Shown here: piece after piece, positions 1-64,000 of the stretch
Layout of the letters: the number at the start of each line of letters is the position of its first letter
Position numbering within the stretch: position 1 is the first letter of the stretch
Assembly: GCA_002633005.1 (NCBI GenBank)
Contig: NMRA01000602.1
Span: forward strand, 62,001-126,000
Length of the DNA stretch: 64,000 nucleotides
Source of the DNA: Phoronis australis
Lineage: Eukaryota > Animalia > Phoronida
Direction: 5' to 3'
The notes under the pieces: generated by a model
Seen by the model: the letters and a program-made list of their open reading frames with translations, nothing else
What the model was told of the DNA's origin: nothing
The model's database searches: none
Translations under genes and position numbers: made by a program

Positions 1-240
1 GGCGCTTTGGGCAACTGGTTTACCGGGGAGATCAAAACACACGTGCTTATTGCCGATCTGTTTGTGGTGCTTTTCATAAAAAGATATCTGCAGTCCACAA
101 TGGTAATGAATGTTGGTGTGGTAACAGCACATTTAGATACAGTCTACCGCCTGGTAAATGCAACACTCCGTGTAGCGGTGATACTGCGGAAAGTTGTGGC
201 GGCCCAGTCGCTGTGTATATGATGCTATCAGAACGAAAAG
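1..240 (+). CDS. WSC-cluster gene 1, WSC exon subtype B (5' end truncated by window edge)
   Basis: Not in the ORF track. Frame from nt 3 reads RFGQLVYRGDQNTRAYCRSVCGAFHKKISAVHNGNECWCGNSTFRYSLPPGKCNTPCSGDTAESCGGPVAVYMMLSERK, with the WSC cysteine pattern (CxxxC...GxxCxCG...C..PC.G....CGG). Ends at phase-1 donor AAG|GTAAGG at 241. Confidence 0.9.
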
Positions 241-2426
241 GTAAGGCCTAAGGAATTTCATTTTGTAAGTATTCCAGCACACCAGATTTACTTACAATAT
301 TTTGAACTTTCCTGGATGGATCAACATCTACATTTCATTATCGTGAACCATAATTTCCCTTTTGAAACATTAGACTGTGTGAATGTGTGTCCCTGTAGTC
401 CATATGAGCCCTTTAAATCAGTAAGGTTTCCAGACACAGATGACGATCATGATACGCTGTACGCGGTACGACACCGCGCATTTCTCAGTGACGCCACCAG
501 AATTGATGCTGCCAAAGCGAAAGATAGTGCTCAGACAGTCTCCGAGGTAGAAGTCAAAACAGATGCCCGGAAGTGGGATACTGCTGGCAGACAAAATTAA
601 AGATCGAAACCATTTGAAAAATCCCATTTACGATCAATGAACGCTGTTTGATACCTTTGGCAATTTTTTAAACATTCTGTTAGAATCATTTTTATTTCAA
701 ATTCCCTGGATGGAACGCCTTTTCAGACCAATTTATCTGGTTGTTGACAAACTATCTTACTAGCTCCCACGCAGTCCCAAAAGTGCATGACCTGAGACCT
801 ACTGTAAGTCAATTGTCCCACCTCATTTACAGTAATGGCTCCATGCATAACAACTTCCCTAAAGCAAATCTTCCACAGGTTATGTGGCCGGTAAATGATG
901 GTTTACGTGTCGTGAGCACCAAACCTTTCAACACCAACATCCATATCGACGTTGACGGATCCCTTGTCCACCTAAATCCTGCAATGTTTTTTGATGTTCG
1001 TGAATAATGTACATACAGCAACTAAGACGCATAAGAGACGTTTTTCTATGAATGTCTTGATCAATATCCAGTGCCTAATCAATCTGACCGAGTGCAAATA
1101 ATTGCTGTAAATCGCAACCATGGTCAAATTCATGCCAATATCATATGAGCAATTACTTTGCTGATCTGATAACCGGTAATTGACAAATTAATTAATATTA
1201 GTTTATCATGCACAAACACAGCCTAAAATAGGTTTGGGCTCATTTTTTTGAAAATATGAACCTTTTACTAAGATTCATGGGATACGTTCAGAGATATGAT
1301 ATGTTCATTCGCCGAATTTTGGTAGTTCTTGCTTTTTTGGTGGACTTTTGTCTCGTTCGCTACTTTCTTTGGAGATTTTGTTTCTCTGAGGCGGACCGTT
1401 TTGACCACTTCGCCAAATATGGAGGGGGGCTTGTTCGAACCCCCCCAAGCTACCCCCTGGATGTTTGCATGTTTATAAAGGACTTTTTAATGATCACTAT
1501 GTATGCACACTCCCGAAATACATGCATTTGGAGTGTATTCATTACATGGGCGACAGGAAAAAATGCCACCTCTTATTTATCAGCCTCGTGAAGCCAAACC
1601 AAGGTGTTGCTGAAAACAGTCTGCATCCATAAAGTCGAGTTACTTGACAATAACTATGAATGAGCTGTTGTTTAGCGCGCAACTGGGGAAAATGTGAGAT
1701 TAATTTGTATTTTAGAAGCCATTAAGTGCTGCATTAATTTTACTACAGTGTCCTTTTAAGGCGAAAGTTTGAAGATCATTTGTCCGGTTACAAAAAATGT
1801 GACACTGCAGTATAAAAACAACCTTCATAACCATTTGGCATTCATGTTCCATGTTTGCAAAGAAGTCGAAACTCGTGTTACTTGGTGGTAGTGACATGAT
1901 TCCATGTCCGTGACCGAACATGGGAATCATCCACAACTCAAGAAGACAAGCTTTAGTTTTTATTGGGGTCATTGACTGTAGTTCTTAAATACAGAGCTTG
2001 GAAAGTGACCGAGATTTGAAAGAATAAAATTTAAGAGTTCTACTTTCCCTTAAAGGATTATCGATTTTTAAAAAATCTCATATGTTAAGACTTTGGTCAT
2101 GTACCGCTGGAATTCTCATCGATTGTAAAGCTGTTTCCTTAAGTGATGATCACATGTGAAATCCATACGCCTTACATTTTATAGTCTGCAAAAGACCAAC
2201 GGCAATAACTAAGCAATGCCGGAATTCCGTGATAGAGAACCAAAATTATGGTTGACAATTCGGCTGTCACAACTTTAATCACTGTATACGGTACAGAGTA
2301 AAAAATATGGGGCAGATTTTTCTTTTAACATTAACGAAGCCGTACTAACAAAATTAGCTAAAACTGAAAAATGGCTAAGTGTAAAAAAGTAATTGGGTTC
2401 AGTTTGCCTTGCGCAAGCCTTTCTCC

Positions 2427-2553
2427 CGTTCAGTAACGCTAAGACCTCGCTAAAAGCAAGACTTCGCGGGATTATGTGAGATATTGCTGTGTATTTTAAA
2501 TAAAATCACGTGGGTTTGGATAGATTTTAGGTAGGTTCTAGCGTTACTGAACG
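2427..2553. repeat. Short inverted-repeat element (MITE-like hairpin) in gene 1 intron
   Basis: CGTTCAGTAACGCTA at 2427-2441 and its reverse complement TAGCGTTACTGAACG at 2539-2553; imperfect pairing extends to about 29 nt. Confidence 0.65.
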
Positions 2554-3156
2554 CACGACTGATTTTACAAAATTTGCGTCATGCGGTTGAAAGTTCTAGG
2601 CACGTGGTGTTTTTCGGCAAAAAGATCATTTTTACGGTGCATGTGACAAGACAAATCGTACATTCGTCACAGGTTTATTGCATGAGTATACTGTGTTGTT
2701 CATGTTGAATTACTCAAAGGTTCTTTTAAGAAGCATTTCACAGGCTTATGCACAATACAACGAATAGCCCCAAATCAGCATTTAAGTTTGAAGTTTGCAA
2801 TTACGCGACCAGTAGCATTGCCAAAAGTACTCACCATTCTAAGAGTTCTATCATTGGAAGACTTTCAAAAGCGTTTCTATGCCGAAATTATTTTTGTTGT
2901 ACCAGACAGTAAAACAATAGCAAGAATTTTCTGTCACAATAAACTAACCGGAAGCTAAATTTAGCACTTGTAGAGAGTGACGCCACCTCTTGGATGTTTC
3001 GCAAGAAAAGGTCTGTGTTGCGAGTCTGTTTTCTATAATCTAAGGCTTAACTAAACCAGTATTGCATACCGTAGGGTATCGTGAGAAGAAAACTATGTTA
3101 TCATATGAGATCATGTAGGGTGATGTGATATAACACTGTTGCACTCAATATTTCAG

Positions 3157-3488
3157 ATCTAAATATCGGATTGAAGATGGCCGAAGGATGTTATATTTGG
3201 CGCCGAGATGAAATAATTGCCAGTAAAATCAATTCAACTTCGAAATACATGGATCCAGTTGGACTTACAAAAACAAAATGCAAGCAAAGATGCCGTTTGA
3301 ACCAATTCAAGTTGGCTGCCGTTCGAGCAGGAAAAATATGTCTGTGTGGCAATACCTTAAACACTGAATTTGGCATCCTAACCGACAGAGATTTGTGCAA
3401 AACGCCGTGTTCAGGCAACCCTTTGGAATTTTGTGAGAGTGAAAGTCACGTGTTTGTAATGAGCTCTAGCTTGCCCTCTGTCTCTTAG
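3157..3488 (+). CDS. WSC-cluster gene 1, terminal WSC exon subtype C
   Basis: Acceptor TTTCAG| at 3151-3156 (phase 1, compatible with the donor at 241). Reads LNIGLKMAEGCYIW...LTKTKCKQRCRLNQFKLAAVRAGKICLCGN...CKTPCSGNPLEFCES..VFVM, stop TAG 3486-3488. Confidence 0.9.
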
Positions 3489-3972
3489 CTTAATCCTTAC
3501 TCCAGTCCATCTTTGTCCCAATCTGGAGTGAGTTTGACAGGCTGTGGTGACCACATATTAGTGATTTTGACTTTTCTACTTGAAGTTTTAGTCTAATAAG
3601 GAGTGAACGTGTTTCTCTCACATGCTAAAAGGTAGTTTAGGCAAGAACTGTTTTAAATTCAAATTTCGAGCAGTTTTAGAAATTAATATACTAAAACATG
3701 TATGTCTGTTATGTCATGTACCTTCGTTTATTACCTGTGGGGATAGTACGAGTGGGGAATTTTCAGTGTAACGTGTTCCGCAGAATCGCGGGTGTTTTCG
3801 TAGAATCAAATTTCTCCTCGAAGGCAAGGATATTATAAGTTACACAAGGATGTCTGACTCTGACCGAAATGCGCTACAGCTGTACATGTAGCGCTACCTT
3901 CTGAAAGGAGCCCACGTACAGCATATGGATGACTGCAATGTCAGTGTATCTTCTGGTGCTGACAAAACATAA

Positions 3973-4690
3973 ATGAGCATGATGTGTGCTGCTGCCAATT
4001 GCAGTTTCAGAAACACCGACGAAGAAATGCATTTTTTGTTTCGCTTGCCTAAATATAAAGAGATGTAAGTGTATGTTCATTGCATACATGTATTTCATAC
4101 TACTGCTGGCTAGTATGTGCTAATCCGTCGCTACTGCAGTAAAACAATAATAGTAAGCCTACCTACTAAGTTCTAAATATGTAAAGTTACGAGTAGTTGA
4201 CAATACTGAGGCCCGGGGCCTAGGTCCTATGAGACTCGATTCAAGAAATGAACTATGCATATCTTCTACCAGGGATGTCACAAAATGCTTGTGAAGTAAT
4301 GTCAGATATGTGTAGTTAAAGTTATCTTTGTGTGTACAGTTCAGGTTACATGGACAGACCCAGTGTCTTGGTCAGGTGGCCTTGTTTACTGTGTGAAAAC
4401 TGTTGTAAGATAGCACTTACTTGTACATTGCCAGGCTTACTGGATGATGTTTGCAAGCCTACACAATGTTGTTTGTTGGCGTGTAGGCTATTTCTCATTG
4501 TATGGTTCAAATTCAGATGTGCGCGTTGGGCGCAGAATGTGCAAAGATCTTATCTAGCAGGAAAAATCTTAGTTACATATATAACTTGCGATTGTAAAGA
4601 CGCCCCTTCAGAGATGAGCAGTTTGCCTATTAACTCGGGCAGGAAACGTTATTTTAGTGTCAACAGTCTAATTTGATGTGTTAGCAACAT
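3973..4690 (+). pseudogene. Degraded spliced THAP zinc-finger domain (transposase-derived remnant)
   Basis: Exon 3973-4064 MSMMCAAANCSFRNTDEEMHFLFRLPKYKE with phase-2 donor GTAAGT; matching acceptor TTCAG| at 4517 gives CARWAQNVQRSYL. Fits the THAP pattern C-x4-C...F.FP...W..N; downstream part is disrupted. Confidence 0.6.
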
Positions 4691-5524
4691 AGTCTCAGAC
4701 ACTACTCTGCATTATCACAAGATGCATTGAAGAATATCCTATACAGGGATCATCGGGTCACTCCCGTGTTATAGTGGGTAAGCACTGGATGGTTGCATAT
4801 CCGTGGAAAAACGGAGTATATTACAAGACAACAGATCGCAGACAGACGCCAAGCTGAGGGCGACAAAAGGAAAGCTCGTGAAGAATCTACTCCTTGCCAA
4901 GGCGTATAATGAGCAAATATTATAAGTGACATGGAGAAAATTTCTTTCCTTATAAGTCAAGTGATGAAGAATTTAACGACTACGAAGTGATTCTGGAAAA
5001 AATGCATGTACTTAGCTAAGCAATACAGCAGCGAGAGAGCTCCCAAAACGTATTGCGGTGTGAATCGACCAAGAAACAATCAGCAGAAGACAGTTAATTC
5101 GTCTGATATTGCTTGCTAACATAGGACTGCAAAGTTCAAGCGTTTTCAATTTTGGACTTGACAGTGTTCGTAAGCTTCGATTGTAGACTGGTGGAATGCC
5201 ATGCATGTGTACACACGGGAGAGCGTTTGCGTTCTTTTAAAGTCAGTACAAGCCGACGACAAGCTCACTATAGGCAGCTCTCCGTCGTTGCTCAAAAACC
5301 ACACATTTAGTTAACTATAACTGTTGTTTATCCTACACTGAGAAAACTCCGACGATCATGAGCACGACTGTTCACATTTTGGGTAAAAGTAGTTCTATAG
5401 CTAATAAATACTTTGGTCAATGAAGAAACACTTTTTTGTCGATATTATCAATGGTGCACAGCCTCAGAGACTTCATATGAGCAACTAACGTGATTAAAAA
5501 GATTTCCAGTGTTACATGTCAATA

Positions 5525-5640
5525 TCTCGAAGGTTAGCTACTCCGAAGGTCCACTACTCCGAAGGTTTGCTAAACCGAATACTCGCTACTTTCAAAAATT
5601 CACTACTTCGAATGTCCACAATTGCGAAAGCAGAACTTCG
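5525..5640. repeat. Degenerate ~17-bp tandem repeat (CTACTCCGAAGGT core)
   Basis: Repeated ctactccgaaggt and variants; adjacent 5667-5790 also has a diverged direct copy at 5958-6070. Confidence 0.6.
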
Positions 5641-6189
5641 ACAGTTATTTTTTTCTTAAATATGAGCACAGCCCCTTAAGTCACTTTCGCATTATATCCA
5701 GGTTTTCATTCACACCCTTGCATACAATCACCAGTAGGACGGAGCTCTTAGGTTTAAGACACCTTTGTGCAATGATCGATTGTCAGCGAGTGAAGCCAGA
5801 ATTCAAACCCAGTTCAACCCTGTCCCTGCCCATTTTCATAAAATCAGAAAGCCCCCTTTCAGTCTTCTTAAATTTAAAACCGTTGTTTGCCTCACCCTTG
5901 ACCCGTGCCCCAGATGTTGTCCCTGCTTGAGGATTTTTTTATATTAAAAAAAAAAGATCAGCCCCCGAAACCGCTTTCGCATTATATCCAGGTTCTCATT
6001 TATTCCCTTGCATACTAGTAAGACGGAGATCAGAGGAGCATGAGACACCTGTGTGCAATGATCTCCCGAACGAGAGTTTGGAGACCAAACCACCAAGCCT
6101 TTTAAATGGTTACTAAATAGACACAAACACAATACTTAATTCTTTTCAGTTCCAGCTCATTAGCAGACAGTCAGAGTAATGAACTATAA

Positions 6190-9100
6190 GGCTTGGTAGT
6201 TTAAGGTGGGGACTTCCGTTTGTGAGGCCAAGTTACATCCTGTTCTTCGCGAGCAATCATCCCGGCATTCTCATTTCTGGTATTCCTAACTCCGTCTCAT
6301 CTCGGAAACAGAGCTGAAGATCGTTGTGTATACAGGTTTCCCTTCAACTTAATTGAGTTGCGTCATTCGAAGGTCTTACTGAAAACTTCACAGTGTCGAC
6401 GTTTGCAAAATATCAAAAGCCCACCGTTCAAGAAATTGGAACCACCCCTCGCGCAATGCTGGCTACGGGCGTGATCTAACAAACCACTTCTTCACCTACA
6501 CAGGCTTCCACTTATTGTAATAGAATTATTTAAAATCCTTCATTGCAAATCACTCGAGGCACTTCAGTAACTGTATGAGGAAGCAAGAACACAATTACTC
6601 CTTTCGCTACAACAGCGTTTTAGACATTCCTTGAGTGAAATCGAGGCCGCTCGAATTTGGAACAATCTACCGAATGAGTTGTGCACAACACAGTCTTTCA
6701 CTGCTCTCTTTGTAAACACTGCAGGTTATTTTGTAATTAGTGTATACCATCGTTTTTGCACAGTTATGATTTATTTATAATGTTCATGTAGTAATTACAC
6801 GTGTACCTATTCGACTAGTCTTTACTAAACCTCGTCCCATCTGAAAGTAATAAAAGGTCCGGCTTGTAGTGAAGACCTTACAGTATGAAGACTTTTACGG
6901 CATAAATAGCACTTAGATAGTTAACGTTCATTGTTCGCCTTATCGCAAACATACGTTGTAAAACTTGCCACGCTCGAGCTCCTCAAGCGCAGCGCCGACG
7001 TTCAGCCTGTACAGTAGCGTCAATGAAAGTGAAGCGTCGCTTGCAAGACACCGACAGAGCAGCGGCGACATGAAGAAGGCTACCTCGGCCTTTGGAAGTG
7101 AATGTTCCTTATAACCAAAATTACGCAATATCGACATGCTTCCAAACAATAATGCGATAGGAATTAGGTACATTCGAAAGTTACTTTAGGCAGTGGGGTT
7201 GCTACCAAATCCGGTACAGGTCATCTGCCAGTCAAGAATAACTGTCGACTAGCCTAACGAGTTATGGTGCCTCTAATACCTAGGAATAGACTGACGTTTT
7301 TGTTGCAAACTCAAACAGTTGCTGAGAGCCTATAAAACCAGAGACTACGGTACTTGGACCGCCAACTCCTTATAAATAAATCTTTCGGTCAGGCTTACTG
7401 TCGTCAGTGAAAGTACCACAAACTAACCGGTTTCACTTTTATGCCCCTCATTTATACATGTATTTTGGTGAATGGCTTCAAAGTATTTTGCGCCGCTTTA
7501 AGGATGATTAAGAAAATTGGCATATATGTTCTTGGCGTGAAGGTCAGTTGACGGTGGTTTTTCGACGAAATCGAATACTGTGGCCCCTCCAAGTGGCATT
7601 GTTTTGTGTCCATACATGTACCTGTATCTCCCAAGCCCATTGTAGGATCTTTATTAAATTTAGCAAGTGTATTTCAATGAAATTGAAAATTCACGACAAC
7701 GATCTTTAGACGAATTCAACTTAGGCTTTGCCCCCTTGAGCCAATCTAATTTTTCCGTTTTTTCTCTGTTTCTGAAAGTTCTGTAGCGTGTTTTCAGGAA
7801 ATTTTTACATTAAGCTTTATATTAAAGAAGCAATGACATGCTCCCGTGGAAGTGACGTATTTTGCGCCATCTAGTGGATATTTTATCACACAAATGTGCA
7901 ATCCTCTGGAACCACCCAGTTTGAGTTGTAGTCGTGCGAAAATTTCAACGTTCCGCATTGCTTTTGTTCTGTTTTGTCTAAAGTTGAAAACGTGCGAAGC
8001 TGTAACTCAATGTGTGCCCCACAGAGGTGCTTCCACTTACCTAGGTGTATCCTTTGCAATAGATTTTGAAAAAAATGTGTTATCTATGCAACCTGGACAC
8101 AACGTTGGCCAATCAAATTTTCCAAAGAGGTTTGAGTTTCATGATGGTTTTTATAATTTTTTCTAGTTAGGTGAACCCTTGATTTGTTGAGTCTTTGTTG
8201 TTGCATATATTTTAAAACGACAAGTTGCAACGGAGTATTTATTCAGAGTCCCTGACAAACACGACAATCTGTGAAACTACATTGGTACATGAACAATTTG
8301 CAATAAATAATTGCAATAACTCAGATTTAGCAACAACTACAAAAAAAGAGACAATACAAATTTCTGTTAAAAAACCCATTGCAAGTAAAACGCGCAAAAA
8401 TATAAATAATACACCCACATGGGCGTCAATAATATCGCTATTCTTACAAAACATCTGTTTACATTCATGTGAAAAGCGCAATTGAGCAGAAGAACGCTAG
8501 AACACTCCCAAATACACAGGTACACCTAGTCTACATAAAAAAGAGTTCAAACAATAAGAATGAGATGACCTGTCATATATTATTCCTGTAGGTGTCGCTG
8601 GCGCATTGGGCAGTTTCGTATGATGGGCCGTTGGGGGGAAAGTGTAATTTTATACATTACGTCATTATTTACGCCGTAAAATTACGAGCGTAATTTAATT
8701 CTTCACGGCGTAAAATTACGCTCGTTATTTAGTTTAAACTCTTAGTCAATGCCGTTGGGTTTTACAATCCACGGTCGCGCGTGGAAATACTTATTTACTG
8801 ACGGGTTACGTGTCTACGATACGAGCGCTGAATAATGGCGGATCAAATCGCTGCTGCAATATTAGCGATTGTGCAAGAACGAAATGCCCAGCAACAGTCG
8901 TGTATGTTAGGTCAACACTGAATGGTTTAAATTTGGAACCTTCTTAAGGTTTTTACTAGCGTAATTCACGGCGACATTTCCCGTATTTAATTTACGGGCG
9001 TAATTTTTCTGCAACACTTTTGCAATTTAATTTACTCTCGTAATTACGAACGTAATTTCACGGCAAAACTTTTCCCCTTTTAATTTACTAGTGTAATTGT

Positions 9101-9301
9101 ACGGCGACACTCCTGCAATTTAATTTACGCTCGTAATTACGGGCGTAATTNTGGGTATCGGAAATGTGTGTGTTATCTCTTGTAATTAAGGAACCCATCT
9201 GGTTCCTTCTGTGAAATATTTATTTGTAGAGCTGTGACCCTGAAATCCCCAATACAACTTAAAATATTTATTATTCTTGTTGTTTTATTTGTCCCCAATA
9301 A
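6190..9301 (+). repeat. Tandem duplication, unit 1 (~3.1 kb, contains N at 9151)
   Basis: 6190-8651 is near-identical to 9302-11751, and 9152-9301 is near-identical to 11848-11997. Contains a LINE-like 3' fragment (EAARIWNNLPNEL at ~6640-6680). Confidence 0.9.
8625..9150. repeat. Array of palindromic AATTACGnGCGTAATT-type motifs (probable subterminal repeats of a non-autonomous DNA element)
   Basis: Many copies of aattacgagcgtaatt, taatttacgggcgtaatt and aattacgctcgt in both orientations, running into the N gap. Confidence 0.6.
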
Positions 9302-11997
9302 GGCTTGGTAGTTTAAGGTGGGGACTCCCGTTTGTGAGGCCACATTACATCCCGTTCTTCGCGAGCAAGCATCCCGGCATTCTCATTTCTGGTATTACTA
9401 ACTCCGTCTCATCTCGGAAACAGAGCTGAAGATCGTTGTGTATACAGGATACCCTTCAACTTAATTGAGCTGCGTCATTCGAAGGTCTTACTGAAAACTT
9501 CACTGTGTCGACGTTTGCAAAATATCAAAAGCCCACCGTTTAAGAAATTCGAACCACCCCTCGCGCAATGCTGGCTACGGGCGTGATCTAACAAACCACT
9601 TCTTCACCTACACCGGCTTCCACTTATTGCAATAGAATTATTTAAAATCCTTCATTGCAAATCCCTCGAGGTACTTCAGTTACTGAAGCAAGAACACAAT
9701 TACTCCTTTCGCTACAACAGCGTTTTAGATATTCCTTGAGTGAAATCGAGGCCGCTCGAATTTGGAACAATCTACCGAATGAGTTGTGCACAACACAGTC
9801 TTTCACTGCTCTCTTTGTAAACACTGCAGGTTATTTTGTAATTAGTGTATACCATCGTTTCTGCACGGTTATGATTTATTTATAATGTGCATGTAGTAAT
9901 TACACGTGTACCTATTCGACTAGTCTTTACTAAACGTCGTCCCATCTGAAAGTAATAAAAGATCCGGCTTGTAGTGAAGACCCTACAGTATGAAGACTTT
10001 TACGGTAAAAATAGCACTTAGATTATTATTACTCGCCTTATCGCAAACATACGTTGTGAAAATTGCCACGCTCGAGCTCCTCAAGCGCAGCGCCGACGTT
10101 CAGCCTGTACAGTAGAGTCAATGAAAGTGAAGCCTCGCTTGCAAGACACCGACAGAGCAGCGGCGACATGAAGAAGACTAGCTCGGCCATTGGACGTGAA
10201 TGTTCCTTATAATCAGAATTACGCAATATCGACATGCTTCCAAAAATAATGCGATAGGAATTAGGTACATTCGAAAGGTACTTTAGGCAGTGGCGTTGCT
10301 ACCAAATCCGGTACAGGTCATCTGCCAGTCAAGAATAACTGTCGACTAGCCTAACGAGTTATGGTGCCTCTAATACCTAGGAATAGACTGACGTTTTCGT
10401 TGCAAAATCAAACAGTTGCTGAGAGCCTATAAAACCAGAGACTACGGTACTTGGACCGCCAACTCCTTATAAATAAATCTTTCGGCCAGGCTTACTGTCG
10501 TCAGTGAAAGTACCACAAACTAACCGGTTTCACTTTTATGCCCACATTTATACACGTATTTTGGTGAATGGCTTCGAAGTATTTTGCGCCGCTTTAAGGA
10601 CGATTGAGAAAATTGGCATATATGTTCTTGGCGTGAAGGTCAGTTGACGATGGTTTTTCGACGAAATCGAATACTGTGGCCCCTCCAAGTGGCATTGTTT
10701 TGTGTCCATACATGTACATGTACCTGTATCTCCAAAGCCCATTGTAGGATCTTTACTAAATTTAGCAAGTGTATATCAATGAAATTGAAATTTACGACGA
10801 CGATCTTCAGACGAATTCAACTTAGGCTTTGCCCCCTTGAGCCAATCTAATTTTTCCGTTTTTCTCTGTTTCTGAAAGTTCTGTAGCGTGTTTTCAAGAA
10901 ATTTTTACATTAAGCTTTATATTAAAGAAGCAATGACATGCTCCCGTGGAATTGACGTATTTTGCGCCATCTAGTGGTTATTTTATCACACAAATGTGCA
11001 ATCCTCTGGAACCACCCAGTTTGAGTTGTAGTCGTGCGAAAATTTCAACGTTCTGCATTGCTTTTGTTCTGTTTTGTATAAAGTTGAAAACGTGCGAAGC
11101 TGTAATTCAATGTGTGCCCCACAGAGGTGCTTCCACTTACCTAGGTGTATCCTTTGCAATAGATTTTGAAAAAAATGTGCTATCTATGCAACCTGGACAC
11201 AACGTTGGCCAATCAATTTTTCCAAAGAGGTCTGAGTTTCATGCTGGTTTTTATCATTTTTTCTAGTTAGATGAACCCTTGATTTGTTGAGTCTTTGTTG
11301 TTGCATATATTTTAAAACGACAAGTTGCAACGGAGTATTTATTCAGAGTACCTGACAAACACGACAATCTGTGAAACTACATTGGTACACGAATTATTTG
11401 CAATAAATAATTGCAATAACTCAGATTTAGCAACAACTACAATAAAACAGACAGTACAAATTTCTGTTAAAAAACCCATTGCAAGTAAAACGCGCAAAAA
11501 TATAAATAATACACCCACATGGGCGTCAATAATTTCGCTATTCTTACAAAACATCTGTTTACATTCATGTGAAAAGCGCAATTGAGCAAAAGAACGCTAG
11601 AACACTCCCAAATACACAGGTACACCTAGTCTACATAAAAAAGAGTTCAAACAATAAGAATGAGATGACCTGTCATATATTATTCCTGTAGGTGTCGCTG
11701 GCGCATTGGGCAGTTTCGTATGATGGGCCGTTGGGGGGAAAGTGTAATTTTNTTGGTAGGCAATCGGCCAATACCCATTTGGTATTATGTACCCATTTGG
11801 TACTATGCTAACCTGTGCCACTTAGTATCCGATACTCAGTTACACTTTGGGTATCGGAAATGTGTGTGTTATCTCTTGTAATTAAGGAACCCACCTGGTT
11901 CCTTCTGTGAAATATTTATTTGTAGAGCTGTGACCCTGAAATTCCCAATACAACTTAAAATATTTATTATTCTTGTTGTTTTATTTGTCCCCAATAA
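9302..11997 (+). repeat. Tandem duplication, unit 2 (contains N at 11752)
   Basis: Starts GGCTTGGTAGTTTAAGG as at 6190 and ends ...GTCCCCAATAA as at 9301. Scattered substitutions and small indels relative to unit 1. Confidence 0.9.
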
Positions 11998-13439
11998 CTA
12001 ACAAACACTATTTATCAGAGGGCTAGAAAGACCCTTCTGTAATAGAGGTCTAACAAATACTAGCTCAATAAGGGTGCACCATTAACTGGAACAAGTACTA
12101 CCTATTCTATTATTGAGAACCATTACGATACACAATCAACTGCCTAACTGCGACTCGTAACTATTTATCCCATGAACCGGGTACCGCGCAACATATTCGC
12201 TATATAAGCAGCTAAATTATACTATGATTGTACGTTAAACAACAACTATATACACTCTAAAGTCAGATAGTTATACACACATGGGATGCAATATTCTATG
12301 CTGAAATACTTAAACAGTGTGACTGACAGTCTGTTCGATCTAACAGAAACTCCAGTATCCGAGAAAACTTGATTCGCTTTACAAATCTTACTAACGATTG
12401 CCGCTAAACTCAAGAAACACCAGTCACCAAAACTTCATAACAATACAAAAGCAAATACGGAAAAACAGCCTGCCGGTCAAGCTATTATTAATCTAGTATG
12501 CAATGTCACTGGTAACAACTGGAATAAACCGACTTACTGAAAGAGATCAAATCACAGCGCGGAAGATATACTGCCACCTATAAAGAAATAAACAGCGTAA
12601 TAAGTAAGTGAAACACAATGGCACAAGCAATGACAGCAATGATACACGGCATAAACACAATCAGACGCACCTGGAAAAACGTTGATACAAAATTAGAAGC
12701 ATAAGGTATAGCACAATGCATAATGAAAATTATCAGTTATAAGACGAAAAGTTTCTCAAGGTTGTATTAAACATATAATGGGATTATTTATAGCAATGTT
12801 ACAATCAAAATCTCCACGAACTATTTCATACAGCTGATGCATTAGTTTTTAGCTTATCTCCCCACAGATGTGTTTAATATCTAGTACTGGAAATAGTACA
12901 ACAAACACTAACAGACTCGAGTCAAATAAACAAGCACTGTCTAAATCATGTCTATCAACGAGCAGTACACAGCGAGTTGCTGCTCTTTACTATATTCTCC
13001 ATAATGAGTCCCTCATAAAAGAAATACTCAACTTACCAATCCTCTGCGTTTTCCTAATTCTCATGTGCGTCAAATGTATGCTGTGGGTCAGCTTGTCAGC
13101 CTGGCAGGGCAACAAAAGCGGCAAGCAGATCCCGCGAAAAAGGATGGGCTAGCTAGAAACCGTTCACCCACATTGCACCAAATGTGTACTGGATTACTTC
13201 AGAATTACTCCTGCGCTATGAGTCGTACGATATGGGGACCTCTCGTGAAAAATCGAAATGGAGATGTTGCTTTGTTCAAGTGTTGTAATTTTGTTTATTG
13301 ATATAACTTCCTCATATGCATAAATAGGATTAGATTGATTTATATGTAATTCGTTCAAAGTACCAGCTCAAAACAAGTTAACTTGCTGTGAGCGGGGTTT
13401 CATGTTTGTAGCGAAAAATATCCATCTCGTCCACAAAAT

Positions 13440-13800
13440 TAAAACAGTTCTCCACTGCCTGGCTTTTGGCAGTGCTTTTCGTCGGTGAGATGTGTCAGTG
13501 TTTTCTATCGTCCACATCCGCATCCATTCCTTCCCCGTACTAACAAACTGCCATGTTGACACCATACCTTGCACCAGCTTCTTACCACTTCCGACATTTT
13601 AACATCTTTCTCGAACACCATTGCGTAAGAGTTTAGCATAGCAGTCCTCGATTAACCCATGTCACCTTCTACAATGTACAAAAACAGTTAACACACAAGG
13701 TAATGCTTACCTCGTGCACTGCATAATTTAATCAGTCGGGTAGCTGTTATAGGTTTAAACTTGGTTATCGAAACTTTGCCAAGTTTGGCAATCATTTGAA
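13440..13800 (-). pseudogene. Possible degraded THAP-domain remnant
   Basis: Minus strand reads KFKPITATRLIKLCSAR then donor G|GTAAGC, and downstream IEDCY...KKLVQGMVSTWQF, resembling THAP LCSxHF and LxxxAVPTxF motifs. Contains stops. Confidence 0.3.
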
Positions 13801-14053
13801 TTTATTCTTACTTCAATTTGGCGAATTTAGTTTTGACATCCTGGTATTTTTAGTCGTGTCCCATAAATTTCACGAGGCGCACTGTCCACATGTTATGGTC
13901 CGTGTTTTCAGTTTCTTGTCTATTTGGTGGCTTGTTATATGGTCGTAATTACTATGGACATGGAAATGACAACCAACATATACCTTGTCAATAGCTCTGG
14001 CTCTATTTTTGTTGAGATTGGACATTAAACACACGTGATTGGAAGATTCCTAC

Positions 14054-14341
14054 CTGGTATTTCCGAATGCATAACGAAGTTTAAGAAAAAGCCACCGCAT
14101 GTTTCTTCTTTATTACCGCTGCAAGTCACATTGCACTTATGGAGTGGCTGAACTCCGTGACTGAAGAAGTCATCACCACACCAGCACTGATTGCCTCCTT
14201 GTACTGCGGCAAACTTCAACCTCAATGTGCCACACATCTCACGACACCGAGCTCTTGTATTGTGCTTTCCTTCATAAACGTTGGAGCCTGGAGTCTGAAC
14301 TTTCGAAACCGCCCAACAATTGTGTACATCATCTATGTGAT
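14054..14341 (-). CDS. WSC-cluster gene 2, WSC exon subtype B
   Basis: Acceptor TTGTTACAG|, donor CAG|GTAGGA; 288 nt, phase 1-1, open. Reads HIDDVHNCWAVSKVQTPGSNVYEGKHNTRARCREMCGTLRLKFAAVQGGNQCWCGDD...CNVTCSGNKEETCGG..NFVMHSEIP. Confidence 0.9.
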
Positions 14342-15776
14342 CTGTAACAAATTTGGTTTTTGAAGAGACACCTACATTCAGCTTTGTGCGTCTCGTTAGG
14401 ACTCATAGTAATCTTTGGGCCTTAGTTAAACACCGGAGCTAAAACGAGAGCCCGTTATGGATCAGTAAGTTCTTCGAGAAAGAAGTTTTCAAGTCTGCCT
14501 GCCTCCTTTAAGAAATTGAACATAATTTGCATTTGTTTCATGCACCGTATGTTGTAAAAATGTAACAGCGCCATCTAGTAGATTACGCTATAAAAAGGTG
14601 TCTTATAAAATGCTGGGCAAGACTCTACCGGATGTTTAGGGGTTTCAACGTCATTACCACCCTGGGGTCACAGTGGCCCGTAAAACTTGATTGATATATC
14701 TAAACACCAAATCTATCGAGAATTAGAAGGTTTTTAGAACCTTTGGAAATTCTATCAGGGCTCTGAAGGTTTTCTAACTTCTGGTTTCTCTGCAGGTGAT
14801 AACCGATGCCCACTGGGCTGCTGCATGGTAGGTAACCAGTTGCTTATTATCGGCTTGCATCATCCAAAGAATATCAAGGACTGTAGATTCAGGTACACAT
14901 TGCTGACTCTCATCGTTACGAGTTTGCCTGAATTTTCATTGCTGTCAATCTTCACATGGACCCTGACCTAGTGTTTAATGAAGATTCTTGTAATTACAAG
15001 CTTGTTAAGCTCATTATTGCAATCATTAACACAGCGAAATTTGGCACTTAACAGTCGAGATCTTCCTCGCTGTTTATTTCAATTTCAATATCGCAAGCAC
15101 AAGCAAGCGAATTAATGACGGTTTAACCAATGCAACATCCATGCTATCTCGCAAGCAAATATACTGTAGTTACCAAGAAACCGTGAACGACATAGCAAAA
15201 AGCCCCTTGTTCAGGATCACAATATTATTATCACCAGTAGGATAGAATGCAGTTGATCCGTAAATTTCATGGGCAGAAGGTTAGGTGCCATTCTTGACCA
15301 TTTACTGATATTCCAAGTAGAAACTTTTCGGTGAGAGAATGACAACCTCGGCAGTCTTGGTCAAACGCTACACTAGCAGAACCAACTCTATAAATGATAT
15401 AACATTTTAGTCGTATTTAACTGGTAAAACCACAATTTCTTGTTTCAGCCAATGAATGACAAACAGCGGCAGCAAAAGGTGATCATTTCAAACGGTCTGT
15501 CTCATCGCGCCAAATGCGTTTTTCGACGGTAAAACTGACATCATGATTTTACATAAAACTCAAAGCTAACAGTGTTGACCAGAGAACTATTACGTTCTCG
15601 GGCTTAGGCTATGATATACACACCCAAAAGAGTGTTTTTACTGAAAGAAGTAAATGAATGGAGCATGAATTAATATTGATTTATCAGTAATGTTCCTAGT
15701 AATTCACTAGTAAATCCACCAGTGATGGTTAAATTTTTGGTTTGGTTGCAAGTCTTACCTTTTACAACGTTCTTAC

Positions 15777-16087
15777 CTAATCTGTAGTTGGTTTTCATAA
15801 TGTATACGCTCGATATGCCGCCGCACTCTTTACTCACGCGTCGCCAGTACAAGGAATTTTGCATTTTGACATTGACGTCACTCGATGGTTTCTCCACTCG
15901 TTTCCACACAAACACTTATCTCCCTGTTGCAGTGCAATGTAGCTGAACCATCGATTTCCACATATTGACGCACATCTTCGTCGATCATTCAATGGTCCTT
16001 CGTAAGCTAGAACAAAGGAGTCGCTTCCTTCGTTGGCGTGGAAGCAATCGGGCAAATGGGACGGTTTAAACATATCCATATCTATAC
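15777..16087 (-). pseudogene. WSC-cluster gene 2, WSC exon subtype A with internal frameshift near 15838
   Basis: Acceptor TTGTATCCAG|, donor TAG|GTAAGA; length 311 nt (3n+2). One frame gives ...LAYEGPLNDRRRCASICGNRWFSYIALQQGDKCLCGN...CKIPCTGDA*, and the domain continues in another frame as VSKECGGISSVYIMKTNYRL. Confidence 0.8.
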
Positions 16088-18064
16088 CTGGATACAAGAA
16101 TTTCAGCATTACTTGAAACCAACATGGCCATGACATTCACATACAATAACGGCCATTGTACAACCATGACAGGCCAAACAATTGAAATAAACAATTTGAA
16201 CATATCTAACCAGGAGGTACATGTATGTAAACACATTCTAATACCAGAGTCAGTAATGCTAGATACAACCTTGCTTTTCTCGTGCAACGGAATTGACTGG
16301 TGATGACCTGTTGAGTCTTTTGCAACAATTTTATGCTCGTACACTCAATAAATGCATGTATCTACAACTGAATAACCCTGAATTTGTTTGTGAAGTTTTT
16401 GAAATGTAAAGGGCTCTCGATAACTAATGTCTGAGTACTGAATATTTTAGTATCTTTGAATGTTTTGGTACTGTTCACCAGCGCATTCTAGATCATCCAG
16501 GAATTTATCCAGTCGTTCGTATTTCGCTCTAGAATTTCCAGGCTATGGATCAATGCCAATTAGCTACATTTGGACACAATTATAAACGTTGCAGATACTG
16601 CAACGGTACTTTTGTCTACTAGACTTCCTTAAAAACAAAAAAACGTGACAATGATTCTAGTGAGGCAATCTGGTGTGTATCGAAACATGATCGTCTCATT
16701 TTGTTGGGTGACGTACTTGAACATCATGCCATACACGTTGAATTAGCCGAGTGCAATACAGCCATGTGATATTGGTTTACCGCCACCGGGGCTACTTCAA
16801 CAGTGCCCTCTGACATGAGAAGCTCAAAATGTGTGTCAATGTCGACTTTGTCCCAAACATAACATCTGTTATAAAACTGTTAATGTTATGACACGTCTGT
16901 CTCTAATTTGTTGTGCTAAATGTATGGCCTGGACCCATTCTTCTTCTGTGTGTCACTGTTTATTTCGCTACGTATATGTTTATTCCACTTATTGCCTGTT
17001 CATGAGACACGCAGTCTCGAAATATAGCTAGTGTTTTTATTTGTTTGTTTATTATGTCTCTCGGTGTTTTTCTACGTAGCTGACTACCTGAAGAAAGGAG
17101 ACTTTTCAGACACTTCGAGCAAATCAGTATAAATATTTCAAACAAAAAGTTTAGCTGTGTTTTCAACGAAGCTGTTGTAAGCGATCACGTACGTATGGAT
17201 AACATTAGAAAGGTTTTTCGAGGCTGTTAAAAGAGGTTAGCCCGTAAGGCCGTGACATAGGTTGCAGAAGTAGACACGAAGGTAAGAAGGAACAAGCTGC
17301 AAATGGAGCAGTAAAGAATGGAAGACGGGAGAGCGTTATCAGCGCTTTAAGCTGAGCAGTATGCAGCCGAGGAATATATTGCAAGGAGATCCGAAAATCT
17401 CCAAGCTTCATGAAAATCAGAACTATATGTACAGATTCCCGAAATGGTTCGAAAGATTCGACGAGAGCCTGAGCTGGAGCTTAGACTTCAGGTAAGGACC
17501 AAAATGTTATAGTGGGCTGCTCATGAACTAAACTATCATCCTCTGCTAACGGTATGACACATGTGGGTAATCTTGGCTTTGGTTTTCTGAAAGTGGAGCT
17601 TGATTCCTCTTTCTAGCTCTAATCATGGGAGTAGCTCACCTCTGGCGAATTTCTTGACTATTTGAAGGTTCTCAAACAATATTTTATGTAACTTCAAATT
17701 CGTTACAATGGCACCCGTAATTTTTAAAGCAACGAAAGGAGAATAAAAGAACTACTGATAGGATTTTGTGAAAACAAAGACAGATGGATACAAAATCGTA
17801 CACCTGAACAACACATAGACCTAAACACGTACACAATGCCCGAGTAAAGCGGTTTAATTTACGTAGTGAGTGGGAAACGACACAATGATATTCTTATTAA
17901 ATCCACTTAAATCCAAAACAGCAGCGTGATAGGAAGACAGCTTTGTTAACCAATTGAGGATGCGTGTGAGTTACTGAACAGATAAACTTATGTAAATAAA
18001 ACGGTGTGCGCATGTACATGTAAATAATAACACAGAGTGTCTTTAAGTGGCATGGAATACTTAC

Positions 18065-18103
18065 CGTTTACTTTTATTAAAACGGTGATGAAATAAGTCG
18101 CAC
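18065..18103 (-). CDS. Gene 2, 39-nt micro-exon encoding the signal-peptide hydrophobic region
   Basis: TTTTTTCAG|...|GTAAGT, phase 1-1, encodes (G)ATYFITVLIKVN(G); homologous to 34611-34649. Confidence 0.8.
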
Positions 18104-18719
18104 CTGAAAAAATCCATTTTATAAATAGATAGACAAGGTTTTTCGATATACGCTACACAGTCGAACTAATTAGGTGTTACCCGCTGCAGTGTTGTTCTTT
18201 ACCTATGCGTACTGTTTTCAAGCATCACTCCATGTTGTTCACTTTCAATATTGCAAGAAAATCAAAGTATCACCAGATTTATTATTTTTGATGTACAAGC
18301 TTGGATCTGGACATTGTTGGCGTAAAAACATAAACAGTAGTTAAAAAATAGAGTTTTATTTTGCAATTAAGAAATCTTGCCCTTTTTCACTTCTCTAGTC
18401 AATACGTTACTTTACACGTTTCTAGCCCATTGGAAGCTTATATGAGGAATTTTAAGGCACATGTTACTTCGGTGTTAAGGCTTTTGTCAGCAACAAGGCT
18501 CCACGTTACATCATATAACGATTTCATACACAACAGTTGCTATTAGTTACCGTCAAAGGTTCGTAATCCGTCGTTATATTTTATACAGTTACATCAGTGC
18601 GAAATGATAACATGTATCCATGTATTATATATGCCAGTACTGATTCTCTAACCGATATCATGCTGGTCAACATCTGAGTTACTAGTAACACCGACACCAA
18701 ACACTTTATAAAGTATTAC

Positions 18720-18753
18720 CTAGGCTGCAGATTCGTGCAAGGTTGTTCTTCAT
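18720..18753 (-). CDS. Gene 2, first coding exon (34 nt CDS)
   Basis: ATG-initiated MKNNLARICSL(G), donor G|GTAATA; homologous to 37905-37938 and 63366-63399. Confidence 0.78.
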
Positions 18754-18811
18754 TTCGAGTTTCCCTACGTAACGGTGAAATGTGCGATAACTCTTATATG
18801 AAACCTGACCA

Positions 18812-18832
18812 TTTATACTGTTGTAACACCTG
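18812..18832 (-). promoter_or_regulatory. Gene 2 core promoter: E-box-containing CAGGTGTTAC, 5-nt spacer, TATAAA
   Basis: Minus strand CAGGTGTTAC-AACAG-TATAAA, about 59 nt upstream of the ATG; same module in genes 3 and 5. Confidence 0.72.
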
Positions 18833-20000
18833 TGTCATTTAACTGCTGTTCACGCCCCTGTACCACGAATCTGACAGGACTTCTGTGACATGTAGAAATT
18901 AACAGAAGACTGATAACAGTAATAGAGAACCTTATTTTTTCAAATAAGCTGAACGAGAGGGACACATAACATGTGACAAATTCTAGTCTGTATTGAAAAT
19001 TTCAAGAAATGAAAAAGTCCCGGGTCAGATGGTTTGACAAATAAATTTTTCACATTTTTCTGGAAAGATTTAGATTATTTTTCTTGAAGACAAGTGCATA
19101 AAAGATATGAGTAAACCGGAATTTAAAACACACAAAAACGGAGGCTGTAAAGTCCAAATCCAAATAAGNTTGCAAGGAGATCCGAAAATCTCCAAGCTTC
19201 ATGAAAATCAGAACTATATGTACAGATTCCCGAAATGGTTCGAAAGATTCGACGAGAGCCTGAGCTGGAGCTTAGACTTCAGGTAAGGACCAAAATGTTA
19301 TAGTGGGCTGCTCATGAACTAAACTATCATCCTCTGCTAACGGTATGACACATGTGGGTAATCTTGGCTTTGGTTTTCTGAAAGTGGAGCTTGATTCCTC
19401 TTTCTAGCTCTAATCATGGGAGTAGCTCACCTCTGGCGAATTTCTTGACTATTTGAAGGTTCTCAAACAATATTTTATGTAACTTCAAATTCGTTACAAT
19501 GGCACCCGTAATTTTTAAAGCAACGAAAGCAGAATAAAAGAACTACTGATAGGATTTTGTGAAAACAAAGACAGATGGATACAAAATCGTACACCTGAAC
19601 AACACATAGACCTAAACACGTACACAATGCCCGAGTAAAGCGGTTTAATTTACGTAGTGAGTGGGAAACGACACAATGATATTCTTATTAAGTCTACTTA
19701 AATCCAAAACAGCAGCGTGATAGGAAGACAGCTTTGTTAACCAATTGAGGATGCGTGTGAGTTACTGAACAGATAAACTTATGTAAATAAAACGGTGTGC
19801 GCATGTACATGTATATAATAACACAAAGTGTCTTTATGTGGCATGGAATACTTACCGTTTACTTTTATTAAAACGGTGATGAAATAAGTCGCACCTGAAA
19901 AAATCCATTTTATAAATAGCTAGACAAGGTTTTCCGATATACGCTACACAGTCGAACTAATTAGGTGTTACCCGCTGCAGTGTTTTTCTTTACCTATGCG

Positions 20001-22275
20001 CATAGATTACTCACGAGACACTGATTAAGCGTCATTCACATTAGTGTTTGATATTTAAAACATATAGCATGAGAACAGTAATTGTTTGGCATTGTGTTTC
20101 TTTTGTTTGAAGACAAGTTGCTCCAGTAACCTATTTCACAGTACCGAAGACAGTTGCAAAGCGTTATCTACGGAATTCGACGGTTTTACTCGTTAGTCAC
20201 TAAAGCCTTGTGCCAGTTGAATTGGCATGCACTATTTTTACACGCATATCTACAAAACTGCAAAAGCATTTCTTCAAAATCTCAACGGAAAAAATATGAT
20301 TTTTGAAAATTAGATTTTTCCCATTAATTTTACCAAGTTTCAAAACCGTATAAAATACTGTCTCGAAATTTGAGTTGTCTTCTGTACTTTTGTAGATCTT
20401 TACTTTTGTTATAATTCAGAGGAAACAGATCAGAAAAATGTCAACAGGTTTATGACTTATAGCGTTTCTCGAGGACGTGCAGATGTTACGTTATTTTTGA
20501 CGTTGCCGCGGCAACCGAATGTTTTTCTCAAAATGGGTTCTTGTGAACGCCTTATCACGAGCAACACTACGACTGATTTTTATTGAAATCTGTCAATATT
20601 TGCAGATTTTGATAAAACACTGTTCAAGACCAATTTTCTTTGTGTGTTGTTTACGAGAATCAGGAGCCTCATCAGTCCGACGCAACACCTCACTCCTATT
20701 GGTGTGAGTAAACGGACTCTCTCAACAAACTTTATGAAGAAAGGAGTTGGAATTTTTGTTATTGACTGATGTAATATATTGAACATGTCGACAGATTTTC
20801 ACAACTGCCGAAATTAGAGAATAAAAATACACGAAATACACTATGCCAATAAAACGCTGGTTAGGTCATTTTCGTAGTAACGTTTATTGATGTGATGGTA
20901 GTAAAACTAAACTAAAGTCATTTGTTTGGTTATAGTTGTACACACTATTCTAGCCAAACAAACGGTTCATATGAGTGACGAAAACGCTAATGGGCTGATT
21001 AGTCAGGCAGACGAACTACATGTATTCGCGAATTTAGTGGTCATTTTCCGTCATTTGGTTCTTTTTCTAACCACCCGACTTGCTAAAAAATTCTGCAAAC
21101 GAGCGCATGCGCCTGTGTAACCGAAATAAATCCTTGTCTGTAGCCGGCAGTGTTCTGTTTCAAGATGAGTTAAAACCAAAAATGAACATATCGTACCGCG
21201 TTGGTTTCAAATTCATTAAAACTAATTGACCGGGCACCAGAGGCCGTGTGAGCGCATGCTCATTCAGTGTTTGTTGACAAAAAGTTGTTGTGGTCAGACG
21301 TTAGGGAAGTTAAAAAGTTGAGGCAAATCTTAGAGTTACATGTAAGTCAATATGAACAGACCACTGGTCTATAAAAATAATTGCAGGCGGTCTGGTACAC
21401 GTTGCACCAGGCGTGCGCAGGCCTCGCATGTGGGCCCATTGCACTGACCACCTGGAACCTCTTTATGCTTTATTAATATATAGTTAAAACCGAGATGAGG
21501 AGCTAGAAACCTGACTCAAGGGTCTAGCAGTGTGGTCCAGTTGGACTCGAACCCACTACCTCGAGTAAAAAAGGCGGGCACCTATCACATTGTACTATCG
21601 TGCAGGACCAAATTGTCTTAACAATGCAAGATTTTAAATTAGCTGTTGTGATTGAAAATTTTACCAAAAAGACGAGCTGGAATATAATTGCAGTTACAAC
21701 AGTCGTCAATTCGATAACTATGCGAATATGAGGTTAACGTTATAAGTCGATATTCCATTTTGCTGTCGGAAAATGGTCACGATTAAGACAGTATTTATAA
21801 TCATGTTTTATTTCACGGTAAATGCTGGCAATAGTTTCGAGGAAATCTACCAATGATGCATTACTGGTTATGGGTTACCTGTTACCAATTCACCAGGATA
21901 TGCAGTAAACGCTGCCTTGCCACAAATAGATCATCCCAGAAATTGGTTGAAAGCGCACAATAGTTTAATTCAGATTTACTGAATGTTTTAGCTTAAAATC
22001 GTTCATTTGACACCTGCCTGGTTAAATATCAGTCCATTTAAACAAAATTTTCAAAAAAATTAAGTACGCCGATTCAGGTCGTCCCTGTTTAGAAGGTGTT
22101 TCACGTTTCCACCTCCGAGAGGTGATAAATATACATGTACATGTGTTGTGACGGTCGAGAGCGATGAACGGTGAGCATAGGGAAAGAAGGATCACTTGCA
22201 ACTTTTGACCTATTCTCACGAGTCTATCAAATGGTTATTAGAAAATGAAAATGTCGTTTCTACATTTGTGCAGGG
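20001..22275. mobile_element. ~2.27-kb insertion present in copy B but absent from copy A (unclassified, likely composite repeat)
   Basis: Copy A reads ...ACCTATGCG|TACTGTTTTCAAGCATC contiguously at ~18209; copy B has this block between the same flanks. No clear TSD. Confidence 0.55.
21533..21609 (-). other. tRNA-like sequence (SINE head or tRNA pseudogene)
   Basis: Minus strand GGTCC...TAGTACAATGTG (A-box-like)...GGTTCGAGTCC (B box)...GGACCA. The ends can pair but the anticodon arm cannot. Confidence 0.55.
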
Positions 22276-25200
22276 TACTTTTTTCAAGCATCACTCCATG
22301 TTGTTCACTTTCAATATTGCAAGAATTTCTCTTAAAGTATCACCAGATTTATTATTTTTGATGTACAAGCTTGGATCTGGACATTGTTGGCGTAAAAACA
22401 TAAACAATAGCTAAAAATAGAGTTTTATTTTGCAATTAAGAAATCTTGCCCTTTTTCACTTCTCTAGTCAATGCGTTACTTTACACGTTTCTAGCCCATT
22501 GGAAGCTTATATGAGGAATTTTAAGGCACATGTTACTTCGGTGTTAAGGCTTTTGTCAGCAACAAGGCTCCACGTTACATCATATAACGATTTCATACAC
22601 AACGGTTGCTATTAGTTACCGTCAAAGGTTCGTAATCCGTCGTTATATTTTATACAATTTCATCAGTGCGCAATGATAACATGTATCCATGTATTGTATA
22701 TGCCAATACTGATCCTCTAACCGATATCATGCTGGTCAACATCTGAGTTACTAGAAACACCGACACCATGCACCCTATAAAATATTACCTAGGCTGCAGA
22801 TTCGTGCAAGGTTGTTCTTCATTTCGAGTTTCCCTACGTAACGGTGAAATGTGCGATAACTCTTATATGAAACCTGACCATTTAAACCGTTGTAACACCT
22901 GTGTCATTAAATTGCTGTTCACGCCCCTGTACCACGAATCTGACAGGACTTCTGTGACATGTAGAAATTAACAGAAGACTGATAACAGTAATAGAGAACC
23001 TTATTTTTTCAAATAAGCTGAACGAGAGGGACACATAACATATGACAAATTCTAGTCTGTATTGAAAATTTCAAGAAATGAAAAAGTCCCGGGTCAGATG
23101 GTTTGACAAATAAATTTTTCACATTTTGCTGGAAAGATTTAGATTATTTTTCTTGAAGACAAGTGCATAAAAGATATAAGTAAACCGGAATTTAAAACAC
23201 ACAAAAACGGAGGCTGTAAAGTCCAAATCCAAATAAGACCACATTTATAAAAATGGAGACCAAAACTTTGCTCAATAGCGTTTCTGTGGACCTTTGTCTC
23301 GTTTTCTCCGACGTTTTGTTTCTCCAAGGCGGACCTTTTTCTCATTTCGCCAAATGAGCGGTTCGTTCGAGTCCCCTGAGCTCCCTGAGTGCGCGCATGG
23401 ACTGTTGTAAGAATGGTGATCGATTATCATAATGCTGCTGCTATGAATTACTTTGCAATACTTTTACAGCGGCTGAAGACTCGTTAGTGGATGATCTTCA
23501 TCTTGACATTCACCCGCGTAACAGTGAATTATACGATTTCTTGTATTCAACGCATGAATGTAACACCTGGATGACTTAATTACCCTCCACGCCTCTGGTT
23601 CCTCAATCTGTCACGGACACTGCTAAATGACAGGGAACGAATTTCAACGGCTGTAATTCTTTCCCCGTCATATTGTACCAACTGACGCATATAACACCTT
23701 AACCAGGAAACCATGAACAGATGTGATATTCAGGTGGCTTTTTATACTGTGGAAATTATAGCCCTGCGTTGGCTTTCTAGCCCCTATACAAAGTAAATGC
23801 AGTCCACGTATCCCACGGGACAAATGACACATGGTTCAAGGCATGGAATTTCCCTTTTTGAAGAAGATTTCCTTTTTTGATTTCAATTTTCTCTTATTAG
23901 ATTTCCTTTTTATTCTTTCTTTGTCTCTTTTTAATAATTATCATGACATTATTCATACAGAAACGTTTATTTCTGTTAAATGTTACTACAAAATGAAAAT
24001 AATTCTATCACACCTATTTATATGTGGAGCGATATCATCACCTGGAACGTTTTCCATCTTTTAGTCTCTGATCATTGCCAGCCTTGATGGTGCATTTAGT
24101 TTTACTCAGTATTTGTGAAATACGTCCCTCTTAGTAATTGCAGAACACATGTCGAATCTCCTGAAACAGGCCTCAAACTTACCAGAGCCAGTGTGCCAGT
24201 TTGGCCCGGCTCGGATGTGCTCCAAAATAATCTCATCTTTTTCAGTTTGCCCTCAGATGCTTGTGTTTCCAACACCTACTGCATAAGTGCTTGGATTAAT
24301 AGTTGTAGGACCGTGTAAGTTAGACTAGCTTGCCTACTCCTCTGAAAATCTTTGCATTTATCTCACGCTTCTTAGTGCCCCATTGGACTAAATACAAAAT
24401 GCTTCAGGAAAAGCACTTGGATGCAGCAGGAAAAGCTCACATGAAAAAGTTCAGCATCTTCAAGAACTCAATACATATACTTTTGATTTCGCGTTGTCTT
24501 CATAATGTTTCAGAAGTCGCTGCAGCTTTGGCTACTCCCTTCACTGCCGTTACGTCTTTCCATCTTGATGTGTTAGGACCTTCTGACACTTACATCACAG
24601 TATTGAAATTCTTAAGTGTGCGTGAAACGCTAGCCATCACCAGGTCGGTTACTTAAGGATATTCTCAAATGATTTGTCTCAGGCCTTACCAATTACACTG
24701 GTAGCAGATTCATGTTTTTATTGTGAGCCATGTGTTTTAACAGTGCACTAGACTAGACTCGGATTTAAAGCTAACACAAGATGTAACTTTAATATTCCAT
24801 CTTTTTTGTCATGCTGCCTCAGAGACATTCAGTCCAAAACATGCTCAATGCTATCCTGCAACCCGCCAAAATCCCAATTGTCACGGAGCAAAACTACTGG
24901 ACATTTGCTGCCGTAGTCCGACGAATCTCCATTGAAGGCCAGCAGCTTCACACAGCGCGATTGGACACCAGTCTTTGGTTTAAACCCCGGCTAAGTTTTG
25001 AACAAACAGGTGCAGGCAGAGAATGACCACACTGTTAATGAGAATTTGAGAACACCGGTGCGGAAAAAAAAACCCACAGCACGCATTCAAAAATTCAATA
25101 GACAAGTATCAGAGAATTTGGGTTTTGCTTGGTTTTCGATGTTTTCAAATCGGACTTAACTAGAAGTATTTCATAGGATTGCTGATAATGAGGTTCTAAA

Positions 25201-26892
25201 GAATGGACTCTCCAGATTCCCAAATCGACTTCCCATTTTGATGCTTTGATGAATGTTTTAATGATTTCCTTGTGCCGATGTTTAGGGAGTTTAGTAAAAA
25301 ACATTAACGTTCAATAAGTAGTCGTAGCACAGAAAGCACCAGAATGGTTTGTCTGTGTGCCGACGGTAGCATTGTGTCTAACTTTATGCTAATAAAGCGA
25401 CAAAATGACACTGGGATTGGCAATTGATTTTGATATCCCAAAATGCATGTACGTTGTACTTAATCATTGTCAGTGGAAACAAACTGAAGCTATATCTTGC
25501 TTTCCAAAAATATATGCAATGCATGTCTACTGATACAATTACAACACAGGTCTCGGATTTTTCCAGCAAGTCGGCAACTAGTTGGCAACCTGCTTTTTAG
25601 CCGACTACGAGCAGCCAAGCAACGGTCTATTATGAGTCATGAGCTCGGAACCCACAGCGGACATCACTTGGATTGGAAGTCCGAGATACAATACAATCAG
25701 TTGCAAATCATCACCGCATGGTGAGTCTTAAATTTTGCGTATTACAAACACGTTTCAGTACAGTGAAGCCGTATTTATGAGAATAACACCTGTGGACATG
25801 ACGCAACAATGATAGTTTTTGAAAGGAGCTATTTTATTCATTGAAATCGGTACTGCAGTCGACACAGAATGCTACTATAGGCCTAATAAATGTCAAGCCG
25901 TCTCGTAAGTCAGACTTCACTGATTCGTGTGGTAGCAGTTCGTTTAGCGCTGTGCGCTCGTACAAGCGAACATGAAACCTAAACGGACTCTTCAAAAGCT
26001 GATACTGTCGTGATTTAGGAACCAAATAACTATTGCCACCCAGCGGGAAACTCCACGAAGCCCGTTTTCTGACCTGAAAGTAAAGTGAATATTAAATGAA
26101 GTCATGCGTACTTAACTTAGTACATCTCTTAAATGAGAGCGCTCTAGGCGTATTGAAATAGAAAAATCACCTGCCTTAGTTTCAACAAAAATGGCAGATA
26201 TGATCCCCAATTTGGCAATAAAATCACGTAAACACAACCAGACGTGTTGCTTCATTGTTATGGTCAAAACTCATAACTTCAAACTGTTTATCCCTCACCA
26301 AAACCTCCGTATATGTTGTTTTGACTGGAAAACGGTAATTTTACTTTAAAGTTTCATCGCTGTGCTTCAGCTGACAATAACAATGACCCAATCTATGCAG
26401 TAACTTGTTTAGTGACGCATTTGCTGACACCAACAGCGCCTTGTTTTTGTAAATTCAGGTTGATTCAAAGAATTATGATAGAAAGTGCCACACCCATGGC
26501 CACTCTTAGGTTTATCTATCTTTTTTCTATCATCAAAAATTCAAAAACGGTCGCAAACAATTCGTGCATCAATAAATACATGAAATAAGCAAGGCACTCA
26601 CAAATAACATGAGTGACGTTCATGGCGCGAAAGCAATGCTAGAGAAGATGAGCGAATGTATTGGCCGAGAAGTTACGCTTGTTTTCACCATTAAATTTTT
26701 ACTACTCATCATATAGGGCGGAAAAGTCCTTCTCAGATTTATATTAGTGCTTATTAATACAATACTTCTAATGTTGGCAAACGTTTTATAGAACATTTCG
26801 ACCGCCAGTGTCACCCATTTGTGTTTTGTTTTTTTCTGGTGCGCACTAGACATTAAGTATCCACTTCATGTATCATGTCACGAGTCATTGCA

Positions 26893-27266
26893 CTACCTAC
26901 CTTCCAGTCCAGAATCCATTATAAACATACATGTTTTTGACCCACAAGTCTGTTCAGGATTTCCTGCACATGCCACGTTACAGTTATAGTCGTCAGTCAA
27001 CCAGGCTTTGGGATTAAACATAGTGCCGCACCAGCACTCGTTCCCGTTTTTGACTCCCGCTAACTTGCATCGTATCTTCTTACATTTGAGCTTGCATAAT
27101 TCCCTTGTCATGTTTTTGATGTCCATAGGGCCCAGTGTTTTGAAATTGAACTCGGGAGCGTACATTGCGTATGGTTTATCGCTACCCGGGTTTAAAAGTG
27201 ATCTGCGATCTAAAGAGTAACCGTCAACGTAGCATCCTTCGGCAATCAAAAGTCCTCGATCTCTTT
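26893..27266 (-). CDS. WSC-cluster gene 3, terminal WSC exon subtype C
   Basis: Acceptor TTACAG| phase 1. Reads RDRGLLIAEGCYVDG...NMTRELCKLKCKKIRCKLAGVKNGNECWCGT...CNVACAGNPEQTCGS..MFIMDSGLEGR*. Confidence 0.92.
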
Positions 27267-28061
27267 CTGTAATTCAAATAAAGTGCAAAATTCAATTAAT
27301 TCGAACAATTTGTGACAGAAACTATGTTCTCTTGAACCACACTCAGACAAAAATGACCTCTTCGTTTGGTTTATGCTCATCCATGTAAGGTATTTATTGA
27401 TTTCTCACCAACATCAGCGAACATCTGAGCTTTGGCTGTCATTTGACAGGAACCAAGTCAACTCTGCAACGCAATATTGTCCACTAAGCCACATAGGCGG
27501 CAAACCAGAGCTTAAAAATCAACGCCTCTTAATAAAGACAACAGCTACTAATGAAATTAGTGAAATATTCACCGTTATTACATGTATAAAGTATTAGTCT
27601 TCAAAATTAGATGCTACATGTTGGTCAGGTCACGTGACCTATGGTTAAGTCTGAAAATATCTATTCTCTATTATTTAGCGGGTGAGCAGGTACTCCCCGC
27701 CAACCTGTTTCTTACGGGCCTTAGGTGGTGTTAGATTACAACCACAATTCTGTTCGCTTAAAAATTCAAAGTACATAGTTAAACAGCGGTGATGTACAAA
27801 TCAGTGTGTGATAGAATTGTGTAAGCAGTGTCCGTCATTCCTTTAGAATGTGTTCTTGAATAAATTTGATTTGCGAAGTGCTGTGGATGGGATAGTAAAC
27901 CATGATATTGACCGAAGTATTTCCACCGAAATACCATTGCTCGTGTGCGATTCGGTTCCCATTGAGTCGAAAATGGTTTGGCAGTGATGCAAACAGGTCT
28001 AAATACAGACTCTGATATCATTAAGTGTAAATGGACTACGATTAGATACAATAAAACTTAC

Positions 28062-28352
28062 CGTCACGTTGTGAATGCATTATAAACATTCTACCACCAT
28101 CACCACCGCACTTTTCCAACGGATTTCCAGTACATGATTCGTTACAGTCTTCTACTTCCTTCTGTTTTTTTCCAAAGAATTTGTCACCGCACCAACATTT
28201 ATTTCCCCCGTGAACGGCGGCAAATGCTTTGCGAAAGGCCCCACAGAAAGACTTACAAAGTTTATGACTATTCGAAGCACCTGCATACACTAAATTGGCT
28301 AGACCAAGAGATGTATACACCTTCCAACATTTATCAACTAGCTGCGGATGTT
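28062..28352 (-). CDS. WSC-cluster gene 3, WSC exon subtype B
   Basis: Acceptor TTTTTTCTACAG|, donor G|GTAAGT; 291 nt, phase 1-1. Reads HPQLVDKCWKVY...CKSFCGAFRKAFAAVHGGNKCWCGDK...CNESCTGNPLEKCGG. Confidence 0.92.
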
Positions 28353-30927
28353 CTGTAGAAAAAAGAAATGAAACGATATATTAAATCGTAAGGAAAATAT
28401 ACAATAGGTATCGGTTGAAGGATGTGTTTTGTTAATTTAAGTAAAACATTAGAGTGAATACGATTAATACGACTATCGGAAAATATGTTGTCAATCACAG
28501 AGTGCACTTAGAGCGGCGTTTACTTTACAATGAAGAACAGCCAAGCTGTAATGCATTGTGAGAACGAAATTGGAGCAGCATATGTGATTCACTCACGGGT
28601 GATATGACAAAATTACGCCTTTTAGCACAAAGTGTTGGATGGCAATTCTTCGAGCAAATGTCTCACAAAAACGCGAGATCACGCAAAACAACGCATACGA
28701 AAATACATTAGAAACAACCCTTATCATTCGAATCTTAAATGTTTTAAGGTTTGCATTCCCTTTGTTAAAAGTGATCGTTCCCATCTCATCTCAGAAATGG
28801 TGCCTAAGCTTTAAATGCAACCGTAAGAGGCTCACTAGCACCTAAAGACTCTGATAGAACTCCAGACAATCTTTGTAGAACAAACTGTACATTCAATATT
28901 TTCAGCAGGACAGCGCGTACGAAACAGCCATGGTAATAATGACCAAATGATACTTGTCTCTGGCCAAAAGGTCCAATTCATGATATGTCGAGATAGCGGA
29001 TGTGAGAAAGGAATGGAAAGCATATCTCAATTGTGTGGGTATAGATTTCAGTGGCTTTCCGTTTTTGTGTAACTAAAGCGTGCCAGTTCGTTCAGATTAA
29101 GTAGACAAAAACTAGAATGGAAGACCATTCTTTCTTCTTGTAACAGTTCATGATCTAATACATCTCTCTGTCGTAAGAATACTGACGTGGTTCAAAAAGT
29201 CGTTAGAAAAGAAAATCGGCTTTAATTTGGGTAGTCGTTGGCCAGAAGCATTGGCCATGTGCCCTGTTTTAATAGAGGTACAGCTGTATGTCATGGCAAA
29301 ATATTTGATGGTATTTTTTGGCCTGGCTGATCATATATTAAGTGTGAAAACCATTAAAATTTCATGATCTCGCAGGAATTTTTGTAGTCAGTCTATCAAT
29401 AAAACAACAATTTTCATGATAGGCTGGTCAACGCAGTATTCGACAAAGGCTCGATTAAACCTGCTTCAACATTGATTACATGTAGGTCTCGACAAAAGGT
29501 TAACATTGAAGAACGTGGGGTTGACTAAGGGTGTGTCCATTTACTGGCCATAACAATGCAGATCGACGGCGTTGTAGTTATTGTTGATGACACAGGCAGT
29601 GTTAAATCTTGCACGGTCACGGCAGACGGCGTCATCACTGTGATTGGCTGTTGCCTTACTTTGGGCAGGGTTGTAGCTAGCTTCAATGTCAATTGCGCCC
29701 ACAGATTCGTTTTTGTTGTCGGAGTCATCATTACCGACCGGTATCGGTCGCAGTTTCATCTGTATCGCAGGCAGCACTCTCTCGACTCATTAGGTGTTTC
29801 TCTTGTCTTTGGCCAGGAAGATGTCATTCAGATGGTTGACTACGATGGATTTATCAATATACTGTCGTGAGCATTGTAGCATGAGCTCCTTTACTACTGT
29901 TCAGTAACATGCAATACATTAAACAGTTTTAACTTAATCCTCGATTGATTGAATTGCAAGGCCACCTTACCTGATTGTTGCTGCGTCATATACTCGGAAA
30001 CCCAATGGTCGTCCGCCTAAGCATAAAACCGACTTGCTGTTGTACTCACCGAATTATTCCACTTCAAAGTTATGATCTGAATAGGATTCGATTTAACTCT
30101 CACAGATATACCGCATTCATCGATTCGGAAGTTTTCTTTAATTTGTGCCGAGTTATTTCAAATGTGCACTGCCTTCGGCAGCCATTTTATTGTGACACCT
30201 AAGGTCGTCATATGCTGCCCCCTTTTGTAAAAACTGAGAAACATGCAGAAAAAGGCCAACGAAGTAATGAAAATTGCAACAGCCTGTTTTTATTGACATA
30301 AACTCGATTTGAAGCTTTGATGTTGAGCTCTGCACTGTGGTTTCCAATAAAAGCCAATTGGACAACATTTCAATGCAGTTTAATGGTGAACGTGAGGCAA
30401 AAATGTTAAGAACCCAGCGTATCGCATTTGTCTGCGGATTTTTCCTTTGGCCTTCTAGATCCTACTAGTGCCTGGGACAAACAGATACATTGCATAAACA
30501 AACCCTGGATCATGTTTTGTGTCCCGTCGGAAGAAAATTTAAATTCGAAAACATCTTCTGAAAACGCACAAAAAAGTGTATTAGTAAAATCTACTGATTT
30601 TTAAGTGGTTTTAAAAAACAATCGGTAAACTCACCGATTTTTGTCTCATTACTTTGATACGTGTCTCTTCCGATAAGTTAGTACCTAACGTGCAGACGAG
30701 CACTCCAAATTGGAACGCTAAGTCCCGCGTGGTTGCGCTGCACGCGAAACAAGATGGCGGACGACCTTTGGAGCCTGACGACATGAGGTAACCGGACTAT
30801 ACATTGATGTCATATCCCATGTTTCAAATAACTCATGGCGTGTGTACGTTGCTACACTAGCGTTTTAAACAACCTAATCAATATTGCTTTTATTTATTAC
30901 AAAAACTCTTAGTTGTTTGAGACATAC

Positions 30928-31266
30928 CGAGGTTAAAACCAGACTCCATGATCAAATTTCTCAGTGGACCTCCACAATGTTGTATTCGGTCACCAGTGCA
31001 GCGCGCTTGGATGCATTCCGAATAATCTACCTCTCCATATCTGCCGTAGTGGTTCCCACACCAACATGTCTCCCCATTTTGAACAGCAGCGTATCCATAC
31101 CATAACTCCTTGCACGAGCGTCTACACGAAGATCCTGTCAACATGTTTGAGCTAGTTGTCACAGCATAGGCTAAGTCTGGACTTAGTGAAGAGTCTTTAA
31201 AACACCCAACTGTGCCAGGCGGTCTAGGCGGTTCAGTTGGTTCATCGTGTAGTTCAAAAAAGAAGC
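30928..31266 (-). CDS. WSC-cluster gene 3, WSC exon subtype A
   Basis: Acceptor CTGCTTCTAG|, donor G|GTATGT; 339 nt, phase 1-1. Reads FFFELHDEPTEPPRPPGTVGCFKDSSLSPDL...CRRSCKELWYGYAAVQNGETCWCGNHYGRYG...CTGDRIQHCGG. Confidence 0.92.
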
Positions 31267-32157
31267 CTAGAAGCAGAATACTTGTCAGTAATCAAGCTTG
31301 TGAAACACATCAAAGTCAACGAGAACAGCTCGTTATATTTTCTGGCTGGTCCAAATTCCTACGATGTGTACTGAACGTACCGTTTATGACGAAGCGATGA
31401 TGAACATTTTGCATAAAGTTCTCTGTTGAAACCAGTCGACATTATTAATTGGACAAGTCTGCCGCTTTTTATGTCATTCGTGTGTATATTGTACGTTTTT
31501 TCATTTGCAACAATATAGCAAAGTGTTTGCAAACTTACTTCTTTGCCTGCCGTTGCTGCACATGATGTTTCTACGCATGTACCATCAAGACCAAAATACT
31601 GAATGATTGACAGAAATCATGCATACAACACGTGACTATTACGCAGTTCGATGTGTATTACCTTTATAGTCAGCAAGCGAAACTTGATTACTCCCTAAAT
31701 AAAATTTAACTGGAAAACCGATGTGAGCTTTTACTGATCAATGTTGGGAGGAGGAGCGAGGGGGGTTTGTCAAGCTCAAAATTGCCCCTTTATTAAAGTT
31801 ATTAACGTTCGAAGTCGAGATTATTCTCTTTAAGACTGTCTTACAATGATGTAGTGACTTAGTAGGCTATTTCAGATCTTAAATAAACAAAATTCTCATT
31901 GGTTATTATATGTTTAAAAAGGGTTTACACTAGCCGCTGAAAAATACATGTAGGGTCACGTACAGAGAACAACTTCATGGATGTCTTCTTTCACGAAAGC
32001 CACATACGATTGATATGATTGTTTGATTAGTTAAACTGGTCATTATTAAAACTGGACATGAGAATTCTGTTAAAGAAATCAGGCTCTTGTTATAATTCGA
32101 TTTTGCAGCCTTCAACATAAAACAGTGTTTATGTTTATTCAAAATCCTCAACTCTAA

Positions 32158-33334
32158 CAGCCGATTTCATAAAGGTGGTTTAACAAAACCAGGCTTAAGA
32201 GTTAAACCTGGTCTTCCTAAACCTGGTCTAATTTTAGACCTAACTTGCATTTCACCAACATGGTTTGAGAGTCTGAAAGCCTGGTTTTGCTAGACCAGGG
32301 AGCTGGTTCAGTAGAACCAGGTTTAAAGTATCAAAGGCACCCCACTGTGTCGAGGTGGGTAAACCCAACAATGAAACTATTGAAGTGCTTCAATGAAACC
32401 TTGATCACGTGGGTATAGAATGGCATACACCAGTAGAATCAGTGCAGACATTTACGACAAAGGTCTAAAAGCTTTTCTCATGAGGAAAAAATGTAATTTG
32501 TGTGCCCAACGCACACACATTAAAGAACATGCTCATGATTAGATGCAACATGATAAATGCCCAAATTTATTTCCGTGACATTTTAGTTTTTATTTTTCTC
32601 GGCCAAAGGAGGGGGGCAAAACCCCTTCCCGGCAACATTGAATCGGAGAACAGTGGAGGTGGAACTCAGTCAGAAGAACCAGAGTATATTGTCTTAAGTC
32701 AAATCCGTAGGGTTTGCGACGATGACGCAATGCTCGACCAGTCGTATTCTGAAGAATCCGCAGGACACACTCCAGCACGTACTGGTCTACGCATAGACGG
32801 ATCCAGGGGGGTCAAGGGGTCCGGAGCCCCCTTTTTCCCTTGATTTTAATGATATCAAATCTATAATTTTCAAATTGTTGACTTGGTCCCCCCTTCCAAA
32901 AAGTCCTTGACCGTCCCCTCTCCTTTAAAAAATCCTGGATCCGCCCCTGCTACGTTTGATCTCGTGTCGTAGTAAACCTGGATAATGAAAATAGTCCATT
33001 TTCATTCTAAAACTGCGTCGTAATTGCACACCGCGGCATCGTTCAGTTGTACCTATACCATGCAAGTCTGACCTATTTAACAGTTAAACCTGGGTCTGAC
33101 CAAGTCTAAAGTTAAACATGGTTTAAGATCTTAATACAGGTCTAAAGAATATAGACCTCGTTGGAGAAATGAAAACTGACTTAGACCAGGTCTAAACTGG
33201 AGTTAAACCAGGTTTTACAAGACCACTGGTCTAAAACTTAAAACCACCTTTATGAAATGCAGATTATCATTAAACCTTGTCTAAGTCCAGTTTAAACCTG
33301 ATTTAACTTGAAAACACCTTTATGAAATCGGCTG
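32158..33334. mobile_element. Non-autonomous PIF/Harbinger-type DNA transposon
   Basis: Perfect TIR CAGCCGATTTCATAAAGGTG (32158) / CACCTTTATGAAATCGGCTG (ends 33334), flanked by TAA on both sides (3-bp TWA TSD typical of Harbinger). Subterminal AAACCTGGT/ACCAGG repeats; nested GGATCC-type short repeat at ~32797-32949. Confidence 0.85.
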
Positions 33335-33376
33335 TAAAAGTCTCACGCTAAACGTAAGCAGTCTCCGACTGTCACA

Positions 33377-34265
33377 GATTGTTCTCAAACCTCCTCAAAT
33401 CCCACGACACCCAACACCCCACGACTTCCGAAACCATCGACCCACCACCACCTCGACGGCCGACCCAAGGCCCACACCCCCTCGAGCCACGGCCCAAACC
33501 CCCCTCGATCCAGTCTACACAACCTCGATTTGATCTTAACATAGAACAAGCACTCTGAGTAGCAGGACCAACGAGTTGGGCCGTGAGCTTGGTTGGCATT
33601 TCCCTGCTTTTTGCAATCAAGAGGGTTTATTCGGCAAGTCTGAAAGGCAAAAAAAAAGCTACGCGATCAATTTAAATCACAGACTTTCCAACGTTACAAA
33701 TGTTCCCTGCAATGCGTATCCGTAACGTCTGCTGTTCAGTGGATGGCAGACGGAAGCTATTTTGGGAGTGCGCGAGGAACAAACGAACATGCATTGTGTA
33801 TTTACTTCATTAAATACAGTTTAAAACAAACCGTTAACTAAACAGAACGTCAATGTTAGATGAAGTATATTGAGAACGAGTATATAACAGAAAACAAACT
33901 AGGAAATGTGAAAATACTCCCATTCACGTTAACGTACTATATCCCAAAGTTTACTGGAACAGGGCCATTGGTAGCCGTTTGTGGAACTATTCCCGTAACA
34001 ACTACAGGACGCTCACATTTCGCTACATCAGAACATGTTCTAAAACCCTTTTCTGTTTTGAACTATCAGACTTGAGCCAGAGCAGAATTGCGTGTAGGAA
34101 AGTCTTTTGGGGAAGTCATTCAGGGACGTAATATGATTACGAAACGTGTGAAAATCGCAAAGATATGTCTATTGGCACATGTCGTGGGTCGGATCGTGCA
34201 GGTCGTTGGGATCATGGGTCGATGGGGTCGTGAGGTGTGGAAGTCGAGGAGGTTTTAGAACAATC
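33377..34265. mobile_element. MITE-like TIR element, dispersed family copy 1
   Basis: Termini GATTGTTCT.AAACCTCCTC / GAGGAGGTTTTAGAACAATC with C-rich and G-rich subterminal repeats; internal homology to 34972-35783 (inverted) and 56964-58063. Confidence 0.7.
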
Positions 34266-34610
34266 CGATGACATATGTGATTCGCATGATTCGGTAAGAT
34301 TCGTATTCAAACTTGTCCGTAACCTCAATTTTTAAATTGTGTTTGTTTAACCTGATAGCGTGACTGGGATTTTTTCAATTAATCTTAGAACAAGAGCCCG
34401 GTTGCCAAAACTCAAAAAAAAGCTGACTGCGGAGTGTAAACGACTCGATGGAGTTAGGCTGAGTAAGGATGAGGGAGTGTGTAGTGGTTTGAGAGGGGTG
34501 GGCGGCTCAAATGTTCAAAGTTCATTTAAACTCTAGTTTTCACAATCTGATTCTAGTACACGTAGGTCTCAATATGTTGGCAATCATTTGAAATAACTAG
34601 GAGTACGTAC

Positions 34611-34649
34611 CGTTAACTGTGATCAAAACGGCCATGAAGAAAGTCGCAT
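34611..34649 (-). CDS. Gene 3, 39-nt micro-exon encoding the signal-peptide hydrophobic region
   Basis: TTTTTCAG|...|GTACGT, phase 1-1, encodes (D)ATFFMAVLITVN(G); same length as and homologous to the gene 2 micro-exon. Confidence 0.8.
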
Positions 34650-34971
34650 CTGAAAAATATACATTGATATTTAGTTTAGAAGCAAGTGAAACATATATAA
34701 TGTCTCTACGAACAACATATACTCTTTTTGCCAGCTCCCAGCAATTACTAACAGTCAAAAGAAAAGTTTGTAATCTATTCGTTCTTACTAATAGCTAGCT
34801 CCCACAAACTCAATTGGTCCACGCCCACTATTTTAGTTATCGGGCAAAGAAAGTTAGATATTCGTCGACTAGGCAGCACCCTCTGATATGCCACAGTGAG
34901 AAAAAGATGGGAAAATTCATCCACGTATGCTCTGCATCGAATTAATTGATGTCAATCCTACATCATTCGAT

Positions 34972-35783
34972 GGGATTGTACTAAGTCCCCTCAACCCCCA
35001 CACCCAACGACCCCCTGGACCCACAACACCCACGATCCAGAACCATCTCGACCTTAAAAATGTCCCCATACACGTATCTTTTATCTTTTTACACATTTAA
35101 TAATTATATTACGTCGCTGATTGACTTTTCCATGAGACTTACCTACACGAATATGTCCAACGCTGGTGGTAGAAAACAGAAAGTGGCGCAAGAACATGCT
35201 GAACTTGCGAGGTATGACCGTGCTATAGTTGCCACGGAAATACATGTAGTTCCACGAACGGCTACAAATGGCCTTGTTTTACTAATCTCAGGGAGAGAGT
35301 ACGTTAACGTGAATGAACGTTGTTTTACATTTCAATATTTTCATCCTGTTCTATACTGGTTCAGAACATACTTCAGGCCACGTTAACATACTTTTTAGTT
35401 ACCAATTTGCTTTTCAAACTGTATTTACTGAAGATATTACATATTTGCCGGTTTCTTGCACTCTCCAAAAAAGCTTGGGTCTGCCATTAACTGAAAAGCA
35501 GACGAGACGATAACACTGTACCGGGAATTATATTTGTAACGTCGGTAGGTCTTTGTTTTGACCTTGTCACGTATTTCTGTCCTAGGCATTCAAACTTAAC
35601 GAATTGACTCTCTTGATTGCAAAAAGCAATGGAAGGCCAACCAACCTCGTGGCTCGACTAGTTGGTCATGCAAGTCAGCACTTGTACTATGTTCAGATCG
35701 AGTCGAGATTGTGTAGACTGGGTTGAGGTGATTGTGGGCTGTGGGTTAGGGGGGTTAGGGGGTTAGGAGTCTTTAGTCCATTG
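34972..35783. mobile_element. MITE-like TIR element, dispersed family copy 2 (inverted relative to copy 1)
   Basis: For example TAGTTCCACGAACGGCTAC (~35247) is the near reverse complement of GTAGCCGTTTGTGGAACTA (~33971); same terminal structure. Confidence 0.65.
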
Positions 35784-37904
35784 CAGATAGATGCGACACT
35801 GAATAAAGTGAGTGGAAAGTACGAAGCCAGATTACAAACTGATCCCCCTACTGACCAATTAAAAATAATCTCTGAGTACATTTAGTGCTATGCTACATTT
35901 ATGAAAAAGTCACTGTCACTGCCTCACGTGTGCCTAATAGTCAACAGTGTAGAAAAAATGTTATTTCACTCTGCCATCGTCGATCACGGTTCCAGCAAGA
36001 TGTCATTGGGTAATTGAACAATTCATAATAGCGCCACATTTTAAAACTTCGACAAATCGCAATTCTATTGTAACACAGGCTCAAAAAATCAATCCCACAT
36101 TTCTGTCCAGATGTTTTGCAATGATGTACAATGTTTTGTTGCTGACTCAACATTTTTTTTTAAACATAATGTATATCTCATACTCCGCTTCGTATAAAAC
36201 AAGACAAAAAGGGCGGAACTCGCTTACAAGCTTGCAAACTACAACTGTAATTCTACAATATGTTTGTAATCATTGTTCCATTTTTCGCTTTTAAAAACTG
36301 CTACCATTACCGCCTTATCAAAATGATTACACATAAAGCTAATGAACTGAAGCACACATATCAAGACTTTTAATTGACTCATAGGTCATGCCAGACGTGC
36401 TACGTTTCATACGCAAATGTACAGTTGTCTGACGAATTTACATGTAAACATGCACTGCTTACGCAATTGCTGCTTGGCAAACGTAAGGGTAAAGTTCAAA
36501 AACTTTAGGAGACCACTAGGACATCGGAAGATTTTTCAAGGTACTTAGCGCATTTTTAATGAAACTTCGTGGTTTTGATCTGATATTTTTCGTCGTTACA
36601 GTAGGCTCCATTAAGATAATCCATAACGCAAGGGATAGTTCGGGAATTATTGAGATTCAGCGTGTCTGCTTTTGATTTGTAAGTGTCCACTGGAGGTCTA
36701 ATGGGCTGTCGAAGAAGCAACTTTTCTGTGTATCACTCTCTCAACATCATGTGTTCCTTGTTTTGAAGAAAATTGAAAAAAGTATGCATGAAATTTTACG
36801 ACTGTGAGCCTCTTTCAGTGTTTGCTTGTTTATCTCTCAATAAACGACCATACTTCACACAAGCAGATGGACAAAATGTCTGCTGTTTTATCTGCGATAG
36901 GCATTGTTCATTCACCGATAGGCACTGTTCCTCTTTGGATGTCCGTAAATGGTTAATGTATACATGTATCTACAAAGCCCTAAGTGCCTATGTGTCAACT
37001 ATAACACTTGTAAAGTTAATTCCTTCAGTATGTTAAGAGCCAAAAGAAACATACTGTTAGGCATATTAGCTTGCTTTTGTCTACATCATCGCGGGAATCA
37101 CATTTTAATTCAAACAGCTGCGAATAACACCCACAAGCAAACGTATTCTATCCACACCCCTATTCAGCGCTACTGTTTTCGGCCTTATGTTGTTGGTGCA
37201 GGGATCTTGGGATGGCACAATATAGCACGAAAATGCAACTTCATCTGTTATTTGAAGGGCCTACATTTGAATGATTAGACTCATGTTTTCTTATTTTGCT
37301 AAAGCATTGCTAGGGCTATCTGGTTAGCCAACTACATGTAGATCAACGTTGAAGTAATTCTTTACAACCGCACGTCGTAGCTTTTTGGAAGCAAACGATG
37401 TTTATGATACAAAGACGACGAATTAAATAAACCCCTGTCGAAAAGTTGAAATGAATTTTTATCTCTGGTAAAAACACCCGCATGGATCTCAGTGAAAATT
37501 TTGCAGACAAATTATAAACTAATAATTGTCAATGAAATAAAAAACAAATATTTCCATCGCATTAGTAATCTCTGAAAGTTGATAAGGTTAAAATTCTATA
37601 CAGTTCAACAATGCATCATCTTCACGTGAAAACGGTTGTAATTGCATAAACGTTTATATAGATTGTGACAATTGAAAACAACTTCACTAAAAATAGTGTG
37701 ACGCAGGAATTTTTTTGAACTATGAGGCACGTGTTTAGAAATCAGAAACGATTATGTGACTTTGGCATCATCGATGATATAGACAATAGCAGCAACAGTT
37801 GTCACTGAGCTATGAAAATGATCGTCTTGGACGTAATTATATCATAAGAACTGGGGGAGTACTGATTATGAACATCGGTGAAATTTAGGCTACAATACTA
37901 TTAC

Positions 37905-37938
37905 CCAAGCCAAACATTCGTGCGTGCTTGTTCTTCAT
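37905..37938 (-). CDS. Gene 3, first coding exon (34 nt CDS)
   Basis: MKNKHARMFGL, donor G|GTAATA. The spliced model 34+39+339+291+374 = 1077 nt is a continuous ORF of 358 aa. Confidence 0.8.
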
Positions 37939-38005
37939 CTCGACACGTTTTCCTGCGTAACAGTGTGATCTCCTGTATAAACGTATGCATGTAGAAAGCT
38001 ATCCA

Positions 38006-38026
38006 TTTATATCGCTGTAACACCTG
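38006..38026 (-). promoter_or_regulatory. Gene 3 core promoter: CAGGTGTTAC-N5-TATAAA
   Basis: Minus strand CAGGTGTTAC-AGCGA-TATAAA(TGG), about 68 nt upstream of the ATG. Confidence 0.72.
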
Positions 38027-38589
38027 CATTGCTTATGGACAACTTCCTAAATATACTGCTGGTTCCTGAATCTGTCACTGCCACTGCTAATTAATACCAT
38101 GTTGCAATTGACAACGGACATTTCAATTTCCTTTTGATTCCCCATTGACCATCTGGCGCTAATGACACGTTAGTGTGGAAACGATTTAATTATTTATTGT
38201 CAGTTTACTGGTAGATAGTGATGTTACTCTTGTTACTATATACAGCCCCCACTCTGAAATCTTGCCCTGTGAAGTCTAGTCACAAATATACAATACATGA
38301 ACCTTTATGCGGTGTTTATTTCTTATCGTTTGGAAATAGGGTACTGTCGAAGCAGTTTTTTTGACATGGGCAGTTTCACGTATCCTAGCTGGCCTTGTAC
38401 ATTCATACTTCATTCTCGGCCTATTTGCAGTACATCTAGAAATAACAAACTTGTGATAGGTCAAATTTGGTGGCAGTTTTTTGGTAGGCATTACACGACG
38501 GTTCAGTTAATCTAATTAGCTTTTATTTGTGAACATGTTATGAACGAGAAAAGTTAAAAAGCACTGTTGTAGAAACACTTTCTTTAAAA

Positions 38590-39090
38590 TGGCAGATCCC
38601 TGTATCAATGTCGCATTGGTGCGTAGCGACTGAAGCAATTGCTGCGATTGCAGGTGGACTAAGAATTGCAATCGACAACGAATCGGTCGCAGCGGTCGAC
38701 GAAACAAAGAAAGAACGGCTAGATTTATTGCAGAGGCCGTTAGCTATAAATATGTTTTCGCGAAGCAAAACTTACCATTTCGACGTCTCCATGAGTACGA
38801 CCCATCTTTGCCTGACCCTGACCCTGGTGGGATTGGAGCAACCTGTGGTGAGATCTTATCTATCTCCTTAGATTCAGAGTGGAATTATTCATGTGATGGT
38901 GGACAATGTTCGGGAAATACGAAATTAAGTCAGCCAACTACTACAGAATGACGTTTGAGAGCACGCTGGACGAATTCCCAACAGACCAAATCTTGGATGG
39001 TGCAATGCAGAAGAATTCTTGGGTTTTTGCGGTTGATATCTGCGATGATATCATACGACTGGTGACGATTTGACAATTCATTGTGTCGTA
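38590..39090 (+). pseudogene. Possible decayed Harbinger-type transposase N-terminal fragment
   Basis: Fragments NYYRMTFE (~38936) and AEEF...YHTTGDD (~39007-39070) resemble NYFRMS..TF and EERL..TLRYLATGDS; multiple stops and frameshifts. Confidence 0.3.
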
Positions 39091-40484
39091 ACTATGGCAG
39101 GAGTACACGAGGGAGTATATACTAGGAATTAAGCGCTATTTTAATGGCTGTAATGATCAGTCGTTAAACTTATCTGGACAACACTCACTATTATGCGTGT
39201 CATTCTTCGGAGAGTTTTATTCGATTTCCTTCTCATTTACTTACTTATTTCAACGGTACAGTGGAGCATCTGTTCAAAGAGTAGTAACTGAAAGGTGAAA
39301 CGCTCCTGGGTTTGCTGACAAAGTGGCCATGGACAAATACGATGAGGCTCTTATATGTGTTCAAGATAAGAATAGCGACGCAAGAGATTCTGGAGAACGT
39401 CTCCGCATTGCCATTGGTAACTTCGGTTTCAAATGGTATTGATACATATGAAGCGAGGTACATGTATATCGCGAAGTCAATGACACCCAAGAATACTTGC
39501 AAATCAAGAGCTTAGGAGTCGTTACAAAAATTGAGTCGTTGAAAGTTTTTCCTAACAGAAACGTCCGAAAAACGTTCGAAATGCCATTGAACAGGCAGCC
39601 AAGAAAGTCCAAGTGCATGGCATCGCAGTGCAAAAACTCGTTCGAATGAAAATATAATGGGTGGCGAACAGTCCTCAGATTCGGATCTATCGTTGACGGA
39701 CCAAAATAGATGAGGAATGCCCGAATGCTTGAACACATTATTTATTGAGTTGAATTTCAGGTCGCAAACAATGCTGCAAATCGTCGGTTTTTGGAAGTAA
39801 TCTTAACCACTGACTTGGTCAATTCACCGAAGATTGCATAAAGTGATATAACTTGCTGGTGTTAATGACAAAATTTGTAAATCCCAAAAGATAGCCGGGA
39901 TTGTAAAAGGCACTTGGAAGCAGCTGAAATTGACATATTGCCAGGATTTTGAGTGGCCAATTAAATCACCAATCAATACACAGTATTCTTGATACACCTT
40001 CCTTTCGAAACCACCATTTTACCAGACGAACAATACGTTGCCGGGTAAAACTTATTTTTTGTTTGTAAACATTTCGCAGGTAGGAGGAGTTTGCGATAGG
40101 ACAATTTAAGGGCTGAGTGTCAAGAAATGGACTTCACTGGTCGTACTTAAATTTATTTGCGAACGGGAGTTTCAGCAGTCACCCTCAAACTTAGTCAAGT
40201 CCTAAAAGTTGTTTCTGACATGTGTATATCTGTGGCCTCTATCAAAAGAGCCTTTCTAAGCTAATGTTCATTAAACGGTATATAGATTTTGAGGTTTCCA
40301 TTGAAGAATTTGCATTTATCTGGAAACCATGTCTGACTCTTCATGGCACGGAAGTTGAATGGAGGCGTATTCTACCTAAAGGCCACCTTTAGATAAACTT
40401 CGTCCATTCAATTGTCAAGTATACTCTGCATGTACCTATGATCAACACAGCCAGAAACAAGCCAACAAAACGTAGGTTTACGTG

Positions 40485-42682
40485 TGTCACGTTCTTCCCC
40501 GTGTGTGGGTGGGCGCAGGTTGTTACAGACTGGTGCTAATAGCTTTCGGTGCGACGATTGACTGAAGACTAGTTCGAGTTAATCCTTTATTAATCCCGAC
40601 CGTATGTTCACAAGCCTACTCAAACAAAACGTCCGACGTAATGTCTGTTTATGCTCCAGCCAGTGCTGCGAAGCTTTGACTTGTGATGAACTTCTGAGAC
40701 ACGTTCTTGGACTCAACTGACTAACACAAACCCGTGCTTGTGTATTTATAGCTTAATGCATTGTTCTAGAACTTTTCATCAATTCAAGCACATACCAGAA
40801 CTTTCTGGAACCTACCCAATCATTCTACAAACACGTACTAGTCTCTAGAATAATCCAGACTGCATTAATCACTGTCATGCTAGAGTCTTCTAGAAAGCTC
40901 CACACTGTACTGCAGTAAACAAATTACATCATCACTGTTCTGACCTCAGTCTTCTAGAAAGTTCCATACTATTCTGTAGTAAACAAATTACATCATCATT
41001 GTACTTAACTCAGGGGTCATGCCAATCAAACAGAATAACAAAACAAAACAATACAACTGTCAGACTATATTCTGACAACACACCTCTGCCAAAGAGAAAA
41101 TTACTCTATAATTTTCCAACACAAAATCATCTGGCATATACAGTGTATATACAATCTACTATATCCGCCGCTAGAGTGCTCCCTGACTTGTAGTCTCTGC
41201 TTGAGCCCTGGAAAGTCACTGCTACCGTTTCCCTGCTGGATTCATCAGGATCTGTTCCTACCGACTTATCGGCCACCTCTTCTCCCTCTAGAGTTGAGGT
41301 CACATGGTTCTTCTCTTGGGAAGTCGTACCCTTTTGAGAGTCATCATTCGGACCCTCCACAAGGATATTGCCTGTATTGTCCTCGTTGGCAGTTGTTGCT
41401 CTCTGCTGCCGTTCAACATCTCCTTCGTCCAAGGCGCCAGGCACGTCCCAAATTATCAAATCGACCACTGGACGCTCCATACACATCACAAACATTTCTC
41501 CTGTGCAGTACGGTGTCTTGATGTTGACCTTTGTGACAGGCAAGCCATCTCTTGGTAGAGTCCGCCAACTTGCATGACCACTTCCGGCAGGTCATATCTC
41601 CTGGTTCGACTAGACTAGATCGAACCACAATTGTCGTGCAGCCTGTGTGTCTCAACACTGAGACATTCTTCATGCCAATATACCCCTCCTTCAGATACAG
41701 CTTTCCTTTGAAGGCGCGTTCACGGTTAGCATGCTTCACCGAATTCTTACTCTGAGAACCTCGGTGGCTGACCGCTGCTGACTTTTGGAGTTGCTTCTCC
41801 TGCAGACCCATTTCTTGTCTGAGGGCCATTAACTCCCTTAGTTGAGATCTTGTCTTCATAGTGAGTTGCTAATTCCAACAATCCACTTTATCGCACCTTG
41901 TTCCCGTCAGTAAGCTCCTGGGGGTACTCGCCAATTGTCACGTTTTTCCCCATGTGTGGGTGGGCGCAGGTTGTTACAGACTGGTGCTTATAGCTTTCGG
42001 TGCGACGATTGACTGAGGAGTTAATCCTTTATTAATCCCGACCGTATGTTCACAAGCCTACTCAAACAAAACGTCCGACGTAATGTCTGTTTATGCTCCA
42101 GCCAGTGCTGCGAAGCTTTGACTTGTGATGAACTTCTGAGACAAGTTCAGCAACTGTTACACTCGTTGATTCAATAACCTGCTGTCTCTATAGCTGGCTC
42201 TCTATTGACTATCGCTGTTACTGCTGAATCTGTTCACTGCAACTCAGCTGTAGTTTTCCTGATTAACTTTCTTGAACTGACTTGATCTTCTCGTGAACTG
42301 ACTTGATCTTCTTGGACTCAACTGACTAACACAAACCCGTGCTTGTGTATTTATAGCTTAATGCATTGTTCTGGAACTTTTCATCAATCCAAGCACCTAT
42401 CAGAACTTTCTGGAACCTACCCAATCATTCTACAAACATGTACTAGTCTCTAGAATATTCCAGACTGCATTAATCACTGTCATGCTAGAGGCTTCTAGAA
42501 AGTTCCACACTATACTGCAGTAAACAAATTACGTCATCACTGTTCTGACCTCAGTCTTCTAGAAAGTTCCATACTATTCTGTAGTAAACAAATTACATCA
42601 TCATTGTACTAAACTCAGGGGTCATGCCAATCAAACAGAATAACAAAACAAAACAATACAACTGTAAGACTATATTCTGACA
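40485..42682 (-). mobile_element. Internally deleted (non-autonomous) Gypsy-type LTR retrotransposon
   Basis: Two TG...CA LTRs (40485-41077, 41936-42682); 5-bp TSD ACGTG (40480-40484, 42683-42687); PBS-like TGGCGAGTACCCCCAGGAG next to the 5' LTR. The 858-bp interior holds a frameshifted aspartic-protease remnant (VSVLRHTGCTTIVVRSSLV...PVTKVNIKTPYCTG...MERPVVDLIIWDVPGA). Confidence 0.92.
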
Positions 42683-43154
42683 ACGTGCCATCACAGGATG
42701 CTCCAAGTGTACTTCAACTGGGGCTCTGCAATATCTCAAGGTCCTTCTCAGTGTTATGGAGAGACAGGTTTAAAAACATACAGACACAGTAACGAAGGCT
42801 TTAAAAAACCTCACTCAACATCTGCACACTCAAGTGTTGGAATCTTTTGAGAAATTTATGACCCTCAATGCATCCCTCAAGCGTACATCCCCCACCCATT
42901 AAGATCGTAGAGAATGGCGCCCCATCAGAGGTTTAGAAATGGTTCCCGGTTATGGGTGGCGGTTTGTACCACTAACGATCTAGTATAGCGAGCACTCCAT
43001 CTCTGCAACTGCTGACTTGCTGTCAGGTGATGCGTTCGAGGAACAACCAACCGTCATTGTCACTCCCAACTAGTAGCCAAGACAATGACCAAAGGGCGTT
43101 GCTGAGATTAACTACCTCTATTTATGCTATTATCTATCAGTTGATGATGTTTTT

Positions 43155-43520
43155 GTGGTTGCAAATGATGGTTCCTTCTCGGTAGACAACAATCCAGCTG
43201 ATTGGAGCTACCACATTTGCTCAGGAAATACCACTGTTGCAGAAGGATCTGGATACCACAAAATATACAACAGCAGCACTTTGAGGCCAAACAACGTTCG
43301 GTCGTCAGGCTTTCTGAGCTGGACCTGGCGCCAGGGATTGTCATCTTTGCAACATACTATATGCATGTCCCGTCAAAGATATGCTCTGGCAATCTGCCCT
43401 TTTACTGGTCATTTTCCATACCAAGCATCCATCCCAGGCTGTGATGTGGACCTATGTGCCTGGTCATGCCAGCATCCAAGTGAACAAAGAAGCGGGTCAG
43501 GTGGACGGGGCATCGAACAA
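43155..43520 (+). pseudogene. Degraded RNase H domain, probably from a non-LTR retrotransposon
   Basis: NDGSFSVD..WSY...AEGSG...SST followed in another frame by VMWTYVPGHASIQVNKEAGQ (RNase H motifs TDGS and W.PGH.GI.GNE.AD); frameshifted. Confidence 0.65.
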
Positions 43521-46500
43521 CAAAAGTCCTTTCAATCTGTCTCAACTTCAATTTTTTGGCTAGGCACACTTCCACCGTCAATATAAATAGAGACTGTGTA
43601 CCTATAGCGATGGGGCCTTATCCTGAACTCTAGTTTTGTATGCTACCTGCTCCTCCAGCCGGTCCAGGGGCATACAAAGGCGACTGAAAAATCAAAAGCT
43701 AATGGGCAATATGAGCTTTGGAAGTTTGCGTCTCCTGCTGTAGAAGTTTGGTGAAGACACTAGTACCACCGCACACCGTCTAATTTAGATTAGCCTAGTT
43801 CTCTCACATATGGAATTTTCCCACAGAAACGTCCCATGTGTTCATTTGAAAAGAACAAATTGCATGAATGAATCGTCCATTCCCTCACATAGTGAGCAAA
43901 GTGTCACAAGAAATTCACAGTTGCTCGGCGGCTACGTTACTGATAAACCCACTCGTGTACGAGTTACTTCCAAAATATACGCTGGGTCGTTTGTTTGGAT
44001 TCTTACTTCATGGTCCTGATAGATCGGAAGCCCAGAGCACTTAGCATAGATGAACGAGGTACCAACATCTGGCAACGGGAGCATTTAGAGTGTACTTCAG
44101 TGTGTACAGAAATGGACGTCTGCCGTTGTCTGCACTCTGGGTGTGACCCCTGGGGTCTTGAAAAGTGGCCACAATTGAGCTAGACTAGTTATTCGAGGTA
44201 CTGGCCAAAACTGATTTAAAACAAACAATAGTTCCGCACTTAACACCAAATGCTCCAGGACAGACAAATTGCACTCTGAAATTGGTCCAGCAGAATCCAA
44301 AAAGACCCCCCTCCAAAATGAGCTAGAACATACATTCGAGGTACGACAAAAACCAAGTCCATGTGATTCAATACATGTCACTGGTCATCAAATTCCCTAT
44401 GACAGACAAAATACACATGCTTTTCTTATGTACCCGTGTATAAAGGATAACGACAGATAATCATTGGGGTTTATTTTACTAAACCCGGTCAGATTATTAT
44501 CGAACTTGAAAAAGAAATAAAATAAACATCGTGCATAAAACACACAGAACGTCGGGAGTTTATGAATTGCTTATCAATTACTTACCAGTTTTTCATTTAC
44601 CACTTTTTCATGCAATTTAACTTAATTATATATCTATGTTGACTCGCACCTCACAATTTGCCACGGCGAGCCCTTTGGAAATTTATAGGCGCAGTGCAAA
44701 TGCTGTCAATGTCTAATTGAATGTTTTGCTAATTAACGTGTAACTGCGTGGCATCTGAAAACAGTGATGAGAAAAACATTAAGTGGCAAGCTGTTGTTCC
44801 TATTCTTAATAAAATGTGCCAGATGCAAGTTTGGGCTGCAATCAGGCAATCCAGGTGTTTCATTATGCACGATATAAGGAGCCAACTGTCGCTCATGGAT
44901 CTGTACAGAAGTGGGTTACAGGAAGGTCGAAATGAGGAAAGAGCATACACAGATCTGCTACCTGGGTAATAAAGTGGTAACTGACACCGACGATAGTTGT
45001 ATTGGTACAATAATACCATCCGCGTTACTATAGCTATTGTTATCCTATTGCTTTATTACCAGGATAGTTATTGTTACTATTTGCTTATGTATAGATTGAA
45101 TGTCATTCAAAAAGTTCCTTTGAATCACCATTTAATCGGTCAATTTTTTATTGCTGATCGTCAAAATGTTACAGTGTCCACGGCAAGTATCCCAACTTAC
45201 CCAATCACGCAGACCCAACATCGTCTGAATGCGCACAGCACATGTGGCAATAGACTTTGGAGAGACAAACTAGGGTTCCCCTCTTCTCTTAACTTCCTTC
45301 TTCTAAACTTAAACTACACAACGAGGATTCTCCCGAATTCTAGAAGACGTAATGCTGGTTGTCCACCCGCTAATTGAAAATGGTGAATCAACATGCTACG
45401 TTATTATAAATTCGCCACGCAAAACCATGTAATTACTGGGAAATAATTTAGTGATATTTTCAACAAAGACCACCAATTAGACCCCAAGCGGTTCATATTT
45501 TTGTTTACTGTAGCTTTTGTCCTTGTAAATTTGTCATGCAGTTCAGAGAATTTGTTGGTATAACAAATTATAGGTCAGCTCAGGGCTTTTGGCATTTGTC
45601 TATTCGTTATACACTCCTCAAAAGGCAATTTAGTGTTAATCCTTGTAAGATTACCGTACTTGTAACAGTTTTTGCACAATTCTTTATTAATTTACAAAGT
45701 GTGTGTATGTCTTTGTTGTACAGGGAGTCCAGTGCTTTAGATTTTTTATTATTTCTCCTCGCGAACGTTCTTCATTCAAACTGCTGTAAATGTGTAAGAT
45801 GGTCCAACAACACCCAATCTTCCCCTCAATCTGTTTCAACATGTCAATAGGACAATCAGGAATGCCACTCTATTCACCCACATGTATTATATGTCTTAAT
45901 TGAATTGTTGACATTTCAGGAGCGACTTACTTGATAGCCATTTTATGGACAGTTGACGGTATGAACTTTTGTTATCATTTCAAACACTGTACAATAGTCT
46001 GTGGTTACTGGGCTTCCCCATCCGCCTCTATGCTCCAACCGATGTTCACCTAACCCTATCTTTCCGTCCCAATCTCCCATGCAACTTCGTTCCGATGTTC
46101 CCCCCTCTAGGTTCCCCCTTTCCGACGTGATGAAATCTCGGGATCATAAGTCTGGGCATGTGAGCACTGATACGCCGCAAAATGTAACAATTTCGCAAAA
46201 TGTAAAAACTGTTACATTTTACGTCATATTTACATTTCACGTTGCTGGACCTCTCCTAAAATGTAACAAATTGTCCACGATAGTCTGATTTATTTCAGTC
46301 AGTGTTTATTTGATTTGGAGTCATCGCCAAGGCTCCAAACAACGGGTTCTGTCTACCACCTGATTTACGAATGACAATTTTTAAAAAACATTGTGGTAGA
46401 AGAAAATAAAAGCACGCATGTATTTGCGGCCATGTTGAACGAATTTGCCAACCCAACTGCAAAAGTTCGCCTTTGATAAGAGCAAAAGTGGCGGCATAGC

Positions 46501-46602
46501 AACTTGTTAAAACGGCTTAAATGCTGAAGGAAATGCCATTGTTTGTATTATATCAAATCTGTTTGGAATAGTGGTTGTAAGAAAAGATCAAACCGGTACG
46601 TG

Positions 46603-46617
46603 TATATATATAAATGG
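46603..46617 (+). promoter_or_regulatory. Candidate TATA box of gene 4
   Basis: TATATATATAAATGG about 170 nt upstream of the predicted ATG; shares TATAAATGG with the gene 2 and gene 3 promoters but lacks an exact CAGGTGTTAC. Confidence 0.4.
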
Positions 46618-46778
46618 AAGGTCTAGCTGGGAAAATAGAAAATGTTTCGTCACTCTAAAAGGACCTAATCATTTTGCTCAAACCCGCTGCAGGTTGACAT
46701 ATTAAAAGGACAATTGTCCAAAGTTCGTTAGTCCTAAGTACAAATAAGTAAAGACATAGATTGGACATTCCAGTATTA

Positions 46779-46851
46779 ATGGACGTGAAGCCACGTGTCT
46801 CACAGTGGGGTGCCATTTTTGTGTTGCTGCTCGCTATCAAGAACACGCGTG
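46779..46851 (+). CDS. Gene 4, signal-peptide exon
   Basis: MDVKPRVSQWGAIFVLLLAIKNTR(G), similar in length and character to the two-exon signal peptides of genes 2 and 3. Phase-1 donor G|GTTGTA is weak; the next GT would create TGA on splicing. Confidence 0.55.
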
Positions 46852-47669
46852 GTTGTACGGAAACATAAGGAAATTTGGTATATTGACAGTTTTGCTACAT
46901 CGCACAAAAAGCTCATATTAAACATCGGTGACTTCGAATTTAGCCGTTTTTGTTTCATAGAAGCCATTTTCAAGGAAACCTAGTTGAAACCCTGTGTTCT
47001 TCCTATAATACTAGGGTCCATTCAACATAAATTGTTGCGTTTTGTGTTACCAGCTATTCTATTGACCCGGTGACTGCAGTCATAGTCGACTAGTCGCTAG
47101 TTCTCGAAATAAGTCTGCCTCCAGAGTTCACCTTAACGTAGTTTTTGAACTTACACATCATCGTGGAACGAGACCAAGGAAAAGATACCCGTCAACAAGA
47201 GACAAAACTGATAACACGGTGGGTATATTCACGTTTAGATGTAAGTTGCATGTAAAAAAATACAATCTGATTCAGTGCTTCGTGGCAAACTACAGAAGGA
47301 TACAGTCATGTTTGCAAACAATACCCTGCTTGCTGATAGTTCAGAAGTAATTGATTTTTGAAGTGGTCTAAAAAAGATTTTAATTCTCAACCTCCTAATT
47401 TTCAAAAGATACATGTACTGTAGGTGTACTCTGAATCCACAGCTGACAAGACGTTTCTCACAAGATCGTTAAGGCTCAACATAGAAACGCCCTTAATATC
47501 CTTTTGAAAAACATGTAGCACTCGCTGTCTATAATAAGAAGCCCAGTGAAACATTGAACCACAAATGAGATGATATAAAACTCTTTGAGGACCATGATTT
47601 ATTAGCTCTTTGCTTAAACATGTATTGTGTGCATTGCATTCTGTCCTCTTTAGACAAATTCAAAAATAT

Positions 47670-47800
47670 CAATTATAATAATGATAACTATACCGATAAC
47701 GAGTAACAGTAGTGAAAGTAGTATTAGTAATAATAACATGAATAGTAGTCATGGTAGTAACAGCATTAATAACAGTAGTAATAGTAATGTAATTGTAATA
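47670..47800. repeat. Degenerate (AAT/AGT)n trinucleotide low-complexity tract
   Basis: agtaacagtagtgaaagtagtattagtaataataac... pattern. Confidence 0.7.
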
Positions 47801-47921
47801 AAATGATGGGAAGCCAGAATCATGCCGTGTGAGCCCTGAGGGCATTTCTACAGAAGAATGAATGTTTGTGCAAGAATTTTGATTTGCAAGTGACAATGTA
47901 ACGCAAAAAAGTTTATTGCAG

Positions 47922-48239
47922 GATTCCGATTCTCTGCGAAAACACTCACGCTCAGTGAACTTGGCTGTTACGTTGATATCAAACAGCAGCCGGATATGAA
48001 CCTCCTGCTGTATGAAGGAGAACTGAATACCCATGAGAAATGTTCGAGAGAGTGCAAAGCACGATGGTATTTGTATGCTGCTGTTCAAAACGGCGACATG
48101 TGTTGGTGCAGCAATACATTTGGGAAACACGGCCGCGCAATCAAGACTGATTGCGAGCAGCGTTTGTGTCCGGGAGACCCACGGAAATTTTGTGGCGGTC
48201 ATCTTCGCAACTTTATAATGAGAACCGGTTACGCACCAG
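47922..48239 (+). CDS. WSC-cluster gene 4, WSC exon subtype A
   Basis: Acceptor TTATTGCAG|, donor CAG|GTATAA; 318 nt, phase 1-1. Reads FRFSAKTLTLSELGCYVDIKQQPDMNLLLYEG...CSRECKARWYLYAAVQNGDMCWCSN...CPGDPRKFCGG. Confidence 0.92.
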
Positions 48240-49133
48240 GTATAATTTTGCTTCACCATTCAGTTTGCCATACCGCCAAGCTGGAGTGCCTGGATTTATC
48301 CGGCCTACCAGCTAAAGTAAATTTGTTCGGTTATTTCAAAAAGAATAAAGTAAACAAAGTCCACGCTACAGTGGACAACGAATGGTTTATGCCAGAAAAT
48401 TCTACACATATCTTTTGAAATGAAGCTGTGTGAATTGCAATGTCCACCAAAACGTATATTTTTAGACGAAAGCATTTGGCCATGAGGTACATTTCGAGCC
48501 TAATTGCAGTACATTTACTTGTAAATACTTTACCTTAAAATGAAAGCGATAGACCCACTTTAGAATTTACAAGAAATAAAAATTGGAAAAACTACCGTAG
48601 TACATTATTAAAAAATATTTCCTTTAGTTTTTGGGTAGTCGGATATTTCCATTTTGTTATTTCTCAAATGTTACCTGTTTATTTTGGTTTTAGAACGTTT
48701 CTTGCTTATGGGACCTGCAGTGTTTTTCGTTAGAATTGATGCATTGTTTTTTGGAGGCAATGCTTATGTTACAAAGTGGCTTTCTGAAAACACCACGCTG
48801 CAAACCTAACGTGACCACTGTTTTGTCCACAACGTGCTATGTTGAGTTTTCGAATTACATGTATATAAGATTATACTTACCAATAATGCATTTTAAAAGT
48901 CGAAATTTGATTAGAAACTGTATCATTTTTTAAAATCTGTTTTTGAAGGGACGGAATCATAGTCAGTATGCCATGAAAAGTGTTAACGAGATTTGAATCT
49001 CACTAGAATACATGGATACTGAATAAAAAAACAGACTCTAAGAGTGCTTTGCACACACCGTGACATTGATATTTGATAAAGTTTGACCAGCACAGCTACT
49101 GAATACTGAGTGCTGTATGCCTTTGTAATTCAG

Positions 49134-49418
49134 AATCCAAAGAGCATGTTGGAAAATGCTGGACAATTAACACCAGGAATACCATGACAAACGCATACAA
49201 GGGCAAACTGAACAGCCATTCCTTCTGCAGTTCAGTTTGTGGAGCCATCCAAAAAAAGTTTGCAGGAGTGCATAATGGTAACCAGTGTTGGTGTGGAGAC
49301 GATCTCTTCTTTGATGACTTGGCTCCTGACAACGAGTGTGTAGTACCATGCAGTGGCAACTCCGAAGAAAAATGCGGCAGTGAAGGAGTAATGATGCTTC
49401 TTCACTCGTTTAAAGCAG
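49134..49418 (+). CDS. WSC-cluster gene 4, WSC exon subtype B
   Basis: Acceptor AATTCAG|, donor CAG|GTGAGA; 285 nt, phase 1-1. Reads SKEHVGKCWTIN...CSSVCGAIQKKFAGVHNGNQCWCGDD...CVVPCSGNSEEKCGS. Confidence 0.92.
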
Positions 49419-49876
49419 GTGAGATAGAAATACAAATTTGCGTTGATCACATAATTTGAAAGACGTGTTTTCTTGGCCATAGCGATTTAAAAACACTATC
49501 AAATTCATGGTTTTCTTTTGAAATCGAACACCTTTCTGTCCTGTGCGGCTGTCTCCGGAAGAGTTTTTTGGTAATGAACATAGTTTATCTCCTTTGATGC
49601 ACCTAATATTCTCCATGGACATATTTTCATAGTTTACATGACATATATAATATGCTTTAGACAAGCTATATAACGTTCACATCAATACATATATACGTGT
49701 ACGTGTAAATGTAGCCTCATCATAAGTAAGGCCTGGAACACAAAAAGGACTAAACTGTTTTATTCAGACTTGTGTTCTCTGAGGCTTCTACTGAAACTGA
49801 ATTCAAAAGGTTCACTGGGCATATTTGCGATTTTTTCATGAAAATTTTGAAATAATTCTTATGTCAAAGCATTTTT

Positions 49877-49982
49877 GGGATTGTTCTAAAACCCCCTCGA
49901 CCGCCCACACCCCGCAACCACGCCGAAGGTCGTGGGTCGAGGGGGTCGAGGGGGTTGAGGGGGTCGAGGGGGATTTAGTTCT
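49877..49982. repeat. Short internally deleted copy of the dispersed TIR family
   Basis: GGGATTGTTCTAAAACCCCCTCGACC...GGTCGAGGGGGATTTAGTTC; termini only. Confidence 0.6.
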
Positions 49983-50179
49983 TTTGATATTCACAATACA
50001 AGTATCAACAAACACAGCATTTGTTTTAAAATTTATTTTCTTGCAATTTTTGTAGGCGTCAAACGTTCCGGTGCTTAATTAACATTATTTTTGAGACACA
50101 ATAACGTCACTATTGTATCTGCGTCCAACCCCTATATTCGAACAGTAACCATTTTCAATCATATTCCCTTCCATTCCAG

Positions 50180-50534
50180 TTGACGGTGTTATAGAAGGTT
50201 GCTACAGTGATGTCAAAACCAATGCCTTAACACATTTACTGAACGAAAACTCCAAACAGTTTTTCGTCAACCGAAATTATAAAAATCTTACAAAACTGGA
50301 TACCCCGGGGATAATAAAACAATGACGCCGAAGTTCTGTCAAAATTATTGTAGAACACGATCGTTTCGACTAGCTGGTCTCGAAGGTGGAGTCGAGTGTT
50401 GGTGCGGAAATAAGTTTAACGTCAGAGTTCTTCTCCTGGATAATCAAAAGTGCAACACGCCATGCAGAGGTGACCTTAGGCTAACCTGTGGAGGTCAATA
50501 TCGTATGTTTGTCATGACCACTGGCTTCAGCTGA
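50180..50534 (+). CDS. WSC-cluster gene 4, terminal WSC exon subtype C with apparent 1-nt deletion near 50290-50310
   Basis: Acceptor CCATTCCAG| phase 1 gives DGVIEGCYSDVKT...KLDTPGIIKQ* (stop 50323). The rest of the domain (MTPKFCQNYCRTRSFRLAGLEGGVECWCGN...CNTPCRGDLRLTCGG) is in another frame from 50322. Confidence 0.8.
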
Positions 50535-51457
50535 AATCCGTGCATTTTTATCTGTTACCTCATTGGCCAGCGCACAAGTTTGGGAACTGCATTGCACCTT
50601 GGATGTTCTCTGTTGCTATTGCGTGTGATAGAAACCTTATACCCCTGTTATACCTTCAGTTATCCAGATTTGGCCATGGGTCCCTGATGTTGGACTCCAT
50701 CAGATTAAATATTTGTTATGATAATGTTTAGCCGTAAACTCGTGTTATTGTCAGCGTTTTAACTCAGAATGGTGGTGGAGGTCAAATTGTAGACGAAACC
50801 TGCTCGTCAAAAATATTGTTGACAAAAGCTTGTCTCTTTTACGTACCCAGCACAGAAGCAATGGCACAATGCCATATTCATGCACGCCCCGTTATTAAAA
50901 ATGACCAGAATCCGGTTTTGCCGGAATTATTATACGGTAGCACAACCACGGAAACACGATAATTGTGATGCGGTATACAATTTACACCTGATTATCCTCA
51001 ATAAATTATCATATTCTAAAACAGTTTGCAATCCTGCATTTGACCGCATTCAGGCGGGCAAACCAAACGTCATGCAAGAAAAATTAAGTCAAAATGACCT
51101 TTTTGATTAAAGTGAAATGATTTTCAAGCTCCAGGGGTAGGCCCTCTATATTAAAATTCGAAGCCCTGTCGGAAGACCACCAAAATCGACGCCTGATTCA
51201 TTTTTGCTTGGCCAAAAAGCTAAAGGCACTAGTTTTGCTTTACTCTAAGCAGGTGGAGATAGCAATATCACCATATGGATTTCAGTCTAACACGGGTAAG
51301 GCATCACTCTCCAGTACGATGAGCTCGGTTGCTCGTACATGTACGTTATTTTAACGTGTCGACAGCATTGAGTAGTCTACACCGTCTCGACTGCATTTCG
51401 AGACGGTGAAGGCTCTATAGGACGTTATTCGGGGAATTGTGCCCCACAATGATTAAA

Positions 51458-51459
<2 letters not shown>

Positions 51460-51502
<43 letters not shown>

Positions 51503-51540
51503 CACACACACACACGCGCGCGGGCGCGTGTGCGCGCACA
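51460..51540. repeat. (CA)n microsatellite followed by short (CG)n
   Basis: cacacaca... run then cgcgcgcgggcgcgtgtgcgcg. Confidence 0.95.
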
Positions 51541-52442
51541 CAGTGTAAAAATTGGACAGTTGCCGATTCGGGCAACTCAACAGACTGCTAATTTTATGTT
51601 TGATTGCAGGGTTATTTGTTTCGGTTGGAAGGAATTAAAGACATCAACGCCCTCCTAATGTGTCTTTCTGTACGAGTTTCGGATGGCTGTCAAGCGTAAT
51701 TCACTGAGATATTCCCATTAATGACAACAACGGACGTTTCCGTCTTTCAGTAACTTTTATTGTAACTCCCAGAACAACCCACAGATGTCTCTCTAACATC
51801 CCTTTCTCTTTACTCTTTTGAATAAACGACCTAATCAGCTAACGAAAAAAAAAAAACAAAAACATCAAAGCTAAACTACAAATTTCTTACGTACAACAAA
51901 ACAACACATATCTTAAGCAACCGAAGGGTCAAATGGCTTGGTGGGTTTAACTGATCGACCAGAACGAGTTATATAAGGCGTTGGCATGAGGGTTTGAACG
52001 TCTGAACCATGACAAGCCGCCGCCGAGGTTGGCTCCCGTATTTCTGGTTGAACGTAAATCATTTGGCTCAACAGGGTGCGAGTGAGCCTCCTGAATGGGT
52101 AAACATTGCCTGGCCACCATTTGGAGACAAACCACGATTGAGTGCTGACTGAATATGTTTCCTATTACGTCTGACCCGGCCTTTAGGAGTATCAACCATA
52201 TAAGACCTCGGTGCGGGCATCGAAGCAACCCTACCGTGTGTCCATGAAGTTCCCCGATTTTGTGGAGACGGCTTCGTGTAGACGATGTCACCCACTTCTA
52301 AGTCAGACATATCAGACACAACACCTTTCGTTTTATCGTACTGTACTTTAGCCTTTGTTCGACGATGACTAATCTCAGACTTAACAATAGCAGGAGAGAC
52401 TGCACACGGCAAAAGTTGTTCAGTGGACATGGGTAAACATGT

Positions 52443-55174
52443 TCAAGTTCTACGACCCAAACACCTCTGAGAGGTCGTGTAAGTGCAACCTTCCTGGGGA
52501 GTGTTTCTGTACAACATCAAAACAGTATTAAGATCATTTGACTTCTTTAACAGATTTTTCACAACTTTAACTCCCGCCCCAGCTTTACCGTTGCCCTGAG
52601 GCCAATACGGGAATGAAGTCACATGATCAACGTCATGCTGTTTGCAAAATGTCGTAAAATCATAACTGATGAATCGGGGCCCAATACCAGTGAAGAGAAC
52701 CTTAGGAACACCATAACGAGCGAAATGAGCGGCCGTTTTGCTAATAACTGTCTCAGCGAGAGTATCAGGAAGACGATCAACTTCTATAAAATCTGAGAAA
52801 TGATCTACTGTAAGCAGATAATTAGTGTTCCTGAAGTGAAACAAGTCTTGACTAACAAACTGCCAAGGATAATCAGGAATGGGTTGGGACAACATTGGCT
52901 GAGAGCGACTTTCTCTAGAATATTCCGCACACTTACCACAACTATAACATTTGTCCCTTATCGCTGCTTGCATGCCTGGCCAAAATATTTCTTTTGCAAA
53001 GCGAACACAACTCTCGGCCCCCTGAGGAGATGCATGCACTTTATCTAGCATCTCCTTGCGCAAACCGGTTGGCACCGCTGCCTGTATACCTCTGTAAATC
53101 ACTCCATCGGAAACTGATAATTCACCCCTAAAACTCCAATAAGGCAATACATCATTGTCCACAAACTTTTTAGTGGACGGCCAGACTGTTGTGATATTAA
53201 TCAGCAACTGCCTCATATCAGGATCGAGACTTGTAGCAGTCTTCAGACTAGAAGCAGTCTTGGGTTTTAACGTAACTTTTGACAAGTTATCTGCCATCAT
53301 AACATCTAACCTAAATACCTCAAACTCTGGCGACAGAGGGGCTCTCGAAAGGGTGTCCGCTAGGACCAACGATTTCCCGTTCTTTTATACAACAGATATG
53401 TTGTTTTGCTGCAGGCGCATCATGAGCCGTTGCAGACGTTTTGGTGCTTTGGTCAAAATTTTTTTGAAAATACTCTCTAAGGGCTGGTGATCAGTATGAA
53501 CAACAGTCGGATGGCCAAAAAGCCACAAGCGCCATTTCTCGCATGCCATACAAATGGCCAACGTCTCCTTCCCAATCTGTGCCCATAAACACTCATTGGG
53601 TCACATCTGGCAAGACGCATACGCAACCGGTTGTAAGCAACCCTCTACATTTGGCAGCATTAAACATGCACCTAAAGCCGTGTCCGATGCATCTGTCTGA
53701 AGGACTATAGGCTTACTAGGGTCAAAAACGCCAGACAAGGTGCCGAAGCAAGTTGGTGCTTGGTATGCTGAAATGCTAAGTCACAAGCCGGAGTCCATAC
53801 AAAGGGAACATCCAATTTAGTCAAATTATGTAACGGGTGAATAGTCTTAGACAGTGATGGACAAAACATATTCAAATAGGTAACCATACCCAGGAATCTT
53901 TGAACAGCCTTCTTATCAACAGGATTTGGCATTTCTATTATTCAACGTGTCTTCTCTGGGTCAGGACTAACTCCGTGCTCCGAAATAACATGACCCATAA
54001 ACACGATTTCTCTTGTTTGAATTGAAATTTAGAAGGGTTCAGTTTTAGAGATCTTTCTCGGCATCTGTGCATGAATACCAGTGAACGCCGGTCATGAGTT
54101 TGCTCCGCTTCCGAAAGAGAGTGACCTAGTCCAAAAATAAGCACATCATCAGCAATACAAATATTACCTTCAAGACCATCCAAAGCCTCGTGCATACGGT
54201 TCTGAAATTCCTCGGGAGCTGACGAAATGCCATACGCAAGTTTTTTTATTTATGTCTACCCCACGGGGTGTGCATGACAGTCAAGACTCAGGACTTGGAG
54301 TCTAATGACACTTGCGTAAAGCCATCTTAAGCATCCATAATCGTGAAAATTTATACTTGTTTTCACTCAAGAGAGGCAAAAACTCCTGCAAAGTGGGAAT
54401 CTGATAGTTTGGGACAACCAAGGCTAATAGTTAAGGTTAATAGTCTGACTTGGATCAATACACAGCGTAATCCTTTTCAACAACAGTCATATTTGAACAC
54501 CAAGCAGTGGGATTATCCAGTTTTTCTAATTTACGCTCTTTAATCATTTCATCAACCTTTGCCTTGACACTTGGTCGCTTAGCAACAGGTATTCTGTGAA
54601 CAGGGGCATGAACAGGGGTTACCTGCGGGTCAATAGTGAAACATACTGGTTTACCAAGATCTCTCATACCATCAAAATTGTCTTTGAAAGAATCCAATAC
54701 GTAAGGCAGAGAGAGTGTTTGGGGATCTGATGTTGAAGAGAATTGTGAATAGGTCAGAGAATCTATGCAGTTAGCATTACCACGAAGGTTACAAGGAGAG
54801 TCACCTACCCTAGACTCGTCAACTACAATGAGGCCCAAGCGTAGGGAATCCAAACTACCCAGAAGTGGGACACAGCCCGGCTGGTCAGGTATTACCTCGA
54901 ACTGTAAATCAAAAAACTTTTGATCTGTTTCACAAATGAGCGTAGTTTGACCAGCAGGTCTTATGGTGTTACCAGAGTAAGATTTAAGAACTGAATTCGA
55001 CTTGGAGAGCTTGACACCAACAAACCTATTCAACATAGATTTAGGTAATGTGTTACAAGTGGCAGCTGTATCTACCTGCAGTTTAGTCGTAACAAAGTTA
55101 CTACCATCAACAGAAAGTCTCAGCGGAACAAAGAGTTTCTTGGTCAACGCATCAGCGTCATGTTGAATGCACAA
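52443..55174 (-). pseudogene. Gypsy pol (protease, RT, RNase H, integrase), fragmented by frameshifts and stops
   Basis: QVDTAATCN (PR); CIADDVLIFG (RT); VQRFLGMVTY, TDAS and HTDHQPL (RNase H); ADTLSR, FWPGM, C..C, PW..VSQDLF and PQGNGKA (INT). Confidence 0.93.
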
Positions 55175-55374
55175 AGTCTCTTGCCGGTGTTCAGTCTCGG
55201 AGTCACTGTCACTGTTAAGCGCGTGGACATCAGAGCGTTTCCTGGGACTGGATTTTGGAGCTGGGCAACAGGACGCAAAATGGGACGACTTTGCTCTGCA
55301 GTTATAACATTCAACTCCCGACCTACGGGCAGGGCACTGTCCTGCCGGATGAGATTATCCACAATTGGTGCACT

Positions 55375-56060
55375 TCAAAATCCGCTTGCCCTTGCCATAG
55401 GCACCGCCAGTACGAGTAGGGGGGGGCTTGCAGCATTTGTTAGATTAACCTGCTCCGTCAACGTTCCGCCTATCTTATTTGCTGTTGACGTTGCCGCCTC
55501 CAAACCTTTTGCATGACGGACAATAGCGCTAAAGGTGGTCACTATATTGTCCATACCTTTGTGGCGAAGTCGTAACAGCTCTCCCCGCAAGGTTGTTGAG
55601 CTCAGACCAAACATAAACTTGTTGCTCATGATCTGGTCAACCAAATCCCCATAATCAAGGGGCGAGGCTGCTCGCCTGACACGAGTTTTCCACGTACTAA
55701 TGTCCTTCATGGGTGACTGAGTCAGTTGGGAAATCTCATACCGGTGCCCAAAATGGTGTCGTCACCCTCATAGTTACTAGCCAAAGCTCTCATCCAGATC
55801 CACGGCTTAGGTAAATCAGCCTCGGGAATTTGAGGTTGTATGGTAAAATACACAATGTTGAGCATATCATTTGACAGTGACGAGCGAAAGGACGCCACTT
55901 CCACTGGCCATTCGTCCACGATGTAATGCTCATCCGAGTGAGGCGGCTTAGTCAGGTCTCGAAATCCATGAATGACACAATAATCATTAAATCGTGACCT
56001 CCACAATACAATATCTTCCCGCCTATTGCAGTCCAGCACGGGTAACTTCACCGACGGCAT
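55375..56060 (-). pseudogene. Gypsy gag remnant
   Basis: Two broken ORFs immediately after the PBS/leader (MPSVKLPVLD...W..RF..Y; DQIM..KF.FGL...LR.ELL). Confidence 0.7.
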
Positions 56061-56963
56061 CTTTATTATTTAACTACAACCCAATATGCTACTAGAGGGT
56101 CCTGGAGACAATTGATCAATTCTCGATTGCGCTCGAGGCACGCGCGAGTCTTCTGAATTGTTCCAAGAGGGGTTGAGATAATTGACTCTAATCGAGTTGT
56201 CTCAGAGGCGGCGTGCGAGTCCAAATTCTGCGAAATTTCACAAGTATGTTTTCAGCAAAGACACTTACTTTTGCACATATGGGTCACTTTGTCCGTTTCT
56301 TTGACGTATCCCACTCCTGACACGAAGTTTCGGATGGCTGTCAAGCGTAATTCACTGAGGTATTCCCATTAATGAGAACAACGCACGTTTCAGTCTTTCA
56401 GTAACTTTTATTGAAACTCCCAGAACAACACACAGATGCCACTCTCTAACATGCACATATGGACGTGTAAAGGCGGAACTTTGATGTTTTAATCAGCGGG
56501 TCATAATTAGCTGAAAAGCTTCCGGAGTAGGAAACTCTTGTGGGAGCTTCACCGCCTCAATGCCCAATCGAGAGAAAAACACCGTCAATGAGTGGTCAAA
56601 CAGCAATAACTGAGCGCAGGAGATCCGCCTGATGATGTTTTTGACTGCCGACCACTTTGTTTGAATTTCAACGCTGCGTCAGGTGTCCCTGAAGAATTTG
56701 CAGCTTCCTAGTTGTACATGTATCTGCTTATCTCGATTGTAGTGTCAAATCGTCGTCCACCACGTACATGTACATGTTATCGGTTTTGTATATGTAATAA
56801 GAGAGCTACTCGTGCCGCTCGAATTAAACATAGTCTGTGTCATTGAGAGGTTTGGACTTCCAGAATCACTGTAATGCGCAGTGGTCCTACGTTACACAGA
56901 CTGCATACACTTGATGTTTTTGAACACCTTCAATCACCGCCTGTTTTCTTACCCAATTGTACG

Positions 56964-58063
56964 GGATTGTCCTAAAAGCCTCTCAACCCCAACACCCCCT
57001 CGACCCACAACCCCCTTGACATACTACTATTGCAATAGGTGAATGTTGTTTCACATTTTGTAATCGCACGGAATTAAGCTGATGAGTGACTTTGCCATGA
57101 GTTGTAACTACATTTGAATCTGCACTGGCTAAAGTTTGGTGGTTAAAAACAGAAAGTGGGGTAAGAACATTATCTGAAATAGCGGATGGTGTGCGTGCTG
57201 TCGTTGTCACGGCAATGGCTGTACGAGCGGCTACCAATGGCCCTTTTTAATGTTTATTAAGAAATCTTCAGAACACAATGAATATACATAACCCAGAAAG
57301 CGCCAAGAGGAATTAAATCTGGGTTAAAAATAGAAAGAAGTCAATATACAATTATTATACACGAATACATGAATTAACAAACTGTTGTTAAGATTACAAT
57401 GATATATGATTATGAATGTAAACAATTATTTTCATGCACATGTACATATATACAATTCTATCCACTCACACAAACAGATTTATTGTTATAAAGAAATTCT
57501 GATATTATTTCAAATAAAACCCTACCAACGGCCCTGTTCTATTAAACTGAGGGAGAAAGTACGTGAATGCACATATTTTTACATGTTTCCTATTTTCTTT
57601 CTGTTGTGTTCTCATTTAAAAAATATTCCGTGTAACGTTGTGATATTTTTTTAGTTAACATTTTCTTTTTCGAACTGTATTTACTAAAATAAATACATAT
57701 TTGTCAGTTCCTCGCACTCTCCCCAAAAGCCTGAGTCTGCCATTCACTGAGGAGCAGACTAGACGATTACACTCTGCCGGGAACGACATTTATAACGTTG
57801 GTAGATCTTTGATTTGATTTAATCGGGTTCAAGTTTTCTGTTTTTGGCTTTCAAACCGGGAACAATCAAGACAAAACCAGCCGAGCTCACGACCAGACAT
57901 GTTGTTCATGCAAGTCGGCGCTTGTTTTATGTTCATATCGAGTCAGTCTTGTGTAGATTAGTTTGAAAGTGCTGTAGGCCGTGTGTCACAGGGTCGTGGG
58001 TCGAGGTGGTCGTGGGTCCAGCGGAGTGTGTGTTGTGGTGTCGAGGGGGGTTTAGAACAATCC
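56964..58063. mobile_element. MITE-like TIR element, dispersed family copy 3
   Basis: Termini GGATTGTCCTAAAA / TTTAGAACAATCC; 57650-57950 aligns directly with 35390-35710. Confidence 0.65.
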
Positions 58064-59343
58064 AGTTGTCTTCCCAGAGAACTTTTGTTGCGCCCTCAAA
58101 TACACTGTTTTTTGACGCTCTAAATTTGGACTTAGGTTGGAGAGATTCCCTGTGTGCAATGTTGACACAGCTGTGGCATTTGTCAGGGTTTTTTGGTACG
58201 AAGTGACGGTGGGTGCCATGACTGGTTACCAAAAACTATTTATTGGGCGCTGAACAACATCGCTATATCGATATTATCACCTGCCCAGCACTTCTTTGTG
58301 ACAACCCGATAAAAGGACTTGCCCGGAGCAAGTTCATCTTGGGGTTTGTTTGTATCTAGTCCGAGCGACACTTCCGAAAATGTAGTTCGTGAAGCCTGTT
58401 GCCTAAATCACAACCTTTTTCCTATTACATGTACCTTAGACTTGTGGTTAACTGCAACGCTCTCTCAAACTCATTTTTTCATTGATGTCTAAAATGTATT
58501 TTACATATTACGGGGTTTTGATCGATTTAATTCAAATGTTTACCAAAAACTGTTGTTACCCTGTAACATACATTACATGTGTTTAAGACAGGCTTTTTCG
58601 TAGAATCTGCAAATGCTTGAAATGTTGGCGGATGCAGTATCACCGATGGAGCTCATAATTTGCGTATTGCATTTAACCATCATATAGGTTGTTATACTGT
58701 ATTTTTTGCTGAAGGTTCGGTTTTCATAAAGTCACAAAAACTGTGTTTTTTCCCGTTGAGAAACTTGACACTTGATCGAGTGTACCTCAAAAACAGGCAA
58801 ATGTATTCCGCTTCGTCTGTCGTTACATTGGAAAATTAGTCTTAAAAAGCAATTGGCTATTAAAAGTAACTGTATTTTGTCCAAATAAAAACATTTAAAC
58901 GACTTCTTTGTTCTTCTTTGTTGATTTACCGTCGTTCTATAGAGGCCAGTGAAGTGAGGTGTACAAAAACGTGATTTTTGTCCAAGTTCAAAGACTTATT
59001 TTTAGGAATTGCAGAGGTTTACCCAAAAATATATGCATTTGTGCTTGAATTGGACTTCGCTCTTTTATTTCATCCATAGCTAATATTGGTAAAACTTACC
59101 CCACGCTCACAATTTTGAAACGATCGGCCGTAGTGAATTTTCGAAAATGCCCTTGAGGCGTCGCTAGAAAACAGTCATAAATTGCTAATTTTGGTATATT
59201 TGGCGTCATTCTTGTACTTTGCAAAGTGATTTAATAAGTCAAAGTCCAAGACGCACTTTATGAATCGCATAACCAGGGCGAAAGGGTTACCTATATCGGC
59301 TTTCATCTCACTGCTTTTCGGTTCGAGATTAGCACAAATCAAA

Positions 59344-59736
59344 ATGGCTGTAGCAGACAGCTTCAGCTGTTCGTTTGCAGGAAGATCAAGCTATAAATGC
59401 TCAACAGTGGGCGAATAAAGAAACCTGTTACCTCTTAGTTGCTGCAAAAATAATACGGAGAGTCATATAAAACAAATTAAAGTGTCTGAAGACATTGAGG
59501 AATGGCAGTTGTTAATGAACCGAGGAGGATTTGAGCAACTAGACGAGCTCACAGTATGTCCCCGACACCGCTTGGACTTCGGCTTGGGAATTCCGCCGAA
59601 GAAACACTGTTGTTAGCCAGGTCATCGTGGTCGAGGGGTGGAGGCATAACTGCATCCAAGTCGAGCAGTCCGGTGACCATGAAGTTCGCAAGTGTTGTAA
59701 AAAGTTTTGGAAATGAGATCTTACCCATTGGCACAG
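59344..59736 (+). pseudogene. Disrupted Cys/His-rich first exon resembling the N-terminus of Sola-type DNA-transposon proteins
   Basis: MAVADSFSCSF...C...*..LPLSCC...EWQLLMNRGG...TVCPRHRLDFG...CC*PGH, then frameshifted ...ILPIGT with donor CAG|GTGAGG. Family assignment is from motif recall only. Confidence 0.45.
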
Positions 59737-61513
59737 GTGAGGAATGTGAAAGCTAGTAAAGCATTACTAATTTTGTAATTATGATTCGTCTCTGACATAG
59801 ACGTAGTCATTGGTGAGGGGTTCAAGTGGATCAATTGCTCGCCATTGATCATTGCAAAATAACTTTTCCACCAGTGGCGAATCATTTCAATTTTGTTTTT
59901 ATCTTCCTGGTCTCATTCGCCCCACCCCCACCCAGTGCCTCAGCGTCGGCTCACACCTGTTGAATACATCTGTGCCAGTGATGACTTTTATAACGTTACA
60001 CCAGTATTGAGGCAATTTTTGTTGATTTTAATTATCATGCAAGCACACTGTCCTACTGTTTTCACCTTCTAGTTTGATGTCTCATGAGCCTCAGACTGGA
60101 AATTGATTTAACCAGAAGGCAGAACTACTATAATTTACCTGAAGTTGATAGGACTTACAAACTCGTGTTTGAGGCTTGGTAGCAGAAAGTCTTCCTTGAC
60201 CTCATAGAAATTGACTATGGTTTGATTTACCATTTCCTTTCAAGCTGTGTTAAATATTTTGAATTCAAAGAAAATGACATTGAAGTGTATTACTGGAATT
60301 TTCCGTCTGATTTCAATAGATCAATGTCAACAAGTCATGATGCTAAATTAGTTAACCTATACAAATATTGCATGCTTTTCGACTCCATGGTAGTTTGCTC
60401 CACTCTTTAGTACGTTACATGTTGTTGTTCTGTATAGTGGGCGTATGACCTTTATTGTAGAAAGATATTGATTGATTAATTGATGTTTAAAAGTAGTAAA
60501 CTGTCGTTTTCTTATTGGACTTCGAGAGTAAGATCTGTCTTTTATTTAGAATGTTTCGGATTTATGCTTCTTAGATTTTTGAAATGGGAACCAGTTATGT
60601 GTTTATGCACGTTTTTGCTGACAATGACATACAACCTCGTGGATGATAAACTGCAGTTCTGAAAATGATTTTGAAAACGCAAAGGTCGATAATTAACCCT
60701 TGCATCACAATTGTATCCATCATTTTTCTGCGTTTGAGTGAGCAAGGGACCAGTATTAATGCACACATTTGACCCAAACGACGGCAAAGTACATTATTTA
60801 CAATGACGTCTTTGAGAAGACTGTTAGAGGTTAACTTTTTTTTAAGTCGTAAACACCATGTACAGAGGACGCTGACGTCTGATTTGGTCAAAATTTTGAT
60901 CCATGTTAGTGAAGTTCTTTTGCGCCGTTGTGCTAGATGCTTGTCATTGTACAGACGTTACAGTCCTACAGCGTCAATGAAATGTGGTTTTATTCTTGTT
61001 GTATAAGGTCCGAACATCGCAGTCGCAACAACTAAAGATCGCATGCTAGTTGCAAAGACGTTGTGCAAACATCGGGACATCTAATTTCAACAGATGATGG
61101 TTTTTAAGTTGAAATATCGTTGTCACAACATTGGGTTGGGCTCGGCCCTAACGGAGTCGGGTTTTAATTGATTGCATTTGCGTTGTTTAGACGTGTCAAT
61201 TTGGCCGGCAGTATTTATGATTGTTTTCCCATGATAAGTGCCTGTTCTCGAACACGCTTAGCTCAGTCGAATAGACGGTCTTGTTATTCAAACGTTCTGG
61301 GCTGAAAGAATTTTACGAATCCCCACTGAATTGGCACAGTTTTGCCCGTTACATATCGTAATGAGTGTGATTACCAATTGATTTAGATTTCTCAATGTGT
61401 TAGTTTCCTGTAACAAGCTATTACTGTGTGCTGCAAAACCGGAAGTGGCTTTCAAGATGGCGGATATTCCACATTTTTACCCTTTTTCAGTTGTGCTCAG
61501 GTGCCATTTTCGT

Positions 61514-61520
61514 CATGTCC

Positions 61521-61551
<31 letters not shown>

Positions 61552-61556
61552 TCGTT
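61514..61556. repeat. (CAT)n microsatellite within a dispersed repeat also present at ~62430-62570
   Basis: catcatcat run; downstream TTTCGCC...TCCGAG.GCTTTCATTTAT is shared by both copies. Confidence 0.85.
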
Positions 61557-62749
61557 ATCTCTATCTCCTATCTTCAGTCAGTTTCGCCAAGTTTCCTTCC
61601 GAGTGCTTTCATTTATTTGTTCACGTTCTACAGTTTGCATTTTTCGTTCGATTCGCACGAAATGTGCACACGGTCTGTATACCCGAAAGCGCTGGAGGCC
61701 TATTGTTTTTAGTTATGATGGGATTCAAAATGGCGGACGTGACGGCCATTTTATTTTCAAATTCGGATTGCAAATATGACGTACGTGTGTGAAAATCAGT
61801 ACGATTATAGACAAGTGTCACAGATGTGCCGAGGATCTTTTACTTCCAGTCAAAGATCACCCACTGGGTATGCGCACCTCAATTTCGAGACGAAGACGTT
61901 TTGTCCTGTAGAGCGCGCATGGTAGGACCAATTGCTTCGAAAATTTTCACGTGTTAGTTCTTTGTAGTAAGCTATGATCGAGTACTGCTCAACCTTGAGT
62001 GGTATTCAAAGTGGAGGATCTGAAGCATTTCCATCAATTTTCAATCGTTCTTGGGTACCATTTAAACGGGAGGAGGAAATGACGTAATTTTTTGCATGGG
62101 GATTTTCTAAAATGTACTCTTTCAAATGGACTGCAACATTTTTTTCGCAGACTTACCGTTTTTGAGTTTTTGTCATTGAATTTCAAAAAACATGTAATCT
62201 CATTTTTCCGAAAAATTTGTGGATTTTTGGGAAACAAATATGTTAGGTAGAAATTTTAACGGCTTCCAGAAAAAGTTTTTTGGCTATGTTGTCTCGTTTG
62301 TTAATTTTCCGGGATTTATTTTCTAATGGCGCTTGTTCGTTTGTTAATTGAACATTGCTGCATTTTGTTGAATTGTCTTCTTTTGAAAAAGACTACATAT
62401 CTTAGTCGTTTCTGACGTCGTCGTTCGTTATGTGATTGTTATCATCATGATCATCATCACTACTATCACCATCATCAACGTCATCATCTTCTTCACTGAT
62501 GTATTTTCAGTTAATTTCGCCCAGTGTCGCTCCTCCGAGCGCTTTCATTTATCTTTTCAAAAACCTTCTGCCTTCAAGATGGATCCGAGAAATGAAAAAG
62601 GGTTGTATGTTTAAAAGCTTTTGGTATCATGAAAAGGAATTTGACGAGGCCTTTAACCTGATCTGCACACATGTACACAGTTAGTCACGAGTTTTGGTAC
62701 GGGGATCATGACACCTGCTCATTGGAAAAGGGAGATCACGCCGGTTGAA

Positions 62750-63237
62750 CACATTTCAGTTTTGCATTATTAATAAGCGAGATCAAGCTCATGTCATAGG
62801 CCACGTTTTGCTGATACAATCGGTCATGCGAGTTCCAACTGGCAGAGATAAATTGCGTCTTATCTCCCGGACTTCAAAGCCAGTCGGCTGTACTGCAAAA
62901 CCCAATGGCCAGTGTTTCAAACTTGTTGGCGAACATTGAAACGTGATGTCCACTACCTCAATACCACATGGTAGCACCCCAAAAACTGGTTGGATGGTAC
63001 ATAAATGATCTGGCTGTTGCTCAAACACAATGACCGAACAGGAAGTTCGGCCGCCACACTTGATCTCCGACAAACTGGTTAAACCACCGACCATGTGTTT
63101 TAGGTCCAGCCAGCTAGTTTTTGGAGTGAGACCACGCGGACAACACCTTTGTTGACTGGCCATCTGATTTTGCAGTCTAGTTGATTGGTTTTTAAGTTCG
63201 GTAAATGGTTGTGAAGTCCGACTAATTGTCGACCCCC
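62750..63237 (-). pseudogene. Possible heavily decayed downstream exon(s) of WSC-cluster gene 5
   Basis: Good acceptor TTTCTATATTCAG| at 63238. Scattered subtype-A-like fragments FLGCYH, FQCSPTSLKHWPLGFAVQ, TDCISK, RLLIMQ in mixed frames with stops; the WSC core CxCG is missing. Confidence 0.3.
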
Positions 63238-63365
63238 CTGAATATAGAAACAACAAGAAACCAAATAACGTGAATAGTGACCCTGATACAAGTTTATAAC
63301 AATACTAACAGTGGTCGCAATGATACCAGAAATAGCAACAATGCTATCAAGCGCAACATCATTAC

Positions 63366-63399
63366 CTAGGCTGAACACTCGAGTACGCGTGTTGCTCAT
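63366..63399 (-). CDS. WSC-cluster gene 5, first coding exon (34 nt CDS; gene probably a pseudogene)
   Basis: MSNTRTRVFSL(G), donor CTAG|GTAATG; same length, phase and sequence character as the first exons of genes 2 and 3. Confidence 0.65.
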
Positions 63400-63462
63400 G
63401 TCGGCTTCCTTTGTGTAATCCGATCCCCTTTCCAATAAACACATATGTGGAAAACAGGACAT

Positions 63463-63483
63463 TTTATACCTTTGTAACACCTG
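63463..63483 (-). promoter_or_regulatory. Gene 5 core promoter: CAGGTGTTAC-N5-TATAAA
   Basis: Minus strand CAGGTGTTAC-AAAGG-TATAAA, about 64 nt upstream of the ATG. Confidence 0.68.
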
Positions 63484-64000
63484 GGCATGACTACTTAATT
63501 ATTGGCCCTTAAGACTAATTTGGCTCTTGCCTCCGACCCGTTTCCTGGTGAATGACATTAGGCTAGAAACAGAAGGTCCATAAGTACCGCTTTCTCTTTA
63601 AGGCCTCCCACTTACCAGCAGGTTAATTAGAATACTGCTTGATTGGTTATTGTTATCATTTTGCACCGTGTGCTTACATCTAAGACAGTCCTTTTGTTGA
63701 TGAATTGCGAACATAAACGTGAAAGCAACCAGCGAGTGTAATCATGCATTGAATGAACAAATGTAAGATTAAATGACAATAATTCCTCAAAACCTGTACA
63801 CTTCGAATTTTGCACTACTCTTCTTAAACATCCGTTTTTTTCATATAAAGTTATATTTCGGGCACGTGGGTGAAAATGTTAGTTAAGAGTTAAGAACGCA
63901 AAACCAATCGTAACACGTGTTGCCTTAGTGTAACAAGTACGTCGAAGAGTATTCGTAAAATAAAAGCGCAAAATACTTTTCAGTCTAAGAATATCATGTT

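What the first reader, a model, noticed from the sequence alone, without database searches (positions are those of the whole stretch)
1..63483. Cluster of divergent secreted triple-WSC (lectin-like) genes in birth-and-death evolution
Seen: ten WSC exons assort into four genes plus a fifth 5' end, in mixed orientations. They follow the pattern signal peptide + WSC-A + WSC-B + WSC-C, with no TM or catalytic exon found. Cysteines and subtype motifs are kept (A: W.xY.AvQ; B: CW...CG...AVhxGN.CWCG; C: EGCY...LA) while loops differ strongly between paralogs. Established: WSC domains are putative carbohydrate/beta-glucan-binding modules, known in animals mostly as parts of larger proteins (Kremen, polycystin-1, WSCD, xylosyltransferase). 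Inference: a stand-alone, locally expanded, fast-diverging secreted family suggests an undescribed glycan-recognition repertoire (innate immunity, mucus, adhesive or other gland secretion).
Basis: partly seen in the sequence, partly recalled or inferred. Interest (0 to 1): 0.85.

Follow-up and report, generated by a model that had tools for sequence, protein, structure and literature searches.

The report
Old cluster of secreted triple-WSC genes
This stretch of DNA, likely from an invertebrate animal, holds an old cluster of related genes that share one promoter-like motif and are each predicted to make a secreted protein of three WSC binding modules; only one copy is whole and intact here, and the proteins likely serve as binding components of a gland secretion, with sugar binding untested.

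Summary
Ten exons pass the Pfam WSC cut-off and an eleventh is decayed. They form four genes in A-B-C order. The signal peptide is split over two micro-exons behind a shared CAGGTGTT + TATA-like motif. Gene 3 is intact (358 aa, no membrane segment). Genes 2 and 4 carry 1-nt frameshifts, gene 1 is cut by the window edge, the 'fifth' gene is an orphan 5' end, and a dead sixth 5' end was found. The paralogs are old: synonymous sites are near saturation, introns do not align and pN is below pS, so fast or adaptive divergence is not shown. No A-B-C orthologue was found, but signal + WSC-only proteins are already in databases (Owenia, Macrostomum). The family lacks the aromatic residue kept in most WSC domains (yeast Wsc1 Y107), so glucan binding cannot be assumed. 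Four RNA data sets gave only trace reads and no splice joints. Best reading: a lineage-restricted, probably co-regulated family for a gland secretion, turning over by birth and death. The scan's index held nothing similar. Interest 0.4.

The parts
1..240 (+). Gene 1 WSC-B exon, cut by the window edge; phase-1 donor after 240
3157..3488 (+). Gene 1 WSC-C terminal exon, intact, ends in a stop
13400..13668 (-). Gene 2 decayed WSC-C exon (frameshift, in-frame stops, one cysteine lost); the 11th WSC exon
14054..14341 (-). Gene 2 WSC-B exon, intact, 8 Cys
15759..16087 (-). Gene 2 WSC-A exon with a 1-nt frameshift near 15837
18065..18103 (-). Gene 2 exon 2 (39 nt): hydrophobic and cleavage part of the predicted signal peptide
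18720..18832 (-). Gene 2 promoter-like motif (CAGGTG 18832, TATAAA 18817) and exon 1 (ATG 18753 to donor after 18720)
19856..22901 (-). Near-identical duplicate of gene 2's 5' module (motif 22901, exon 1 22822-22789, exon 2 19894-19856) across the N at 19169; likely an uncollapsed allele
23443..23625 (-). Dead sixth 5' end: motif at 23569, exon 1 with an in-frame stop and an altered donor context
26893..27266 (-). Gene 3 WSC-C exon, 10 Cys; strong phase-1 donor after 26901, or a stop at 26893 if read through
28062..28352 (-). Gene 3 WSC-B exon; predicted WSC fold
30928..31266 (-). Gene 3 WSC-A exon
34611..34649 (-). Gene 3 exon 2 (39 nt, signal peptide)
37905..38026 (-). Gene 3 promoter-like motif (CAGGTG 38026, TATAAA 38011) and exon 1 (37938-37905)
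44852..44965 (+). Gene 4 promoter-like motif (CAGGTG 44852, variant TATA) and exon 1 (44932-44965)
   Evidence: (E 7e-11, not in the training set)
45920..45958 (+). Gene 4 exon 2 (39 nt, signal peptide)
47922..48239 (+). Gene 4 WSC-A exon, intact
49134..49418 (+). Gene 4 WSC-B exon, intact
50180..50534 (+). Gene 4 WSC-C terminal exon with a 1-nt frameshift in an A-run near 50283
63366..63483 (-). Orphan fifth 5' end: motif (CAGGTG 63483, TATAAA 63468) and exon 1 (63399-63366); no exon 2 or WSC exon downstream

Best explanation
This is an old tandem family of five-exon genes, each predicted to encode a secreted protein of three disulfide-bonded WSC modules with no membrane anchor or enzyme domain, likely switched on together in one secretory cell type from a shared promoter-like motif, and likely acting as multivalent binders (of glycans or glycoproteins, untested) in a gland secretion such as mucus. 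Shown: exon structure, A-B-C order, shared upstream motif, an intact gene 3, lesions in genes 2 and 4, two orphan 5' ends, old divergence with cysteines kept. Inferred: secretion (signal peptide judged by eye, no SignalP), co-regulation, gland-restricted expression, and the ligand. Mechanism: three modules in a row would give avidity, so one protein could cross-link or coat polymers or microbes; different paralogs would prefer different ligands. Copies are gained by whole-gene duplication with inversion and lost piecemeal.
For: Pfam WSC on 10 of 10 exons; predicted model of gene 3 B matches Kremen1 and Wsc1 (Foldseek E 2.5e-5 to 7.7e-5, TM 0.66-0.71). Spliced gene 3 is an open 358-aa frame; the highest 19-residue hydropathy after the signal is 0.72. 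The 39-nt exon 2 is found for genes 2, 3 and 4 as the top-scoring distinct places of 2727 candidates. A profile from genes 2, 3, 5 finds gene 4's 5' module at E 7e-11; reversed-window best is 4.1 bits. The 5' module is 65-76% identical between paralogs while WSC exons are 42-54%. Near-zero reads in four data sets fit restricted expression. WSC proteins occur in other secretions: a Macrostomum transcript tied to prostate-gland staining (PMC4490696), bloodworm venom (PMC5336659), fungal glucan matrix (PMC9252488).
Against: No splice joint or real depth on genes 3 or 4 in any of four runs, which fits silence as well as tissue restriction; the runs were linked only by a species label with a 0.13 word share. 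No binding data. The aromatic residue at last-Cys+9 is Met or Leu in 9 of 9 aligned window domains, against an aromatic at +8 to +10 in 92% of 1318 database domains, and Wsc1 shows no evident glycan pocket (PMC9024836). The lower synonymous divergence of the signal exons is not significant (Fisher p 0.13-0.49). Gene 3's C exon has a strong donor, so its 3' end is open.
Confidence: 0.5

Rival explanations
1. The proteins are secreted effectors that bind proteins, not sugars (venom, seminal-fluid or adhesive components), using the WSC surface as Kremen1 does with Dkk1.
For: Conserved 5' module and signal exons with divergent mature exons is the layout recalled for toxin and defence-peptide families. 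Kremen1's WSC domain contacts Dkk1 (PMC9024836). Glycerotoxin has two WSC domains and at least three paralogs (PMC5336659). Aromatic cluster 1 is absent.
Against: No sign of accelerated change: pN is below pS in all 12 exon pairs and introns do not align. Glycerotoxin is about 1250 aa with EGF, CCP and a large unknown part; nothing like that lies in the window.
Confidence: 0.22
2. They are inducible soluble pattern-recognition lectins for beta-glucans of fungi or algae, silent until challenge.
For: Fungal WSC proteins bind beta-glucan (SiWSC3; PMC9024836, PMC9252488). Insect proteins with WSC plus PF00722 appear among the hits, one named beta-1,3-glucan-binding protein (P0041). Birth-and-death turnover is typical of invertebrate immune lectin arrays (recalled).
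Against: No challenge data. The cluster is small and old rather than recently expanded. The surface aromatics differ from fungal domains.
Confidence: 0.13
3. Gene 3, the only whole intact copy here, splices on from its C exon into further exons and is part of a larger protein.
For: A phase-1 donor of 6.2 bits lies where A and B exons have theirs; such donors occur at 0.15 per kb. No AATAAA or ATTAAA within 900 nt of the read-through stop.
Against: Genes 1 and 4 end in stops at the same place, and gene 1 also lacks a poly(A) signal within 900 nt. The 11 candidate acceptors between 26840 and 19900 open only 0-32 residues in phase 1. Gene 2 has its own 5' module, so it is not gene 3's continuation. 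At most a short tail is likely.
Confidence: 0.08
4. The cluster is dying and largely silent; what remains is a relic with little present function.
For: Two of three complete genes are frameshifted, two 5' ends are orphans, one exon is decayed, and reads are near zero.
Against: Gene 3 and both exons of gene 1 keep open frames, cysteines and splice sites despite near-saturated synonymous sites.
Confidence: 0.07

Closest known systems
Owenia fusiformis CAH1798175.1 (339 aa, unnamed) and Macrostomum lignano PAA64531.1 / A0A1I8JE00 (WSC-only arrays)
   Same: Proteins built only of tandem WSC domains; the Owenia protein and PAA64531.1 begin with a hydrophobic N-terminus. Their domains are the best matches to subtype A (35-42% identity) and fall in the same broad branch as A+B (SH-aLRT 92).
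   Different: Their repeats are all A-like; none has B- or C-type domains, none falls inside the window's clades, and they keep the terminal aromatic. They are uncharacterised database entries.
Fungal WSC lectins, SiWSC3 of Serendipita indica (via PMC9024836, PMC9252488)
   Same: Secreted WSC proteins shown to bind beta-glucan and enriched in an outer polysaccharide matrix; the functional model for the lectin reading. That SiWSC3 has three WSC domains is recalled, not read.
   Different: Fungal; fungal database domains score no better than generic WSC. Ligand of the window's proteins untested.
Kremen1 (PDB 5FWS/5FWW) and yeast Wsc1 (PDB 7PZ2)
   Same: Same fold and eight-cysteine pattern.
   Different: Both are membrane proteins with one WSC domain; Kremen1 binds the protein Dkk1. 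Wsc1 aromatic cluster 1 (Y24, Y107) is absent from the window's family.
Glycerotoxin of Glycera tridactyla (PMC5336659)
   Same: Secreted animal protein family with tandem WSC domains, several paralogs and gland-restricted expression.
   Different: About 1250 aa with EGF, two WSC, CCP and a long unknown region; no sequence comparison was made here.
Macrostomum lignano transcript RNA815_80.4 (PMC4490696)
   Same: Two WSC domains; its knock-down abolishes prostate-gland antibody staining, a precedent for WSC proteins in an animal gland.
   Different: Function unknown; its sequence was not compared here.

Membership tests
WSC domain (Pfam PF01822) | Score above the gathering threshold | tested here: met
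   10 of 10 exons, 42-65 bits against 27.8; the decayed 11th exon was not scored against Pfam
WSC domain (Pfam PF01822) | Eight conserved cysteines and PAN-like WSC fold | tested here: met
   8 Cys in 6 complete exons, 10 in gene 3 C, 7 in the three segments cut by the edge or a frameshift; Foldseek top hits Kremen1 and Wsc1 for gene 3 B
WSC domain (Pfam PF01822) | CGG motif at the last cysteine | tested here: inconclusive
   CGG in 6 of 9 tails printed, CGS in 2, CES in 1
Fungal Wsc1-type domains | Surface aromatic cluster 1 (Y24 at first Cys-3, Y107 at last Cys+9) | tested here: not met
   0 of 9 aromatic at Cys-3 against 50% of 1318 database domains; 0 of 9 at the aligned +9 column (gene 3 B has F at literal +8 through a one-residue insertion) against 92% at +8 to +10
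WSC beta-glucan lectins (SiWSC3 type) | Binding to beta-1,3/1,6-glucan | not testable with these tools
   needs a binding assay
Secreted stand-alone multi-WSC proteins | N-terminal signal peptide | tested here: met
   basic n-region, hydrophobic h-region and V-x-G end over two conserved micro-exons in genes 2, 3, 4; judged by eye, no SignalP available
Secreted stand-alone multi-WSC proteins | No transmembrane or catalytic domain | tested here: inconclusive
   met for the gene 3 model, for genes 1 and 4 at their 3' stops and for 137 other ORFs; gene 3's downstream donor is unresolved and gene 1's 5' part lies outside the window
Kremen, WSCD, polycystin-1, xylosyltransferase | Partner domains (kringle/CUB/TM, sulfotransferase, PKD/REJ, glycosyltransferase) | tested here: not met
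   no Pfam match at cut-off in 137 ORFs; each gene begins with its own signal exons
Birth-and-death multigene family | Intact, broken and relic paralogs side by side, divergent and not homogenised | tested here: met
Positively selected (fast-evolving) family | dN/dS above 1 overall or at sites | tested here: inconclusive
   pN below pS in 12 of 12 pairs, synonymous sites saturated in 8 of 12; no site test possible without orthologues
Expressed gene family | Spliced transcripts | tested here: inconclusive

The most novel reading that the evidence does not exclude
A lineage-specific family of gland-secreted WSC effectors built like toxin or defence-peptide genes (fixed promoter and signal exons, variable mature modules), with a remodelled WSC surface that has lost the near-universal terminal aromatic and binds a new class of ligand; it would be the first characterised stand-alone WSC repertoire in an animal.
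Probability: 0.2. Interest if true: 0.7.

Novelty: new variant of a known kind. Interest (0 to 1): 0.4.

Why it matters
What animal WSC domains bind is largely open: the solved animal case binds a protein and the glycan evidence read here is fungal. A small, soluble, WSC-only protein such as gene 3's product is an easy reagent for that question, and its natural loss of aromatic cluster 1 tests whether that patch is needed. The shared upstream motif could mark the secretory cell type that uses the family. Local arrays of secreted domain-repeat genes with live and dead copies are common in invertebrates (recalled), so without a ligand or a tissue this remains a modest finding.

Tried and rejected
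No whole genome is held, so family size outside the window is unknown. Single-exon signal-peptide scans found nothing convincing because the signal is split; the hydrophobic run at 63362 that I first took for the fifth signal lies in the intron after exon 1. Hydrophobic runs just before the A acceptors of genes 2 and 3 were rejected as intron ends. A six-domain gene 3 + gene 2 fusion was rejected once gene 2's own 5' module was found. The run search listed no RNA holder; covered bins are mostly repeats with loose ends. Protein searches gave generic WSC proteins only; searches list only the best 120 of 198 and 150 of 5046, ranked by whole-protein score, so single-domain fragments could be missed by them, and the word-filtered short search found 1 hit among 166 candidates. 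The Atlas gave generic WSC clusters. The tree is the quick search, not the finished careful one, on 75 domains from 21 chosen database proteins (at most 4 each) plus 10 window exons. Nine sub-threshold Pfam hits were treated as chance. Earlier-findings look-ups gave nothing relevant. No tRNA genes. No complex was folded. Supplements of the papers were not opened; gene-family tables there could list similar WSC expansions.
Full report
Observation. A six-frame motif scan and Pfam confirm ten WSC exons, all above the gathering score. A profile built from them finds one more, decayed, at 13400-13668 (17 bits; reversed-window control at most 4.0) and nothing beyond 50534. The acceptors are AG in phase 1 and the A and B exons end in phase-1 GT donors. 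The order is A-B-C in genes 2 (-), 3 (-) and 4 (+); gene 1 (+) shows B-C and is cut by the window edge. Same-subtype exons mostly score higher with each other than with other subtypes; gene 2 A is the exception. A quick tree groups B (93) and C (96) and joins A with B (94), with none of 75 database domains inside these groups.

The 5' ends. Scans for a single signal exon failed. A relaxed donor scan showed a recurring short exon. It is a 39-nt phase 1-1 exon present before genes 2, 3 and 4; these were the top-scoring distinct places of 2727 candidate micro-exons. Upstream lies a 34-nt first coding exon behind an invariant CAGGTGTT and a TATA-like box. A DNA profile from genes 2, 3 and 5 found gene 4's copy at E 7e-11 and a sixth copy at 23569 at E 1e-17; the reversed window gave at most 4.1 bits. 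The strict pattern CAGGTG-N5-14-TATA[AT]A occurs 3 times against a mean of 0.28 (maximum 2) in 100 shuffles. Together the two exons encode a 25-residue peptide with a basic start, a hydrophobic core and a V-x-G end, read by eye as a signal peptide. That CAGGTG is a bHLH-type E-box is recalled; no promoter function was tested.

State of the copies. Gene 3 splices to an open 358-aa frame with 26 Cys and no hydrophobic segment after the signal. Gene 4 has a 1-nt frameshift in an A-run in its C exon. Gene 2 has a 1-nt frameshift in A, an intact B and a C exon with a frameshift, stops and a lost cysteine; C seems to have died before A. The fifth 5' end (63483-63366) has a good motif, ATG and donor but no exon 2 or WSC exon downstream. 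The sixth has a stop in exon 1. Gene 2's first two exons are duplicated at 97-99% identity across a single N, likely an uncollapsed allele. Genes 1 and 4 end in stops. Gene 3's C exon has a 6.2-bit phase-1 donor where A and B exons have theirs; the background is 0.15 per kb. Eleven candidate acceptors in the next 7 kb open only 0-32 residues, so at most a short tail is likely. No other domain was found: 0 of 137 ORFs reach a Pfam cut-off (these were 125 of the 164 listed plus 12; ORFs under 50 aa were not scanned).

Age and selection. Paralogous WSC exons are 25-46% identical in protein and 42-54% in DNA; pS is 0.68-0.90 and pN 0.39-0.55, with pN below pS in 12 of 12 pairs. Introns do not align apart from exon flanks and one short repeat. 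The duplications are therefore old and the domains were kept under purifying selection; fast or adaptive change is not shown. The 5' module is 65-76% identical and exon 2 69-77%. Synonymous divergence in the signal exons is lower (pS 0.35-0.50) but not significantly so (Fisher p 0.13-0.49).

Expression. No indexed RNA holder was listed; three raw-read runs were added by species label to a contig set sharing 0.13 of the words. About a fifth of each run (11-13 million records) was laid on 21000-40400 and 42700-51400. Bins holding WSC exons without a neighbouring repeat had depth 0 to 0.9, exon 1 bins had 0, and no joint matched the models. The depth elsewhere comes from repeats. This fits restricted expression, silence, or a different species.

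Relatives. Searches with B and with A+C profiles returned generic WSC proteins of fungi, algae, protists and insects. The exhaustive search of 1.84 billion representatives listed the best 150 of 5046. Among the 261 proteins then held, the best B-profile domain score was 65.7 bits and none had an A-B-C pattern among those inspected. Stand-alone animal WSC proteins do exist: Owenia CAH1798175.1 (339 aa, three WSC), Macrostomum PAA64531.1 (eight) and A0A1I8JE00, and a Mytilus protein with five WSC repeats. So the design is not new, while this family is unmatched. The source organism was not determined; 'invertebrate animal' is inferred from gene structure and the nearest named domains.

Structure and binding surface. 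A model of gene 3 B (pLDDT 74) matches Kremen1 and Wsc1. In Wsc1, Y24 and Y107 belong to a conserved aromatic cluster needed for function, the surface has no evident glycan pocket, and Kremen1's WSC domain contacts Dkk1 (PMC9024836, passages). In the window's domains the Y107 column is Met or Leu in 9 of 9 and the Y24 column is aromatic in 0 of 9; in 1318 database domains found by a pattern the figures are 92% (positions +8 to +10) and 50%. The residue between the CxC cysteines is Trp in 8 of 10. The family has a changed surface, so a glucan ligand cannot be carried over from fungi.

Literature. Ten full-text searches listed no paper that describes a clustered, WSC-only secreted family in an animal; only listings were seen for most, and the library lacks most subscription papers. 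Passages were read in: PMC5336659 (glycerotoxin, two WSC domains, three paralogs), PMC4490696 (Macrostomum transcript with two WSC domains tied to prostate staining), PMC9252488 (WSC lectins in fungal matrix), PMC9024836, and passing mentions in 10.1101/2023.01.19.524809, PMC12911473, PMC4581086, PMC5460417, PMC8242945 and PMC6767649. No supplements were opened.

Verdict. The cluster is real and better defined than first described. It is most likely an old, lineage-restricted family of secreted triple-WSC binders made together in a gland cell type (0.5). Rivals are protein-binding effectors (0.22), inducible glucan sensors (0.13), a longer gene 3 (0.08) and a dying relic (0.07). It is a new variant of a known kind; interest 0.4.

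Noticed in passing
window 51675-56452 (-): Decayed LTR retrotransposon, likely Gypsy-type: terminal repeats of about 127 nt, 92.9% identical, integrase and reverse-transcriptase fragments. It lies between gene 4's 3' end and the orphan fifth 5' end.
   Followed up: partly
window 9151, 11752, 19169: Three single-N joins with near-duplicate flanks (2.47 kb at 95.9%, 150 nt at 98.7%, 831 nt at 98.9%, 964 nt at 96.8%), likely uncollapsed haplotypes of a draft assembly.
   Followed up: partly
window 26902-27264 (-): Gene 3's C domain has two extra cysteines and a long insertion after the first cysteine; they could form a fifth disulfide.
   Followed up: no
window 62792-63304 (-): A 171-aa ORF without a Pfam match lies just after the orphan exon 1, and an AG near 63237 would put it in frame with that exon; probably chance, in repeat-like DNA.
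   Followed up: partly
window 21373-21589, 30057-30800, 32240-33280, 37040-37100: Interspersed repeats with many related RNA reads and loose ends; reads at the first run on into a tRNA-like sequence, suggesting a SINE.
   Followed up: no
window 33476-35755 and 57083-57966: An old repeat of about 800 nt present as an inverted pair (71% identical) around gene 3's exon 2, with further copies near 57-58 kb.
   Followed up: no
window 40485-42684: Direct repeats (222 nt at 93.7%, 376 nt at 96.8%) flanking about 0.9 kb with two ORFs of about 150 aa and no Pfam match; possibly a small LTR-like element.
   Followed up: partly
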